Shown here one piece after another: positions 1 to 64,000 of a DNA stretch of 64,000 nt. Both the position numbers and the translations under genes were made by a program. Source of the stretch: Eledone cirrhosa (lineage: Eukaryota); the NCBI GenBank assembly GCA_964016885.1, contig OZ024755.1, forward strand, positions 32,674,001 to 32,738,000, in the 5' to 3' direction. Positions within the stretch are counted from its first letter, which is position 1; each line of letters opens with the position of its first letter. The notes under the pieces are model-generated. The model searched no databases. It was not told the origin of the DNA and worked only from the letters and a program-made list of their open reading frames with translations.

Positions 1-470
1 ATATAATAATATAATAATTGTTTCTACTTTTGGCACAAGGCCAGTAATTATCCCAGTGTATTACTGGTACTTTATTTTATTGACCCCCATAAGGATGAAA
101 GGCAAAGTTAACCTCGGCGGGATTTGAACTCAGTCCGTAAAGGGACGAAACGCATGTCGCCAATCAATAAACGTAATGTAATGTATTATTATATTATTAC
201 ATATATATATAATAATATAATAATTGTTTCTACTTTTGGCACAAGGCCAGTAATTATCCCAGTGTATTACTGGTACTTTATTTTATTGACCCCCATAAGG
301 ATGAAAGGCAAAGTTAACCTCGGCGGGATTTGAACTCAGTCCGTAAAGGGACGAAACGCATGTCGCCAATCAATAAACGTAATGTAATGTATTATTATAT
401 TATTACATATATATATAATAATATAATAATTGTTTCTACTTTTGGCACAAGGCCAGCAATTACCCCAGTG
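1..470. repeat. 206-bp tandem duplication containing a truncated SINE plus flank (at least 2 copies; may continue left of the window)
   Basis: TAATTGTTTCTACTTTTGGCAC recurs at 15, 221 and 427; the first two units look identical. Confidence 0.9.
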
Positions 471-590
471 TATTACTGGTACTTTATTTTATCGACCCCG
501 TAAGGATGAAAAGCAAAGTGAACCTCAGCGGGATTTGAACTCAGAATAGCAAGGGCCATAACACTTTGCTGCAAAGCATGGCCCCCAACC
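427..590 (-). mobile_element. tRNA-derived SINE family A (Deu/Nin-like central domain), 5'-truncated
   Basis: Minus strand reads GAGTTCAAATCCCG (B-box-like), then CTTTTCATCCTTACGGGGTCGATAAAATAAAGTACCAG, then GGCCTTGTGCCAAAAGTAGAAACAAT. Many homologous copies in the window. Confidence 0.85.
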
Positions 591-841
591 ATTATAGTAT
601 AGTATAGTCTAATAACGTGGTGTATAAACCCATGTGCACTGATACACATCATTTTTCGTTCAGTGGTTTTTATATGCCTCACTATTAGACTACAGTAAAA
701 AATATTATGGCATAGCTTCTATTTCAATTCTAAACTCATTCCAAACATACTTCCTTTATTATTTCAGAATTAATTAAAGTACCAGTAATGAACTGGGTAT
801 TTGCTGGCCTTGTGCCTAAAGTAGAAACAATTATTTCAGAA

Positions 842-1005
842 TTAATCCATTAGCATTTAAACTGGCCAGAATTCTCTCACCTCTTTTTGTTCAAACCAGC
901 CATAACTGGCCACTCATACTGATGTTAAGGTATTATTCTCAAAATAAATAACATAAAAATCTCATAGATACAATATTATGTGTAATGTAAATGGTAAAGG
1001 GTTAA
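842..1005 (+). mobile_element. piggyBac-type MITE (TTAA-CCCT...AGGG-TTAA), internally deleted copy
   Basis: Ends TTAATCCATTAGCATTTAAA ... GTAAATGGTAAAGGGTTAA; body matches the other copies. Confidence 0.8.
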
Positions 1006-1233
1006 ATAGGAATCCTTTAAAGAGGCAGTTTATGGCTGGTTGGTATAAAATGGGTTAATGTATATCAATAAAGGTATCATTATTTGACAGTATTTAAAAG
1101 AGGTTTAGCTGACGTCAGCCCTTATGACCTGGAGATATTTAATATAGGTTCCTCCCTTTCTTTTAAATGGCTTACAAAGATGACATTTCAAAATAATGTA
1201 TTATCATAAGAAAGTCATTCATATATATATAAA

Positions 1234-1567
1234 GAGGCACATGGCTTAGTGGTTAGAGCATTGGCATTGCAATCGAAAGGTTGTGAGTTCAATTCTCAGA
1301 CCGGGTGATGTGTTGTTTCCTTGAGCAAGGCACTTTATTTCACATTGTTCCAGTTTACTCAGCTGTAGAAATGAGATGAGAGGGAGTGGGGTCCCTATCA
1401 TTCCACTGTAAAGTGGTCGTGGAGGTGCCACAGAAAAAAAAAGGACCCAGCACTCACTGTAAATGAGGTTGGTGTTAGGAAGGGCATCCAGCTGTAGAAA
1501 TCAAGCCAGAATCAGTTCCCGTCCCACCCTTGCAAGCAGGGAAAAGCGGACGTAAAATGATGATGAT
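1234..1567 (+). mobile_element. tRNA-derived SINE family B (CORE-like domain + RTE-derived 3' tail, ending in (GAT)n)
   Basis: A box TGGCTTAGTGG, B box GAGTTCAATTC, CORE-like CCTTGAGCAAGGCACTTTA...CTCAGCTGTAGAAATGAG, tail GGAAGGGCATCCAGCTGTAGAAA...GGACGTAAAATGATGATG. Confidence 0.85.
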
Positions 1568-1885
1568 ATATATATGTGTATGTGTGTATGCGTGGATGTG
1601 TGAAAGCGTGTATGTGTGAACGTGTGAATGTATGGATGTGTGTATGCATGTTGTGTGAATGTCTATGTGTGAATGCGTGTATGCATGCATGTGCGAATGT
1701 GTGCATGTATGTATGCATGAATGTGTATGCGTGTATACGTGAACATGTGTATGTGTGAATGTGTGTATGCGTGAACACGTGAATGCATGTAGTGTGAATG
1801 CATGTATGCGTGAACACATGAATGCATGTATGCGTGAATGAGTGAATGCATATATGCGCATGAGTGTCTGTGTGTGTGTGTGAAT
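1568..1885. repeat. degenerate (TG)n/(TGCA) microsatellite
   Basis: Directly visible. Confidence 0.9.
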
Positions 1886-2844
1886 GTAAGTATATTTAAC
1901 GGTAAACATACGTAGGTATGTTTTGTAAACAGAATTAGAATTTCATTTTATTCTGCATTCATTGAAAAGAATCCTCTCTGCATTTGATCAACCTCTTCCA
2001 CATAGCAGAGTAATCTCCCTCAAATCACTCTCTACTGCCTTAACAAAAAGAAGTACAAATTGTACAATACAGTTCTAGATATAAAAATAATAGAAGGGGT
2101 GGGATAGCTGGAAAGTATTTGATCAAAGGTCACCCTGATCAGGTTTCATATGGGGCTAAACAATAACAATATTAACAAACAAAACAAAACAAAACAAAAC
2201 AAAACCCCAAAACAAAAACAAAAATCATTATATTCAATCTCCATTGGTTTGTATTCTGAAGAAACAATGGCTATGGGTATGATATCTTATCATCTTTATC
2301 TGTCTAGTGTAAAGAAGTGATGAGTGTTGATAAATGAGAACAGAATGTTTATGGTTATGATAAGAAGATATAAAATATGTCTTCTATTGAGATTATGAGG
2401 CATAATCAGAGTACTAACCCAACCCAAACCACATCCATTAAATCTACTTCATATTAAACTGCCAGACTTATTTGGTCTTCTCTTTCTCTGGCTTAAAAGG
2501 AAAAAAAAAGCAGATAAAACAGCTTCTATATCACTTTTCTTGTACAACCTCTCAGTGGGGTTCTCGCAAGACGATTAATGTGGGAGGAGAGGGTGGCCAA
2601 GACTGTCCATTAATCACAAGAATAAGTCTGAAACCTCCACTTTGAAAGATCTTCCTTATATTTCAATCTCACACTGACCTCTCCAGCAACCACACTTCCT
2701 TACAGTTATTTAGAGTCTCTCATTGAAAGGATGTTTACTTTTCCACTTACCATCTTTTCCGTTTCACCCTTCCCTTCCTCTTAATCTGATCTGGCTTCAA
2801 GCTAGGAACTACTCTGCTTCTCATCAACCATCTTTATTCTCTCA

Positions 2845-3728
2845 GCACATACACACACACACTGACAGACACAGATACACACACACACTGACACACATAC
2901 AGAGACATACAGACACACACACGGACAAACAGAAACACACGCAGAAGACACACATATAGACACTTATACACACATAAACACACACACACAGACAGAGATA
3001 CACACACACTGACATACACACAGAGACATACACACTGACACACAGACACACACACGGACAAACAGAAACACACACAGAAGACACACATATAGACACTTAT
3101 ACACATAAACACACACACACACACAGACAGACACAGATACACAGTGACATACACACACACACACACGGACAGAAACACACACATACACACACATAAACAC
3201 ACACACACACACATAAACACACACACAGGCACAGACACAGAAACACACACAGACACAGACACACAAACACACAGGCAGACACACACGCACACAGACAGAC
3301 AGAGACAGACAGACAGAGACACACAAACGCAGACACACAGACACACAAACACAGAGACACACACAAACACAGACACACAGAGACACACAAACACAGAGAT
3401 ACAGAGACACAGAGAAACACAGACACACAAACACAGAGATACAGAGACACACAAACACAGAGACACACAAACACAGAGACACAGAGACAGACAAACACAG
3501 AGACACAGAGAAACACAGACACACAGATAGACACAGAGACACACAAACACAGAGACACACAAACACAGAGACACAGAGACAGACAAACACAGACACACAC
3601 AAACACAGAGACACAGAGAAACACAGACACACAGACAGACACAGAGACACACAAACACAGAGACACACAAACACAGAGACACACAAACACAGAGACACAC
3701 AAACACAGAGACACAGAGACAGACACAC
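2845..3728. repeat. compound (CA)n/(CAGA)n microsatellite with a ~20-bp ACACACAAACACAGAGAC higher-order unit
   Basis: Directly visible; source of the V/C/L- and H/T-rich ORFs. Confidence 0.95.
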
Positions 3729-4022
3729 ATATACTCTTCTGAGAGATAGAACTGTATTTGTCACATCCACAAAACAGGGACTCTGTTGGTGACCTTCTTA
3801 GCCAAATACCACTAACATCTGTCTGGTTAAATCCCTCTCGTCATCTCTCTCAACCTAATCCTAATCCTTAGTAACTCCACACAAGAATAAAAGAAATATA
3901 TATACATGAATGTTTATATATATATGCAAATCTTCATCATTGTTTTTACCTCCACTTTTCCATGCTTGCATATTATATATAATAATTATATATAATATGC
4001 AAGCATGGAAAAGTGGATGGGT

Positions 4023-4200
4023 GATGTGTTGGTGTAAATGGTAGCACAGTGGTCCGGATAACCAAAGATGTGGGTTCATTTCCCATGTACGTCAATACTC
4101 ATCTTTTTCCATTTCTCCGAGGGTTCTTAACCCCACTATCAGGCTAAATAATTTCTTTAATTTCTTTAGTCAAAATACAGCGATAGCTAACATTTCTAAT
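4023..4200 (+). mobile_element. tRNA-headed short element (family C); cloverleaf at 4023-4094
   Basis: Acceptor GATGTGT/GTACGTC, D arm GTGT-AAATGGTA-GCAC, anticodon arm TGGT-CCGGATA-ACCA, T arm GTGGG-TTCATTT-CCCAT. Body similar to 7213-7318 and to 44080-44150 (minus). Confidence 0.6.
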
Positions 4201-4229
4201 AATATATATATATATATAGTAATATACGT

Positions 4230-4905
4230 GAACGGCAAAGCATAAACGAACTAAGGGAGAAATTAGAAATAAGAGGGATCAGATGTTGTTTACTCGAGAG
4301 AAGACTACGTTGGTATGGTCACGTGATGTGCATGAAAGACAACAGCTGTATAAAAAAGTGCAGGGCGATAAAAATAGATGGTAGCCACGGAAAAACCTGG
4401 GAAAACTTGATAAATTCCGACCTCACACACTTACACCTCTCCAAGACAATGTCACTGGATCGAGATCTTTGGCGCTACACAGTAATAGAGAAAACCCGCC
4501 TTACCTAAGTGAAAAGTGAAACCTACTACAGTCAGTAGGCACCTCTAACAAAATACACCCCCGTCCCACTACCCCCACCCCATCCACACCACCCCTTTCA
4601 ATGTAAAGTTATGTTGGTACCACAACATCCAGCCCGAAACAAATGAGGTCGTGTAGGTGTCACAACAAAAAAAACACACAGTCCACGCTGTAATGTGGCC
4701 GTGTAGGTAACACGGTAAAAACCTCCCAGCCCCACACTGTAAATGTGGTTGGTGTTAGGAAGGGCATCCAGCTGTAGAAAACCCGCCAGACAGTCCTATG
4801 CGAGCAAGACAACCACTCTTGCCTCAAGTGGGAAAACCCCCGTCCAAACCCATGCAAGCGTGGAACAGGGATGTTAAACGATGATGATGATGATGATGAT
4901 GATGA
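4230..4905 (+). mobile_element. RTE-clade LINE 3' fragment (ORF C-terminus + 3'UTR + (GAT)n tail)
   Basis: Translates NELREKLEIRGIRCCLLERRLRWYGHVMCM...GKTWENLINSDL...DRDLWRYTV, the RLRWYGHV / W...DL / DR..WR signature of RTE C-termini. The UTR ends GGATGTTAAACGATGATGAT. Confidence 0.85.
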
Positions 4906-5380
4906 GTAATAATAATAAATTTGAAGACTAAAATCCAAAGAGGGCTCGATAAGGACCGTAGAGCACGTTAAGGGTGAAAGCAGCGATTCTTTGCTTAAAC
5001 TTTAATCTGTTATTTTAATAAATATATAAATATATATATATATGGAAAAGAATGAAACAAAATTTCATTTCTCAAGCCATACCTATATATATATATGTGT
5101 GTATGTATATATATATACATACCTCTGTACGTCTGTATACATATATATATATATATATATATATGGAAAAGAATGAAACAAAATTTCATTTCTCAAGCCA
5201 TACATACATATATACATGTGTGCATGTATGTATATATATACATACTACTGTACGTCTGTATACATATATGTATGAACGTATATATATATATATATATATA
5301 TAATGAAGGAAATGTGGTAAGGAACCAGGTGGACCATAACGCACCAAAGTACTCAATACTTGGGGTAGTAGAGTGGGTAA

Positions 5381-5486
5381 TAGGAACCAGTAAGACCCCG
5401 ACGGCTGAGCTCAAGCCATTTCGACGGCTAATTCCAGAATTAGCCGTCGAAATGGCTTTAGCCCAGCCGTCGGGGTCTTACTGGTT

Positions 5487-5490
<4 letters not shown>
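5381..5490. repeat. 54-bp-arm inverted repeat (hairpin) within a (TA)n-flanked insert
   Basis: TAGGAACCAGTAAGACCCCGACGGCTG...GGCTAATTC-CA-GAATTAGCC...CAGCCGTCGGGGTCTTACTGGTTCCTA; 2 mismatches. Confidence 0.95.
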
Positions 5491-5531
<41 letters not shown>

Positions 5532-5659
5532 AAAAGAATGAAACAAAATTTCATTTCTCAAGCCATACATACATATATACATGTGTGCATGTATGTATAT
5601 ATATACATACTACTGTACATCTGTATACATATATGTATGTACGTATACATACTTATATA

Positions 5660-5998
5660 TACACCCCGTCCCACCACCACCACCCCATCCACACCACCCC
5701 GTTCTATGTAAAGTTATGTTGGTGCAGCGCCATCCAGGCCGAAACAAATGAGATCGTGTAGGTGTCACGACAAAAAAACACACAGTCCACGCTGTAATGT
5801 GGCTGTGTAGGCAACACAGTAAAAACCTCCCAGTCCACACTGTAAATGTGGTTGGTGTTAGGAAGGGCATCCAACTGTAGAAAACCTGCCAGACAGTCCT
5901 ATGCGAGCAAGACAATCACTCTTGCCTCAAGTGGGAATACCCCCGTCCAAACCCATGCAAGCGTGGAACACGGATGTTAAACGTTGATGATGATGATG

Positions 5999-6000
<2 letters not shown>
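5660..6000 (+). mobile_element. RTE LINE 3'UTR copy (5'-truncated)
   Basis: Near-identical to 4555-4905. Confidence 0.8.
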
Positions 6001-6029
<29 letters not shown>

Positions 6030-6424
6030 TTGCAACTCGATTTCAAGTAATGCCATCACTTGATACTTATGCATGAACATCATGGGTGTAGCTTTTTAGT
6101 CCTGCTAAGGACTTGCCTATGGCCAGCAATACCACACATCACAAAAAATGTCACATATCAAGTGATACCTGTGCTTGAAGCTTTTTTAACTGAAGAAATG
6201 CTTTGTACGGGGCCAAACCCACTCTTTGAACATCGAATGCATTTACCCCAAAAGAAGAACTGGTCTATATCATTGGATACAAACGAAGTGGCAGGTTTTA
6301 TATCAGAGTGACCTTCTCCTAAAGAGATGTCTTAATGAAGACTAGGAGTCACTCGCTCCACAAAAAACAAAAACATACTTTATTGGATGGCAGTTGACTC
6401 TCCTGAGTCACACACACACACACA

Positions 6425-6472
<48 letters not shown>

Positions 6473-6507
6473 TATATACAAACAAATGTATATATACATT
6501 TGTATGT

Positions 6508-6760
6508 ATCATCACCATCATCACCGTTTTACGTCCGTTCTTCCACGCTAGCATGGGTTAGACGGGTTTTCCTGTTGTGGGCAGTGTCTGGTCGGCTGAC
6601 CATGCCTTGCTCATACAGGAACTGATTTTGGCTTGATTTCTACAGATGGATGCCCTTCCTCACACCAACCTCATTTACAGTGAGTGCTGGGTGCTTTTTC
6701 CGTGGCGCCTACACGTCCACTTTACAGTGTGGGCTGGGTGCTTTTTGCCGTGGCACCTCA
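6508..6760 (-). mobile_element. RTE LINE 3'UTR copy (second subfamily)
   Basis: Reverse complement of the tail seen at about 46580-46850. Confidence 0.8.
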
Positions 6761-7310
6761 ACGATGTATGTATGTTTTATATATATATATATATATAAAA
6801 ATACACACATATATGAGTGCATGTGTTTTTATATATATATATGTGTGTGTATTTTTATAAATATTTTTTAAAAATCACAATCTTTACCATATATATAGTA
6901 GGTATATATATATATATATATATTAATAAATATTTGCTCTACGGTTCTTATATATTTGATATATATTTTCCTTATCGAGCCCTCTTTGGATTTTAGTCTT
7001 CAATTTTATTATTATTACTATATAGTAAGTATATATATATAGTAACGTCTAACCCATGCTAGCGTTGAAAATGGACGTTAAACGAAGATGATGATGATGA
7101 TGAGTAAGTATATATATATATATAGTAAGTATGTTTTGAAACAGTGACCAGGTTGGAAATTAGAAATAGAAGTTTCCGCCGTATCAATGTATTTACGAGT
7201 CTTGATGTACATGTACATCAATACTCAACTTTTTCCACATCTTGGAGGATTATAAACCCCACTACCAGGCTAAAATTTCTTTAGTAACAAAAATATGGCA
7301 AAACCTTCTA

Positions 7311-7347
<37 letters not shown>

Positions 7348-7385
7348 TGATAAAGAACACAAGAGCGTCTACAACATCAAAAGAT

Positions 7386-7445
7386 TTTTATTGGCTTACA
7401 ATGTTTCTTCCTTAGGTAACCGTAGGATTCATCAGAGCTATAAAA
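7386..7445 (-). ncRNA. minimal type I hammerhead ribozyme motif
   Basis: Minus strand: UUUUAUAGCU-CUGAUGA-AUCCUACGGUUACCUAAGGAA-GAAA-CAUUG-UA|AGCCAAUAAAA. Core intact; stems I and II pair imperfectly (first stem II pair is an A-A mismatch); short stem III ACAUUGU. Confidence 0.65.
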
Positions 7446-7784
7446 GGGGTTTGATTGGTGTTATGGACTCTACCAACCAAACATTCAAGAACAAAGAGTA
7501 AAGAGAGTAAAGAGCAAAAGTAGGGGACGATAAGTATAATTTTGGTGCGGGAGGGTGGGGTGTGGGTCCTTGTTTACTAGCTGCGGTCATATTCATTCCC
7601 GGGAGTCGAGTGGTTAGCTGAACCATAGATGGGGTGGCGTCGATAGTATGGTGCAGAGGGTGTGCAGAGGCTACACAAACACATATATATATACACACAC
7701 ACACAAACACACACAAACATATATATGCATCCATCTTTGGTCGACTACAACCAACACTTTCATAGGACATGACACATATCTACA

Positions 7785-7945
7785 TTATGGTCGGACGCCA
7801 TGCTTTGACGCATTGAGTTACGGCCCTTGCCATTCTGTGTTCGAATCCTGCCGAGGTTAACTTTGCCTTTCATCCTTGCGGGGTCGATAAAATAAAGTAC
7901 CAGTAATACACCGGGGTAATTGCTGGCCCTGTGCCAAAAGAATTC
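7785..7945 (+). mobile_element. SINE family A
   Basis: GTTCGAATCC B box followed by CCTTTCATCCTTGCGGGGTCGATAAAATAAAGTACCAG. Confidence 0.85.
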
Positions 7946-8129
7946 CTGTGGCATTGTTCCATTGTTGTTTCAACAGTAATAATTCCAAAGGTAGCTGGTT
8001 CTTGCAGGTTGGCTCTGGCCCCTGGGCTTTACTATAGCCACCTGAGAAGTGCAAATAAGATGAAATTTATTTGGGTTTTCTTGTTATATGAAATTTGTGG
8101 AAGGTTGTGAGACCCTAGTATTAGTCAAT

Positions 8130-8320
8130 AATATTGTTTCTACTCTTGACAGAAGGGCAGTAATTACCCCAGTGCATTACTGGTACTTTATTTTATCGAC
8201 CCCCGTAAGGATGAAAGGCAAAGTTGACCTCGTCGGGATTTGAATTTGGATTGGAAAGGGCCGTAACTCTATGCATCAAAGCATGGCATCCGACCCTCTA
8301 CCGCTACTGCCAATCCACCA
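8130..8320 (-). mobile_element. SINE family A, near full length
   Basis: Minus strand starts GGTGGATTGGCAGTAGCGGTAGAGGGTCGG and has the same body. Confidence 0.85.
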
Positions 8321-9419
8321 CACACACATGTACACGGACATACACACAGACATGCGCACACAAATACACACACACACAGCGACACCTGTACACACACACA
8401 CACGCGCACACGCGCACACACACAAACACACACACAGACAGAAAAACACACACACTCATATATATATATATAATGCAGTATTTGTATAAATTTTCACTTA
8501 TTGTGATGGGGAAAATTACACACAGCTTTGTTTTATTGTTAGTTTTGTTGGGGTTTTTGTTGTTGCTTTGTCTTGCTGGTCAATATATTTATGATTGAAT
8601 AAGCTGTTGTTAATCAATGGAGTCTAATATTTTTGAGTCCATCAAAACTGTAGCACTGGCTGATCTGTTCAGGCAAATAATTCTCACTGTACATTTTTAT
8701 TGATTACGTTACAAAAAGAACAGTCAGGTGTTTGGGCATTTTTTTTTTTTTTTTTTTTTTTTACCTTAATTTTTTTTTATTTTAGTAGATGGGGAATATA
8801 GAATATTATATCTATTTCCTTTTCTCTGTAATTTTTTTTCAAATAGCAATTTTTCTCCATTATATAACCCTCCCCCTTCACCTCTAGCACATTTTTTTTT
8901 TCTTCTTCTTCTCTACTTTTGATATGGTTTGCTTCTGCTCTTACAGAAAGCTGTAGGCACTTTTGTTGTGTTTTCAAAGAAAAAGCATGAACACAAATTT
9001 CAGTTCAGTTGATCAGGTTCTATAGTTTGTTGCAGGTGTTGATGTGACCTAGGAATTGACAGAACTGCTTGTAATAATACATAGCAAATGGAGCAGGATT
9101 AATCCTACTGAAAGGACACGTCATCATCATCATAGCTTAATATCTGCTTTTCCATGCTTGGATAAATCCAATAAGATGAGCTTATTGCTATTTTATCTTA
9201 TCCAAACTACATTCAGTCTCAATCCTTATTTCTCTAAAGTTAATCATGCATTACTATTCTGAAATTTCCCTTTAGTCTTAATTACTGATAGTCCCCCCCC
9301 CCCACCCCTGCTTCAAATCCCAACATTCACTCAACAAAAATACACAATCCTATCTGTTCTAGAATTAAGTATCATTTCATTTCATATTAGCATCACCATC
9401 ACCATTATCACCATTATCA

Positions 9420-10215
9420 TCATCACCTTTTAACATCTATTTTTCCACGCTAGCATGAGTTAGAAGAGTTTTCCTGTTGTGAGAAATGCTGGGTCAGGTG
9501 ACCATGTCTTGCTCATACAGAACTGATTTTGGCGTGGTTTCTACAGCTGGATGCCCTTCCTAATGCCAACCACTTTACAGTGTATACTGGGTGCTTTTTG
9601 ACATGAAACCTACATGACCACTTTACAGTATGTACTGACTGCTTTTTGTCGTGATTCCTACATGACTACTTTACAGTGTGTACTGGGTGCTTTTTGGCAT
9701 GACACCAACATGACCATTCTACAGTGTGTACTGAGTGGTTTTTGGTGCGACACCTACACAACCACTTTACAGTGTAGACTGGGTGCTTTTTGGCATGACA
9801 CCTACACAACCACTTTACAGTGTAGACTGAGTGCTTTTTGGCATGACACTTACACAACCACTTTACAGTGTAAACTGGGTGCTTTTTGGCATGATACCTA
9901 CACAACCACTTTACAGTGTAGACTGGGTGCTTTTTGGCATGGCACCTACACAACCACTTTACAGTGTAGACTGGGTGCTTTTTGGAATGACACCTACACA
10001 ACCACTTTACAGTGTAGACTGGGTGCTTTTTAGCATGACACCTACACAACCACTTTACAGTGTAGACTGGGTGCTTTTTGGCATAATACCTACAGGACCA
10101 CTTTACAGTGTAGACTGGGGGCTTTTAATTATGACACCTACATGACTACTTTACAGTGTAGACTAGGTGCTTTTTGGCATGACACCCACAGGACCACTTT
10201 ACAGTGTGGACTGGG
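9420..10215 (-). mobile_element. RTE 3'UTR copy carrying an internal 48-bp tandem array (9571-10213, about 13 units)
   Basis: Unit CACTTTACAGTGTAGACTGGGTGCTTTTTGGCATGACACCTACACAAC, contiguous with the RTE tail (GGATGCCCTTCCTAA). Confidence 0.85.
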
Positions 10216-10627
10216 TTCTACACATTTTATATACCAATCTTATTTCTTTGGTGAATGAAAGGAAATGAATAATTAGTAGATGAGAATTTAATAAAATTAA
10301 AGACTTTACTGCAAAACAAGCCAAATAGTATATTTTGGTGTTTGAATATTCCAATAACTACCAACCTGATTATGTTAGCTGAATGTCTACTGAAACACAC
10401 ATATAAAGACAACTGACTATACACACCTTGGAACTAAAACTGATTTGCATGATTATGATGATGATGATGATGATGATGATGAAAAGAAAGATGAAATTTG
10501 GCATGAATCCTAAGATTTCTATTGGTTTACAGATATCGAATAAGTGGAACTAAAAACATTTTTTCTGTCTTTTTCTTCTCAAAATGATGTAAAAGATGAA
10601 TGATTCTTTTGTTAAAAGGATATCTGA

Positions 10628-10813
10628 ATAATTGTGTCTACGTTTTGGCACAAGGCCAGCAATTATCCCAGTACATTACTGGTACTTTATTTTATCGACC
10701 CCGTAAGGATGAAAGGCAAAGTTAACCTCGGCGGGAATTGAACTCAGATCGTAAAGGGACGTAACTATGCTGGAAAGCATATCCGACCCTCTACCGATAC
10801 TACCAATTCACCG
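10628..10813 (-). mobile_element. SINE family A
   Basis: Same motifs as the other copies. Confidence 0.85.
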
Positions 10814-10967
10814 CTAGCAGAATGGCCTGGCGTTGCCTGGGATTTGCTCTAGGGTTCTTATATATTTGATATATATTTATCCTTATCGAGCCTCGTGAAA
10901 TAAATACGTCTGTTTATATTTTGTTATTTTGTTATTGTGTATGCAAAAATATCTGTACACGAATATA

Positions 10968-11017
<50 letters not shown>

Positions 11018-11475
11018 TAACAAATTAAAGTTTAAGCAAAGAATCGCTGCTTTCGCCCTTAATAGGATCTTCTGAAACTAAAAAAAAATCAATCTGTGAA
11101 TGCAGAAGTATATATTTCGAAAAACGTTACACACTATATATATACACACACTATATATATAAATATATACACACACACACACATATAGTGTCATAATGTC
11201 GTAATGCAGACAGCCAGGCATACGGACAGATATTATAAGGGCGCAACGTTATATCTATGTATCTATCTAAAAAGAAAGACTAAGAATTATAGAGAGATAT
11301 CGCTAAATCGCCTAATGCGGTTCCTAGGGCATTGAAAATTTGAAATTTCCTTTGTTCAAAACACTCACAGGTCCATGAGTATTACATGTGTGAAGTTTGA
11401 AAACAATCGGTTGGGTGGTTCTCGAGTTTTAGGGAGTCCGACAGACAGACAATCTCTGTTTTAGATATATAGAAA
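10813..11475 (+). mobile_element. possible non-autonomous Helitron-like element with nested inserts
   Basis: Start CTAGCAGAATGGCCTGGCGTTGCCTGGG. End GAAGTTTGAAAACAATCGG...CGACAGACAGACA...TTTTAGATATATAG. This layout is recalled from invertebrate non-autonomous Helitron-like repeats and was not verified. Confidence 0.4.
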
Positions 11476-11637
11476 ATAATGAAATTACTGTGTATAGTGC
11501 TCAGGTGCACTACAACTCATCAAAGGTGCATGTATAGTACATAGAGTAATGTACAAATGTCAGGAAAGTGAACAGTGTATGAGTCATGATATAAAAGCAG
11601 CATAGTTTAGTGGAGATAAATTTGATATTATGTTAAT

Positions 11638-11810
11638 AATTGTTTTTACTTTTGGCACAAGGCCAGCAATTACCCAGTGTATTACTGGTACTTTATTTTA
11701 TCGACTCCGTAAGGATGAAAGGCAAAGTTAACCTTGGCGGGATTTGAACTCAGAATGGAAAGGGCCGTAACTCTATATATCAAAGCATGGCTTCCGGCCC
11801 TCTACTGATA
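11638..11810 (-). mobile_element. SINE family A
   Basis: Same motifs as the other copies. Confidence 0.85.
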
Positions 11811-13326
11811 ATGACACCTCCAATGAATAATAAATTAAACTGATTTCATTTTGTATATTTCTGATAACAGAAATTTGATGATGTTGGAAAGGATTAGGTT
11901 AAGGAAGGATCTACTGAATTCCACATGCAAAAGATCTTTGAAATTTCACTCCTAGTTGCAGAAAGAAAACAACAAAAATAAACTAGCAGCAGATGTTAGT
12001 GACTCTCAAGGAAAAAAGGAGATAATTTCAAGTAATTAAGAACTAATTTTTCAAAATTAATTTGTAGGAATTAAGAGAAGACAACAATGGACATGTTTTC
12101 GATCTATTAAACCTCACCAGTGAGGTATAGTTAACAAAAGTTTTACCTATAGAAAAAGGGTTATGAATAATTTAGTCTGTATAAGGATAAAGTATAAAGA
12201 TCCCATAACTCATTGTGGAGTCATAGAGGCACCATTATACGGCATGTCTAGGGCAGTTTTAAACCTGGCAGAATCAACACCCTCTCTAGGTTTGAACACA
12301 GTCGATTTTTCTACAGAGGAAGAATCAACCCTGGTACTGGACTGGTACCTTATCGGTGAGGTATAGTTAACAAGAGTTTTACATATAGAAAAAGGATTAT
12401 GAATAATTTAGTCTGTATAATTAAAAAAAAAAAAAATGATGAATTAAGAGAAATAAGTGGTATGATTCAATGGGATGAATTCAGATAAATAAATAAAGGA
12501 GAGATGTGCTGAATACCTAACAGAAAAAATTCCATAATTGAAATTTGAGAAGACACTTTAGAATATTTCTTACACGTGACATTCTGTTCAACTTTTGTGA
12601 AAATATACTGTATATATGCATCGGCAATCTCTCTATAAACATGACAGTATTGTTCTATTTGTTTGATGTTGTTTTGTTTTGATAAGATTAGTAGAAACTA
12701 GGTATTCAAAATCAATAGTTTAAGAACATCATACAACCATATCACTAAGATCAGTTTGTAAAACAACTACGTCAAAACCGTATGTTTGCAAGACAGAAAA
12801 TGTTTCTCTATTCAGGAGAAAATAGATGAAGAAAAACTTTAAAACCAAAACCAAAAAAAAAAAAACCACCCAGTCATCTAAAATATTGCAAACAAACATG
12901 CTATGTTTTATGAGAAAAAATTGTCTCAGCATGAGACAGAATTTATGTCTCAAACTTGAAAATGCCATTGTCAATTTAAAAAAATATCATCAATATATGA
13001 ATAAAATTTGAGAGTATACCCTTTAGAGAAGCATAATACCTTTCAGATTACTGATTCTAAGGTGACTAATACAAGTAGTGTAGAATAAGATCAGTTGCTA
13101 CGAGAGCAGACAAATATTCAGAAAGATATTTTAACTAGATACTTATTTATTTTTCTGTATTCACTTGAAACAATGTTATGTTTTTCTGGGACCAATTGAA
13201 TAGAGTTGGCATTCATTCCAGATATCTTTCTATCTGCCAACACCTACCCCCCACTCCACCTTTTATTTCTTCTCAGAATTGATCTCAGATTTATCTTTAA
13301 CATTTCTCGTTTCATCATCATCAGAA

Positions 13327-13590
13327 TGGTGGATTGGCAGTATTGGTAGAGCGTCGAACAACATGGCTGGCGGCATAGAGTTACATCCCTTTATGTTCTG
13401 AGTTCAAATACCGCTGAAGTTAGCTTTGCCTTTTATCCTTACGGGGGTTGATAAAATAAAGTACCAGTAATGCACTGGGGTAATTGCTGGCCTTGTGCCA
13501 AAAGTAGAAACAATTATTATGAGGGGTCTATAAAATAAAGTACCAGTAATGCACTGGGGTAATTGCTGGCCTTGTGCCAAAAGTAGAAAA
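13327..13590 (+). mobile_element. SINE family A with duplicated 3' segment
   Basis: ATAAAATAAAGTACCAGTAATGCACTGGGGTAATTGCTGGCCTTGTGCCAAAAGTAGAAA occurs twice in tandem. Confidence 0.85.
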
Positions 13591-13704
13591 ATATTACGAT
13601 GTGTGTTACCAATGTTGTTATTACAATAGATTAACAAAATAATTAAATGGTTGATAATGTCAAGTAGTGGAGGTCAGTGTAATCTACTGTCTCCTTCCTC
13701 AATT

Positions 13705-14190
13705 GCTTGATTGACAGAATCGGTAGAGCATCGGAGACCCTGCTTTGTGGCATAGAGTTACAGCCCTTTCCGGTCTGAGTTCAAATCCTGTTGAGTTTAG
13801 CTTTGCTTTTCATCCTTGCGGGAGGTCAATAAAATAAAATACCAGTAAAGACACATGACTTAGTGGTTAAATAGTTGGATTCACGATCATGAGGTTGTGA
13901 GTTTAATTCTCAGAACGGGTGATGTGTTATGTCCTTGAGCAAGACACTTTATTTCATGTTGCTCCTTCAGCCAGGAGTTGCGACCGGTAGATGGTATCAG
14001 CAATGGAAAGACCAATGGAAACATTGTTTCCTTGGTCTAATTTGACGAGGTTCACCCCCACTCGTCAAGTGAATGAAGTCTGGGATCTTGTTGATTGATC
14101 AGAGCGAACCAGTAATACACTGGGGTCCATTTAATCTTCTTTCCTCTCCCCAAAATTGTTGACCTTGTGCCTAAATCAGAAACTGATATT
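13705..14190 (+). mobile_element. SINE family A interrupted by a CORE-head SINE (13849-14107)
   Basis: 8-bp TSD ACCAGTAA at 13841 and 14108; the host SINE resumes TACACTGGGG. Confidence 0.8.
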
Positions 14191-14302
14191 TATATCAATA
14201 TGTTATTCAAACTTATAAAACTTACAAATAAAATTTGTGATTTTCATTCTTTTACAAATGTATTAGTAATACAAGTGAAGTGAAATGACAAGAAGAAGGC
14301 GT

Positions 14303-14517
14303 TTAATCCTTTACCATTTACATTACTCTATATATACTATTGTATTTTTGTGGTAAAGGCTTTATCTCACATAATATCGAATCTATGAGATTTTGATATT
14401 TTTTATTTTGAGAACAATACCTTAACATCAGTATGAGTGACTATTTACGGTCGGTTTCACAGAAAGAGGTGAGAGAATTCTGGTCAGATATGGCCGGTTT
14501 AAATGCTAAAGGGTTAA
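14303..14517 (-). mobile_element. piggyBac-type MITE, full length without arrays
   Basis: TTAATCCTTTACCATTTAC ... TAAATGCTAAAGGGTTAA terminal inverted repeats with TTAA at both ends. Confidence 0.85.
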
Positions 14518-16479
14518 ATTAACTGACAGATTAGTCAAAGATAAGGCTTTTTCTAATTTCTCTAATGTACAAACAAATTTAGTCTTTACTCTTTGTCATT
14601 CTTGTGAACTATAATTAAATCTTATTAGTTTGTTTAGCAGATGATTTCTTTTAGAAAAGATAATTCACTGTAGTTTCACTGCCAAATATAACTGTTCTAC
14701 TTTATTCTAGAATAACGTATTGATATGTCAGCTCTACCTTCAACACATTGGCAAATAGTTTGAATCTTTAATGAAGCTTTAATGATAATGCATAAACTTT
14801 ATCGCAACTCTCTTCTATATTTAACTTCTAAATGTCCAAATGAGTAATGAACCTGGAATGGCATTCATGCATGCACAAGCATGCACACATATACACACAA
14901 AAATAAATATTAGGATATTGTGAAGAGCAATAGAAATGCAACTGTATTTCTACTGCTCTCCACAATATTTGCTTTTTCTCCTTCACATTTTTATACCCGC
15001 TTCAAGAATATATGAAATTTCACCCTAAAGGCTTCATTTGAATGAGGAAAATTTTGAGTAAATAAAAAAAAAAAAAAAAAAAAGAAATCTGTAGAAGATA
15101 GATAGCAGACCTGCACGTTTCCTTCTCAAATTTCTGCAATACTTACAAATATATAAAATGGGTATGTGGAAGTATAGCATAGTTTAGCTAAGCATCTCTT
15201 GTATATGCACATATTAAGTTATGCAAATAATGACATAAATGTAGGAAAGGACAAATTCTTTTGAAATAGCTAAGCAAGAAGGAATTACATGAAGAGGAAA
15301 ATACAACCTACAGAAAGTCAAAAGTGAAAAGACCTCAAGTTTATCTGTTTTTCTCTTTTACATTGTGTGACCAAAGTTTTTCCAGTAACAATCAAAATGG
15401 TAAAATATAAAAATGTTATTTCAATAAAGAGTAAAAGAAAATAAACATCCAAACCTAAATCACATACACATGCACCACAATGTAGATTTTAGAGTTAAAG
15501 GATTAGATCTTTATTCTTATTTTTTTCTCCTGAATAAAGAGGATTCTTAATATTCTTATAATAATGGTTACAAAATAAATTGATTTTTTTCTTCCAAAGG
15601 CAAGATACACTGATATAAGAGAAAAGGTTACAATGAAAGTATGTTCCATACTTGACTATTTACATATAGGACAAGATTTGTTTGGTCTATCTATTTAAAT
15701 AGGATCAAGTCAGATAATTTTTAAAGATAGCTGGGGTGGGAAAATATGCAGTTATACTTTTTATTCTCCAGAAGCCAACAGCAAGAAAATCTTTGGAGAT
15801 TAATTATCAGGCATATTAGTTAAACCAGTAGGAATTTTACAAGATTATGTTTGGATTCTGTAAGTTTAAAGCCTGATTAATAGAAATGCTATAAAAATAT
15901 ATATTGCTTTTATTTTTACATATTCTTTGTAAGAGATAAATTTCTGATTTGATCAGAATTGAAGATGTATTTATAACAATGTATAGCAGTTCTTGTAAGA
16001 GATAACAAACACATTACTACTGTGGAGATTATATAGATATCTGTGGAAAAAAATATAACAGAATAATTTACAATTCTTTTATTCCTTTATTAGTTTACTG
16101 ACTTCATTCATAGGATAGTGGCCATGCTGGATTACCACCTTCAAAAGTTTTCATACATCATAACTTCTGTACTATTTGTCAATTCTCTGAATTATGGAAC
16201 ATAGTGTCATGTCATAAACTGTTTTTGAAACTCGTGTAAACAAATTCACACACATACACATATACACACACGCACGCCTATACATATACACACACAGCTA
16301 GACACACACCTATACATATACGCACACACACACAGCTACACACACGCCTATACATATACACACATGCCTATACATACACACACACACAGCTACACACATG
16401 CCTATACATACACACACACACAGCTATACATATTCACACATCATCATCATCATTTGAATATGTATATATATATATCACA

Positions 16480-16536
16480 GGGTTCTTGCCTGATAACCCT
16501 GTGATAAACAGGTGAAACTCCAGAGTAACAAAACTC
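16480..16536 (+). ncRNA. degenerate type I hammerhead ribozyme motif (core G8>A)
   Basis: GGGUUCUUGC-CUGAUAA-CCCUGU(GAUAA)ACAGGU-GAAA-CUCCAGAG-UA|ACAAAACUC; stem III ACUC-CA-GAGU. Lies in a (TA)n-flanked insert at 16476-16617. Confidence 0.55.
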
Positions 16537-16612
16537 AATATTTAGTCATAATAAAATGAATATTTAAACTCTACTTCGGTATCCAGTACTCTTTTCTTTC
16601 AGCCATCAACTA

Positions 16613-16652
<40 letters not shown>

Positions 16653-16682
16653 AAAGAATAGAGGTGTAACACACAAGTTATT

Positions 16683-17172
16683 ATATATTGGTAAACGGAA
16701 TAGAAAATGCTGACAAATTGTTCACAGTTGAAAAATGGTTTAATTAGGAATAAAATAGTATTAGTGATTGTATGGGTTAGTATTCAGTTGTGGTTTTAAG
16801 TTTTTAAGTTTTTACCGGTTGTGCATTTCTAAATGCTTTTCAAAAATAATTTTGAGATAGAGTGTCCGTGCTGTTTGCTCTGATCTGATTAGTTTTGGGA
16901 ATTCTACCTGTTTTTATGTTGGGAATTCTACCTGTTTTTAACATAAAAACAGGTAGAATTCCCAAAACTAATCAGATCAGAGCAAACAGCATGGACACTC
17001 TATCTCAAAATTATTTTTGAAAAGCATTTAGAAATGCGCAACCGGTAAAAACTTAAAAACACAACTGAATACTAACCCATACAATCACTAATACTCTTTT
17101 ATTCCTAATTAAACCATTTTTCAACTGTGAACAATTTGTCAGCATTTTCTATTCCGTTTACCAATATATATA
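16683..17172. repeat. long foldback inverted repeat, arms about 235 bp, loop about 19 bp
   Basis: ATATATTGGTAAACGGAATAG...TTTTTATGTT / AACATAAAAA...CTATTCCGTTTACCAATATAT, with few mismatches and indels. Confidence 0.95.
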
Positions 17173-17174
17173 TA

Positions 17175-17842
17175 TCCTCCCACTCCCACCAACACCACCC
17201 TCTCTCTATAAAGTTGGTACCACAACATCCAGTCCAAATAAATGAGATAAATGAGATCAAGATCGTGTAGGTGTCACGAGAAAAAAACACACAGTCCACG
17301 CTGTAATGTGGCCGTGTAGGTAACACGGTAAAAAGTTCCCAGTTCCACACTGTAAATGTGGTTGGTGTTAGGAAGGGCATCCAGCCGTAGAAAACCTGCC
17401 AGATAGTCCTATATGAGCGAGACACGGACACCCGACAAAACCTTGCCTCAAGTGGGACAACTCCCGTCTAACCCATGCTAGCGTGGAAAGTGGACGTTAA
17501 ACGAAGATGATGATGATGATGATATATATATATATACACACCTCTCAAAGGTGATGATGTACGACTGTGAACTCTGGCGCCACGCAGTAATACAGAAGAC
17601 CCGACCCCCCCACGGGTACAAGCCGAAGCTGAAGCATATAGACAATATGCCCCCACACCCTCCCCCTGAAAAGTGGTCGTGGAGGTGCCACGGCAAAAAA
17701 GCACCCAGCCAGAATCAGTTCCCGTATGAGCAAGGCATGGTCAGACGACCGGACACTGCCCACAACAGGACAACCCGTCTAACCCATGCTGGTGTGGAAG
17801 AACGGACGTAAAACAGTGACGACGATGATGATGATGATGATA
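17175..17842 (+). mobile_element. two tandem RTE 3' fragments of different subfamilies
   Basis: 17175-17523 matches 4570-4905. 17535-17842 includes HLSKVMMYDCELWRHAVIQKTRPP plus a shortened UTR. Confidence 0.8.
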
Positions 17843-18509
17843 TATAATGACTTACACAGTTTCCACCTACCTAATTCCACTCACAAGATATTGTTCAATC
17901 TGAGGCTATAGAAGACAGGTTTAGTGCAATGAGTTTGAGCACATTCTCTTTTTTTGCTATTATTCCAAACATTATCTATTGTGAAGTAGAAATATTCAAA
18001 TTGCTAATGTATTTACTGTCCAAAGTGAAAGCAATGGCATAGTGGATGTGCATGGATTTATAACTTTCAACAGATTGTGTTTCTAAGGAGAATGATTGTG
18101 ATTCAAAGGAAAAATAGATGATAAAGATATAGGACTATCATTTTAGTGTCGCTTGAAATTGGTTTTGACTTCAAACCTTTTTAGAGTCAATAAAATATGT
18201 ACCAGTGATGTACTGGGTTGATTTAATCATCTGTTCCCTCTCCACAAAATTGTGGCCTTAATATTACAAACAAATTATGATTTTAATCAAAATTATGGAT
18301 AAGCAAGAACCTGTTGTGGAATTTAACATTTCTAGGAATATTTAACTCTGTATCATTTAAAACCAGCTGAATTTTCTCACCTCTTTCTGTTCAAGGTTGA
18401 CCGTAATCATTTTTTTGCTTCTTTTTTTTATGGGGGAAGAGGCAGGGAAAGAAAGGTAAACACAATCTATATTTTAAAAAAAAGTGAGAGAAGACATGCA
18501 CACCCAATC

Positions 18510-18705
18510 ACATGACAAATATTTCTTTTAAGCAAATCAATACACTCTCTCTATTGCCATGAATGATAGCAAGGCTAAGATGCTGGAATAACCAAGCACC
18601 CATGTAAGCATCACCTGTTATATAGGTAAGGTAATCTGTCAACAATAAGAACCATGTTGTTAGTGACCCAGCTCCCTCAAATGTCTTGAACACCACAGGC
18701 TGCAC
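18510..18705 (-). mobile_element. CRE-like non-LTR retrotransposon fragment (C-terminus of restriction-like endonuclease domain)
   Basis: QPVVFKTFEGAGSLTTWFL...ITGDAYMGAWLFQHLSLAIIHGNRESVL resembles the P..ET.G / TGD.RE..WL.QRLSLAI.RGN pattern as recalled for CRE-like elements. Confidence 0.6.
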
Positions 18706-19229
18706 AATGATAACAATTTTATAATTTGAAGTGAATGACTAAAATTTTATTTATTGAACTTATGGATGGAGCAAAATTAATTGAATACAGTGTAAGACAA
18801 ACTATTTCTATAAAAATCTTTCTTAAAATAAAATAAAATGAAATAAAATAAGATAAAATAAATTAAAAGGTTATAGGCGGGATAAATCTGTAGTGATGGT
18901 GAGGAAGGGAAAGAAATTTATTTATCGAAGCATTTAAAAATAATTCTGAATTAAAAAAAATTTCTTCTAATATGAAAATTATGAGAGACTGAAAGAAGAA
19001 TAAAAAAAAAAATGGAAGGGTGAAGAGGATAACAGAGTATAAAGAAAATTTGGGCAGAAGATGATGCTTTAGTTTTTGTTATTCTGAAGAATTTTATTTT
19101 CACTTGCAGATGGATTCCTAAAGAAACAATAAGGGTAAAAAATAGATTTTTCAAATATTTAACATTAGCTGATGACCTTTTTTTTTTTTTATCCAATATT
19201 ATTTTTAGAGTATATAATAAGACAGTTAT

Positions 19230-19965
19230 AGATGATGATGGTGGTGATGATGGCAGTGATAATGATGGTGGTGATGATGGTGGTGATAATGGTGATGATG
19301 GTGGCGATGGTGGTGGTGATGATGATGGTGGTGGTGGTGATGATGGCAGTGATAATGATGATGGTGATGATGGTGGTGATGGTGGTGGTGATGGTGGTGG
19401 TGATGGTGGTGATGATGGTGGTGATGGTGGTGGTGATGGTGGTGAGATGATGATGGTGATGGTGGTTATGATGATGCAGGTGATGCTGGCAGTGATGATG
19501 ATGATGGTGGTGATGATGGTGGTGATGATGGTGGTGATGGTGGTAGTGGTGAGATGATGATGGTGATGGTGGTGATGATGATGGTGATGATGGTGGTGAT
19601 GAGATGATGATGGTGATGGTGGTTATGATGATGGAGGTGATGCTGGTGATGATGGAGGTGATGGTGGTAGTGGTGAGATGATGATGGTGATGGTGGTGAT
19701 GATGATGGTGGTGATGGTGGTGAGATGATGATGGTGATGGTGGTGATGATGATGATGGAGGTGATGCTGGCAGTGATGATGATGATGGTGGTGATGATGG
19801 TGGTAGTGGTGGTGATGATGGTGGTGATGGTGATGGTGGTGATAGTGGTGATGGTGATGGTGGTGATAGTGGTGATGGTGATGATGATGATGGTAGTGGT
19901 GATGATGATGGTGGTGATGACGATGATGGTGGTGATGATGATGATGATGGTGGTGGTGATGATGG
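19230..19965. repeat. (GAT/GGT)n trinucleotide microsatellite
   Basis: Directly visible. Confidence 0.95.
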
Positions 19966-20147
19966 TATTAGCATCTTTTCCTGCAAGATCAGCAAATATG
20001 AGCTACAGAAGATCAGGTTACTAGGAACAGGAGACATTCTCAGATGAGTTCCCTCTCTACAATGAAAACCTCTATAGCCCTAGGTTCAAGGCCTGAACCT
20101 AGCAATAGAGAAACAGAACTGAGCTAAATGGAATAACACAACAACAA

Positions 20148-20500
20148 TAATTGTTTCTACTTTTGGCACAAGGCCAGCAATTATCCCAGTGCATTACTGG
20201 TACTTTATTTTATCGACCCCGTAAGGATGAAAGGCAAAGTTAACCTCAGCGGGATTTGAACTCAGAACATAAAGGGGCGTAAATGATTTCTACTATAGGT
20301 ACAAGGCCAGCAATTTTAGGGAGGGGGGAGAGTCGATTAAATTGACCCCAGTGTATTACTGGTAGTTTATTTTATTGACTGTAAGAATGAAAGGCAAAGT
20401 TAACCTCAATGGGATTTGGACTCAGACTGCAAAGGGCCGAAACTCTGTGCTGCAAAGCACGGCGTCTGATGCTCTACTGATACTGCCAATACACCGCCCT
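20148..20500 (-). mobile_element. two adjacent SINE family A copies (short and long 3' variants)
   Basis: Two GAAAGGCAAAGTTAACCTC cores, at about 20229 and about 20389. Confidence 0.8.
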
Positions 20501-21571
20501 ATAATAAATAATCATAACAATGATGGCGACCACGACGACAACAACAACAACAAAACAACAACAACTACTACAAAATCAACAACAACTAGAACAAGTAAAA
20601 GAAATATGGTAGTAAATGTAGAAAGTAAGAAATAACAAATGAAAAAAATACGATTACACGGATAAATATTCAAATGCTTTGCAAAAACAATAAAAGGGGG
20701 GGGGGGGCTATATAACAAGATGGTGGGGAAGGGGAGGGTCTAAATTAGATGGTGGGGAGGAGGATGGGGCTTCTAAATAACAAGATGGTGAGGGGGGTTC
20801 TAAATAACAAGATGGTGAGGAGCGGGGGAGGGGGGTATATTTTTAAAAAATCATTTCTCTAGGGATTTTAGTGTAATGCTAGAACAGAATTATGTTGTGC
20901 TCTAAAGTGTTTGCAGAATTCTTTACTAATATCTCTACTCCTACCCCTAGAACTGGAAGACTAAATTTTATTTTATTTTATTTTATTTTATTTTATTTAC
21001 AGTTTTTATTATATTTAGTTCTAAATGATTTGACAATAACTTTATGAAAAATACAAGAATAAATATTAAATGGTTGGCTTCATACTATGCTCTGCTTATG
21101 TTTAATTACTCTCATGGTAAGGATAAAAATATTTTAGGAATAACAATGGACCTTAATCTTATATTGTTTTCTCAGAATTCATTTTCTTCAGCCTCCTCCG
21201 GGAGAAATGAATATCCATGCAGAACTCCTAGTAAACAAACTTATATTCCCTTTTGAGTTTTCTTTGATTCCATGTATCTGTCATGTACTATAATTGAATC
21301 CATCATTTTGTCTGACCTGGCAAACTTTCAATAGACTTGTGTAGTTGGCTCAAAGTGAAAATTCAATAGCTTCTTAGTTATAGCTCCAGTTTAAATTTTA
21401 ATATGTAGGGCGATGGCAGATTGGCAGAATTGTTAAAGCATCAGACAAAATGCTTTGTTGCATTTAGTTACAACCTTCAATGTTCTGAGTTCAAATCATG
21501 CCAAAATCAACTTTGCCTTTCATCATTTCGAGGTTGACAAAATAAAGTACCAGTCAAATACTGGAGTTGAT

Positions 21572-24500
21572 TTAACTTACATTACTCTATATTTACTATT
21601 GTATTTACATTACTCTATATTTACATTACTCTATATTTACTATTGTATTTACATTACTCTATATTTACTATTGTATTTACATTACTCTATATTTACTATT
21701 GTATTTACATTACTCTATATTTACATTACTCTATATTTACTATTGTATTTACATTACTCTATATCTACTATTGTATTTACATTACTCTATATTTACTATT
21801 GTATTTACATTACTCTATATCTACTATTGTATTTACATTACTCTATATTTACTATTGTATTTACATTACTCTATATTTACTATTGTATTTACATTACTCT
21901 ATATCTACTATTGTATTTACATTACTCTATATCTACTATTGTATTTACATTACTCTATATCTACTATTGTATTTACATTACTCTATATTTACTATTGTAT
22001 TTACATTACTCTATATCTACTATTGTATTTACATTACTCTATATTTACTATTGTATTTACATTACTCTATATCTACTATTGTATTTACCTTACTCTATAT
22101 CTACTATTGTATTTACATTACTCTATATTTACTATTGTATTTACATTACTCTATATTTACTATTGTATTTACATTACTCTATATTTACTATTGTATTTAC
22201 ATTACTCTATATCTACTATTGTATTTACATTACTCTATATTTACTATTGTATTTACATTACTCTATATTTACTATTGTATTTACATTACTCTATATTTAC
22301 TATTGTATTTACATTACTCTATATTTACTATTGTATTTACATTACTCTATATCTACTATTGTATTTACATTACTCTATATTTACTATTGTATTTACATTA
22401 CTCTATATTTACTATTGTATTTACATTACTCTATATTTACTATTGTATTTACATTACTCTATATCTACTATTGTATTTACATTACTCTATATTTACTATT
22501 GTATTTACATTACTCTATATTTACTATTGTATTTACATTACTCTATATTTACTATTGTATTTACATTACTCTATATCTACTATTGTATTTACATTACTCT
22601 ATATTTACTATTGTATTTACATTACTCTATATCTACTATTGTATTTACATTACTCTATATTTACTATTGTATTTACATTACTCTATATTTACTATTGTAT
22701 TTACATTACTCTATATCTACTATTGTATTTACATTACTCTATATTTACTATTGTATTTACATTACTCTATATTTACTATTGTATTTACATTACTCTATAT
22801 TTACTATTGTATTTACATTACTCTATATCTACTATTGTATTTACATTACTCTATATTTACTATTGTATTTACATTACTCTATATCTACTATTGTATTTAC
22901 ATTACTCTATATTTACTATTGTATTTACATTACTCTATATTTACTATTGTATTTACATTACTCTATATCTACTATTGTATTTACATTACTCTATATTTAC
23001 TATTGTATTTACATTACTCTATATCTACTATTGTATTTACATTACTCTATATTTACTATTGTATTTACATTACTCTATATCTACTATTGTATTTACATTA
23101 CTCTATATTTACTATTGTATTTACATTACTCTATATTTACTATTGTATTTACATTACTCTATATCTACTATTGTATTTACATTACTCTATATTTACTATT
23201 GTATTTACATTACTCTATATTTACTATTGTATTTACATTACTCTATATCTACTATTGTATTTACATTACTCTATATTTACTATTGTATTTACATTACTCT
23301 ATATCTACTATTGTATTTACATTACTCTATATTTACTATTGTATTTACATTACTCTATATTTACTATTGTATTTACATTACTCTATATCTACTATTGTAT
23401 TTACATTACTCTATATTTACTATTGTATTTACATTACTCTATATCTACTATTGTATTTACATTACTCTATATTTACTATTGTATTTACATTACTCTATAT
23501 TTACTATTGTATTTACATTACTCTATATCTACTATTGTATTTACATTACTCTATATTTACTATTGTATTTACATTACTCTATATCTACTATTGTATTTAC
23601 ATTACTCTATATTTACTATTGTATTTACATTACTCTATATCTACTATTGTATTTACATTACTCTATATTTACTATTGTATTTACATTACTCTATATTTAT
23701 TATTGTATTTACATTACTCTATATTTACTATTGTATTTACATTACTCTATATTTACTATTGTATTTACATTACTCTATATTTACTATTGTATTTACATTA
23801 ATCTATATTTACTATTGTATTTACATTACTCTATATTTACTATTGTATTTACATTACTCTATATCTACTATTGTATTTTCATTACTCTATATTTACTATT
23901 GTATTTACATTACTCTATATTTACTATTGTATTTACATTAATCTATATTTACTATTGTATTTACATTACTCTATATTTACTATTGTATTTACATTACTCT
24001 ATATTTACTATTGTATTTACATTACTCTATATCTACTATTGTATTTACATTACTCTATATTTACATTACTCTATATCTACTATTGTATTTACATTACTCT
24101 ATATTTACATTACTCTATATCTACTATTGTATTTACATTACTCTATATTTACATTACTCTATATCTACTATTGTATTTACATTACTCTATATTTACATTA
24201 CTCTATATTTACTATTGTATTTACATTACTCTATATTTACATTACTCTATATTTACTATTGTATTTACATTACTCTATATTTACTATTGTATTTACATTA
24301 CTCTATATTTACTATTGTATTTACATTACTCTATATCTACTATTGTATTTACATTACTCTATATTTACTATTGTATTTACATTACTCTATATTTACTATT
24401 GTATTTACATTACTCTATATTTACTATTGTATTTACATTACTCTATATCTACTATTGTATTTACATTACTCTATATTTACTATTGTATTTACATTACTCT

Positions 24501-27192
24501 ATATCTACTATTGTATTTACATTACTCTATATTTACTATTGTATTTACATTACTCTATATCTACTATTGTATTTACATTACTCTATATTTACATTACTCT
24601 ATATTTACTATTGTATTTACATTACTCTATATCTACTATTGTATTTACATTACTCTATATTTACTATTGTATTTACATTACTCTATATTTACTATTGTAT
24701 TTACATTACTCTATATTTACTATTGTATTTACATTACTCTATATTTACTATTGTATTTACATTACTCTATATTTACTATTGTATTTACATTACTCTATAT
24801 CTACTATTGTATTTACATTACTCTATATTTACTATTGTATTTACATTACTCTATATTTACTATTGTATTTACATTACTCTATATTTACTATTGTATTTAC
24901 ATTACTCTATATTTACTATTGTATTTACATTACTCTATATTTACTATTGTATTTACATTACTCTATATCTACTATTGTATTTACATTACTCTATATTTAC
25001 TATTGTATTTACATTACTCTATATTTACTATTGTATTTACATTACTCTATATCTACTATTGTATTTACATTACTCTATATTTACTATTGTATTTACATTA
25101 CTCTATATTTACTATTGTATTTACATTACTCTATATTTACTATTGTATTTACATTACTCTATATTTACTATTGTATTTACATTACTCTATATTTACTATT
25201 GTATTTACATTACTCTATATTTACTATTGTATTTACATTACTCTATATTTACTATTGTATTTACATTACTCTATATCTACTATTGTATTTACATTACTCT
25301 ATATTTACTATTGTATTTACATTACTCTATATTTACTATTGTATTTACATTACTCTATATCTACTATTGTATTTACATTACTCTATATTTACTATTGTAT
25401 TTACATTACTCTATATTTACTATTGTATTTACATTACTCTATATTTACTATTGTATTTACATTACTCTATATTTACTATTGTATTTACATTACTCTATAT
25501 TTACTATTGTATTTACATTACTCTATATTTACTATTGTATTTACATTACTCTATATTTACTATTGTATTTACATTACTCTATATTTACTATTGTATTTAC
25601 ATTACTCTATATTTACTATTGTATTTACATTACTCTATATCTACTATTGTATTTACATTACTCTATATTTACTATTGTATTTACATTACTCTATATTTAC
25701 TATTGTATTTACATTACTCTATATCTACTATTGTATTTACATTACTCTATATTTACTATTGTATTTACATTACTCTATATTTACTATTGTATTTACATTA
25801 CTCTATATTTACTATTGTATTTACATTACTCTATATCTACTATTGTATTTACATTACTCTATATTTACTATTGTATTTACATTACTCTATATTTACTATT
25901 GTATTTACATTACTCTATATTTACTATTGTATTTACATTACTCTATATCTACTATTGTATTTACATTACTCTATATTTACTATTGTATTTACATTACTCT
26001 ATATCTACTATTGTATTTACATTACTCTATATTTACTATTGTATTTACATTACTCTATATTTACATTACTCTATATTTACTATTGTATTTACATTACTCT
26101 ATATCTACTATTGTATTTACATTACTCTATATTTACTATTGTATTTACATTACTCTATATTTACTATTGTATTTACATTACTCTATATTTACATTACTCT
26201 ATATTTACTATTGTATTTACATTACTCTATATTTACATTACTCTATATTTACTATTGTATTTACATTACTCTATATCTACTATTGTATTTACATTACTCT
26301 ATATTTACTATTGTATTTACATTACTCTATATTTACTATTGTATTTACATTACTCTATATTTACATTACTCTATATTTACTATTGTATTTACATTACTCT
26401 ATATTTACTATTGTATTTACATTACTCTATATTTACATTACTCTATATTTACTATTGTATTTACATTACTCTATATCTACTATTGTATTTACATTACTCT
26501 ATATTTACTATTGTATTTACATTACTCTATATTTACTATTGTATTTACATTACTCTATATTTACATTTCTCTATATTTACTATTGTATTTACATTACTCT
26601 ATATCTACTATTGTATTTACATTACTCTATATTTACTATTGTATTTACATTACTCTATATTTACTATTGTATTTACATTACTCTATATTTACTATTGTAT
26701 TTACATTACTCTATATTTACATTACTCTATATTTACTATTGTATTTACATTACTCTATATCTACTATTGTATTTACATTACTCTATATTTACATTACTCT
26801 ATATTTACTATTGTATTTACATTACTCTATATCTACTATTGTATTTACATTACTCTATATCTACTATTGTATTTACATTACTCTATATTTACATTACTCT
26901 ATATTTACTATTGTATTTACATTACTCTATATCTACTATTGTATTTACATTACTCTATATTTACATTACTCTATATTTACTATTGTATTTACATTACTCT
27001 ATATTTACTATTGTATTTACATTACTCTATATTTATTATTGTATTTTCATGGTAAAGGCTTTATCTCACATAATATTGAATCTACGAGATTTTGATATTA
27101 TTTACTTTGAGAACAATATCTTAACATCAGTATGAGTGGCCAGTTACAGCCAGTTTGAACAGAAAGAAGTGAGGGAATTGCTAAAGGGTGAA
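21572..27192 (-). mobile_element. piggyBac-type MITE expanded by an internal 28-bp array
   Basis: The array runs directly into the MITE body TTTTCATGGTAAAGGCTTTATCTCACA... and ends GCTAAAGGGTGAA. Confidence 0.85.
21577..27045. repeat. 28-bp minisatellite TTTACATTACTCTATAT[T/C]TACTATTGTA, about 195-200 units with occasional 16-bp short units
   Basis: Directly visible. The plus strand of the unit has no stop codon in any frame, which explains the 700-1830 aa ORFs. Confidence 0.97.
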
Positions 27193-27464
27193 TCAACTTT
27201 ACTCCACCAACCCAAATTCACTGGCCTTGTCCCTAAACTAGAAATCAATATATGGTAGAGATCTTAAACTTGCTTGAAATTATTTATCATAATTATATAT
27301 TTAGGTCCTGTCCTGTCAGAATCAATTGTTCCGACAATTGATCTGGCTGGATCCCCAAGCTCATGGATGTTAACCAAGCATCTTGCCCGGGGTCTACCAG
27401 CTGGCTGGCTTTGTCCACGACCCTCTCAAGAATAAGTGGGTAAAGAAGATATATATGCGTAAAT

Positions 27465-27789
27465 GGAGGCACATGGCTTAGTGGTTAGAGCATTGGCCTT
27501 GCAATCGAAAGGTTGTGAGTTCAATTCTCAGACCGGGTGATGCCCTTGAGCAAGACACTTTATTTCACATTGCTCCAGTTTACTCAGCTGTAGAAATGAG
27601 ATGATAGGGACTGGTGTCCCTATCATTCCACTGCAAAGTGGTCGTGCAGGTGACACGGCAAAAAAGCACCCAGCACTCACTGTAAATGAGGTTGGTGTTA
27701 GGAAGGGCATCCAGCTGTAGAAATCAAGCCAGAATCAGTTCCCGTCCCACCCTTGCAAGCAGGGAAAAGTGGACGTATGATGATGATGA
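27465..27789 (+). mobile_element. SINE family B (CORE-like + RTE tail)
   Basis: Near-identical to 1234-1567. Confidence 0.85.
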
Positions 27790-28297
27790 TATATATATAT
27801 ATATATAACTTTATCACATTTCTATCTATCTATCTCTGCCTCCCATTCTCACTCTTTCTATACACAAACACTCTCTCTATCCTTCCTCTTCTCTCTATGG
27901 CCACAATTGTTTCTAACACAGAAGAACCAAACTCCCACTGTTACTACCCCCTGATGTTCTTAATGCATTTGAGAAAAACAGAAAAATCCAAGCTTTCCAT
28001 TATGTATCTCTTAAAATAATTTTGAATTCATGAAATAAAAATTTATCAAAAATATATTCAAGAGAACAGCTCAGAATAAATATAAGCTTCTAATAAGACA
28101 AGCTGTAATATGTATTAAGATGGATTAACTGACTGTGACATATGTATAACCAAAACTTAGTGTTATACTTAGTAAAAAGATATAATGCTAAAAGTATTAT
28201 TCAGAAAATTAGGTTAGGAAAGACTTGTATATGTTGTGTCACATTTTATCCAATAAAATTGAACCACACTTAAAACAGTGATTATGAATCGGACATT

Positions 28298-28513
28298 TTA
28301 ACCCTTTAGCTTTTAAACTGAACATATCCGGCTAGAATTATCTAATCTCTTTCTGTTCAAACTGGTTGTAACTGGCTGTTCATTCTGATGTTAAGCTATT
28401 ATTCTCAAAATAAATATGAAAATCTCATAGATTCGATATTATCTGAGATAATTATGTGAGGTAAAGCCTTTACCATAAAAACATAATAGTAAATATAGAT
28501 GCTAAAGGGTTAA
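28298..28513 (+). mobile_element. piggyBac-type MITE
   Basis: TTAACCCTTTAGC ... GCTAAAGGGTTAA. Confidence 0.85.
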
Positions 28514-29849
28514 AAATCAACTAGTTTGAAGTGACTTTGTTAGCATTTTTTTAATTATACATTATTTGAATCATCAAATAATGTATAATTAGCAAAAATT
28601 GGTAAAGGCCTTACCTCACATAATTATCTCAGATAATATCGAATCTATGAGATTTTCATATTTATTTTGAGAATAATACCTTAACATCAGAATGAACAGC
28701 CAAAGTATTTGAAAATATTGGGAAATATACAAAATCAGAAAATAAAGATAGAACTAAGCAAGAAAGAGTTAAATAGCAAAATACATTAACATATTAACAA
28801 ATATGTTAATAGACCAAAAACCTATATTATAGAGTAATGTAAATACTAAAAGGTTAAGAAAATATCAAATATATGACTATATGACTGAACAAAGGACTAC
28901 CTTGTTCAGAGATATAACTTATAAGATAGATAAATAAGTCTACTAAGAAATAAAACTAAAACAGAAAATGTAATGCTTAAGTTAAACACTATAGAAATGC
29001 CACTTGAACCAATGTTTGATGCAGATAATAGCATACTTATGAGGATTAGCAGTAATCTTTCAAATTACCACTGCTATTGGTATAAATGGCTTTCAAAAAT
29101 ATCCTAAAATCTTATGTGAAGACATGAGGCAAATTATAATTGAATTTATTCTAGTCTAAAGGATTTTTGCAAAAGTCCTCTCAGTGTGACAGCTTTGTAG
29201 TTAATTATTTGCCCAACAGCTAGCTCACTTCACAGGCATTCTCTGCCTTGTACAGCTCTCGGCTATACTAGGTTCCTTCAGAACATATAAGAGAATGAAT
29301 TAGGCAGATATATGGATTGGATAACAGAGCAAACTATGCCAGCATCAACGAACTTCATTATGTTGTATGGAAAGTACATCTTTGCTTTGATGAGAAGAGA
29401 TTGGGAGCAGGGTTTTGATCACATACAAGTGATATTTAAATATATGCATACCAGTGTCAGGTTTCTTTTATAGATGAGAGTGATACTGTTCCTTGGGGGA
29501 AAAAAAGACACCTGAGTGTAATTTCTCTAAGGTACAGAGAAGCCATTACAAAGAAGCTATCAAATTCTCCTTTATCAATAGAAAACTGTTCAGTGACAGA
29601 TGATGCTTTAACAATTTCATATTGTCTCTTGATGACTGTCATTTCTCTTAGGGTTTCCTCTATTCTGGTTGCCTCCCATTCACACATGCTTATTAATAAA
29701 TACAAACATATCAAGAGAGCAACAAACACCTCGCTCAACTTACTAGAAATAGCAGCCAAATATATATCAAATCATACCAATTTTTAAACACACACACACA
29801 CACATTGGGCATCTCATATGTTGACTACATCACAAATGAGCTGGTCATT

Positions 29850-30055
29850 CAAAACCATAACTAGCATCACATTTACCCATGTGAAGACCTTCTGACAACA
29901 ATGAAGACAAGAAAGCGGAGATGGTATAGCCATGTAAACAAGATTCAGTGGACTTGTAAAGTTTATCTTACAAGTAACTGTGAAGGGGGAGAGAAAGAGA
30001 GAAGACAAAGAAAAAGATGGACAGACAACACAAATGAGTTGACAGGCAAATCCAT
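29850..30055 (+). mobile_element. decayed RTE/BovB-like LINE C-terminal fragment
   Basis: Frameshifted EDLLTTMKTRKRRWYSHV...RQRKRWTDN. Confidence 0.6.
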
Positions 30056-30204
30056 ACTTTCTAAATTTTCAATTTTACTTTCTGACTATGAAGTATATTT
30101 GAAACAAACCTTACAAAACTTATTTCTGGTCATGCACTGTTGCTAGAACTCATCATGCCTATGTGATGGATTCTAATCTATATATAAATTTGAGCAACTT
30201 CCAT

Positions 30205-30400
30205 CTGTCCTGTATTTTCTCACCTCACTCTGTTCAAACAGGCCGTAACCGCCTGCTTATACTTATGTTAAGGTATTGTTCACAAAATAAATATCAAAAT
30301 CTCATAGATTCGATATTACGTGAGATAATTATGTGAAATAAAGTGTTTACCATAAAAATACAACAGTAAATATAGAGCAATGTAAATGCTAAAGGGTTAA
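30205..30400 (+). mobile_element. piggyBac-type MITE, 5'-truncated
   Basis: Body match; right end TAAATGCTAAAGGGTTAA. Confidence 0.8.
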
Positions 30401-31424
30401 ATGCCTTCCTTCACACACTTACGGCATAGGACATCCCCAGAATAGAGCAAGACACCGGCACTTTTCAGTAGTGCCAATTTGTAATTAAACAGGCGACACA
30501 AAGTCTAGACTTAAACTCCAAACATGCACACTTCTGCAAAGCATCTTATTCAGTAAACAGTCAACTCTTAATTTGTTAAAATATCAGAAGAAAGCCACCG
30601 AAGGTGACATAAAAAGGCAAAGTAACTTAGACTTAAGCTCAAAGCTTAACTCAGGATAGCATTCCTGCAATGTGGTGTTAATGTGCAAAGAAAACTATAC
30701 CACATCTGTGGGTTGGTAGCTACCCTGTACATCTAATTCTAGCTCGAGGATTAACTGCTTCCCAGAACCTATACATCACCCAAACTATCAAATTTCTTAT
30801 CCATACAATCCGATAATACTCACACCAGAAAACAACCTTTTTTAACACTATATGTCCACTGCAGCACATAACTTTTACCCATTTACTGTAGATTGTTTTC
30901 AGTTTTCAAAATGTCTTCTTATATTAACATCTTTGCCAGACATTGCTCTAATAGAAACTTCATTTAATGAAGAGGCCTTTCATCAGAAAGATGAAAGGCA
31001 TGTTAGTTTACACTTTAGATCTAAACTAAAACTGAACATCAACTACTATATCTTGCAATAATGCTAGAATATGTCTGGAAAACTACTGCTACTACCACAG
31101 CCATTGTTGTTTGTGTATCAAGTGGAGAGGAGTGACATTACAAAACAGCCACTACTGTTAACATTAATGTCGCTAATGTTTCTAATATGTTAGAAATCAA
31201 TAGTAATGTTAATACATGTGAATAAAAATGAAAAGCACTGATTGTATGCTCTTTATTATTTTCCTTATTCTTCAGATGACCAAACTCATGATTCAATTTT
31301 ACTTCTTGTTGAAACCATTTTGGTTCATTCATGTTGTTTGTTGCCTTTCACCAAACACAATTGCCCTCAACTTCCATCTTTAAAATGTTAAGCTTCATGG
31401 TTCTTTTAAAATTATTAAACCTTC

Positions 31425-31830
31425 TCATCATCGTCGTCATTGCAGGCTGAGTTTACACTCGCAAAGATTCAGCACGGTCTCTCAAATCGTTCCAGTCGAG
31501 CATGACATTTCTCAGTTCATCAATGTTATCAATGTTGGCATCTCTCAGCAGGGTATCAATGAATGAGACGGCCTGTCTTCCCACACTTCTTTGCCCGACT
31601 GTCAGTTTCCAGAGCCCAAGTTATGATGCTATCTCTTCTGGATGACAGATGCAGTGCCCAGCCAGTTTCATTCGTCTGCAGACAAATTTTTTTTGAGACT
31701 GGTGGTAGTGATCTGTATAGTTCCTTATTTGTCAGCTTCTGTTTCCAAAAAATGTTGAGAGCCATTCTCAACATCCTTGTGTAACACCCGTCAAATCTCT
31801 TGCATATCACTTTGTCAATAGTCCATGTAA
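31425..31830 (-). mobile_element. RTE-like LINE 3' fragment (third family)
   Basis: KRFDGCYTRMLRMALNIFWKQKLTNKELYRSLPPVSKKI followed by frameshifted RRMKLAGHCI; short (GAT/GAC)n tail. Confidence 0.75.
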
Positions 31831-33374
31831 AATATATACCTATAGAATGAATTCAATGTAGTCAGATACCTTGAGAGATTTCCATTATATTGCAGATTAT
31901 AATTCTGTTAAAAAGAGTGAGGAAGCAAGAAGCAGTCATAGAGAATCAACGAATGATGATATATATATAACTAATTCAATAGATATCTATACTTAAAAAT
32001 GTATAGTCTTCTCCAGAGATATCTCAGCCACATAGCTCATAAACCAAGATAACTTCCCTTCTGAATGTCCACTCTCCAGCAATTAGTCAACATAAACATT
32101 CTTACTGGTGTCATACTAAATTGTCATGCCTTGAAATGTTTGAATAATCTATTTTTAATATCATTTTTTAAACCTTAAGCTTATTTTTATAACAGCAGCA
32201 GAATTTCAGAAACATTACTAGACAAAAATAGAGTAGGTACATAAAATGTATGATAATCTTAGACAAAGAAGTCATAAATGGGAAAAAATAATTGCATTTT
32301 AATAATAATCTACTAATTAATAAAAATTAATGATAATGTTAAAGGTCATTTTGTCTAATTTCTTTTGATTTTGTTTAGCTTTCATGTATGTCTATGAAAC
32401 ACTTAGAGATAGCTAAGACTAAATGATGTCAGGGGATTGAAATCAGTATTTAAAGAGAGGGGGAAATTTCTAAGCTATTTTATTGTTCATTTTTATATAA
32501 AAACTTAATAATACTGAATTAATTATATGCAATTTTACTAATTTTCACTAGAAACCAAATCTATAAGTGAGTATGATGTAATGGGGGAAAAATTTGAAAG
32601 AAAATGAATTAACAACTTCAGAAAAATTAGGCAATAAGTCTCAGACATTTTTACAATTTTCCTGAAACTAAAACTATATCTAATAAAGCTCTGTTTTGTT
32701 GTTTCCTTTCATTCTTTGTCCTGTTAAAGGGAACAAGTTTAAAATTTAGCTTGTATTAAATTCTAGAGGCAGAGTAGAGCAGGAAAGATCTATTAAAAAA
32801 ATCATTATTAACTGAAGTTTTTCTCTTTATTTACTCTATTATTTAGTAATCAAATGTTATCGGTGAAACGATGTGGAAAAGCAGGAGCATATTTGGAGAA
32901 AAGACTTGACAGCAGTGATGAGGTAGAGCTGGTAATTCAGCTAATCTTTTTTTTATTTGATAAAGAATGTAGAATGGGGAAGTAATGCAGCAGTATATAA
33001 ATCAAGGCAGAGTTTTCAAGCATTATGTCAATGCCTCATCATCATAATAAACTGAAACTGCTGATAGACATTTTAGATTATTAAATGTTTTATCAAATTA
33101 TGCTCACAGTATCACACTCTTGATATGAGCACCAGACAAAAAGAAATACATGTCTCATCAATCATACTATCTAAGCTATAGAAAATATCTAATACAACCA
33201 CTCCATTCTAGTCTTGAAGATTAAACTCCATACCCTATTATCTCAATGTACTCCATATAATAGATATGTTGGTTTACACCAGATGTATTTCTATAATGTA
33301 CCCACTAGATGTATCCACCAGAGGTTTTGCTAGTCTTTCTACTAGTTATATGACTGTTTAATGTAGTAATATAG

Positions 33375-36300
33375 CTACACTGTATCATGTAGCTATATGA
33401 CTACACTGTATCATGTAGCTACATGGCTACACTATATCATGTAGCTACATGGCTACACTATATCATGTAGCTATATGGCTACAGTCTATCTACCAGCTAT
33501 ATAGCCAGTCTATCTACCAGCTATATAGCCACAGTCTATCTACCAGCTATATAGCCACAGTCTATCTACCAGCTATATAGCCAGTCTAGCTACCAGCGAT
33601 ATAGCTATGGTCTATCTACCAGCTATATAGCCACAGTCTATCTACCAGCTATATAGCCAGTCTATCTACCAGCTATATAGCCAGTCTATCTACCAGCGAT
33701 ATAGCTATGGTCTATCTACCAGCTATATAGCCACAGTCTATCTACCAGCTATATAGCTACAGTCTATCTACCAGTTATATAGCTACAGTATATCTACCAG
33801 CTATATAGCCACAGTCTATCTACCAGCTATATAGCCACACTATCTACCAGCTATATAGCCAGTCTATCTACCAGCTATATAGCTATGGTCTATCTACCAG
33901 CTATATAGCCACAGTCTATCTACCAGCTATATAGCTACAGTCTATCTACCAGTTATATAGCTACAGTATATCTACCAGCTATATAGCCACAGTCTATCTA
34001 CCAGCTATATAGCCACACTATCTACCAGCTATATAGCTACAGTCTATCTACCAGTTATATAGCTACAGTCTATCTACCAGTTATATAGCTACAGTATATC
34101 TACCAGCTATATAGCCACAGTCTATCTACCAGCTATATAGCCAGTCTATCTACCAGCTATATAGCCACAGTCTATCTACCAGCTATATAGCCACAGTCTA
34201 TCTACCAGCTATATGGCTACAGTCTATCTACCAGCTATATAGCCACAGTCTATCTACCAGCTATATAGCCACAGTCTATCTACCAGCTATATAGCCACAG
34301 TCTATCTACCAGTTATATAGCTACAGTCTATCTACCAGCTATATGGCTACAGTATATCTACCAGTTATATAGCTACAGTCTATCTACCAGCATTAGTCTA
34401 TCTACCAGCTATATAGCCACAGTCTACCAGCTATATAGCCAGTCTATCTACCAGCTATATAGCTATGGTCTATCTACCAGCTATATAGCCACAGTCTATC
34501 TACCAGCTATATAGCTACAGTCTATCTACCAGTTATATAGCTACAGTCTATCTACCAGTTATATAGCTACAGTCTATCTACCAGCTATATAGCTACAGTC
34601 TATCTACCAGCTACAGTCTATCTACCAGCTATATAGCTACAGTCTATCTACCAGCTATATAGCCACAGTCTATCTACCAGCTATATAGCCAGTCTATCTA
34701 CCAGCTATATAGCCACAGTCTATCTACCAGCTATATAGCCACAGTCTATCTACCAGCTATATAGCCACAGTCTATCTACCAGCTATATAGCCAGTCTATC
34801 TACCAGCTATATAGCCACAGTCTATCTACCAGCTATATAGCTACAGTCTATCTACCAGTTATATAGCTACAGTCTATCTACCAGCTATATAGCTACAGTC
34901 TATCTACCAGCTATATAGCCACAGTCTATCTACCAGCTATATAGCCAGTCTATCTACCAGCTATATAGCCACAGTCTATCTACCAGCTATATAGCCACAG
35001 TCTATCTACCAGCTATATAGCCACAGTCTATCTACCAGCTATATAGCCAGTCTATCTACCAGCTATATAGCCACAGTCTATCTACCAGCTATATAGCCAC
35101 AGTCTATCTACCAGCTATATAGCCACAGTCTATCTACCAGCTATATAGCCACAGTCTATCTACCAGCTATATAGCCACAGTCTATCTACCAGCTATATAG
35201 CCAGTCTATCTACCAGCTATATAGCCACAGTCTATCTACCAGCTATATAGCCACAGTCTATCTACCAGCTATATAGCCACACTATCTACCAGCTATATAG
35301 CCACAGTCTATCTACCAGCTATATAGCCACACTATCTACCAGCTATATAGCTACAGTCTATCTACCAGTTATATAGCCACAGTCTATCTACCAGCTATAT
35401 AGCCACACTATCTACCAGCTATATAGCCACAGTCTATCTACCAGTTATATAGCTACAGTCTATCTACCAGTTATATAGCTACAGTCTATCTACCAGCTAT
35501 ATAGCTACAGTATATCTACCAGCTATATAGCCAGTCTATCTACCAGCTATATAGCCACAGTCTATCTACCAGCTATATAGCCAGTCTATCTACCAGCTAT
35601 ATAGCCAGTCTATCTACCAGCTATATAGCCACAGTCTATCTACCAGCTATATAGCCACAGTCTATCTACCAGCTATATAGCCACAGTCTATCTACCAGCT
35701 ATATAGCCAGTCTATCTACCAGCTATATAGCCACAGTCTATCTACCAGCTATATAGCCACAGTCTATCTACCAGCTATATAGCCACAGTCTATCTACCAG
35801 CTATATAGCCACAGTCTATCTACCAGCTATATAGCCACAGTCTATCTACCAGCTATATAGCCACAGTCTATCTACCAGCTATATAGCTACAGTCTATCTA
35901 CCAGTTATATAGCTACAGTCTATCTACCAGTTATATAGCTACAGTCTATCTACCAGCTATATAGCTACAGTATATCTACCAGCTATATAGCCACAGTCTA
36001 TCTACCAGCTATATAGCCAGTCTATCTACCAGCTATATAGCCACAGTCTATCTACCAGCTATATAGCCACAGTCTATCTACCAGCTATATAGCCACAGTC
36101 TATCTACCAGCTATATAGCCACAGTCTATCTACCAGCTATATAGCCACAGTCTATCTACCAGCTATATAGCCAGTCTATCTACCAGCTATATAGCCACAG
36201 TCTATCTACCAGCTATATTGCCACAGTCTATCTACCAGCTATATAGCCACAGTCTATCTACCAGCTATATAGCCACAGTCTATCTACCAGCTATATAGCC

Positions 36301-37170
36301 ACAGTCTATCTACCAGCTATATAGCCACAGTCTATCTACCAGCTATATAGCCAGTCTATCTACCAGCTATATAGCCACAGTCTATCTACCAGCTATATAG
36401 CCACAGTCTATCTACCAGCTATATAGCCAGTCTATCTACCAGCTATATAGCCACAGTCTATCTACCAGCTATATAGCCACAGTCTATCTACCAGCTATAT
36501 AGCCACAGTCTATCTACCAGCTATATAGCCACAGTCTATCTACCAGCTATATAGCCACAGTCTATCTACCAGCTATATAGCTACAGTCTATCTACCAGCT
36601 ATATAGCCACAGTCTATCTACCAGCTACATAGCCACAGTCTATCTACCAGCTATATAGCCACAGTCTATCTACCAGTTATATAGCTACAGTCTATCTACC
36701 AGTTATATAGCTACAGTCTATCTACCAGCTATATAGCTACAGTATATCTACCAGCTATATAGCCACAGTCTATCTACCAGCTATATAGCCAGTCTATCTA
36801 CCAGCTATATAGCCACAGTCTATCTACCAGCTATATAGCCACAGTCTATCTACCAGCTATATAGCCACACTATCTACCAGCTATATAGCCACAGTCTATC
36901 TACCAGCTATATAGCCACAGTCTATCTACCAGCTATATAGCCACACTATCTACCAGCTATATAGCTACAGTCTATCTACCAGTTATATAGCTACAGTCTA
37001 TCTACCAGCTATATAGCTACAGTCTATCTACAAGCTATATGGCTACAGTCCATCTACCAGCTATATAGCCAGTCTATCTACCAGCTATATAGCCACAGTC
37101 TATCTACCAGCTATATAGCCACAGTCTATCTACCAGCTATATAGCCACAGTCTATCTACCAGCTATATAG
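33375..37170. repeat. 26-bp minisatellite ACAGTCTATCTACCAGCTATATAGC[C/T] with 24-bp variants, about 145-150 units
   Basis: Directly visible; most units contain the palindrome GCTATATAGC. Confidence 0.97.
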
Positions 37171-37303
37171 CATCTACTAATTATACTGTCACAGTGTATT
37201 TCCTAGCTACACTGCCAGTGTATCCACTACCAGTGTTGTTACACTATCTACCAGCTATAAAGCCAAAGTGTATCAAAGGTTTTGATATTATCTATTTTGA
37301 GAA

Positions 37304-37732
37304 AGGCGGTGGATTGGCAGTAACGGTAGAGCCTCAGACACCATGCTTTGCAGCATAAAGTTATGGCCCTTTACCGCCATGTAAGGCGATGAATTAGTAG
37401 TGTTGGTAGAGCCTTGGACACCACGATTTGCAGCATAAAGTTATGGCCCTTTACCGCCATGTAAGGCGATGAATTAGTAGTGTTGGTAGAGCCTTGGACA
37501 CCACGATTTACAGCATAAAGTTATGGCCCTTTACCGCCATGTAAGGCGATGAATTAGTAGTGTTGGTAGAGCTTCGGACACCACGATTTGCAGCATATTG
37601 TTATGTCTCTTTTCGTTCTGAGCTCAAATCCCGTCAAGATTAACTTTGCCTTCCATCCTTATGAGGTTGATAACATAAAGTACCAGTAATACACTGGGGT
37701 ATTGCCGGCCTTGTAATAAAAGTAGAAACAAT
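37304..37732 (+). mobile_element. SINE family A with an 80-bp head segment repeated about 3.5 times
   Basis: CAGCATA recurs at 37351, 37431, 37511 and 37591; TSD TTATYTATTTTGAGAA. Confidence 0.85.
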
Positions 37733-37785
37733 TTATTTATTTTGAGAACAATACCTTAATGTCGATATGAGCAGCCAGTTATGTC

Positions 37786-38725
37786 CAGTTTGAACAGAAA
37801 GAGGTGAGAGAATTCTGGCCGGATACAGCCAGTTTGAACAGAAAGAAGTGAGAGAATTATGGCTGGATACAACCAGTTTGAACAGAAAGAAGTGAGAGAA
37901 TTATGGCCAGATACAGCCAGTTTGAACAGAAAGAGGTGAGAGAATTCTGGCCAGATACAGCCAGTTTGAACAGAAAGAAGTAAGAGAATTCTGGCCAGAT
38001 ACAGCCAGTTTGAACAGAAAGAAGTGAGAGAATTATGGCTGGATACAGCCAGTTTGAACAGAAAGAAGTGAGAGAATTCTGGCCAGATACAGCCAGATAC
38101 AGCCAGTTTGAACAGAAAGAGGTGAGAGAATTCTGGCCAGATACAGCCAGTTTGAACAGAAAGAGGTGAGAGAATTCTGGCCAGATACAGCCAGTTTGAA
38201 CAGAAAGAAGTGAGAGAATTATGGCCAGATACAGCCAGTTTGAACAGAAAGAAGTGAGAGAATTATGGCCAGATACAACCAGCTTGAACAGAAAGCAGTG
38301 AGAGAATTCTGGCTGGATACAACCAGTTTGAACAGAAAGAAGTGAGAGAATTCTGGCTGGATACAGCCAGTTTGAACAGAAAGAAGTGAGAGAATTATGG
38401 CCAGATACAGCCAGTTTGAACAGAAAGAAGTGAGAGAATTATGGCCAGATAGAGCCAGTTTGAACAGAAAGAAGTGAGAGAATTATGGCTGGATACAGCC
38501 AGTTTGAACAGAAAGAAGTGAGAGAATTCTGGCCAGATACAGCCAGTTTGAACAGAAAGAGGTGAGAGAATTATGGCCAGATACAGCCAGTTTGAACAGA
38601 AAGAGGTGAGAGAATTCTGGCCAGATACAGCCAGTTTGAACAGAATGAAGTGAGAGAATTCTGGCCAGATACAGCCAGTTTGAACAGAAAGAAGTGAGAG
38701 AATTCTGGCCAGATATGGCCAGTTT
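37786..38725. repeat. 44-bp minisatellite CCAGTTTGAACAGAAAGA[A/G]GTGAGAGAATT[C/A]TGGCCAGATACAG, about 21 units, MITE-derived
   Basis: The unit matches MITE subterminal sequence (compare 46218-46260). Confidence 0.95.
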
Positions 38726-38949
38726 AAATGCTAAAGGGTTAATCCTTATATACAAAAAGATGAATTAGCCATGTTTGGTATATCTTTGATGATAGGTCTG
38801 CTTGATGTTGGTTGACCAGGTGTTAAATACTGACAACTGCTGCAAGGTAAACCATAAACTCTACAGATTCTGCCTACACCTGTCATCATGTTCATTAATA
38901 TATAGTACAGGATTATGATCATATTCAGTTCGTTATTTTAACCATCAAA

Positions 38950-40332
38950 GGGTGGTGGATTGGCAGTATCGGTAGAGGGTCGGACACCATGGGTGGTGGA
39001 TTGGCAGTATCGGTAGAGGGTCGGACACCATGGGCGGTGGATTTGCAGTATCAGTAGAGGGTCGGATGCCATGGGTGGTGGATTGGCAGTATCGGTAGAG
39101 GGTCGGACGCCATAGCTGGTGGATTGGCAGTATCGGTAGAGGGTTGGACCCCATGGGTGGTGGATTGGCAGTATCGGTAGAGGGTCAGACACCATGGGTG
39201 GTGGATTGGCAGTATCGGTAGAGGGTCGGACGCCATGGGTGGTGGATTGGCAGTATCGGTAGAGGGACGGATGCCATGGGTGGTGGATTGGCAGTATCGG
39301 TAGAGGGTCGGATGCCATGGGTGGTGGATTGGCAGTATCGGTAGAGGGTCGGACACCATGGGTGGTGGATTGGCAGTATCGGTAGAGGGTCGGACGCCAT
39401 AGCTGGTGGATTGGCAGTATCGGTAGAGGGTTGGACCCCATGGGTGGTGGATTGGCAGTATCGGTAGAGGGTCGGACACCATGGGTGGTGGATTGGCAGT
39501 ATCGGTAGAGGGTCGGATGCCATGGGTGGTGGATTGGCAGTATCGGTAGAGGGTCGGACGCCATGGGTGGTGGATTGGCAGTAATGGTAGAGGGTCGGAC
39601 ACCATGGGTGGTGGATTTGCAGTATCGGTAGAGGGTCGGACACCATGGGTGGTGGATTGGCAGTAACGGTAGAGGGTTGGACACCATGGGTGGTGGATTG
39701 GCAGTATCGGTAGAGGGTCGGACGCCATAGCTGGTGGATTGGCAGTATCGGTAGAAGGTTGGACCCCATGGGTGGTGGATTGGCAGTATCGGTAGAGGGT
39801 CGGACACCATGGGTGGTGGATTGGCAGTATCGGTAGAGGGTCGGACGCCATGGGTGGTGGATTGGCAGTATCGGTAGAGGGTCGGACGCCATGGGTGGTG
39901 GATTGGCAGTATCGGTAGAGGGACGGATGCCATGGGTGGTGGATTGGCAGTATCGGTAGAGGGTCGGATGCCATGGGTGGTGGATTGGCAGTATCGGTAG
40001 AGGGTCGGACACCATGGGTGGTGGATTGGCAGTATCGGTAGAGGGTCGGACGCCATGGGTGGTGGATTGGCAGTAATGGTAGAGGTCGGACACCATGGGT
40101 GGTGGATTTGCAGTATCGGTAGAGGGTTGGACACCATGGGTGGTGGATTGGCAGTATTGGTAGAGGGTCGGACGCCATGCTTTGCAGCAAAGAGTTACGG
40201 CCCTTTATAATCTGAGTTTAAATCCCGCCGAGGTTAACTTTGCCTTTCATCCTTACGGGGGTCTATAAAATAAAGTACCAGTAATGTACTGAGGTAATTG
40301 CTGGCCTTGTGCCAAAAAGTAGAAACAATTAT
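38950..40332 (+). mobile_element. SINE family A whose 5' 41 bp are amplified about 30 times (38950-40178)
   Basis: Unit GGGTGGTGGATTGGCAGTATCGGTAGAGGGTCGGACACCAT; the last unit continues into a normal SINE body. Confidence 0.92.
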
Positions 40333-40339
40333 TTTAACC

Positions 40340-40388
40340 ATCATTGTCATCATCAATATCATTATCATCACTGTCATCATTGTTATGG

Positions 40389-40430
<42 letters not shown>

Positions 40431-41197
40431 TAATCACCACAACCTATCTCCTCCTCCTCACCCTCACCACTATCACCATCATCAGCTCTACTGATGTTGT
40501 CATTACCAATAGTACCATTATCACCATCATCACCACCACCACCACCATCACTACCACCACCACCACCACCACCACTACCACCACCACCATCACTACCACC
40601 ACCACCACCACCACCATCACCACCACCACCACCATCACCACCACTGCCATCGCCATTCTACTGATGTTGTCATCAGTCTAACCCATGTTAGCGTGGAAGA
40701 TAGACGTTAAACGATGATGATGATGATGATGATGATGATTACCAATAATACCACTCGTCATCATCCCCACCATCACCACCACCACCACTATCATCATCAC
40801 CACCACCATCCCCCTCATCATCATCATCATCATCATCATTACCACCACCACCATCGACATCATCACCACCACCACCACCACTGTTATCATTACCATCACC
40901 ATTATCACCATCACCACCAGTTGTCATCATTACCATCACCATCACCACTATCATCATTATCACCATCATCGTTATCATCACCATCACCACCACCAGCACC
41001 TCCACCATCACCACCACCACCACCACCACCTCCACCACCAATGATGTCATCATTACCATCATTATCACCACCACCGTTATCATCACCATCACCACCACCA
41101 CTACCACCACCTCCACCATCACCATCACCACCTCCACCATCACCACCATCACCACCACCACCACCAATGATGTCATCATCACCATCACCACCATCAT
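40340..41197. repeat. (CAT/CAC)n and (GAT)n microsatellites with a short RTE tail at about 40676-40740
   Basis: Directly visible. Confidence 0.9.
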
Positions 41198-42841
41198 AGT
41201 AATTTTGCTTCTAAGAAAGATTTATTCTTTTATTGATATTAATTTCTTTTGGCATAGAAAAAATAAAAACAATAAATAAAAACAAAGAAAAAAGAACATC
41301 AGAGAAACCTTCAAAAGTCAGCATATTGATTCTCAAGTGTAATACAAAGACATAAAACTGATCTCTAATGTAGCAAGAAGAAGAAGAAGAAAAAAAGATT
41401 AAAATTTCAAACAATTTCTTTTATCAAATATTTGATAATTTCATTTCATAATGAAGCTTTCTAAAATGTATAAAAATATTTAGTCTTTAAATTAACACTT
41501 CTTACACTTAATATGGGTTTTGTAATTTTTTTTGTCTTTTGTTTGTTTGCTTTTTGGATTTTTTTGTTGCTGTTGCATTTTGGTTGTAAAGTAGCTCTAC
41601 TATGAAATTAGTTCCAAATATAGACAGCAGGGTGGTGGTGGTGCAAATTGTCAACCTCCTTTACTTGTGTCAGATCATAAAAGGAGATCCTTTTAAGTGT
41701 TTTAAACCAAATTTCCCCCTGCTTGTTATCAGCACTGAAACACAACTCTAAAGATTCAAAGTTAAAAAGGAAAGATGGAAGCAAAAAACTAATGCATTTA
41801 ATAGTCTGCACTCCAATTTGGACAAAAATTCACTCTATAATTTCCTTTGCTCACTAACATTGTGTTCTCCTTTGACCTAATTTCACCGAAGTCAATGAAG
41901 TAATTTTTAGATTTTCATCATGTTTTAACAGAACTCTAACTAAATCGAAACTTGGGTTCAATAACTTCCTATTATGATTTTCAGATTTTTGTTTGACAAA
42001 CACATTTTTTTTTTTTTTTTTTTTTTTTTTCACTTAATCATTGTGGCAGCACTTGTTCAGTAAAATGAAGTCAAGCTGGTAATTTTTGTAGTTACAATAT
42101 TACATGATAGAAATTAATATTGTATAAAAATCTGTACGAAATTTCTTGAAACCAACATATTTTGAATATCAAAGGATGTATAATGAGGTTTTATATTTTA
42201 TTGCTTGCTCTAGCCATTTCAATTGAACATTGAATATTACAGAATTTAATTTTACTGCATTTATTAATCTGAGGTCTTATATTAGTGTAAGAAATTTATG
42301 TTCATAGCTTGTTGGATAAAACAAACAGTAATACATATATTTGCTGATATTGAATGCAAAGTACCCTACATATTCAGATGCTACAGTACACCTGGTAATC
42401 AAAATATTATCTCTACAGAAAAGAACGTTTTACACAGAGAATTGAAACAAAAAAAAAGTGTTTCAATGAAATATCTATGACAGGTAAACCTAGAATATTT
42501 GAGAAGATTCTTAAATTTTCTCTTAAAAGGACTCTTGTGTATTTTATTACCAGCATCATCTTTTTATAAATAGACATAAAACAGTCTTGATGCTGAGGAT
42601 GATGGTGACAAGAATGAAAGCAAAACCAAAAAATTACTTTAAATAAAATAAGCAATTGCCAGCAGAGTATTTGCAATAAAGAAATAGTCTAAGAACAGAA
42701 AAATTAATACAAGCCACTTTTATTAATGATATAAATACTGACCCATTGTTCAGATGTATAACCCTCCATTTCTTTGACTCTATTCTTAAGATTAGTTACC
42801 CCATTAATTCTGTCAATGTTCTCACCTTTTTTTCTACTTTC

Positions 42842-43259
42842 TTAACCCTTTAGCATTTCAACTGGCCAGAACCGACCAGAATCATCTCATCTCTTTCTGC
42901 TCAAACCAGCCATAACCAGCCACTCTTACCGATGTTAAGGTATTGTTCTCAAAATAAATAATTGTTTCAACTTTTGGCACAAGGCCAGCAATTATTCCAG
43001 TGTATTACTGGTACTTTATTTTATCGACCCCGTAAGGATGAAAGGTAAAGTTAACCTCGGCGGGATTTGAACTCAAATCATAAAGGGCCGTAACTCTTTG
43101 CTGCAAAGCATGGCGCCCAACCCTCTACCGCTACTGCCAATCCACTGCCCCCAAAATAAATAATATCAAAATCTCATAGATTCGATATTATGTGAGATAA
43201 AGCCTTTACTGTGAAAGTACAATAGTAAATATAGAGTAATGTAAATGCTAAAGGGTTAA
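42842..43259 (+). mobile_element. piggyBac-type MITE with nested SINE family A (42963-43151, minus)
   Basis: Near-perfect ends TTAACCCTTTAGCATTT/AAATGCTAAAGGGTTAA; TSD CAAAATAAATAAT. Confidence 0.9.
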
Positions 43260-43469
43260 ATATCTATCACAAAACATTAATAAAAATATAGACTATTTCT
43301 TCCTCTCCAGAACTATAATATAAACTTTAGGCATTACTACCCCTGTATTCTTTTTGTCAATATCCCATAATTAAAATTACATATTACCCTTGTTTCTAAT
43401 GAAAAACATTACTTATGATTTTCTATTAATTTTGTAAATCAACAATTTGGAGGAATTTAGTAATATAAC

Positions 43470-43635
43470 ATAGAGTTACAACCCTTTAAATTCTGATTTC
43501 AAATCCTGCCAAGGTTAGCTTTGCCTTTCATCCTTATGGGGTTGAAAAAATAAAGCATCAGTAACATTGGGGTTGATTTAATCAACTTTCTACTCCCGTA
43601 AAATTGCCGGCCTTGAGCCTAAATCAGAAACCATT
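43470..43635 (+). mobile_element. SINE family A (long 3' variant), 5'-truncated
   Basis: CTTTGCCTTTCATCCTTATGGGGTTGAAAAAATAAAG core. Confidence 0.75.
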
Positions 43636-44698
43636 ATTAAATTGGTGTTTGGAACTTAACAAAATTTCTTCTATAAATTTTCTGACAGAAGGTTTAGATT
43701 TGAATATGAACACATTAAAATAAAGTTTTTGTTTTTTTTCATAGAACTAGAAGCAGTTTATAATGAAGAGGGTTAAGTATAAATATCAACAAATACCCAA
43801 TGATTCTATTTTGTAAATGTGGTTGGCGTTAGGAAGGAGATCCAGCTGTAGAAACCCTGTGTGAGCAAAACAGGGTCCTCCAACCTGAGCTCTCACAATG
43901 GAACAGCCCGTCCTACCTATGCTAGTGTGGAAAATGGCTGTTAAACGATGATGATGATGATTATACTTTTGGCAATTCTTTATAGATTAACAAATAACAA
44001 TATTTTTTGAAAATATGTTAACTTAAAGTTTCAACGTAGATTTTTTTTTACTATGAAAAATAGTCTAACAAGCTGGACATAGCCTCTAGAGATGGGAAAA
44101 AGTGGACAGCATCGCTTGTGGGATTCAAACTCACATCTGTCGTATAAATAACTAAAATATTTTGAATGGTTGGATAAATTTAGTAGATAGCATTGCACTT
44201 CATCATTGCTTCAGTGTAAAATAATTATGTTGCTACAAATATGATATATAGGTGAAAGTAATTTAAAGAAAGAGACAAGAAAAACAGGATTGAAAGAGTA
44301 TAAGAATGTCTGTATGCTAACCAAGGAATCCTATAATGTGGGTATTAATGTGTAAATATCAATAATCTCTCTCTCTATATATATATATGTATGTGTGTAT
44401 ATATATATATATGTGTGTGTGTGTGTATATATATATATCATCATCCATCATCATCATCCTTGTTTAACGTCCACTTTCCACGCTAGCATGGGTTATATAT
44501 ATATATAGTAATAATAATAAATTTGAAAACTAAAATCCAAAGAGGGCTTGATAAGGATAAATATATATATAACCAAAGTTTAATATGGTTCGTTGATTAT
44601 TCAATGAATACAATTTTACAATAGATTAGAAGCACTCGACAGAAGATTTTCCTGGAATTGAATAATCAAAACCGTAGCGGTATGTCACATATCAAATC

Positions 44699-44767
44699 AT
44701 ATATTTTATCTGATGAAAACATACTTAAACACCATTGTACCTTTGCAATATGTATAATAAAATATAT
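44699..44767 (+). ncRNA. decayed hammerhead motif, paralogue of 47149-47214
   Basis: AUAUAUUUUAU-CUGAUGA-...-GCAA-UAUGUA-UA|AUAAAAUAUAU. Stem I is 11 bp; GAAA is mutated to GCAA and stem II is decayed. Confidence 0.5.
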
Positions 44768-44807
44768 ATTTTGATTATGAGAATATTTTTCATTTATTAA
44801 CATTTTG

Positions 44808-44845
<38 letters not shown>

Positions 44846-45019
44846 CCACACACACTGTAAATGTGTTTGGTGTTAAGAAGGGCATCCAGGTGTAAAAAAG
44901 TGGCAGAGAGACAGTCTCCCGAACATTCCTACATCAAATGGAACAAAACCGTCTAACCCATGCTAGCATGGAAGATAGACGTTAAACGATGATGATGGTG
45001 GTATATATATATATATACA

Positions 45020-45368
45020 GGAGGCACATGGCTTAGTGGTTAGAGCATTGGCCTTGCAATCAAAAGGTTGTGAGTTCAATTCTCAGACTGGGTGATGTGT
45101 TGTTTCCTTGAGCAAGACACTTTATTTCACATTGCTCCAGTTTACTCAGCTGTAGAAATGAGATGATAGGGACTGGGGTCCATATCATTCCACTGCAAAG
45201 TGGTCGTGGAGGTGCCACGGCAAAAAAGCACCCAGCACTCACTGTAAATGAGGTTGGTGTTAGGAAGGGCATCCAGCTGTAGAAACCAAGCCAGAATCAG
45301 TTCCCGTCCCACCCTTGCAAGCAGGGAAAAAGCGGACGTAAAATGAAATGATGATGATGAAATGATGA
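45020..45368 (+). mobile_element. SINE family B (CORE-like + RTE tail)
   Basis: Near-identical to 1234-1567. Confidence 0.85.
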
Positions 45369-46074
45369 TACACACACACATACACAAATTTGTATATTAA
45401 CTCTTGTGTCACTAGCATGTACATACACACATACATTTATAAACCTAAAGAATGAATATAAGATAATTGATAAAATCTGGAATCTTTATTGCAGCAAAAT
45501 GATACACAATACTCATTCAGGATATTTATTTTATCAAAAAAAAATTTAAATGCCTAATAACTACTTCCTCTTAGAATTCTATACTATCAGGAAAACATTA
45601 AAACATTTGGCAAGTTTTCCTATCCATACTGCCATATTATTAGATAACAGATGAAAACTATCTTATATCTTAAACAGAAATCCATTTAGCTTTCATGAAG
45701 TCCATACCTCCCAAAGTGAAATATATCTAGCAGCTATGTTGGAGATTATTTTTCAGCAGGATTCTTGAAATGAATTTTCATGACTATTCCTTCTTAAGGA
45801 TTTAATAAATCAACATTTATTGGGCTAATTTGATAAATATTTGGTAGTATATTATGGTGGCTTCTCCTTACAGAATAAGAAAACTATGATTTAAAATTCC
45901 CAATTAAAATATTGTTATCTAATGAAATATACAGCTGCAGATAGCAAGAAGATTATAGTGGTTCCTAGTTTATGAGCAACACAGATAATATTTCTGGTTT
46001 GTCCTTTTCTGTTATTCTTCAATGGTTCTTATATTGGTTTTAAATCATTAGACTGTGGTCATGCTGGAGCACTA

Positions 46075-46278
46075 CCTTTACCATTTACATTACTCTATAT
46101 TTTCTATTGTATTTTCACAGTAAAAGCTTTATCTCACATAATATTGAATCTACGAGATTTTGATGTTATTTATGTTGAGAACAATACCTTAACATCAGTA
46201 CAAGCAGCCAGTTATGGCCAGTTTGAACAGAAAGAGGTGAGAGAATTCTGGCCAGATATGGCTGCTTTAAAGGGTTAA
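46075..46278 (-). mobile_element. piggyBac-type MITE with damaged ends
   Basis: Body matches 14303-14517. Confidence 0.8.
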
Positions 46279-46399
46279 AGGGTAGTATTTCTTTTTACAA
46301 GTATGGTACTTATTTTATTGATCTCTTGTTGTTGAACTACTAAGTTATGGAACACAGACTGAGACAAAAATATAAATACAGACATGGACACACACACAT

Positions 46400-46852
46400 T
46401 GCAGACCCAAGAAGACCTGGGATGAGGTGATAAAAACCGACCTTACCCAATTACACCTCTCAAAGGCGATGACACACGACCGTGACCTCTGGCGACACGC
46501 AGTAATACAGAAGACCCGACCCCCACGGGTACAAGCCGATGCTGAAGCATATAAACAATATGCCCCCACACCCTCCCACTGCAAAGTGGATGTGTAGGCG
46601 CCACGGAAAAAAAAGCACCCAGCACTCGCTGTAAAGTGGTCATGGAGGCACCACAGAAAAAAAGCACCCAGCACTCACTGTAAATGAGGTTGGTGTTAGA
46701 AAGGGCATCCAGCTGTAGAAATCAAGCCAGAATCAGTTCCTGTATGAGCAAGACAAGGTCAGCCGACCGGACACTGCCCACAACAGGACAACCCGTCTAA
46801 CCCATGCTAGCGTGGAAGAACGGACGTAAAACGGTGATGATGATGATGATTG
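46400..46852 (+). mobile_element. RTE LINE 3' end (ORF C-terminus + UTR + (GAT)n)
   Basis: RPKKTWDEVIKTDLTQLHLSKAMTHDRDLWRHAVIQKTRPP, followed by a UTR shared with SINE B. Confidence 0.85.
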
Positions 46853-47148
46853 TTATACTTGAGGAGGGTCATATTGTTGTAATAATATTGCCAGAAATAA
46901 TAACAGAACACACTCACTGTTTGGTTGGTTTTTGCTTCTGTATCTTTTATATCTCCATAGTTAATTTATTTGGCAATCAACGTTTATCATTGATTGACCA
47001 ATGGTTAAAAATACAGATCTAAATATATATATATATATATATATAATTAAAAGTTTAACAAGGTTCAATGAATTAATCAATGAATAAAGTTTCACAGTAG
47101 GACTGAATTATAACCATCAACATAGTCAAGGTATGTCAGGCATCAACT

Positions 47149-47214
47149 TATTTTATCTGATGAGGACGTACTGTTGAAATAGCTCAGTACCTCTGAAATA
47201 TGTATAATAAAATA
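47149..47214 (+). ncRNA. minimal type I hammerhead ribozyme motif
   Basis: UAUUUUAU-CUGAUGA-GGACGUACUG(UUGAAAUAGCU)CAGUACCUCU-GAAA-UAUGUA-UA|AUAAAAUA. Core intact; 8-bp stem I; 10-bp stem II with one mismatch and one wobble; near-palindromic stem III AUAUGUAU. Lies in a (TA)n-flanked insert at 47047-47258. Confidence 0.75.
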
Positions 47215-47570
47215 TATTTGATCACATGAATGTCTATATTTATTAATATTTTGAATATATATATATATATATATATATAGTCTAACAAAGTTCTTTCATT
47301 GCACATCTGCAACATCATCAGTGGTACTATTATGTTGCCTCATGGTATTGTATTGTCTATGCCATTTTTATTTTTATAAATAAAAATTAAATTAAAAAGA
47401 GGGGTTCCTCTGGTAGAAGTGAAAATGCCCTGGATTGAGTTGAGTATCATTATTCAATATAAAAATAGCTCCTACAGCACTAAAACTATATTATTTGCTT
47501 ACACTCTATTAATGTATTGAGTACCTTTTTAACTGTGGTTACCCCCAATTTCTCTCACATGTATATACAC

Positions 47571-48300
47571 ACACACACAGGTGCATCACTCAGACACAGT
47601 ATATTACATATAAATTCACAACTCACACATACACACACACATGCAAACACACACACACGTGCATCACTCAGACACACAGTATATTACATATAAATTCACA
47701 ACTCACATATACACACACACATGCAAACACACACACACGTGCATCACTCAGACACACAGTATATTACATATAAATTCACAACTCACATATACACACACAC
47801 ATACAAACACACACACACGTGCATCACTCAGACACAGTATATTACATATAAATTCTCAACTCACATATACACACACACATGCAAACACACACACGTGCAT
47901 CACTCAGACACAGTATATTACATATAAATTCTCAACTCACATATACACACACACATGCAAACACACACACGTGCATCACTCAGACACAGTATATTACATA
48001 TAAATTCTCAACTCACATATACACACACACATGCAAACACACACACACGTGCATCACTCAGACACAGTATATTACATATAAATTCACAACTCACATATAC
48101 ACACACACATGCAAACACACACACACACGTGCAAACACACACACGTGCATCACTCAGACACAGTATATTACATATAAATTCTCAACTCACATATACACAC
48201 ACACATGCAAACACACACACACATGCAAACACACACACACGTGCATCACTCAGACACAGTATATTACATATAAATTCTCAACTCACATATACACACACAT
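47571..48300. repeat. about 76-80-bp minisatellite with variable (CA)n runs, about 9 units
   Basis: GTGCATCACTCAGACACAGTATATTACATATAAATTC recurs. Confidence 0.95.
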
Positions 48301-48414
48301 GTGTGTAGCACTATCACACAGTTGTTATCAGAATGTTGTATGAACTTTTAAATAATTATTTTTTCTCTAGATCTACAAGATTCTGGAAGTCCAATCCCTG
48401 CTCCTATTTTATCT

Positions 48415-50110
48415 TCACCCACTTATTCCGGTGAGGGTCATGGGAGCAGAGTCCTCAATCACTCCCTCCAGTGGGTCCTGTCAGAAGCAACAATCTCCAA
48501 CTGGATCCAGCTGGATCCACAAGTGAGACCAGCCAAGTCATGGATGTTATCCAACCATCTTGATTGGGGTCTACCCCTGGGTCTCCTGCCGGTTGGTTTT
48601 GCCTATCCAGCAATTCTTTCCTGAGACATTCTAACAACATGCCCATAGTATCAGAGCTGTGATCTCTTAATCTGGAGAAGTAGCAGCTCTACCTGGAGTG
48701 ACTCTCCAGTGATTCTTTCTGGAGACACTCTAACCACATGTCCATAGTATCAGAGCTGTGATCTCTTAATCTGGAGAAGTAGCAGCTCTACCTGGAGTGA
48801 CTCTCCAGCAATTCTTTCCTGAGACATTCTAACCACATGTCCATAGTATCAGAGCTGTGATCTCTTAATCTGGAGAAGTAGCAGCTCTACCTGGAGTGAC
48901 TCTCCAGCAATTCTTTCCTGAGACATTCTAACCACATGTCCATAGTATCAGAGCTGTGATCTCTTAATCTGGAGAAGTAGCAGCTCTACCTGGAGTGACT
49001 CTCCAGCAATTCTTTCCTGAGACATTCTAACCACATGTCCATAATATCAGAGCTGTGATCTCTTAATCTGGAGAAGTAGCAGCTCTACCTGGAGTGACTC
49101 TCCAGCAATTCTTTCCTGAGACATTCTAACCACATGCCCATAGTATCAGAGATGTGATCTCTTAATCTGGAGAAGTAGCAGCTCTACCTGGAGTGACTCT
49201 CCAGTGATTCTTTATGGAGACACTCTAACCACATGTCCATAGTATCAGAGCTGTGATCTCTCAATTCAGAGAAGTAGTGGCTCCACCTGGAGTGACTCTC
49301 CAGCAATTCTTTCCTGAGACATTCTAACCACATGCCCATAGTATCGGAGATGTGATCTCTTAATCTGGAGAAGTAGCAGCTCTACCTGGAGTGACTCTCC
49401 AGTGATTCTTTCTGGAGACACTCTAACCACATGTCCATAGTATCAGAGCTGTGATCTCTTAATCTGGAGAAGTAGCAGCTCTACCTGGAGTGACTCTCCA
49501 GCAATTCTTTCCTGAGACATTCTAACCACATGTCCATAGTATCAGAGCTGTGATCTCTTAATCTGGAGAAGTAGCAGCTCTACCTGGAGTGACACTCCAG
49601 TGATTCTTTCTGAGACATTCTAACAACATGCCCATAGTATCGGAGCTGTGATCTCTCAATTCAGAGAAGTAGTGGCTCTACCTGGAGTGACTCTCCAGCA
49701 ATTCTTTCCTGAGACATTCTAACCACATGTCCATTGTATCGGAGCTGTGATCTCTTAATCTGGAGAAGTAGCAGCTCTACTTGGAGCAGCCGTCTCTAAC
49801 TTATCTGGCTGGATATCCAAGTGTGAGCAGTCAAGGTCATGGATGTTATCCAACCTTCTTGCTCGGGGTCTACCCCTGGGTCTCTTGCCAACTGGTTTTG
49901 CCCATAAAATCTGTCCAGCAATTTTTTCCTGTGACATTCTAACTACATGACCATAATAGCGGAGCTATGATCTCTCAACTCAGAAAAGTAGCAGCTCTAC
50001 CTGGAGTGACTCTCTGATCTCCGAGTTATGCACCTTATTGAGTAACGTTACTCCAAAGAGCCTTCAGAGGAATCCCATTTTGGCCGCTATTCTTTCAGTC
50101 ATTACCCAAA
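48415..50110 (-). mobile_element. RTE LINE 3' fragments with an internal 99-bp array (48607 to about 49785, about 12 units)
   Basis: The unit translates on the minus strand as ESLQVELLLLQIKRSQL*YYGHVVRMSQERIAG. A neighbouring fragment gives KPVGKRPRGRPRARRLDNI. Confidence 0.85.
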
Positions 50111-50961
50111 CAGTCCAAAACAAACTTTAACCACACAAGCACAGCTAGATATTCATACCTTTTATTGTAAATTTGTTATAAGATAATGTTATTTGTGATA
50201 AAAAAAAATGAAAGAAAAAGTCCTAAAACTTTATAAACAAGATATGAAAGTAAATAATCCCAGACATAGCCAAATAACTACTAATGAAATGAGGTTTACG
50301 ATACAAAACAACACTGACTATAGAGCTTTTCATAATATAACCATTATAGATACAGGTTTTCCTATGTAAACATAATTACCTCTGACATTGGTGCAAGGTT
50401 ACACTATAAAAACATTAATAATATCAGTTGAATAATAGAGAAAATGTTGATACCAAACATATAACTGATAGAGAACATAGTGCAATGGTCACTATGAGAT
50501 AAAAATCTTAGATGTACAGCAGACATTGTTATAAGGGAGAAGACAAAGCATTAGTCACTGTAGAAATAGTTACAAACATGGAACAATTATAAAGCATTCA
50601 TGCTTGACAAAAAAATATAGGAGAATTAAATAAATTTAAAAAAAAAACTAGTACAGCAACAAAAATAAAATGAAAAAATAAAAGTAAATAAAAAAAGATT
50701 GAAGCTGTGAAGAAGACACATGAGGATTTCAAAAGTCTGAAAGACAAAGAGTTGTTAATCTTATAAGATGGTAATTTTATCAGAACAGAACGGATGTTTT
50801 CATAAACAATTCCCTACTGGTGTAAACTGCATATTTTCAACAACTTTTCCTGAGTCATTAGCCAGTGGGTAATTCCTAAGACTAAGGATACAGACTAGCT
50901 TGTGTATGGCAAGCAGGACTGGTCTGGTTTGGCCTGGTCTGGTCTGGTTGGGTTGGGTGGT

Positions 50962-50996
<35 letters not shown>

Positions 50997-51289
50997 AAGT
51001 CTAACAACAAGAATAACAAGAGGATGGAGTGGCTGCTTGCGAGCTGGACTGGTGAGAGGGAAGCAGCTATAAAGAAGTGAATGATGGGGAAAGCAGCAGT
51101 CCAAGTGAGGATGGAGGGAGGGCAGGATAAGAATAATAATAATAATAATGAAATATATTGAGAATAATGAGAAATAGCAGGCAAAAAGAATCAAACAAAA
51201 GACCTCCCCACAAAAAAAAGTAGACAAATAAAAAGAGATTAAGGAAAGAAAGGACACTTCCATTAATGTCACTGCAGTATATCATTGTC

Positions 51290-52192
51290 ACCACTACCAC
51301 TACTACTGCTGCTGCTACCACCACTACTACTACTGTTGCTACTACTACTACCACCACCACAATTACTACCACTACTGATCTGCTGCTACTACTATTACTG
51401 CTGCTGTTACCACCACTACTACTACTGTTGCTACTACTACTACCACCACCACAATTACTACCACTACTGATCTGCTGCTACTACTATTACTGCTGCTGTT
51501 ACCACCACTACTACTACTACTGCTACCACCACTACCACTACTACTACTACTACTACCACCATCACCACTACTACTATTGCTACTGCTACTACCACACTAC
51601 TACTGCTACTACCACCATCACCACTACTATTGCTGCTGCTACTACCACCACACTACTACTGCTACTACTACTACTACAGTTACTACTACCACCACCACCA
51701 CTACTACCACCCTACTACTACTACTACCACCAACACCACTACAGAAATGTTTATAAGATATTGTCTATCTTTAGCCCACCAAAACAAGGTGGTGGTGGTG
51801 GTAGTAGTAGTGGTGGTGGTGGTAGTAGTGGTGGTGGTGGTAGTGGTGATGATAGTGGTGGTAGTAGTGGTGGTGGTGGTGGTAGTGGTAGTGGTGGTAG
51901 TGGTGGTAGTAGTGGTGGTGGTGGTGGTGGTGGTGGTGGTGATGATAGTGGTGGTAGTAGTGGTGGTAGTGGTGTTGGTGGTGGTAGTAGTAGTAGTAGT
52001 GGTGTTGGTTGTAGTAATAATGGTGGTAGTAGTAGTAGTGGTGGTAATAGTAGTAGTGGTGGTAATAGTAGTAGTAGCAGTAGTGGTGGTGGTAATAGTA
52101 GTAGTAGCAGTAGTGGTGGTGGTAATAGTAGTAGTAGCAGTAGTGGTGGTGGTAGTAGTAGCAGTAGTGGTAGTAGTAGTAGTAGTAGTACA
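51290..52192. repeat. (CTA/CCA)n tract followed by a complementary (GTA/GGT)n tract
   Basis: Directly visible; about 45-bp spacer at 51742-51787. Confidence 0.95.
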
Positions 52193-52273
52193 CTACATAT
52201 GATTTTGAAAATAATCAAGAATTTGGAGAGATTCAGAAATATAACTAATTTTCTCAGTATGAAGTTGGTGTTT

Positions 52274-52690
52274 GGAACATAACTTAACATAGTACCATAC
52301 ATAAAAGTATGGAGGAATGTTTTTAAATAAATATGAATATTTTACAGCAAACAGTCGTGTATCATAGAAACAGGGGTTAGGAACATAACTTAACATAAGA
52401 CCATACATAAAAGTATGGAGGTATGTTTTTAAATAAATATGAATATTTTACAGCAAACAGTCGTGTATCATAGAAACAGGGGTTAGGAACATAACTTAAC
52501 ATAGGACCATACATAAAAGTATGGAGAAATGTTTTAAAATAAATATGAATATTTTACAGCAAACAGTCGTGTATCGTAGAAACAGGGGTTAGGAACATAA
52601 CTTAACATAGTACCATACATAAATGTATGATGGAGTGTTTTGAAATAAATATAAACTTTAAAAAGTAAATAACCTTGTATCGTAGAACCA
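52274..52690. repeat. 106-bp tandem repeat, about 4 units
   Basis: GGAACATAACTTAACATA at 52274, 52380, 52486 and 52592. Confidence 0.92.
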
Positions 52691-52720
52691 AGGATGGTTT
52701 CAATTGGTTTTGTATCAAAA

Positions 52721-52907
52721 TAATTGTTTCTATTTTAGGCACAAGGCCAGCAATTACCCAGTACATTAATGGTACTTTATTTTATCGACCCCGTAAGGAT
52801 GAAAGGCAAAGTTAACCTCGGCGGGATTTGAACTCAGATCATAAAGGGACGTAACTCTATGCTTCAAAGCATGGTGTCCGACTCTCTACCGATACTGCCA
52901 ATCCATA
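52721..52907 (-). mobile_element. SINE family A
   Basis: Same motifs as the other copies. Confidence 0.85.
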
Positions 52908-52975
52908 CTAAACTAGAGGAAGGAAGTGGGTTAAAGTATAGAAGTTCTCAATGAACTGAAACTACAACTTAGTTT

Positions 52976-53270
52976 CAATTCGCTTCCAACTTAGTCGTTT
53001 CGGCCACAAACACCGGTACTGCAGCCATAGAGGACAGGAAGATCCACAAATACCAAGGATTGTCCAGCTGCTTCCTCTTTGCACCGGTCACTATTGAGAT
53101 CTCAGTCATCCTCAGACCCTGTACTGCCAAGCTCCTCCGCAAGATCAGAACATCAGTAACCTGTCTAAAGGAAGGAGCCCCGTGAGGTGGGGTGGCTGTT
53201 GAAGTGGGTGTCACTGGCCACTGACCACTGTCTGCAGAAATGATTTTGCAGTTTTGTCTGTGGAGCACAG
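52976..53270 (+). mobile_element. CRE-like non-LTR retrotransposon fragment (restriction-like endonuclease C-terminus)
   Basis: Plus frame absent from the ORF track: FASNLVVSATNTGTAAIEDRKIHKYQGLSSCFLFAPVTIEISVILRPCTAKLLRKI, then frameshifted PREVGWLLKWVSLA. Fits an AE..K..KY..L...F.P...ET.G motif. Confidence 0.65.
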
Positions 53271-53710
53271 CCCCAACACCCCCGTGCCATAGACCTAGAT
53301 CCCATCACCTTCTTCCCTTACCCTTCCTTTTCTTCTGTGACCTTAGAGTCCTTGCTTTGCCTCGCATTTATGACTTTTATAGTCATATCCGCTATCTTTC
53401 ATGAGATATATTGGTTTACCTGTACTAGATATAAAAATATACCTGGCATGATGAAAACCAACTGGCTGAAACAAGTGAAATAATCTAAATTATTTAAAAT
53501 AAAATTCTCAGTTGATGGTAAGGTTGGAGCAAGTTCCTTTGTTGGGCAACAGAGTCACCATCTTGTACTCTACCCCACATCATATCATAGTGGTGAAGGG
53601 ATCACACCTCACCCCACAACATACCATAGTGACCAAGTTAATATGACCAACAGATGAATAAGCTTTGCAGTTGTCTTAAACCAGACTTTTAATGCCTCAA
53701 ACAAGTCTGT

Positions 53711-54861
53711 TTAACCCTTTAGTATTTAAACTGGCCATATCCGGCCAGAATTCTCACACCTCTTTCTGTTCAAACCAGCTGTAACCAGTTGCTCATACTG
53801 ATGTTAAGGTATTGTTCTCAAAATAAATAATATCAAAATTATTATAGATAATTATGTGAGGTAAAACCTTTACCATGAAAATATAATAGTAAATATAGAG
53901 TAATGTAAATGTTATGTGAGATATTATGTGAGGTAAAGCCTTTACCATGAAAATATAATAGTAAATGTAGAGTAATGTAAATGTTATGTGAAATATTATG
54001 TGAGATAAAGCCTTTACCATGAAAATATAATAGTAAATATAGAGTAATGTAAATGTTATGTGAGATATTATGTGAGGTAAAGCCTTTACCATGAAAATAT
54101 AATAGTAAATATAGAGTAAAGTAAATGTTATGTGAGATATTATGTGAGGTAAAGCCTTTACCATGAAAATATAATAGTAAATGTAGAGTAATGTAAATGT
54201 TATGTGAAATATTATGTGAGATAAAGCCTTTACCATGAAAATATAATAGTAAATATAGAGTAATGTAAATGTTATGTGAGATATTATGTGAGGTAAAAGC
54301 CTTTACCATGAAAATATAATAGTATATATAGAGTAATGTAAATGTTATGTGAGATATTATGTGAGGTAAAGCCTTTACCATGAAAATATAATAGTAAATA
54401 TAGAGTAATGTAAATGTTATGTGAGATATTATGTGAGGTAAAGCCTTTACCATGAAAATACAATAGTAAATATAGAGTAATGTAAATGTTATGTGAAATA
54501 TTATGTGAGGTAAAGCCTTTACCATGAAAATATAATAGTAAATATAGAGTAATGTAAATGTTATGTGAGATATTATGTGAGGTAAAAGCCTTTACCATGA
54601 AAATATAATAGTAAATATAGAGTAATGTAAATGTTATGTGAAATATTATGTGAGGTAAAGCCTTTACCATGAAAATATAATAGTAAATATAGAGTAATGT
54701 AAATGTTATGTGAAATATTATGTGAGGTAAAGCCTTTACCATGAAAATATAATAGTAAATATAGAGTAATGTAAATGTTATGTGAAATATTATGTGAGAT
54801 AAAGCCTTTACCATGAAAATATAATAGTAAATGTAGAGTAATGTAAATGGTAAAGGGTTAA
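53711..54861 (+). mobile_element. piggyBac-type MITE with an internal 72-bp array (about 14 units)
   Basis: Both TIRs intact (TTAACCCTTTAGTATTTA / TAAATGGTAAAGGGTTAA); TACCATGAAA recurs every 72 bp. Confidence 0.92.
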
Positions 54862-55508
54862 TAATAGACGTATCTGAAGTAAAAATAGCTATAACAGCAA
54901 TACAAAAAATAACTGAAATCTAGATAATTAAAATTGCAGGGCTAAGGTTGGAATGGTTCGGTAAAAAAAAATGTATACATTCGAAATATGTTCTCTCCCT
55001 CCCTACTCTCATCACTTAATGCAAGAAACACTTTGTAAAAGTATGTTTTACATAAAAAGAAACCAAAAAAACAACCACAGATTATCAAGAAGGCTGACAA
55101 GAAAAAAAAACAAGGAGCCTGTGTAGATTTCTCATTTGATGTGTTTATAACATTTAGTCAATTTTTTTACTCTTTTTAAACAGAAAAAATAATTTCAATG
55201 GATCAAAAGAAGTTGAATAAACAAGTCAAAAGGTTTTTGTTAATGTTATAAATTTTTTTTTAAATGTGGGCAAAGTAATTCCTAAGATTGTTTTACTATT
55301 TGTTTCATTAAAATAATTTTTAATTTAAATAATTTAATTAGACAAGGGCAACTAGAGAATTGTTATTCTGCTCTGAAAACAAATATTTACAAATTCAGTT
55401 TTAATTTTTTGGGGACTGCAGGATATTTTTAGGTATAAAAATTTAACGAATGTGTTAATGAATGAATTACAATATCTTTTCAGTTCATATTTTACTGCTA
55501 TATTTCTA

Positions 55509-56030
55509 AGGTGCGTGGCCTAGTGGTAAGGGTGTTGGACTTACGATTGTAATGTCGTGGGTTTGATTCCAGGGCTGGGTTGTGTGTAGTGTTCTTGAGC
55601 AAAACACTTCATTTCACGTTGCTCCAGTATACTCAGTGGAGGTGTGTGGCCTAGTGGTAAGGGTGTTGGACTTATGATCGTAATGTCGTGGGTTTGATTC
55701 CAGGGCTGGGTTGTGTGTAGTGTTCTTGAGCAAAACACTTCATTTCACATTGCTCCAGTATACTCAGTTGAAAATGAGTACCAGCAATAGCTGGGGGTTT
55801 AACCCTGCGATGGACTGGCATCCTGTCCAGGGGGGGGGGGAGTCTTGTACTCTCAGTCACTTAATGTTAAGGAAACTGGGAGCTCCAGTATACCCAGCTG
55901 AAATTGAGTACCAGTAATAGCTGGGGGTTTAACCCTGCAATGGATTGGCATCTTATCCAGGGGGGAGTCTTGTACTCTCAGTTACTTTATATCATGAAAC
56001 TGGGATAAACATTGGTCTAACAAGCCTTAA
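55509..56030 (+). mobile_element. CORE-like SINE with a different tail (CCCTGCGATGGACTGGCATCCTGTCCAGGG); head and tail each duplicated
   Basis: 131-bp head duplication (A box TGGCCTAGTGG, B-box-like GGTTTGATTCC); tail segment repeated at about 55770 and about 55900. Confidence 0.75.
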
Positions 56031-56035
56031 ATGGC

Positions 56036-56724
56036 TTAACCCTTTAATGTTCAAACCGGCTAAAACCGGCCAGAATTCTCTACCTTTTTCTGTTGAAACT
56101 GACTATAACTGGTCACTCAAACTGATGTTAAGGTATTGTTCTCAAAATAAATACTTTCAAAATCTCATAGATTCGATATTATGTGAGATAATTATGTGAG
56201 ATAAAGCCTTTACCATGAAAATATAATAGTAAATATAGAGTAATGTAAATGTTATGTGAAATATTATGTGAGGTAAAGCCTTTACCATGAAAATATAATA
56301 GTAAATATAGAGTAATGTAAATGTTATGTGAAATATTATGTGAGGTAAAGCCTTTACCATGAAAATATAATAGTATATATAGAGTAATGTAAATGCTATG
56401 TGAAATATTATGTGAGGTAAAGCCTTTACCATGAAAATATAATAGTATATATAGAGTAATGTGAAATATTATGTGAGGTAAAGCCTTTACCATGAAAATA
56501 TAATAGTATATATAGAGTAATGTGAAATATTATGTGAGGTAAAGCCTTTACCATGAAAATATAATAGTATATATAGAGTAATGTGAAATATTATGTGAGG
56601 TAAAGCCTTTAACCATGAAAATATAATAGTATATATAGAGTAATGTGAAATATTATGTGAGGTAAAGCCTTTACCATGAAAATATAATAGTATATATAGA
56701 GTAATGTGAATGGTAAAGGGTTAA
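56036..56724 (+). mobile_element. piggyBac-type MITE with internal 72-bp then 61-bp units (about 8 in total)
   Basis: TTAACCCTTTAATG ... ATGGTAAAGGGTTAA. Confidence 0.9.
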
Positions 56725-57104
56725 GACAGACTTTTAGACTTAAATTTCAAAGATGGTGAACTGGCAGTCATTAGAACATTAGATTATATGTCTAAATATT
56801 TGTTTTGGTTCAATGTGCTCCAAGGTCAAATTTGAGGTCAAATTTGCCTTTTTTCTTCATTACAGGTTAAACCTTTGGGGGGTGGGGGGTGGGGGGTTAC
56901 CTTAATAAATATATTATTCACCTCCACTCCTTAATTATATGTTCTTGCTGCAGAAAGCATCCCTGAGAAGTTCTACATGTTACTCAAATATATTCTATGA
57001 CCTGGTAAGTAGAAGTAAGACTATGGTGGTATATATACACGGATACACGGGTAAGAATATAAACAAATAAAATGAACAATCTGTTTACGTCTGATGAACA
57101 ACAA

Positions 57105-57645
57105 CGATGATGATGATGGTGGTGGTGGTGGTGATGGTGATGGTTGTGATAGTGATGGTGGTGGTGATGATGGTGATGATGGTGGTAGTGATGATGATGA
57201 TGATGATGATGGTGATGGTGGTGATGATGGTGATGATGGTTGCGATGATGATGGTGGTGATGGTGGTGGTGATGATGGTTGTGATGATGATGGTGGTGGT
57301 GGTTGTGATGATGGTGATGGTTGTGATGGTTGTGATGGTGGTGGTGGTTTTGATGATGGTGAGAATGATGATGGTTGTGATGATGATGGTGCTGACAATG
57401 ATGATGATGATACACATATGGTGGTGGTGATGGTGGAGGTGGTGATGATGGTGATGATGGTTGTGATGATGATGGTAGTGGTGATGATGGTAGTGGTGAT
57501 GATGATGGTGGTGGTGATGATGATGGTGGTTGTGATGATGGTGGTGGTGGTGGTGACGATGGTTGTGATGATGATGATGATGATGATGATGATGAGAATG
57601 ATGATTGTTGTGATGATGATGGTGCTGACAATGATGATGATGATA
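57105..57645. repeat. (GAT/GGT)n microsatellite
   Basis: Directly visible. Confidence 0.95.
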
Positions 57646-57822
57646 CACAAACATAGACTGTTACTATATTCCCCCTCATTTTGTCATCTATTTCAGTATG
57701 TTTTGCTATTTATGTAACATGTCATCTTGTTTTCCTTACTCCTTACTTTTCTGAAGATGTTCGATGTTACATACATATATAAGTCTTCTATGTATCCTTA
57801 TTAGTTCTGTCACACAAATCTC

Positions 57823-60110
57823 ATTCTTCTTCTTCTTTGTCCATTTATTCCTAAGAGGGTCATGGGGGAAGAGTTCTCAAATACTCCATCCAATGGGTCC
57901 TGTCAGAAGCAACAGTCTCCAACTGATCTGGCTGGATTCCCAAGGGACAGAGTCCTCAAACACTCCCTCTAGTGGGTCCTGTCAGAAGCAACAGTCTCCA
58001 ACTGATCTGGCTGGATCCCCAAGTGACAGAGTCCTCAAACACTCCCTCTGGTGGGTCCTGTCAGAAGCAACAGTCTCCAACTGATCTGGCTGGATCTCCA
58101 AGTGACAGAGTCCCCAAACACTCCCTCTAGTGGGTCCTGTCAGAAGCAACAGTCTCCAACTGATCTGGCTGGATCCCCAAGTGACAGAGTCCTCAAACAC
58201 TCCCTCTAGTGGGTCCTGTCAGAAGCAACAGTCTCCAACTGATCTGGCTGGATTCCCAAGGGACAGAGTCCCCAAACACTCCCTCTAGTGGGTCCTGTCA
58301 GAAGCAACAGTCTCCAACTGATCTGGCTGGATCCCCAAGTGACAGAGTCCTCAAACACTCCCTCTAGTGGGTCCTGTCAGAAGCAACAGTCTCCAACTGA
58401 TCTGGCTGGATTCCCAAGGGACAGAGTCCTCAAACACTCCCTCTAGTGGGTCCTGTCAGAAGCAACAGTCTCCAACTGATCTGGCTGGATTCCCAAGGGA
58501 CAGAGTCCCCAAACACTCCCTCTAGTGGGTCCTGTCAGAAGCAACAGTCTCCAACTGATCTGGCTGGATTCCCAAGGGACAGAGTCCTCAAACACTCCCT
58601 CTAGTGGGTCCTGTCAGAAGCAACAGTCTCCAACTGATCTGGCTGGATTCCCAAGGGACAGAGTCCCCAAACACTCCCTCTAGTGGGTCCTGTCAGAAGC
58701 AACAGTCTCCAACTGATCTGGCTGGATCCCCAAGTGACAGAGTCCTCAAACACTCCCTCTAGTGGGTCCTGTCAGAAGCAACAGTCTCCAACTGATCTGG
58801 CTGGATTCCCAAGGGACAGAGTCCTCAAACACTCCCTCTAGTGGGTCCTGTCAGAAGCAACAGTCTCCAACTGATCTGGCTGGATTCCCAAGGGACAGAG
58901 TCCCCAAACACTCCCTCTAGTGGGTCCTGTCAGAAGCAACAGTCTCCAACTGATCTGGCTGGATTCCCAAGGGACAGAGTCCTCAAACACTCCCTCTAGT
59001 GGGTCCTGTCAGAAGCAACAGTCTCCAACTGATCTGGCTGGATCCTCAAGTGACAGAGTCCTCAAACACTCCCTCTAGTGGGTCCTGTCAGAAGCAACAG
59101 TCTCCAACTAATCTGGCTGGATCCCCAAGTGACAGAGTCCTCAAACACTCCCTCTAGTGGGTCCTGTCAGAAGCAACAGTCTCCAACTGATCTGGCTGGA
59201 TTCCCAAGGGACAGAGTCCTCAAACACTCCCTCCAGTGGGTCCTGTCAGAAGCAACCATCTCCAACTGATCTGGCTGGATCCCCAAGCAAGACCAGCTAA
59301 GCTCATGGATGTTATCCAACCATCTTGCTTGGGGTCTACCCCTGGGTCTCCTACTGGTTGGTTTTGCCTGTAAAATCTATCCAGCAATTCTTTCCTGAGA
59401 GATTCTTACCATATGTCCATAGTATCGGAGCTGTGATCTCTCAATTCAGAGAACTAGTGGCTCCACCTGGAGTGACTCTCCAGCAATTCTTTCCTGAGAC
59501 ATTCTAACCACATGTCCATTGTATCGGAGCCGTGATCACTCAATTCAGAGAAGTAGCGGCTCTACCTAGAGTGACTCTCTAGTGATTCTTTCCTGAGACA
59601 TTCTAACCACATGCCCATAGTATCAGAGCTGTGATCTCTCAATTCAGAGAAGTAGAGGCTCTATCTGGAGTGACTCTCTGATCTCCAAACTACGCACTTT
59701 ATCGAGTAAAGTTACTCCAAAGATCCTTTGGAGGAATGTCATTTCAGCTGCTTGTATTCGCATGATCATAGGTAAGGGTTGGCATGAAAACCGAATTGAA
59801 GATGGCAAGTTTGGCTTTTACGCCTTTTTCTGATTACTGGATACTGCAGCTGGCATATTACTGCACCAGCTCCTGCAATTTTTGCACTTAATTTAGCCTC
59901 CTGCCTTCCATCATTTGTGAACACAGCCTCGAGATACTTGAACTTCTCCACCTGCTTCAGTGGAACTCCATTTACATATAGAGTGCACTGTTCAGGCTTC
60001 CTTGAGAGGATGAGCATCTCAGATTTCGCAGCACTGGGCATCAAACCTATCAAGTGCAAGTCGGAGGTCACCTTCTGTCAAGTTAAGTAACACCATGTCG
60101 TCTGCAATTT
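57823..60110 (-). mobile_element. RTE LINE 3' half (RT C-terminal part to tail) with a 79-bp array (57895-59285, about 17 units) and three 99-bp units
   Basis: IADDMV RT motif at about 60090-60108; KSEMLILSRK...LYVNGVPLKQVEKFKYL; (GAA)n tail on the minus strand near 57825. Confidence 0.88.
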
Positions 60111-60454
60111 CCACTCGACAGATTTTAAACTCGCCAGTCATGAAACCACTTCCAACCCAATTCTATTTCATATACTATAAATATTCTACTTTTATTCCTA
60201 ACTCTTTGTTACCTGACAACACAATGAACCAGCAAAATTAGTTCTGACATGCATAACAAATGTGACAAAATCTCAACTATTTTTTAAAATACGATTATTT
60301 TCTTTCCTTTAATGCTAATTAATTTTAATATAATTTGATGTAAAATATCAAATTTTTCAAATTCAAAATTCTTTTCAATCTCTTTATACCCTTTTTATAA
60401 TTATTTAAATGTTTATCACAAGGGTTTATATAATAATAATAATAATAATGATAA

Positions 60455-60650
60455 TGATTTCTAGTATAGGCACAAGGCCAGTAATTTGGGGGGAGGGGAA
60501 AGTCGATTAAATCGATCCCAGTACGTTACTGGTGCTTTATTTTATCGACCCCCGTAAGGATGAAAGGCAAAGTTAACCTCGGCGGGATTTGAACTGAGAT
60601 CGTAAAGGGCCGTAACTCTATGGAGTCCGACCCTCTACTGATACTGCCAA
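60455..60650 (-). mobile_element. SINE family A (long variant)
   Basis: Same motifs as the other copies. Confidence 0.85.
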
Positions 60651-61186
60651 TATAATAATGTTGGAAATCTATATACTACTAAAACTCTGTGAGTGTATGC
60701 TTGTCTGTAATTTAATACAGCCAAAAGGGTGCATAATGGGAAAATACTTTGAAAGGAAGTTGCCCCTGAAATGGGAATACAAATGGAATAAGACAAGTTT
60801 CGCATAAATCGGAGCATGGGTTCCCGAGATATGGGGTTTTTCTGGCTACCTTCATAGATAGAGAGAGAGAGAGAGAGAGAGAAAGAAAGTAATAGTGTTT
60901 GTGAGAGAGTAGATTGAAAGAGAGACATGTCTGTGTATATATTTTAATCATTTAAAAATTATTTTTAACGGTACATGATTTAAAAAAAATATTTTTAAGT
61001 GAGCGTGACCCAACAGATGACAGGTGGTCTAATTATTAGTAATAGTAAAAGATTGATATTTTCTTTAATAACATGTAAAAAGTTACACACACGTACACCA
61101 GGTCCGAACACAGAGGAGCTGAACTCCCACTGTCACCCCCTCCATCTCTCTTGCCCCTCCCCATCTCTCACTATGATGAGCATTAT

Positions 61187-61808
61187 TTAACTCTTTACCA
61201 TTTACATTTACATGGAGGCACATGGCCTTGTAATCGAAAGGTTGTGAGTTCAATTCTCAGACCGGGTGATGTGTTATTTCCTTGAGCAAGACACTTTATT
61301 TCACATTGCTCCAGTTTACTCAGCTGTAGAAATAAGATGATAGGGACTGGGGTCCCTATCATTCCACTGCAAAGTGGACGTGTAGGCGTCACAGAAAAAA
61401 AAAGCACCCAGCACACACTGTAAAGTGGATGTGTAGGCGTCACGGAAAAAAAAAAGCACCCAGCGCCATTCACGGAAAAAAAAAGCACCCAGCAATCACT
61501 GTAAATGAGGTTGGTGTTAGGAAGGGCATCCAGCTGTAGAAATCAAGCCAGAATCAGTTCCTGTCCCACCCTTGCAAGCAGGGAAAAGCAGACGTAAAAT
61601 GATGATGATGATGACTCTATATTTACTATTGTATTTTTCATGGTAAAGGCTTTATCTCTCATTATATTGAATCTACGATATTTTGATATTTCCTATTTTG
61701 AGAACAATACCGTAACATCAGTATAAGCGGCCAGTTACAGCAGGTTTGAACAGAAAGAGTGGAGAGAATTCTGGCTGGATACAGCCAGTTTAAATGCTAA
61801 AGGGTTAA
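61187..61808 (-). mobile_element. piggyBac-type MITE interrupted by SINE family B (61214-61613, plus)
   Basis: TTAACTCTTTACCATTTACATT [SINE] CTCTATATTTACTATTG...GCTAAAGGGTTAA. Confidence 0.85.
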
Positions 61809-61994
61809 ATTATTTTTGATTATATGAGTAGCCAACCACACACTACTGCCTTTTTAATATTTTCTGTTGTTGCACTCAATATATCTGCCCCAGTTGCCAT
61901 TTCTATTTCATGCTATTCCATTCTTCTTCTATTTCAATAAAGACAGGTAGAGTTTGTTTTTTTATTACCTTGCAAACCAGTAGGACATTCTGAC

Positions 61995-62029
61995 AAATGT
62001 GCGTGTGTGTGTGTGTATGTGTATGTGTG

Positions 62030-62063
<34 letters not shown>

Positions 62064-62585
62064 AGTGTATTTGTATATGTATGATGTGTGTGTGTGTGAG
62101 AGAGAGAGTATATGAGTGTGTGTATGAGTATATGAGTGTGTGTGTGCATGTGTGTGAGTGTATGAGTGTCTATGTGAATGTGTGAGTATGTGTGTATGCA
62201 TGTGTGTGAGTGTGTGTATGTGTATGAGTGTGTGTGTATGTGTGTGTATGAGTGTATGCATGGGTGTGACTGTGTGTGCGTGTGTGTATGTGTATGAGTA
62301 TATGATAATGTGTGTATGTGTATGAGTATATGAGAGTGTGTGTGTATGTATGTATGCATGGGTGTGACTGTGCGCGCGTGTGTGTATGCATGTGTGTGAC
62401 TGTGTATGTGTGTATGCATGTGTGTGCGTTTGTGAATGTGTATGAGTATATGAGAGTATATGAGAGTATGTGTGTATGTGTATGTGTATATGAGAGTGTG
62501 TGTGTATGTATGTATGCATGCATGCATGGGTGTGTGTGCATGTATGTGTGTGTGCATGTGTGTGTGTGAGTGAGTGTGTGTGTGA
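61995..62585. repeat. degenerate (TG)n microsatellite
   Basis: Directly visible. Confidence 0.95.
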
Positions 62586-63039
62586 TGGATTGCAACAAGC
62601 AATATGTCAGAGAGAAATTTATAGCATTTGGCTTCAAAGGTAAAAGTCGAAAAATAAGCAACACATTAGAGTGAGAGGGTATCAGAGATAGTGTCCCTGG
62701 GGGCTCTAATGTTAAAATAGAGCTCAATAAAACAAATGGAGATTTCATGGAAATAACATATTACGACCAAAGTGACTTTTTAAAAGAATGCCGGGTCTTC
62801 TTATTAATGGATGATACACTCTACTGTAATGTGTGCAGCTTCTTGCAGAGTTAAAACTAGCAATTGTTAGCTGAGAGTAGGAGGAGGAGGAAGAGGAGTC
62901 GTGTGATGTAGAGTGGGTAGACGACCTTCCATCTAACGCAGCCGACAACCAGCAAATATATATACACACACACACACACATACCAACAATTAAGATTGAT
63001 GCTATTGTCAATGTCCCATCCCTCCCTTCCTTAAGAAAT

Positions 63040-63436
63040 AGTTATTTCTACTTTAGGCACAAGGCCAGCAAATATCCCAGTGTATTACTGGTACTTTATT
63101 CTATCGACCGACCCCATAAGGATGAAAAGCAAAGTTAACCTCGGCGGGATTTGAACTCAGATCATAAAGGGCCATAACTCTATGCAACAAAGCATGGCGT
63201 CCAGCCTTCTACTTATACTGCCAATCCCGCCAAACTCTATACTTAATAATTGTTTCTACTTTTGGCACAAGGCCAGCAATTATCTCAGTGTATTACTGGT
63301 ACTTTATTTTATCGACCCCGTAAGGATGAAAGGCAAAGTTAACCTCGGCGGGATTTGAACTCAGACCATAAAGGGCCGTAACTCTTTGCTGCATTGCATG
63401 GCGTCCGACCCTCTACCGATACTGCCAATCCACCAC
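63040..63436 (-). mobile_element. two adjacent SINE family A copies
   Basis: 63040-63232 and 63248-63436, both near full length. Confidence 0.85.
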
Positions 63437-63594
63437 AAGAAATAGTGACAGTAGATGCACAGTCTGCTAGCACAAAACAATCATTTGCTACATGTTACTC
63501 AACTGCTACTCTCCACATGTGCAAGACTAATTAAAACCACTGGGATTCCCACATGATTCAACAGAAAAGGTCTGTGGTTTCTGTGTCATATATT

Positions 63595-63972
63595 CCTCCT
63601 ATCTTCTGATTCGTTTTTTTCAAATAATCATTTTGGAAGAATCAGGATGGAGAGAGAGGTGCTGTACCCCAGCAAATTTTATAAAAGGTGGGTGAATGTG
63701 GCAAAGATGGCCCGAGTGGTTGGGCCTTCTCTCTATATAAGTCTGTAGGTTGAGGAAAAAGAGGAAAAGAGGAGGGGAGTATTCACTCTTGGTGCTCCTG
63801 GAGATGAGGGTTGTACATTTTTTCGGGGTGTGTACAACCCCTGTGTAACACTATTGGGGATTTCAATTGTTATTTGTTATTTTATTAATAGTTTTATTTT
63901 CATATACCTGTATGTAAACTCTCCATTTTTATTTGTCCCCTTCTTTTGTGCCCTTGTGGCTAATAAAGAAAT
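63595..63972 (+). mobile_element. probable Tx1/L1-like LINE 3' end
   Basis: Frameshifted LIRFF..RIRMEREVLYP..KRWVNVAKMARV, then a T-rich UTR ending AATAAAGAAAT. Clade assignment is from recollection of similar C-termini. Confidence 0.5.
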
Positions 63973-64000
63973 TTATCTTACCTCAGCCAGCCAATGGAAG

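Follow-up and report, generated by a model that had tools for sequence, protein, structure and literature searches.

Introduction

Penelope-like elements (PLEs) of the Hydra clade, their hammerhead ribozymes and their preference for (TA)n targets have already been published, with Octopus bimaculoides among the species in the accessible part of that account (Craig et al. 2021, PMC8557442). For the Poseidon element PAc of Anolis carolinensis, the accessible sections of Frangieh et al. (2024, PMC11167929) describe two internal starts of reverse transcription that delimit the tail, cutting and extension of both target strands, and normal insertion in vitro by hammerhead mutants. The pseudo-LTR (pLTR) contains a promoter (PMC2377424), a rotifer pLTR has an Inr-like TCACT according to the available portion of its description (PMC3846280), and an untemplated G in L1 and SVA has been interpreted as a copy of the cap (PMC4859970).

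Here, we describe four short inserts in a 64,000-nucleotide stretch of Eledone cirrhosa DNA (the window; contig OZ024755.1, positions 32,674,001 to 32,738,000). The reading that we consider quite probable takes these inserts to be the ends of three Hydra-type families in (TA)n, and the short B, C, and D copies to be run-off cDNAs of a transcript that is capped, uncleaved, and initiated within the pLTR.

Layout and Family Membership of the Inserts

The four inserts, their TA flanks, and three stem III palindromes were all found where the original prediction had placed them. Its insert boundaries hold as locations and needed refining in their extent: in copies C and D, an inverted arm is joined to a forward arm, and copy A covers the final 340 bp of a 5-kb element. 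The inserts represent three Penelope-like families that target (TA)n (A; B; C/D), each with a copy number of at least 500–1,400 by exact-match counts. The features of the window are as follows.

7317..7348, no strand: (TA)n target adjoining the family A copy at its 3' end
7343..7683, minus strand: family A copy with the short 3' end, comprising the final ~340 bp (-285 to +55, counted from the ribozyme cut)
7386..7445, minus strand: type I hammerhead of family A, with its core at 7435-7397, a predicted cut after 7397, and ACAUUGU as stem III
16473..16481, minus strand: family B stem II region, by sequence a short inverted remnant at the 5' junction
16482..16615, plus strand: family B forward arm, with hammerhead, short end (~16561), and ~60-nt tail
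16490..16527, plus strand: family B hammerhead core, decayed (G8A), stem III ACUCCAGAGU
16616..16648, no strand: (TA)n flank of B
44572..44664, minus strand: copy C inverted arm with 3' tail (long end), 80% to the D tail and 88.7% to L468
44652..44811, plus strand: forward arm of copy C, beginning near -104 and ending at the short end, core 44710-44756, A13C
44812..44842, no strand: (TA)n flank of C
47046..47100, minus strand: copy D inverted arm, ~55 nt of 3' tail (long end), 97% to the L108 tail
47101..47258, plus strand: forward arm of copy D, beginning at -106 and ending at the short end; its type I hammerhead is intact
47157-47206, plus strand: copy D hammerhead core, predicted cut after 47206, stem III AUAUGUAU
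47255..47279, no strand: (TA)n flank of D

The family A copy matches the natural long copy L091 at 98.8%, and long copies of this family bear both reverse transcriptase (RT) and GIY-YIG domains. The forward arm of B, which matches L046 at 87.7%, begins one base past the inferred start site (-47) and belongs to a family with two known 3' ends; 5' junctions resembling its short inverted remnant occur at loci L050 and L058. The forward arm of C matches L468 at 95.6% and D copies at 72–76%, and is assigned to a sister subfamily of D. The open reading frames listed for the window are repeat-derived only, and a profile of 112 homologs found no match in its six frames, indicating that no parent element lies within the window.

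Link to Hydra-Type Penelope-Like Elements

Judged by sequence, the inserts are end fragments of Hydra-type PLEs, a known class. The original prediction had proposed either non-autonomous or solo-pLTR derivatives of microsatellite-targeting PLEs or a retrozyme-like family, and the upstream frames speak for pLTR or 3'-end derivatives of such PLEs: when copies were extended, a GIY-YIG endonuclease could be joined to every family, and RT to A and D. A single ORF that combines RT with a GIY-YIG domain at its C terminus is present for family A in L091, L093, and L094 (the element in L094 spans ~5 kb, 4419-9419) and for family D in L163 and L166. The link for family B reaches the endonuclease only; endonuclease and hammerhead lie on one strand and ~2 kb apart in L589, and same-strand endonuclease matches occur near B in 8 of 30 loci. 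Several other extensions of B were discarded: the first upstream walk led to an unrelated repeat, which is followed by B at the predicted spacing in none of 29 other loci; the endonuclease beside B in L191 belongs to another insertion; and L551, L567, and L572 have Hydra-like frames in the vicinity of B that are mutually unlike and were set aside.

The Pfam GIY-YIG match is weak (E 0.072, below the cut-off). Family A has the motifs RWR and DKT; RWH and DKT were read in the C/D-type frame of L173, and RRR takes the RW site in L174, a D copy; among the 112 database homologs, RW[KR] occurs in 92 and DK[TS] in 111. The CxCx5C linker reads CNCRRSSNC in family A, which also has CDLC and CQH, and CNCRNRSNC in family D, which also has CNLC; in family B, whose frames are broken, CxCx5C was seen in L579, CHLC in L578, and CLH in L601. 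By eye, no CCHH motif was seen in the endonuclease of the A and D frames. In the tandem copies L093 and L174, the ORF starts ~60–100 nt behind the tail. The expected preference for (TA)n flanks was also confirmed, with a TA run after 51 of the 57 short ends of family A and similar flanks for D and B.

A separate retrozyme-like or non-autonomous family is not supported, because A, B, and D each show a continuous gradation of copies up to elements with ORFs. At the four sites the short unit forms no tandem array, and none came to notice on a non-systematic look through the loci examined.

Integrity and Statistics of the Hammerhead Motifs

Hammerhead cores had been claimed in all four inserts; the claim stands for D, the sole fully intact hammerhead among them, and the other three are each altered. 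The core of C has GCAA instead of GAAA (A13C), whereas that of B has CUGAUAA (G8A), and stem I of B opens with a mismatched C.A pair. In A the core is intact, stem I consists of 3 bp followed by a 1x2 loop, an A.A occupies 10.1/11.1, and one stem II pair is broken relative to the commonest variant. The hammerhead is conserved in the source elements and decayed in the window copies B and C.

That the motifs exceed chance is upheld for D and for the motifs genome-wide, but not for A, B, and C on the window alone. A strict descriptor matched the window once (D), compared with 0.05 times on average over 60 shuffles, and the same descriptor with one mismatch allowed matched twice (C and D), against 0.8 ± 0.9 in 15 shuffles; neither version matched A or B in the window, and an Rfam scan of the window returned 77 matches at E ≤ 1 with no hammerhead among them. 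Across 1.23 Mb of loci the descriptor gave 190 matches, several unrelated families included, versus 0 in one shuffle of the same loci, a count that is inflated because the loci were chosen around the families. The predicted covariation of the stems was borne out across nine unrelated families, in which 68 of 72 stem cells pair, a figure that leans high because the representatives were selected with a pairing score; 20,000 column shuffles gave 37 ± 3.4 paired cells, and none reached 68. Genome-wide, the hammerhead motifs are clearly real. Minimum-energy folds of B and D are without stem I, and single-strand folding z-scores are weak (-2.6, +0.7, -1.8, and -1.1); on paper, the stem III palindromes of A, B, and D could pair as dimers with duplex energies of -2.2 to -7.2 kcal/mol.

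Ends of the Copies

Genomic ends argue against cleaved RNA as the usual template. At the cut site of family D, 30 copies have a base other than A and 962 have A; 22 of the 30 run on, two more do so by eye, and six end there, so that, genome-wide, 6 of 992 copies start at the cut and no excess of ends is seen. None of the 73 family A ends in our sample lies within 7 nt of the cut, and apparent B ends at the cut are unusable since the reference differs at that site. These counts bear on the proposal that would make the short copies a fixed, non-autonomous unit of the retrozyme or SINE kind, which is cut by its hammerhead, circularised, and re-copied. The stereotyped small size and the dimerising palindromes would suit such a unit, and retrozymes have been proposed as PLE derivatives in the available part of a preprint (bioRxiv 2026.07.22.740005); however, the scarcity of cut-site starts in D, arm junctions that differ from copy to copy, the gradation into ORF-bearing elements, and the fact that no tandem unit arrays were noticed in the loci examined leave this proposal with very little credibility.

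A fixed boundary is found upstream of the cut in families D and B. In D, the position before an initiator-like A at -114 is other than C in 124 copies and C in 285 (124/409, genome-wide), and a control site counted for this family, 28 nt downstream, gave 3 and 228 (3/231). When 95 copies were taken in order of position, 9 ended exactly at -114 and 24 within -120..-111; among 90 copies inspected at -114, 83 truly end there by script and 82 by eye. A G precedes the boundary in 44 of the same 90, about half of the copies that end there being without it. This G is present in 33 of 68 copies in which the inverted arm is no possible source of it (P 9e-9 in a binomial test at 0.18); it is also present in 11 of 20 copies that abut a TA run at -114 (P 2e-4). 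Where the inverted arm reaches the junction, it is possibly arm-templated in 11 of 15. In B, the boundary falls at an A at -47, with 82 copies other than T and 61 with T before it, and the 82 include 34 G and 31 C; 27 of 30 inspected copies end at -47, 14 of them with G, of which three are one triplicated locus. The C and D arms of the window begin 8–10 nt inside the boundary. An exact boundary with an extra G likely marks the start of a capped RNA in two of the three families. No report of a cap-derived G or of start-site-defined 5' ends in PLE insertions was found in the literature covered, which consisted mostly of bibliographic records, with subscription journals outside it.

Family A, the youngest, has no 5' pile-up within 600 nt of the cut (34 of 73 ends are scattered and 39 are longer), and the run-off route is therefore not general. 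Apparent clusters elsewhere proved not to be true ends: that of family A at -1402 is a subfamily difference, that at -367/-381 is a SINE inserted in a source copy, and that of D at -95 is a subfamily mismatch with the reference. Ordinary 5' truncation of Hydra PLE ends, in which the boundary would be a structural RT stop or a recombination hotspot on a long template and not a transcription start, describes the behavior of family A, accommodates the D ends that are also scattered over -113..-11, and agrees with inverted, truncated structures as the textbook PLE pattern. We nevertheless regard it as an unlikely account of the boundary, as it leaves unexplained both why two unrelated families have a boundary of one base at an initiator-like A and why G is in excess against TA flanks.

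Each family has two fixed 3' ends, distributed as 57 short ends and 16 with tail in family A (n=73) and located at about +50 and +150 in family D. By hand tally, 27 of 31 distinct classifiable arm pairs combine a short with a long end, and 4 of 31 break this rule. Arm-to-arm junctions vary between copies, but some junction types recur, and the insertion events are therefore not all independent. A different origin of head-to-head stubs, put forward for rotifer PLEs in the available portion of the source (PMC3846280), might be self-priming, or fold-back, with an antisense RNA as template, and short hairpin-like junctions do exist. Single arms with TA on both sides, however, end at the same A with G (the 11 of 20 above), which suggests that a sense RNA has its 5' end there, and the two arms usually differ in their 3' ends, so that one arm is no simple copy of the other; fold-back in place of two primed cDNAs is accordingly very improbable.

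Proposed Insertion Mechanism

The run-off reading can be laid out as a series of steps. Pol II would start at the initiator-like A in the upstream pLTR, the RNA would be capped, and an element protein would nick both strands of a TA run. Reverse transcription would be primed at two internal sites downstream of the hammerhead, thereby delimiting the tail. Priming at the 5' pLTR would yield cDNAs of only 80–260 nt up to the cap, which would often be copied as an extra G, and two such cDNAs would be joined head to head via microhomology or a few untemplated bases; priming at the 3' pLTR would yield long, randomly truncated copies, of which window copy A may be an example. The hammerhead would be a passenger that does not set the ends of inserted copies.

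It is reasonably likely, in our estimation, that the smallest Penelope insertions are 'strong-stop' products, that is, two cDNAs from the tail-delimiting sites of the 5' pLTR that reach the end of a capped Pol II transcript, with the cap copied, and become joined head to head in a TA repeat. If so, the genome would record the element's transcription start to the base, the template would be shown to be sense, capped, and uncut by its own hammerhead, and solo and inverted pLTRs would arise without recombination. The inserts themselves are ordinary, because their class is known; their end statistics bear on open points of PLE biology, namely the role of the hammerhead, the nature of the template (sense or antisense, cleaved or circular), and the origin of pLTRs and inverted stubs. 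A base-exact 5' boundary with G amounts to a predicted start site in a young family that has many copies and frames close to intact, and the boundary count can be applied to any Penelope family in any assembly.

Comparison with Known Systems

As far as the accessible parts of the Hydra-clade description extend (PMC8557442), the present families share with that clade, Hydra-1_Obim included, the order of RT then GIY-YIG, the RW(K/R) and DKT motifs, the CxCx5C linker, CxxC and CxH around a conserved E and N, (TA)n targets, a type I hammerhead that lies close to the 3' end and has a palindromic stem III, copies that are inverted and truncated, and an optional tail. By eye, the hammerheads of A, B, and C/D are unlike those in the accessible supplement of the same work, Hydra-1_oBim included. 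Family A, at ~5 kb with a 3' non-coding region of >2 kb, exceeds the size of the Hydra clade, which is generally under 3 kb as a tendency, and the tails here measure ~60–110 nt, compared with the 30–40 bp stated for PLEs. Those parts (PMC8557442) contain no description, for the clade, of a fixed 5' boundary that carries an extra G.

Common to our families and PAc, in the available sections of Frangieh et al. (2024, PMC11167929), are the two reverse transcription starts that delimit the tail, an AT-rich target, and extension of both strands, and insertion in PAc is independent of hammerhead cleavage. PAc belongs to a different clade, its ORF starts inside the hammerhead whereas that of the present elements starts behind the tail, and those sections analyse 3' ends and not the 5' ends of genomic stubs (PMC11167929).

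With earlier-described dispersed hammerheads, the inserts have in common single motifs and opposite-strand pairs 100–700 bp apart, a palindromic stem III, and an expectation of weak or no monomer cleavage. The G10.1-C11.1 pair stressed for that group is here replaced by A.A, C.C/C.U, and G.U, and the cleavage-and-circle route proposed for it finds no support in the D copy ends. Animal non-LTR retrozymes, as portrayed in the available part of Li et al. (2026, bioRxiv 10.64898/2026.07.22.740005), are likewise short, non-coding, PLE-related, and equipped with a type I hammerhead; they are tandem repeats of two or more hammerhead units, whereas the inserts described here are single or head-to-head pieces of ORF-bearing elements.

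Hammerhead inserts in the window

The original prediction placed a hammerhead core in each of four TA-flanked inserts. In the window (32674001-32738000 of a 3.0-Gb assembly), which a scan showed to be rich in repeats, all four inserts and their TA flanks were found; the type I hammerhead is complete only in D, with a changed core in B and C and an interrupted stem I in A. The observation is borne out in part.

7346-7682: insert A, hammerhead on the minus strand, core intact, stem I interrupted
16476-16617: insert B, hammerhead with a G8A change
44572-44812: insert C, hammerhead with an A13C change
47047-47258: insert D, complete type I hammerhead, the sole one among the four
21577-27050: large minisatellite, 28 bp unit, array of 5.5 kb
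33469-37171: large minisatellite, 26 bp unit
38950-40179: large minisatellite, 41 bp unit
48606-49786: large minisatellite, 99 bp unit
57866-59287: large minisatellite, 79 bp unit
4023-4094, 27474-27531, 45027-45090: tRNA-like heads (Rfam scan), likely belonging to SINEs
51293-52190: pair of long trinucleotide arms, the first ACT-rich and the second GGT/GTA-rich, flanking a ~60-nt spacer in inverted arrangement; they gave rise to the top spurious Rfam miRNA matches

A strict descriptor matched the window once (D) against 0.05 in 60 shuffles, and with one mismatch allowed twice (C and D) against 0.8 ± 0.9 in 15 shuffles; the Rfam scan of the window returned no hammerhead. Genome-wide, exact short patterns gave lower bounds of at least 1,369 copies for family A, at least 877-992 for family D, and at least 507 for family B, with 0 for every reversed-pattern control. 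The descriptor yielded 190 matches in 1.23 Mb of loci fetched around the families and 0 after one shuffle, and stems paired in 68 of 72 cells across nine unrelated families against 37 expected, a figure biased upward because family representatives were chosen with the pairing score. At the scale of the genome, the question of whether the motifs are real is settled.

At least eight more hammerhead families with different stems, none with a match inside the window, occur in the flanks of loci L003, L189, L208, L006, L296, L025, L317, and L291, among others (stem III ACUAGU, AGAACU, AUGCGCAU, ACCACUGGU, ACGCGU, ACAAUGU, ACAGAUCUGU, AUAUAUAU). Stem II position 10.1/11.1 is non-canonical in families A, B, and D (A.A, C.C or C.U, G.U), and family D carries a fixed C.C mismatch within stem II; the published supplementary table lists U.U at 10.1/11.1 in several Hydra hammerheads (PMC8557442).

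Element identity

Extended upstream, family A copies stay 95-97% identical over as much as ~5 kb and enter a single frame that carries the motifs RWR, DKT, YRDD, CNCRRSSNC, a GIY-YIG-like NIVY..TYIG, CDLC, and CQH. About 1.4 kb upstream of family D copies lies a frame related to that of A (about 36-55% identity). Insert C, which matches locus L468 at 95.6% and D at 72-76%, belongs to a subfamily that is sister to D. Family B is older (copies about 80-90% identical), and a three-step walk upstream crossed ~2 kb of non-coding sequence before reaching a decayed endonuclease. It lies in the same orientation as the family in 8 of 30 loci, and L589 carries it together with the hammerhead. Upstream extension thus reached RT and endonuclease for A and D and endonuclease for B; the ORF list and homolog profile of the 64-kb window revealed no PLE frame belonging to the window itself.

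The Hydra clade is described by these motifs (PMC8557442, section 11), and the supplement of that study attributes a (TA)n preference and a hammerhead to Hydra-1_Obim. The frames of A, B, and D carry the motifs given for that clade, an assignment that is motif-based and for B made via the endonuclease only. On these frames, the inserts are very probably the ends of Hydra-type PLEs, and the elements are new families within a published clade.

Family A, whose copies match at 98-99% over the 3' end, is very young, and its frames at L091, L093, and L094 are close to intact; L093 shows the classic arrangement of inverted copy, pLTR, tail, and ORF. A SINE at -367/-381 of the 3' non-coding region (positions relative to the predicted ribozyme cut) marks a subfamily of A that spread with it (L068, L073, L077, L079, L082, L230, L232, L517, L527, L544). 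Further Hydra-type frames, 25-45% identical to A, are nested in the same TA-rich neighbourhoods (L166, L169, L191, L551, L567, L575), and L100:4127-4726 (minus strand) holds a PLE-type RT fragment with YVDD, unrelated to the Hydra families.

Ends of the copies

Two fixed 3' ends occur in each family.

Short and long 3' ends relative to the predicted cut
Family A: about +51 and +164
Family D: about +50 and +150
Family B: about +35 and +97

The short end was found in 57 of 73 position-ordered family A copies, 51 of them followed by a TA run, and the tail, the stretch between the two ends, was present in 16 of the 73. In tandem copies the ORF starts shortly behind the tail, which makes the tail the beginning of the following unit; this agrees with the delimitation of the tail by two internal RT starts in vitro (PMC11167929). 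In window copies C and D, an inverted long-end arm is joined to a forward short-end arm, and family D head-to-head pairs, tallied by hand with 4 arms with other ends excluded, combined short with long in 27 of 31 distinct classifiable cases and like with like in 4. Antisense self-priming is a very improbable source of such copies.

At the 5' side, 9 of 95 position-ordered family D copies end exactly at -114, the A of TCACTG, and 24 within -120 to -111; no end among the 95 falls 8 nt or less from the cut. An Inr-like word of this kind was noted in a rotifer pLTR (PMC3846280). The genomic C before this A is missing in 124 of 409 copies genome-wide, against 3 of 231 for a control A likewise preceded by C. 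Of the 124, 90 were inspected: 83 end there, and the script showed the other 7 extending further upstream (by eye, 8). Of the 83 ends, 44 are directly preceded by G; the proportion is 33 of 68 when junctions templated by an inverted arm are left out, and 11 of 20 for ends abutting a TA run. Decay of C to G was ruled out as its source, as it cannot produce the G pattern at these ends.

In family B, the boundary is the A at -47, within TTAGTT: the genomic T that precedes it is missing in 82 of 143 copies (34 with G), and 27 of 30 inspected copies end there. The 5' strand of stem I in B also begins with this A. That such boundaries mark a structural RT stop seems unlikely. Family A showed no 5' boundary within 600 nt of the cut, which counts against the generality of a start-site boundary.

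At the cut site itself, counted genome-wide for family D, the preceding base differs in 30 of 992 copies. Of these, 22 read through the ribozyme and inspection by eye adds another 2; the remaining 6 stop at the cut, a number at background level, and D shows no cut-site excess. A separate retrozyme unit is very improbable.

Proposed mechanism and comparison with known systems

Given the demonstrated ORF linkage, paired 3' ends, TA targets, 5' boundary, G excess, and lack of a cut-site excess in D, we regard the short copies as probable cDNA run-off from a capped start. Pol II would start at an initiator in the upstream pseudo-LTR, a promoter having been shown in the pLTR of D. virilis Penelope (PMC2377424), and reverse transcription of the capped RNA would begin at both tail sites, primed by nicks in each strand of the TA run. 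A cDNA started close to the 5' end would run off after 80-260 nt, often copying the cap, as untemplated G is taken to indicate for L1 and SVA (PMC4859970), and the two arms would then be joined. Copies that are long and truncated, window copy A among them, may come from priming at the far pseudo-LTR. The hammerhead would be under selection in source elements and would not set the ends of inserted copies.

The inserts belong to a known kind of element, and their interest is carried mainly by a testable mechanistic footprint. No description of a start-site boundary with an extra G was found in the literature searched, although closed-access papers and supplements may hold one. The two 3' ends per family agree with the two internal RT starts seen in vitro for PAc, the Poseidon element of Anolis carolinensis, and a hammerhead that does not define the ends would agree with PAc as well, whose cleavage is dispensable according to the same study (PMC11167929).

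Follow-up and report, generated by a model that had tools for sequence, protein, structure and literature searches.

Minisatellite arrays derived from MITE, SINE and LINE copies in a 64-kb window of the Eledone cirrhosa genome

Tandem arrays and their parent elements

The window, a stretch of 64,000 nucleotides from Eledone cirrhosa (contig OZ024755.1), consists to 42.5% of tandem DNA and to 33% of recognisable transposable elements (TEs; arrays collapsed, microsatellites masked). A preliminary description listed ten arrays with units of 48, 28, 80, 44, 41, 99, 72, 72/61, 79 and 99 bp. All of them were detected by TRF and they sum to 13,010 bp, which agrees with the roughly 13 kb given before (Table 1). 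Three further arrays, absent from that description, have units of 26, 78 and 106 bp and together span 4.9 kb; dispersed copies of these units were looked for in the window and none were found.

Table 1. Arrays and reference copies in the window
Feature	Position	Strand	Remarks
48-bp x13.5 array	9567..10216	-	expanded family VNTR of SINE-B-type tail; element 3' part 9403-9566
MITE reference copy	14305..14518	-	unamplified
28-bp array	21577..27046	-	184 units + 18 16-bp deletion variants; from MITE subterminal segment
26-bp array	33353..37171	.	~147 units, 3.8 kb; non-TE control, no dispersed copy in window
80-bp x3.6 array	37325..37612	+	unit = SINE-A 5' ~68 nt + ~12-nt linker
44-bp x21 array	37785..38725	-	from MITE; bounded by 8-bp direct repeat, also in single copies
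41-bp x30 array	38950..40179	+	unit = SINE-A nt 1-41
SINE-B reference copy	45018..45360	+	tRNA-like head, one VNTR unit
78-bp array	47569..48299	.	boundaries CA-rich; no dispersed copy in window
99a, 99-bp x12 array	48606..49786	-	33 codons, in frame; C-terminal coding region of LINE copy L1
L1b, more diverged LINE piece	49787..50095	-	single 99-bp unit
106-bp x3.6 array	52270..52652	.	no dispersed copy in window
72a, 72-bp x14 array	53846..54849	+	MITE 53711-54860; both inverted repeats intact
72b, 72/61-bp x8 array	56190..56710	+	MITE 56037-56723; junction identical to 72a
79-bp x18 array	57866..59287	-	near 3' end of LINE copy L2 (57826-60130)
99b, 99-bp x3 array	59380..59678	-	in L2; junction and unit variants in common with 99a
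SINE-A reference copy	63244..63436	-	unamplified

In all ten arrays of the preliminary description the units are wholly covered by TE sequence; as had been proposed, the families to which they align are also represented by unamplified copies in the window. The parents belong to four families: a TTAA-flanked MITE of ~205 bp (units of 28, 44, 72 and 72/61 bp), SINE-A (41 and 80 bp), a SINE-B-type tail (48 bp) and an RT-type LINE (79 bp and both 99-bp arrays). At least four middle monomers are present in eight of the ten, the 80-bp array (3.6 copies) and 99b (3) falling short of this. The terminal unit runs into the parent element on at least one side in 10/10 and on both sides in 5/10 (44, 72a, 72/61b, 79 and 99b). 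The observation that arrays amplify internal segments, with the element continuing at the array edge, is therefore confirmed in part. The units of 41 and 80 bp start at a SINE's first base; non-element DNA begins at 10216 beside the 48-bp array, and no element sequence was found past this position; most of the inverted repeat adjacent to the 28-bp array is gone; and one end of 99a is a different, more diverged LINE piece.

The 13 MITE loci represent 12 elements, four with arrays and eight array-free. The element is non-coding, carries TTAA at both ends and has termini pairing over ~14-18 bp. We take the TTAA ends to be typical of the piggyBac/Kolobok superfamilies; no transposase was recognised in the window among the 150 of 171 ORF fragments scanned. 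Three different segments of this one element have been amplified. The host of the 28-bp array continues at 27047-27190, and this locus sits inserted in a long SINE-A variant. Beside the 44-bp array a terminal inverted repeat is located at 38725-38742.

SINE-A is present at 16 merged loci, two of which carry arrays of at least three units. At the 41-bp array the SINE-A body runs on to ~40335 and a 15-bp target-site duplication (TSD) encloses the entire locus, while the host of the 80-bp array (37304-37737) sits in a MITE with an 11-bp TSD. TSD length was variable in the three of three SINE-A copies examined (15, 11 and 13 bp). One SINE-A copy gave no tRNA match at E<=10, A/B-box-like motifs being visible by eye only; the SINE-B head reached 30.3 bits against Rfam tRNA (gathering 29). 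Presumably, the SINEs resemble the Meta-, CORE- or V-SINE superfamily or the octopus elements OK/OR1/OR2. A search for four short SINE motifs in the searchable supplements of PMC11481361 and in part of those of PMC4824008 found none, and MITE and SINE-A motifs gave 0 matches in prokaryotic genome contigs. The SINE-B-type tail occurs at 16 loci with one long array; at least two 48-bp units are present in 6/10 other aligned copies.

Both long copies among the three LINE loci bear arrays. The 3' end of L1 lies at ~48398 and that of L2 at 57826, with a simple-repeat tail. The LINE ORF resembles the C-terminus of reverse-transcriptase polyproteins (383 homologues with E<=0.001, the best at 1.9e-50; PF00078 in several), and from its C-terminal motif we assume an RTE/Rex3 clade membership. 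One LINE fragment had no sequence homologue; its Atlas neighbours are endonuclease-RT fragments.

The arrays give no indication of a new gene, system or function. A host gene was rejected after 150 of 171 stop-free fragments (>=45 aa, outside repeats) gave a single sub-threshold chance match to Pfam, a search in which short exons could be missed. Structured RNA was rejected likewise, as Rfam returned only sub-threshold microsatellite matches and two tRNA-like heads. ARAGORN found no tRNA/tmRNA-type match in the window, and the ORF of the 72-bp array had no match among predicted proteins, a weak test for the same array elsewhere.

Probable seeding and expansion of the arrays

The independent seeds number about seven rather than ten, since the 48-bp array is a family VNTR and the two 99-bp as well as the two 72-bp arrays share junctions. 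Among all arrays with at least 3 copies, 10/13 are TE-derived and 3/13 are not (4.5 TE-derived expected, P=0.002). For independent seeds the figure is 7/10 (3.4 expected, P=0.024), which drops to P=0.10 should the true TE share be 45%. The TE enrichment among independent seeds is modest.

Slippage at microhomologies had been suggested as the origin. This fits only MITE junctions, with exact microhomology of 8 bp (44), 6 bp (16) and 4 bp (28 and 61) at a background probability for at least 4 bp of 0.014-0.028; about 0-3 bp is found at the junctions of 41, 72, 79 and 99. At least 4 bp were found in 4/9 junction types, all in the MITE, and in only 2/7 primary seeds; 41, 72, 79, 80 and 99 have less than 4 bp. 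A 5-10-bp direct repeat is present in the unamplified element for the 44-bp (8 bp) and 16-bp (6 bp) units.

For the 99-bp arrays, each of the three units of 99b shares variants with particular 99a units, and the 99b units are 88% alike compared with 92% for the L1/L2 flanks. This sequence comparison suggests that a multi-unit 99-bp array is likely older than the split of L1 and L2. The terminal 67 bp of L2 are 75% like L1, versus 92% for the L2 body. A mosaic parentage of the 79-bp array was not adopted on this ground; the divergence is suggestive only, because old edge divergence explains the terminal 67 bp as well.

Unit differences are mostly recurrent, transition-rich substitutions. In the 28-bp array 57/61 substitutions are recurrent and 56/61 are transitions, and 18/18 deletion variants are exactly -12 bp. 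Recurrent variants amount to 38/43 in the 41-bp and 19/23 in the 79-bp array, the latter having no length variants; the 48-bp array has more diverged edges. Compared with shuffles, the 41-, 79- and 26-bp arrays have an excess of repeated multi-unit blocks (P<0.01); the signal is weak for 28 bp (P=0.06) and absent for 44 bp (P=1.0). Furthermore, an in-frame stop occurs at the same codon in 9/12 units of 99a.

The preliminary description had argued for expansion at the DNA level, since class I and class II elements are both affected. The non-TE arrays standing beside TE-derived ones, the duplicated blocks of variant units and the spread of the stop codon support this claim better than the original argument. 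The counter-reading considered there, that arrays are part of the family consensus, applies to the 48-bp VNTR and likely to the pre-split 99-bp array; as a whole, the earlier interpretation is partly supported.

We consider it probable that pieces of dispersed elements became minisatellites through several small-duplication seeds, followed by chromosomal slippage, unequal exchange and gene conversion acting on any local sequence. Two-step models of this kind, seed and then expand, are reviewed in PMC6947457 and PMC9659126. Here, the first step would be mixed. The 44- and 28-bp arrays and the 16/61 deletion variants may go back to short direct repeats in the MITE, and the 48-bp array to a VNTR that the family carried beforehand. 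An in-frame duplication of 2-3 units in a LINE source copy may be the seed of 99; for 41, 80, 72 and 79, duplications with little homology may have been anchored on the ends of the elements. Expansion at the DNA level would follow after insertion, and in a third step homology-directed repair may have transferred at least one array (72 bp) from one MITE to another that had inserted independently.

Other origins of the seeds have to be weighed. That retroelement arrays were seeded at reverse transcription or integration, by 5'-end duplication or template jumps, and expanded only later is suggested by the units of 41, 80 and 131 bp, which all begin at a SINE's first base, by the position of the 41- and 80-bp arrays within 15- and 11-bp TSDs almost without microhomology, and by the preserved reading frame of the 99-bp unit. 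We regard this as unlikely, if conceivable for the arrays at SINE 5' ends: MITE and non-TE arrays stay unexplained, and turnover after insertion is needed to account for 30 units, duplicated blocks and the spread of a stop codon. Moreover, a tandem 33-aa repeat was found in 0/120 and 0/16 homologous LINE proteins, a weak test in which no match named octopus. An element-driven rather than regional origin of the MITE arrays, through repair at the element ends after transposase cutting or stalling at hairpins, appears still less likely. All three MITE seeds do have a breakpoint ~20 bp or less from an end (chance 0.24, 0.26 and 0.31 each), the 28- and 72-bp units end at almost the same site, folding of the MITE is somewhat stronger than that of shuffled sequences (z -2.1), and the right terminus of the MITE pairs with an internal site in a 10-bp stem (z -3.8). 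However, these are only three events, direct repeats suffice for 44 and 28, the 28-bp unit shows no structure on folding (z +0.5), and a transposase gene was not recognised. General hairpin seeding was rejected, z being above -2 in 7/9 folded array stretches.

An assembly or polishing artefact, in which the assembler expanded arrays or homogenised the units of 72a and 72b, is very improbable. Arrays of 4-5.5 kb are difficult to assemble and the assembly sequence alone was examined, but structured, recurrent and transition-biased variants, deletions of fixed size and edge divergence are unlike errors, and TSDs and element ends are intact around the arrays. Seeding by small duplications with expansion on the chromosome is preferred.

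The 72-bp pair and the density of arrays

The units of 72a and 72b are 97.4% alike (112 pairs), compared with 88.7% for single copies among themselves; a 0/72 difference refers to the best-matching unit pair and is hence biased. The left arms match at only 93/112 sites (83%), within the range of 77-88.5% for 21 arm pairs, and have only 3 derived states in common, as for unrelated copies. No homology was found between the outer flanks, and segmental duplication was rejected for the 72- and 99-bp pairs, whose outer flanks lack homology. Since units 97% alike and a common junction stand inside MITEs with left arms only 83% alike, the array was likely copied between separately inserted MITEs. As trees of MITE arms had no supported branches, conversion is argued from distances and the common junction features rather than from a resolved phylogeny. 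The hosts were not found to be sister copies along their whole length (arms 83% versus units 97.4%), which argues against an array simply riding a transposing MITE, as in an Xstir-like case.

It is conceivable, if doubtful, that a tandem junction, once formed in one MITE or LINE, is copied by homology-directed repair into neighbouring paralogues that inserted independently, and that the region is a local hotspot for this across TE classes. If true, minisatellites here would home between such copies, and a dispersed TE family could spread and homogenise arrays without transposing. Somewhat more plausible, while short of favoured, is that no local hotspot exists: the arrays would then be subfamily or satellite variants found throughout a genome rich in tandem repeats, of which the window is an ordinary sample from the upper tail. 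The 48-bp VNTR is a family trait, the 99-bp triplication is likely older than the L1/L2 split, any distant copy may have served as the 72-bp donor, an unrelated RT-type protein (P0124) bears its own 17-aa x5 array in the same region, and the number of short gaps separating arrays in the window shows no excess (5 vs 2.9, P=0.12). Also, for O. vulgaris PMC13282606 lists 80 families of satellites (3.12%), with simple repeats at 7.45%. On the contrary, the 42.5% tandem DNA here compares with ~11% simple, low-complexity and satellite repeats there, obtained by a different method; 8/12 MITEs and most SINE-A copies here are array-free; and arrays are placed unevenly (KS P=0.011). No TTAGGG dimer was found anywhere in the window.

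Significance and comparison with known systems

The window is a dense new instance of a known process, because TE-derived minisatellites are already well known. Several stages of minisatellite birth stand beside single-copy parents, which allows a direct reading of the breakpoints. In practice, TE coverage would be overestimated where such arrays occur, and consensus libraries could be contaminated by them; the arrays are also candidates for VNTR markers. The apparent transfer of an array between paralogues is the only mild surprise; if real, the 72-bp pair is a compact, testable case of an array moving between paralogous TE copies through recombination instead of transposition.

The SINE-derived satellites (sSat) of squamates, as reported by Vassetzky et al. 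2023 (PMC10702118), come from a genome-wide survey of SINE-only units of ~70-290 nt and are biased to subtelomeres. The likeness is close: the tandem unit is shorter than the element and derives from 5', middle or 3' parts, the rest of the SINE follows directly on a terminal unit, often at just one end of the array, and few to hundreds of units occur, longer arrays being homogenised. Here, in contrast, units are 28-99 bp and four element families are involved in 64 kb.

In human, 7,276 minisatellites are TE-derived, and the Haber-Louis model assumes that direct repeats of 5-10 bp provide the seed and that the array then grows by slippage, unequal exchange or conversion (as reviewed in PMC9659126 and PMC6947457). 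The 44- and 16-bp units fit such seeding, whereas most seeds here (41, 72, 79, 80 and 99) have less than 4 bp of homology and the density is much higher.

Xenopus Xstir and miDNA4, as described in PMC12628747, are similar in being internal-MITE arrays with short AT-rich flanking direct repeats and decayed termini, as at the 28-bp array; here, three segments of one 205-bp MITE were amplified. Finally, the 72-bp pair recalls the movement of Rsp-like satellites into 1.688 clusters of Drosophila, where, according to Sproul et al. 2020 (PMC7403614), one rare junction, seeded through homology with a dispersed repeat, recurs at several loci, interlocus gene conversion is proposed and the moved piece is discordant with its host. 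In Drosophila an unrelated satellite lands in satellite clusters, whereas in the window the recipients are TE copies and the moved sequence is a piece of that same TE, in one clear pair.

Sequence setting and inventory of the arrays

The window is AT-rich animal DNA, in which no host gene was recognised and 42.5% is tandem sequence. It holds 8,270 bp of microsatellite and 21 complex-unit arrays summing to 19,766 bp. Both its SINE families and its repeat profile appear octopus-like. Four dispersed families were rebuilt from the window's own copies: a MITE (~205 bp) that has terminal inverted repeats and TTAA at both ends, SINE-A (~190 bp) with TSDs of 11–15 bp in all three copies tested, a SINE-B-type tail module with a tRNA-like head (Rfam) on one full copy, and a LINE whose reading frame matches the C-termini of 383 RT polyproteins. 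The LINE presumably belongs to the RTE/Rex3 clade.

Further features are collected in the table. The tRNA-like sequences probably represent the head of an additional SINE family, and the palindrome, of which no second copy was seen within the window, may be a foldback element or may have arisen by recent inverted duplication. The compound microsatellites consist of GAT/GGT, CAC/CAT, ACT and CA/GA motifs, some with higher-order periods, e.g., 92 bp. Both SINE-A insertions into a MITE hit a nearly identical position.

Features of the window by position
Position	Feature	Detail
1-544	Low-copy duplication	206 bp
2846-3729	Compound microsatellite	long tract
4023-4094	tRNA-like sequence	Rfam 39.6 bits
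4230-4505	LINE-like 3' end fragment	Atlas features resemble endonuclease-RT fragments
5022-5291	Low-copy duplication	121 bp
~7140-7270	tRNA-like sequence	diverged second copy, downstream
13444-13596	Low-copy duplication	79 bp
16682-17170	Near-perfect palindrome	98%; arms ~245 bp; centre 16940-16944, beside 24-bp direct duplication
19231-19966	Compound microsatellite	long tract
21419-27246	MITE with 28-bp array	nested within long SINE-A variant
29860-30010	LINE-like 3' end fragment	
31420-31830	LINE-like 3' end fragment	
33353-37171	26-bp array	~147 units; left part degenerate, core palindromic; adjoins MITE remnant near 37280
37280-38742	SINE-A nested in MITE	TSD 11 bp
40340-41196	Compound microsatellite	long tract
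42842-43262	SINE-A nested in MITE	TSD 13 bp
46400-46570	LINE-like 3' end fragment	
51293-52190	Compound microsatellite	long tract
55509-56010	Low-copy duplication	131 bp
57106-57644	Compound microsatellite	long tract
61998-62584	Compound microsatellite	long tract
63037-63436	Low-copy duplication	204 bp

All ten arrays of the preliminary description, named here by unit length, were found with the units given there (13,010 bp in sum), as were single-copy parents of their units in the window. Each had been described as an amplified internal segment with the element continuing at the array edge, which holds on both sides for five of the ten. Among the other five, the 41- and 80-bp units take in the SINE from its first base, the 48-bp array borders non-element DNA at one end, the inverted repeat adjacent to the 28-bp array is mostly lost, and a LINE piece of higher divergence follows at one end of 99a. 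Three more arrays (26, 78 and 106 bp) together span 4.9 kb; no dispersed copy of their units was present within the window, and no parent element of the 26-bp array was found.

Differences between units are chiefly recurrent, transition-rich substitutions, and the length variants of the 28-bp array are discrete (-12 bp in 18/18). Duplicated blocks of units are more frequent than in shuffled versions for the 41-, 79- and 26-bp arrays, barely so for the 28-bp array (P = 0.06) and not for the 44-bp array (P = 1.0). In the 48-bp array divergence is higher at both edges; for 99a, 7 of 12 units were covered by the unit-variant analysis. Judged from the assembled sequence, this variation is unlike sequencing error, and the apparent copy numbers are those of the assembly.

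Independent seeds and the 72-bp pair

With arrays collapsed and SSRs masked, recognised TEs make up 33% of the window, and 10 of the 13 arrays with at least three copies are TE-derived (P = 0.002). Independent events were overcounted in the preliminary description, whose ten arrays amount to about seven seeds. Among independent seeds the TE-derived share is 7/10 (P = 0.024), and if unrecognised TEs brought the TE share to 45%, this enrichment would have P = 0.10.

The 48-bp unit occurs once in four and at least twice in six of ten other aligned copies; it is a family VNTR expanded at this locus. The LINE copies L1 and L2, bearing 99a and 99b, respectively, have an identical array junction despite just 2 bp of homology, and every 99b unit has variants in common with particular 99a units. 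Identity is 88% among 99b units and 92% between the L1 and L2 flanks, and L1b, the single-unit piece adjoining 99a, is 82–84% identical to either copy. Going by the common junction, unit variants and identity levels, the common source of L1 and L2 likely already carried an in-frame array of 2–3 units. No tandem 33-aa repeat was found in homologous proteins (0/120 and 0/16), so that in other species the array is not a general trait of the family. In a distant RT-type C-terminal homologue, P0124, the motif of the 99-bp unit is covered by an independent array of five tandem 17-aa units.

The MITE-borne arrays 72a and 72b have a common junction, and also share a 1-bp difference from the MITE variant with a 13-bp duplication, plus a C-to-T change. 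Their units are 97.4% identical (112 pairs) compared to 88.7% for single copies. Had one array-bearing MITE transposed, the arms would be as alike as the units; however, the left arms of the hosts match at 93/112 sites, the level of unrelated copies. The outer flanks show no homology, and left-arm trees were without supported branches. Since the arms are less alike than the units, inter-locus copying bounded by the element would be the simplest reading, and a distant copy may have served as donor.

Seeding and expansion

The proposal of a DNA-level process stands for expansion, and is too simple for seeding. Arrays likely expanded at the DNA level after insertion, because non-TE arrays occur beside them, multi-unit blocks have been duplicated and a stop codon recurs at one shared codon position in 9 of the 12 units of 99a.

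For seeding, exact microhomology in unamplified sequence amounts to 8 bp for the 44-bp unit, 6 bp for the shortened 16-bp variant of the 28-bp array, and 4 bp for both the 28-bp unit and the 61-bp variant of 72b, against a background of 1.4–2.8% for at least 4 bp. All four of these junctions lie in the MITE, two of them as secondary deletions. Homology is ~0–3 bp at the 41-, 72-, 79- and 99-bp junctions, and a short linker is present at the 80-bp junction. In all three MITE seeds a breakpoint lies no more than ~20 bp from an end of the element (chance 0.24–0.31 each), and three SINE duplications (41, 80 and 131) begin at nucleotide 1; therefore, element ends may position some seeds, and seeding may alternatively be linked to integration or to a transposase. 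The five low-copy tandem duplications of the table, four of them SINE-derived, look like potential seeds.

A hotspot had also been suggested. Arrays are unevenly placed in the window (KS P = 0.011), with no excess of short gaps between them (P = 0.12) and no telomeric repeat in the window.

Comparison with known systems

For O. vulgaris, simple repeats average 7.45%, low-complexity sequence 0.35% and satellites, in 80 families, 3.12% (PMC13282606); the tandem content of the window is far above these, in a comparison where methods and possibly species differ and the window was picked as striking. Among the open-licence papers searched, none was listed on TE-derived minisatellites in octopus. 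SINEs, LINEs, LTR elements and also MITEs are all on record as sources of mini- and satellites (PMC9659126, PMC6947457, PMC12628747), and tandem SINEs are known from bivalves (PMC11481361). In Drosophila satellites, the spread of one junction between loci has been proposed (PMC7403614). Only one element is mildly surprising: the 72-bp array was apparently transferred between MITEs that are not sister copies. The arrays of the window are a real, dense structure of an already known type, and their anatomy matches that of the squamate sSats (PMC10702118).

Follow-up and report, generated by a model that had tools for sequence, protein, structure and literature searches.

In a 64,000-nucleotide stretch of the Eledone cirrhosa genome (contig OZ024755.1; hereafter the window), two short AT-rich copies of one element lie between TA runs, and each bears a type I hammerhead layout, complete in one copy and degenerate in the other. 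With moderate confidence, we read them as dispersed monomers of a non-autonomous, Penelope-derived element (a non-LTR retrozyme) whose ribozyme would cut mainly as a dimer. Hammerhead-bearing offshoots of Penelope elements have already been published from corals, mussels, amphibians and others, and the element described here is one more example. The octopus host adds an abundant ribozyme family that Rfam misses. Moreover, the combination of common ends, TA on both sides and a repeated start provides a concrete test of the idea, still unproven, that animal retrozymes arise when Penelope machinery copies circular templates.

A diverged pair of TA-flanked elements with a type I hammerhead

An end-to-end alignment of the two copies spans 276 columns with 70.3% identity (E 4e-28), and alignment of both loci gave no similarity outside the TA runs. 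The strings AAAGTTTAA (44575 and 47050), TATTTTATCTGATGA (44702 and 47149) and AATATGTATAATAAAATATAT (44747 and 47197) are exactly common to both, and TTTATTAA.ATTTTGAATA occurs in both at 44793-44811 and 47239-47257. All four element ends lie at most about 2 nt from TA runs of at least 10 nt; the window contains 43 such runs, and 0.67% of its positions fall within 5 nt of one. Alignment and string positions thus bear out the initial annotation, which had described a paralogous, TA-flanked pair of about 210-240 bp with exact common strings. Both copies have stops in all six frames over their 210-240 bp of 25-27% GC sequence. The 2.2 kb between them are occupied by other DNA, and no Penelope-type ORF was seen in the copies or in the spacer at 44842-47022. 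Within the window, nhmmer found no third copy (next best E 1), no Pfam match exceeded the cut-off among 43 selected non-repeat ORFs (248 ORFs listed), and neither a host gene nor its strand was identified. Coordinates are collected in Table 1.

Table 1. Features of the two element copies and their surroundings (window coordinates).
Feature	Positions	Strand	Remark
Copy 1 of the element	44572-44811	+	240 bp, 25% GC; between TA runs 44561-44570 and 44812-44841
Upstream motif GGTATGTCA, copy 1	44679-44687	+	complementary to stem II 5' strand
Degenerate type I hammerhead, copy 1	44699-44767	+	would-be cut after 44756
Stem I, copy 1	44699-44709/44757-44767	+	11 bp
Core CUGAUGA, copy 1	44710-44716	+	followed by weak stem II
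GCAA replacing GAAA, copy 1	44745-44748	+	A13C core change, 44746 C
AUAUGUAU, copy 1	44748-44755	+
Spacer between copies	44842-47022	.	various dispersed repeats, otherwise unique AT-rich sequence
Copy 2 of the element	~47046-47254	+	~210 bp, 27% GC; between TA runs 47023-47044 and 47255-47278
GGTATGTCA, copy 2	47130-47138	+	may instead pair with stem II 5' strand
Extended stem I, 5' strand	47130-47146	+	pairs with 47218-47234
Complete type I hammerhead layout, copy 2	47149-47214	+	predicted cut after A47206 (A17)
Stem I, copy 2	47149-47156/47207-47214	+	8 bp
Core CUGAUGA, copy 2	47157-47163	+
Stem II, copy 2	47164-47173/47185-47194	+	9/10 pairs, one C-C mismatch
Loop II, copy 2	47174-47184	+
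Core GAAA, copy 2	47195-47198	+
Palindromic stem III AUAUGUAU, copy 2	47198-47205	+
Extended stem I, 3' strand	47218-47234	+	pairs with 47130-47146
(TA)12 run, 3' end of copy 2	47255-47278	.	may belong to the repeating unit (inferred role)
Repeat of the element start	47279-47293	+	directly after the 3' TA run; 13/15 match 47052-47066

In copy 2, the core order CUGANGA/GAAA/NUH with both the 5' and 3' ends in stem I corresponds to the type I class. This copy is the sole match in the window to a type I hammerhead descriptor, and an equally good match appeared in 0/150 block-shuffled windows, which supports the earlier prediction of a complete fold with a putative cut after 47206. The core of copy 1 is likely inactive, judging from established hammerhead core rules. 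Rfam hammerhead models detected neither copy in scans of the whole window and of 47090-47250. The 77 whole-window matches at E up to 1 are nearly all simple-repeat miRNA-like, and the four weak matches in 47090-47250 are all unrelated. Since no Rfam hammerhead family scores on either copy, such families are missed by routine annotation.

Stem III had been described as lying one CpG-type transition from the palindrome ATACGTAT. That derivation does not hold: both copies carry ATATGTAT, and T>C at 47201 never reached 5% of depth in either sequencing run covering the position. Stem III varies only at 47202, where G>A (6% of depth, 58 contigs) yields ATATATAT. Judged by these sequences, ATATGTAT is the normal stem III of the family, not a decayed ATACGTAT. 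As RNA, AUAUGUAU is self-complementary through U-G wobbles (-2.2 kcal/mol, compared with -6.5 kcal/mol for the CG form).

Conservation across the family and predicted folding

Between the copies, the 5' strand of stem I, the core and the block of GAAA, stem III and 3' stem I are identical in 34/35 ungapped columns, compared with 125/166 in the rest of the element (Fisher p 0.0014, for segments chosen after looking). Stem II with its loop reaches 18/28, below both the 5' arm (41/50) and the tail (34/42). The low match of stem II and its loop, together with the core change in copy 1, qualifies the description of the hammerhead as the best-conserved part. Pairing is retained in 58/60 stem cells across both copies, as opposed to 32-54% when partners are slid, and stem II shows one G-C/A-U swap between the copies. 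Covariation did not exceed the shuffle control for these two sequences (237/500).

Contigs from four of 23 listed sequencing runs were compared with copy 2. The comparison is biased toward family members that have words in common with this copy. In the public DNA run X1, 1,420 contigs match at 80% identity or more (419 at 99% or above, 400 at 95-99%, 413 at 90-95% and 188 below 90%), and the element is therefore a high-copy family. Run X4, of a kind not on record, contributed 45 matching contigs; two further runs, guessed to be RNA from other organisms, gave 0 contigs on copy 2, which is no proof of absence. None of the listed runs is annotated as RNA, a result that carries no information on expression. 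Among 16 listed substitutions, the core has none, the distal stem I region 7, loop II 6 and stems I-III 3, bearing out the expectation that the core would be preferentially conserved among genomic copies. All three stem substitutions are compatible with pairing (U-A to U-G, G-U to G-C and U-G to U-A). At two positions, 47139 and 47146, copy 2 itself differs from the base that prevails in the family; at 47139 that base is T (77% of depth), which completes a 5-bp helix. A G-C pair at 10.1-11.1 is a 1.6-6% variant in the family, and the copies studied here have G-U or A-U.

Folding predictions suggest that the ribozyme would cut mainly as a dimer, with the lone active fold predicted to be rare. 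For 47140-47225, the monomer is predicted to adopt its active fold with a weight of about 2e-5 when stem III is included and 6e-3 when it is not, and the predicted weight falls further in longer contexts. The homodimer fold reaches -21.8 kcal/mol, compared with -5.1 kcal/mol per monomer with stem III, and the homodimer hammerhead fold lies within 2.7 kcal/mol of the dimer minimum. Copy 2 had been singled out as the best candidate for an active ribozyme; that ranking survives only relative to copy 1, given the low predicted weight of its monomer fold and its place as one among very many copies. Unconstrained folding did not produce a hammerhead. A double hammerhead between copies 1 and 2 was also considered and is disfavoured (-13.5 kcal/mol, with the best joint fold at -21.9 kcal/mol).

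The conserved upstream GGUAUGUCA could block stem II, as modelled energies indicate. In copy 1, pairing of GGTATGTCA with the stem II 5' strand is predicted at -6.7 kcal/mol, compared with -1.0 kcal/mol for the native stem II; in copy 2, the alternative pairing is predicted at -10.5 versus -8.6 kcal/mol. Self-pairing of the unit was not above shuffles for either copy, linear or circular (z -0.7 to -1.5), and with the TA run included, 12/100 and 26/100 shuffles fold as well as the unit. The two copies folded in this analysis are probably decayed.

Proposed life cycle and competing explanations

The 15 bases after the TA run of copy 2 match the start of the element, which hints at a tandem or circular template, and this segment is a candidate more-than-unit-length "tail". 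Only three places on both strands of the window reach the 13/15 level, namely the two element starts and 47279-47293, and shuffled flanks did so in 1/20,000 cases. The terminal repeat may nevertheless be chance, because no start repeat follows the TA run of copy 1 and the 10-mer AGTCTAACAA is also present at 44062 and 50998. No full-unit tandem array was seen: the window holds dispersed monomers, and end-to-start joints could not show in the contig comparison because it skipped the TA-flanked ends of copy 2. An 80-bp joint from 47209 to 47132, found in two runs, is at most a hint of tandem arrangement, as is the 15-bp start repeat.

In the retrozyme reading, tandem source loci would be transcribed by read-through, and two ribozymes, joined through their self-complementary AUAUGUAU, would cleave the RNA after the base equivalent to 47206. 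The cut would release a unit of about 235 nt that includes the UA run and may form a circle. A TA-targeting Penelope-like element would then supply the reverse transcriptase and GIY-YIG nuclease that nick a genomic TA run, prime on the UA run of the unit and copy it once around. Such a cycle would leave fixed ends with TA next to each of them and, in some insertions, several additional bases of the start, as after copy 2. Most monomers of this kind, both copies here included, are probably passive. Short motifs of the element do not occur in the Naiad/Chlamys/Hydra consensus file of PMC8557442, in which line breaks may hide a motif, and no parent element was found there.

The main competing explanation derives the copies from an autonomous TA-targeting Penelope-like element of the Hydra, Neptune or Penelope type, either as solo pseudo-LTRs or as 3' ends left by 5' truncation, with the hammerhead as the 3' ribozyme of the parent and the fragments never self-mobile; we regard it as rather unlikely. 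In size, the copies match a pseudo-LTR described at 218 bp, to which a 31-bp tail is optional, and pseudo-LTRs have also been reported as solo copies (PMC3846280). Most minimal animal hammerheads are single motifs, probably from truncated elements, and have a long helix II like that of the present element (PMC4209133). The 5' arm has a depth of 5,174-8,853 (47062-47103), about 50- to 170-fold less than the ribozyme bins, the four highest of which reach 455,088-859,782, and some X4 contigs continue for hundreds of unlike bases before 47101; both would be expected from 5' truncation or from a longer parent. In O. vulgaris, Penelope-like elements account for 6.83% of the genome (PMC13282606 supplement). 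However, the two diverged copies begin at the same point, and random 5' truncation would rarely give common ends in two copies that differ by 30%. The tail after copy 2 repeats the start of the unit and not the start of an ORF, the loose ends before 47101-47126 resemble (by eye) diverged forms of this same 5' arm rather than random flank, and neither an inverted pseudo-LTR nor an ORF remnant lies within or near either copy. Stem I, with 8-11 bp and further helices, also exceeds the 4-5 bp of minimal motifs.

The intact core of copy 2 would suit a ribozyme that works efficiently on its own and that the host has retained to cut a transcript at 47206, and in retrozymes of corals and mussels a 2-bp stem III with a tetraloop suffices for the monomer to cleave (PMC7229834; PMC7761336). 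This account is very improbable in view of the copy's position among very many others, its two departures from the majority base, the predicted rarity of the active monomer fold and the window's lack of an identified host gene; no conserved loop-loop contact is apparent either, because loop II varies freely. Fixed length, high copy number and a 3' microsatellite would also be expected of a SINE-like element that was mobilised by another LINE machinery and carried the hammerhead along. The TA run at each end argues against this origin, ARAGORN found 0 tRNA genes in the window, Rfam found 0 small-RNA heads at the copies, and a type I hammerhead with palindromic stem III marks Penelope-like elements (PMC4209133, PMC8557442), leaving it a slim chance. 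Slimmer still is that of a TA-inserting MITE with terminal inverted repeats and a captured hammerhead. The TA flanks and a loose AT-rich resemblance of the ends recall such elements, but inverted end similarity within copies was not above shuffles (p 0.05-0.59, six tests); of the two cross-copy tests, one reached p 0.02 without correction. The within-copy result speaks against a Tc1/mariner-type MITE, which would have terminal inverted repeats.

An extension of the retrozyme reading, which we consider decidedly doubtful, is a genome with thousands of dispersed monomers from a ~235-nt ribozyme circle, in which the TA run belongs to the circle and is the site of priming on genomic TA repeats, with the conserved upstream GGUAUGUCA as an off switch. 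If so, GGUAUGUCA would silence a monomer until it met a partner, copies sharing one transcript could pair with and cleave one another (copy 2, with its intact core, would cleave copy 1 after 44756), and conditional cut sites would be scattered across host introns.

Relation to described ribozymes

The exact two-half hammerhead pattern had 0 matches in viral contigs and 0 in metagenome contigs. A relaxed pattern gave 102 loci in viral contigs, none with both stems, and at least 118 loci in metagenome contigs, none convincing among the matches listed; both sets were treated as chance. The best nhmmer E value was 0.14 among the 220 relaxed-pattern loci listed (viral and metagenome). Literature searches on hammerheads and retrozymes in octopus, cephalopods and molluscs turned up no account of the family, and the supplements of the 2014, 2020 and 2026 retrozyme papers may list kin. 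The nearest described sequences are the Hydra-1_Obim hammerhead and, in the giant squid, 235 loci matched by the Rfam type I hammerhead model (Hammerhead_1; PMC6962438). That model has the same catalytic core and topology as the present element.

Metazoan non-LTR retrozymes (PMC7229834; 10.64898/2026.07.22.740005) share with the element a short, ORF-free, low-GC unit in the same size range (~150-450 bp), a type I hammerhead, high copy number, commonly dispersed monomers, a 2-bp stem III with a palindromic tetraloop and a proposed Penelope-like mobilisation. Animal retrozymes range from 51 to 972 bp, often occur as monomers and are related to Penelope pseudo-LTRs; among Xenopus dimers, cleavage was seen in only 1/9 (10.64898/2026.07.22.740005). 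The differences lie in stem II (4 bp there, 9 bp here), in the TA at both ends and in the full-unit tandem, which was not seen here. A high degree of self-pairing is described for retrozyme circles (PMC7229834), whereas self-pairing is not significant in the present element. Most metazoan retrozyme circles are reported to leave the ribozyme free, whereas here the upstream segment could block stem II.

Penelope-like pseudo-LTR hammerheads (PMC4209133, PMC8557442) likewise are type I, lie near the 3' end and have a long helix II, a palindromic stem III, predicted dimer action and a short tail extension; they prefer (TA)n insertion sites and are mostly single dispersed motifs. Unlike them, the element has no attached RT/GIY-YIG ORF, a longer stem I and G-U or A-U in place of G-C at 10.1-11.1. 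Its sequence is unlike the listed Hydra-1_oBim hammerhead, and it has no bulged base after A9. In the supplement of PMC8557442, the Hydra clade includes this Octopus bimaculoides element, shows (TA)n insertion preference in 26/27 rows and carries 3' hammerheads with a short palindromic stem III. By our own arithmetic on that table, distances between the cut and the 3' end span 29-354 nt, with 10/24 cases at 29-47 nt; the corresponding distance in the present element is about 50-55 nt.

Copies 1 and 2 and their hammerheads

Copies 1 and 2, the two hammerhead-bearing repeats of the window, align end to end at 70.3% identity (E 4e-28), and their alignment ends where the TA runs begin. TA runs lie within ~2 nt of all four copy ends; positions no more than 5 nt from a TA run make up 0.67% of the window. 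Every string quoted in the initial annotation was recovered at its given position. Neither copy contains an open frame, and an nhmmer search found no third copy in the window. The high-copy hammerhead repeat is considered real.

Coordinates of the two copies and of the hammerhead parts of copy 2
Feature	Position	Remark
Copy 1 of element	44572-44811	between TA runs
Copy 2 of element	~47046-47254	between TA runs
Copy 2 stem I	47149-56/47207-14	8 bp, exclusively A-U
Copy 2 CUGAUGA	47157-63	
Copy 2 stem II	47164-73/47185-94	9 pairs and one C-C mismatch
Copy 2 GAAA	47195-98	
Copy 2 AUAUGUAU	47198-47205	
Copy 2 A17 (predicted cut base)	47206	

The complete hammerhead layout proposed earlier for copy 2 is borne out. 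All parts could be placed, and copy 2 is the sole match in the window to a hammerhead descriptor, with an equally good match in 0 of 150 shuffled windows. Rfam searches of the whole window and of 47090-47250 did not detect it. Copy 1 shares the layout, but GCAA replaces GAAA and stem II is weak, and its core is therefore predicted to be dead. On the two-row alignment, extended stem I included, 58 of 60 cells are paired (slid partners, 32-54%). One pair is altered on both sides between the copies, which with only two rows is not above the shuffle control (237/500). The proposal that the hammerhead is the best-conserved part stands for stem I, core and stem III (34/35 columns vs 125/166 elsewhere; p 0.0014, segments picked after the fact), but fails for stem II with its loop (18/28).

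The description of stem III as one CpG-type transition from a perfect palindrome is not supported: both copies carry ATATGTAT, and 47201 T>C is unlisted in the public sequencing runs X1 and X4. Since neither run lists that change, the 47202 variant (6%) yields ATATATAT. ATATGTAT is the family's normal stem III form; as RNA, it is self-complementary via U-G pairs (-2.2 kcal/mol).

Family variation and predicted activity

Contigs from 4 of 23 runs (X1, a DNA run, X4, X19 and X20) were aligned to 46950-47340 at a likeness of at least 80%. X1 contributed 1,420 contigs, 1,001 of them less than 99% alike, and X4 contributed 45; X19 and X20 gave none at 80% likeness. Summed X1 depth, which does not equal copy number and comes from an alignment that left out the TA-flanked ends, is highest over the ribozyme, where it reaches 859,782; it is 77,111 near the 3' end and 5,174-8,853 over the 5' arm. 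Read from this depth, the ribozyme is the most widely common part of a family that plausibly comprises thousands of copies. Substitutions at 5% or more (n=16) fall in loop II (6), the distal stem I region (7) and stems I-III (3: 47194 T>C, 47202 G>A and 47214 A>G, all retaining pairing). None of the 16 lies in the core, in agreement with its anticipated preferential conservation among genomic copies, a result partly built in because the alignment favours contigs with words common to copy 2. The majority T at 47139 (77%) completes a helix broken in copy 2, and that at 47146 (78%) takes away a terminal pair.

For 47140-47225, the predicted weight of the active monomer fold is 2e-5 when stem III is included and 6e-3 when it is omitted; for full copy 2, the values are 4e-11 and 1e-8. 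Two copy-2 ribozymes joined as a double hammerhead are predicted at -21.8 kcal/mol, the monomer with stem III at -5.1 each and the best dimer fold at -24.5, energies that leave tertiary contacts out of account. We infer that the element behaves as Penelope hammerheads of the dimer type do. In published work, minimal Penelope motifs showed weak cleavage in dimeric form and none as monomers (PMC4209133). Short-stem-III retrozymes of coral and mussel cleave as monomers (PMC7229834), and by this analogy the copy 2 ribozyme may do so as well. Upstream of the ribozyme, GGUAUGUCA is kept in both copies (44679 and 47130) and can pair within extended stem I or with the stem II 5' strand. In copy 2, the latter pairing is predicted at -10.5 vs -8.6 for the native partner, and GGUAUGUCA might serve as an off switch.

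Some contigs depart from copy 2 in structure. In contigs of both X1 and X4, two extra bases join 47209 back to 47132 (depth 137.8 and 29.4), possibly an 80-bp hammerhead-only tandem or an internal duplication elsewhere in the genome; on the 80-bp reading, the upstream unit, traced by hand, would keep just 3 bp of stem I. Single-contig loose ends of X4 at 47187 and 47217 match stem II and the tail of copy 1, with a G opposite window A at 44721 that restores a G-C pair. By sequence, they read as an allele or subfamily akin to copy 1, present in a second sample. Two X4 contigs, 362 and 704 bases long, end at 47101, with ~290 and ~640 unlike bases further upstream, and could stem from a parent element or from family members of greater length.

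Lineage of the element

The element very probably belongs to the Penelope/retrozyme lineage. Penelope-like elements that target TA have a 3' end of matching layout. In the supplement of PMC8557442, (TA)n insertion preference is given for 26 of 27 Hydra-clade rows, one element comes from Octopus bimaculoides, and hammerheads have a short palindromic stem III; the cut-to-3'-end distance there is 29-354 nt (24 entries, our arithmetic), compared with ~50-55 nt here.

Within this lineage, we lean towards a self-contained short non-autonomous unit. A solo pseudo-LTR or truncated end of a Penelope-like element is the less likely reading, although a rotifer offers a precedent with a 218-bp pseudo-LTR bearing a 31-bp tail, plus solo pseudo-LTRs (PMC3846280). 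Truncation of a long element is countered by the common start point of the two diverged copies, and by 47279-47293, directly after the copy 2 TA run, which shares 13 of 15 bases with the start of the element. In the window, a match of 13/15 or better to that start is confined to this site and the two copy starts, and 1 of 20,000 shuffled flanks reached it. One round of copying on a tandem or circular template, TA run included, would leave such a start repeat. Against copying around, the repeat is absent after the TA run of copy 1, and ten of its bases recur at 44062 and 50998. This 10-mer, AGTCTAACAA, stands alone at 44062 and directly after a TA run at 50998 (within 50964-51007); neither site shows further similarity to the element.

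Also against copying around a circle, folding of a circular unit was not better than shuffles. Strict retrozyme membership, which would call for tandem arrays and circular RNA as well, is not established, as this self-pairing test failed and the two copies of the window are dispersed monomers. Inverted ends of the copies were not significant, and neither Rfam nor ARAGORN showed a tRNA head at them. According to 10.64898/2026.07.22.740005, animal retrozymes have a Penelope pseudo-LTR origin, span 51-972 bp and are often monomers, with dimers cleaved in 1 of 9 tested; such an origin joins the short-unit and pseudo-LTR readings.

Exact hammerhead patterns had no match in viral or metagenome contigs, and relaxed-pattern matches there were rejected as relatives, being chance-like among the matches listed. 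No published description of this family was found in the literature. Penelope-like elements form 6.83% of the O. vulgaris genome in a repeat annotation whose accessible text leaves ribozymes unmentioned (PMC13282606), and 235 Rfam hammerhead loci are given for giant squid (PMC6962438). The kind is already known; the member is new.

Sequence context of the window

The window DNA is AT-rich and animal-type, with ~60% tandem or self-repeating, and its dispersed repeats presumably resemble those of octopus genomes. Long low-complexity stretches at 21437-27135 and 53793-56529 have frames that repeat identical short peptide units (...TLLYIYYCI...). This text is found a single time near 46080-46150, and both stretches therefore look like tandem amplifications of one dispersed-repeat piece. 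Frames at 29460-29771, 31456-31852 and 59769-60162 (minus strand) and at 4203-4505 (plus) resemble decayed LINE reverse-transcriptase pieces by eye, judging by their motifs; a Pfam search of them returned nothing above cut-off. tRNA-like Rfam matches at 4023-4094 (39.6 bits), 27474-27531 (28.1) and 45027-45090 (30.3), where ARAGORN calls no tRNA, are probably heads of tRNA-derived SINEs. A large inverted repeat at 51654-51899, whose (TAC/CAC)n arm is separated from its (GTG/GTA)n arm by a ~50-base spacer, gives rise to the top spurious miRNA-family matches in Rfam. Short frames on opposite strands at 12830-13330 are possible host exons by eye, with a coiled-coil-like stretch (+) and an acidic C-terminus-like stretch (-) near 13324.
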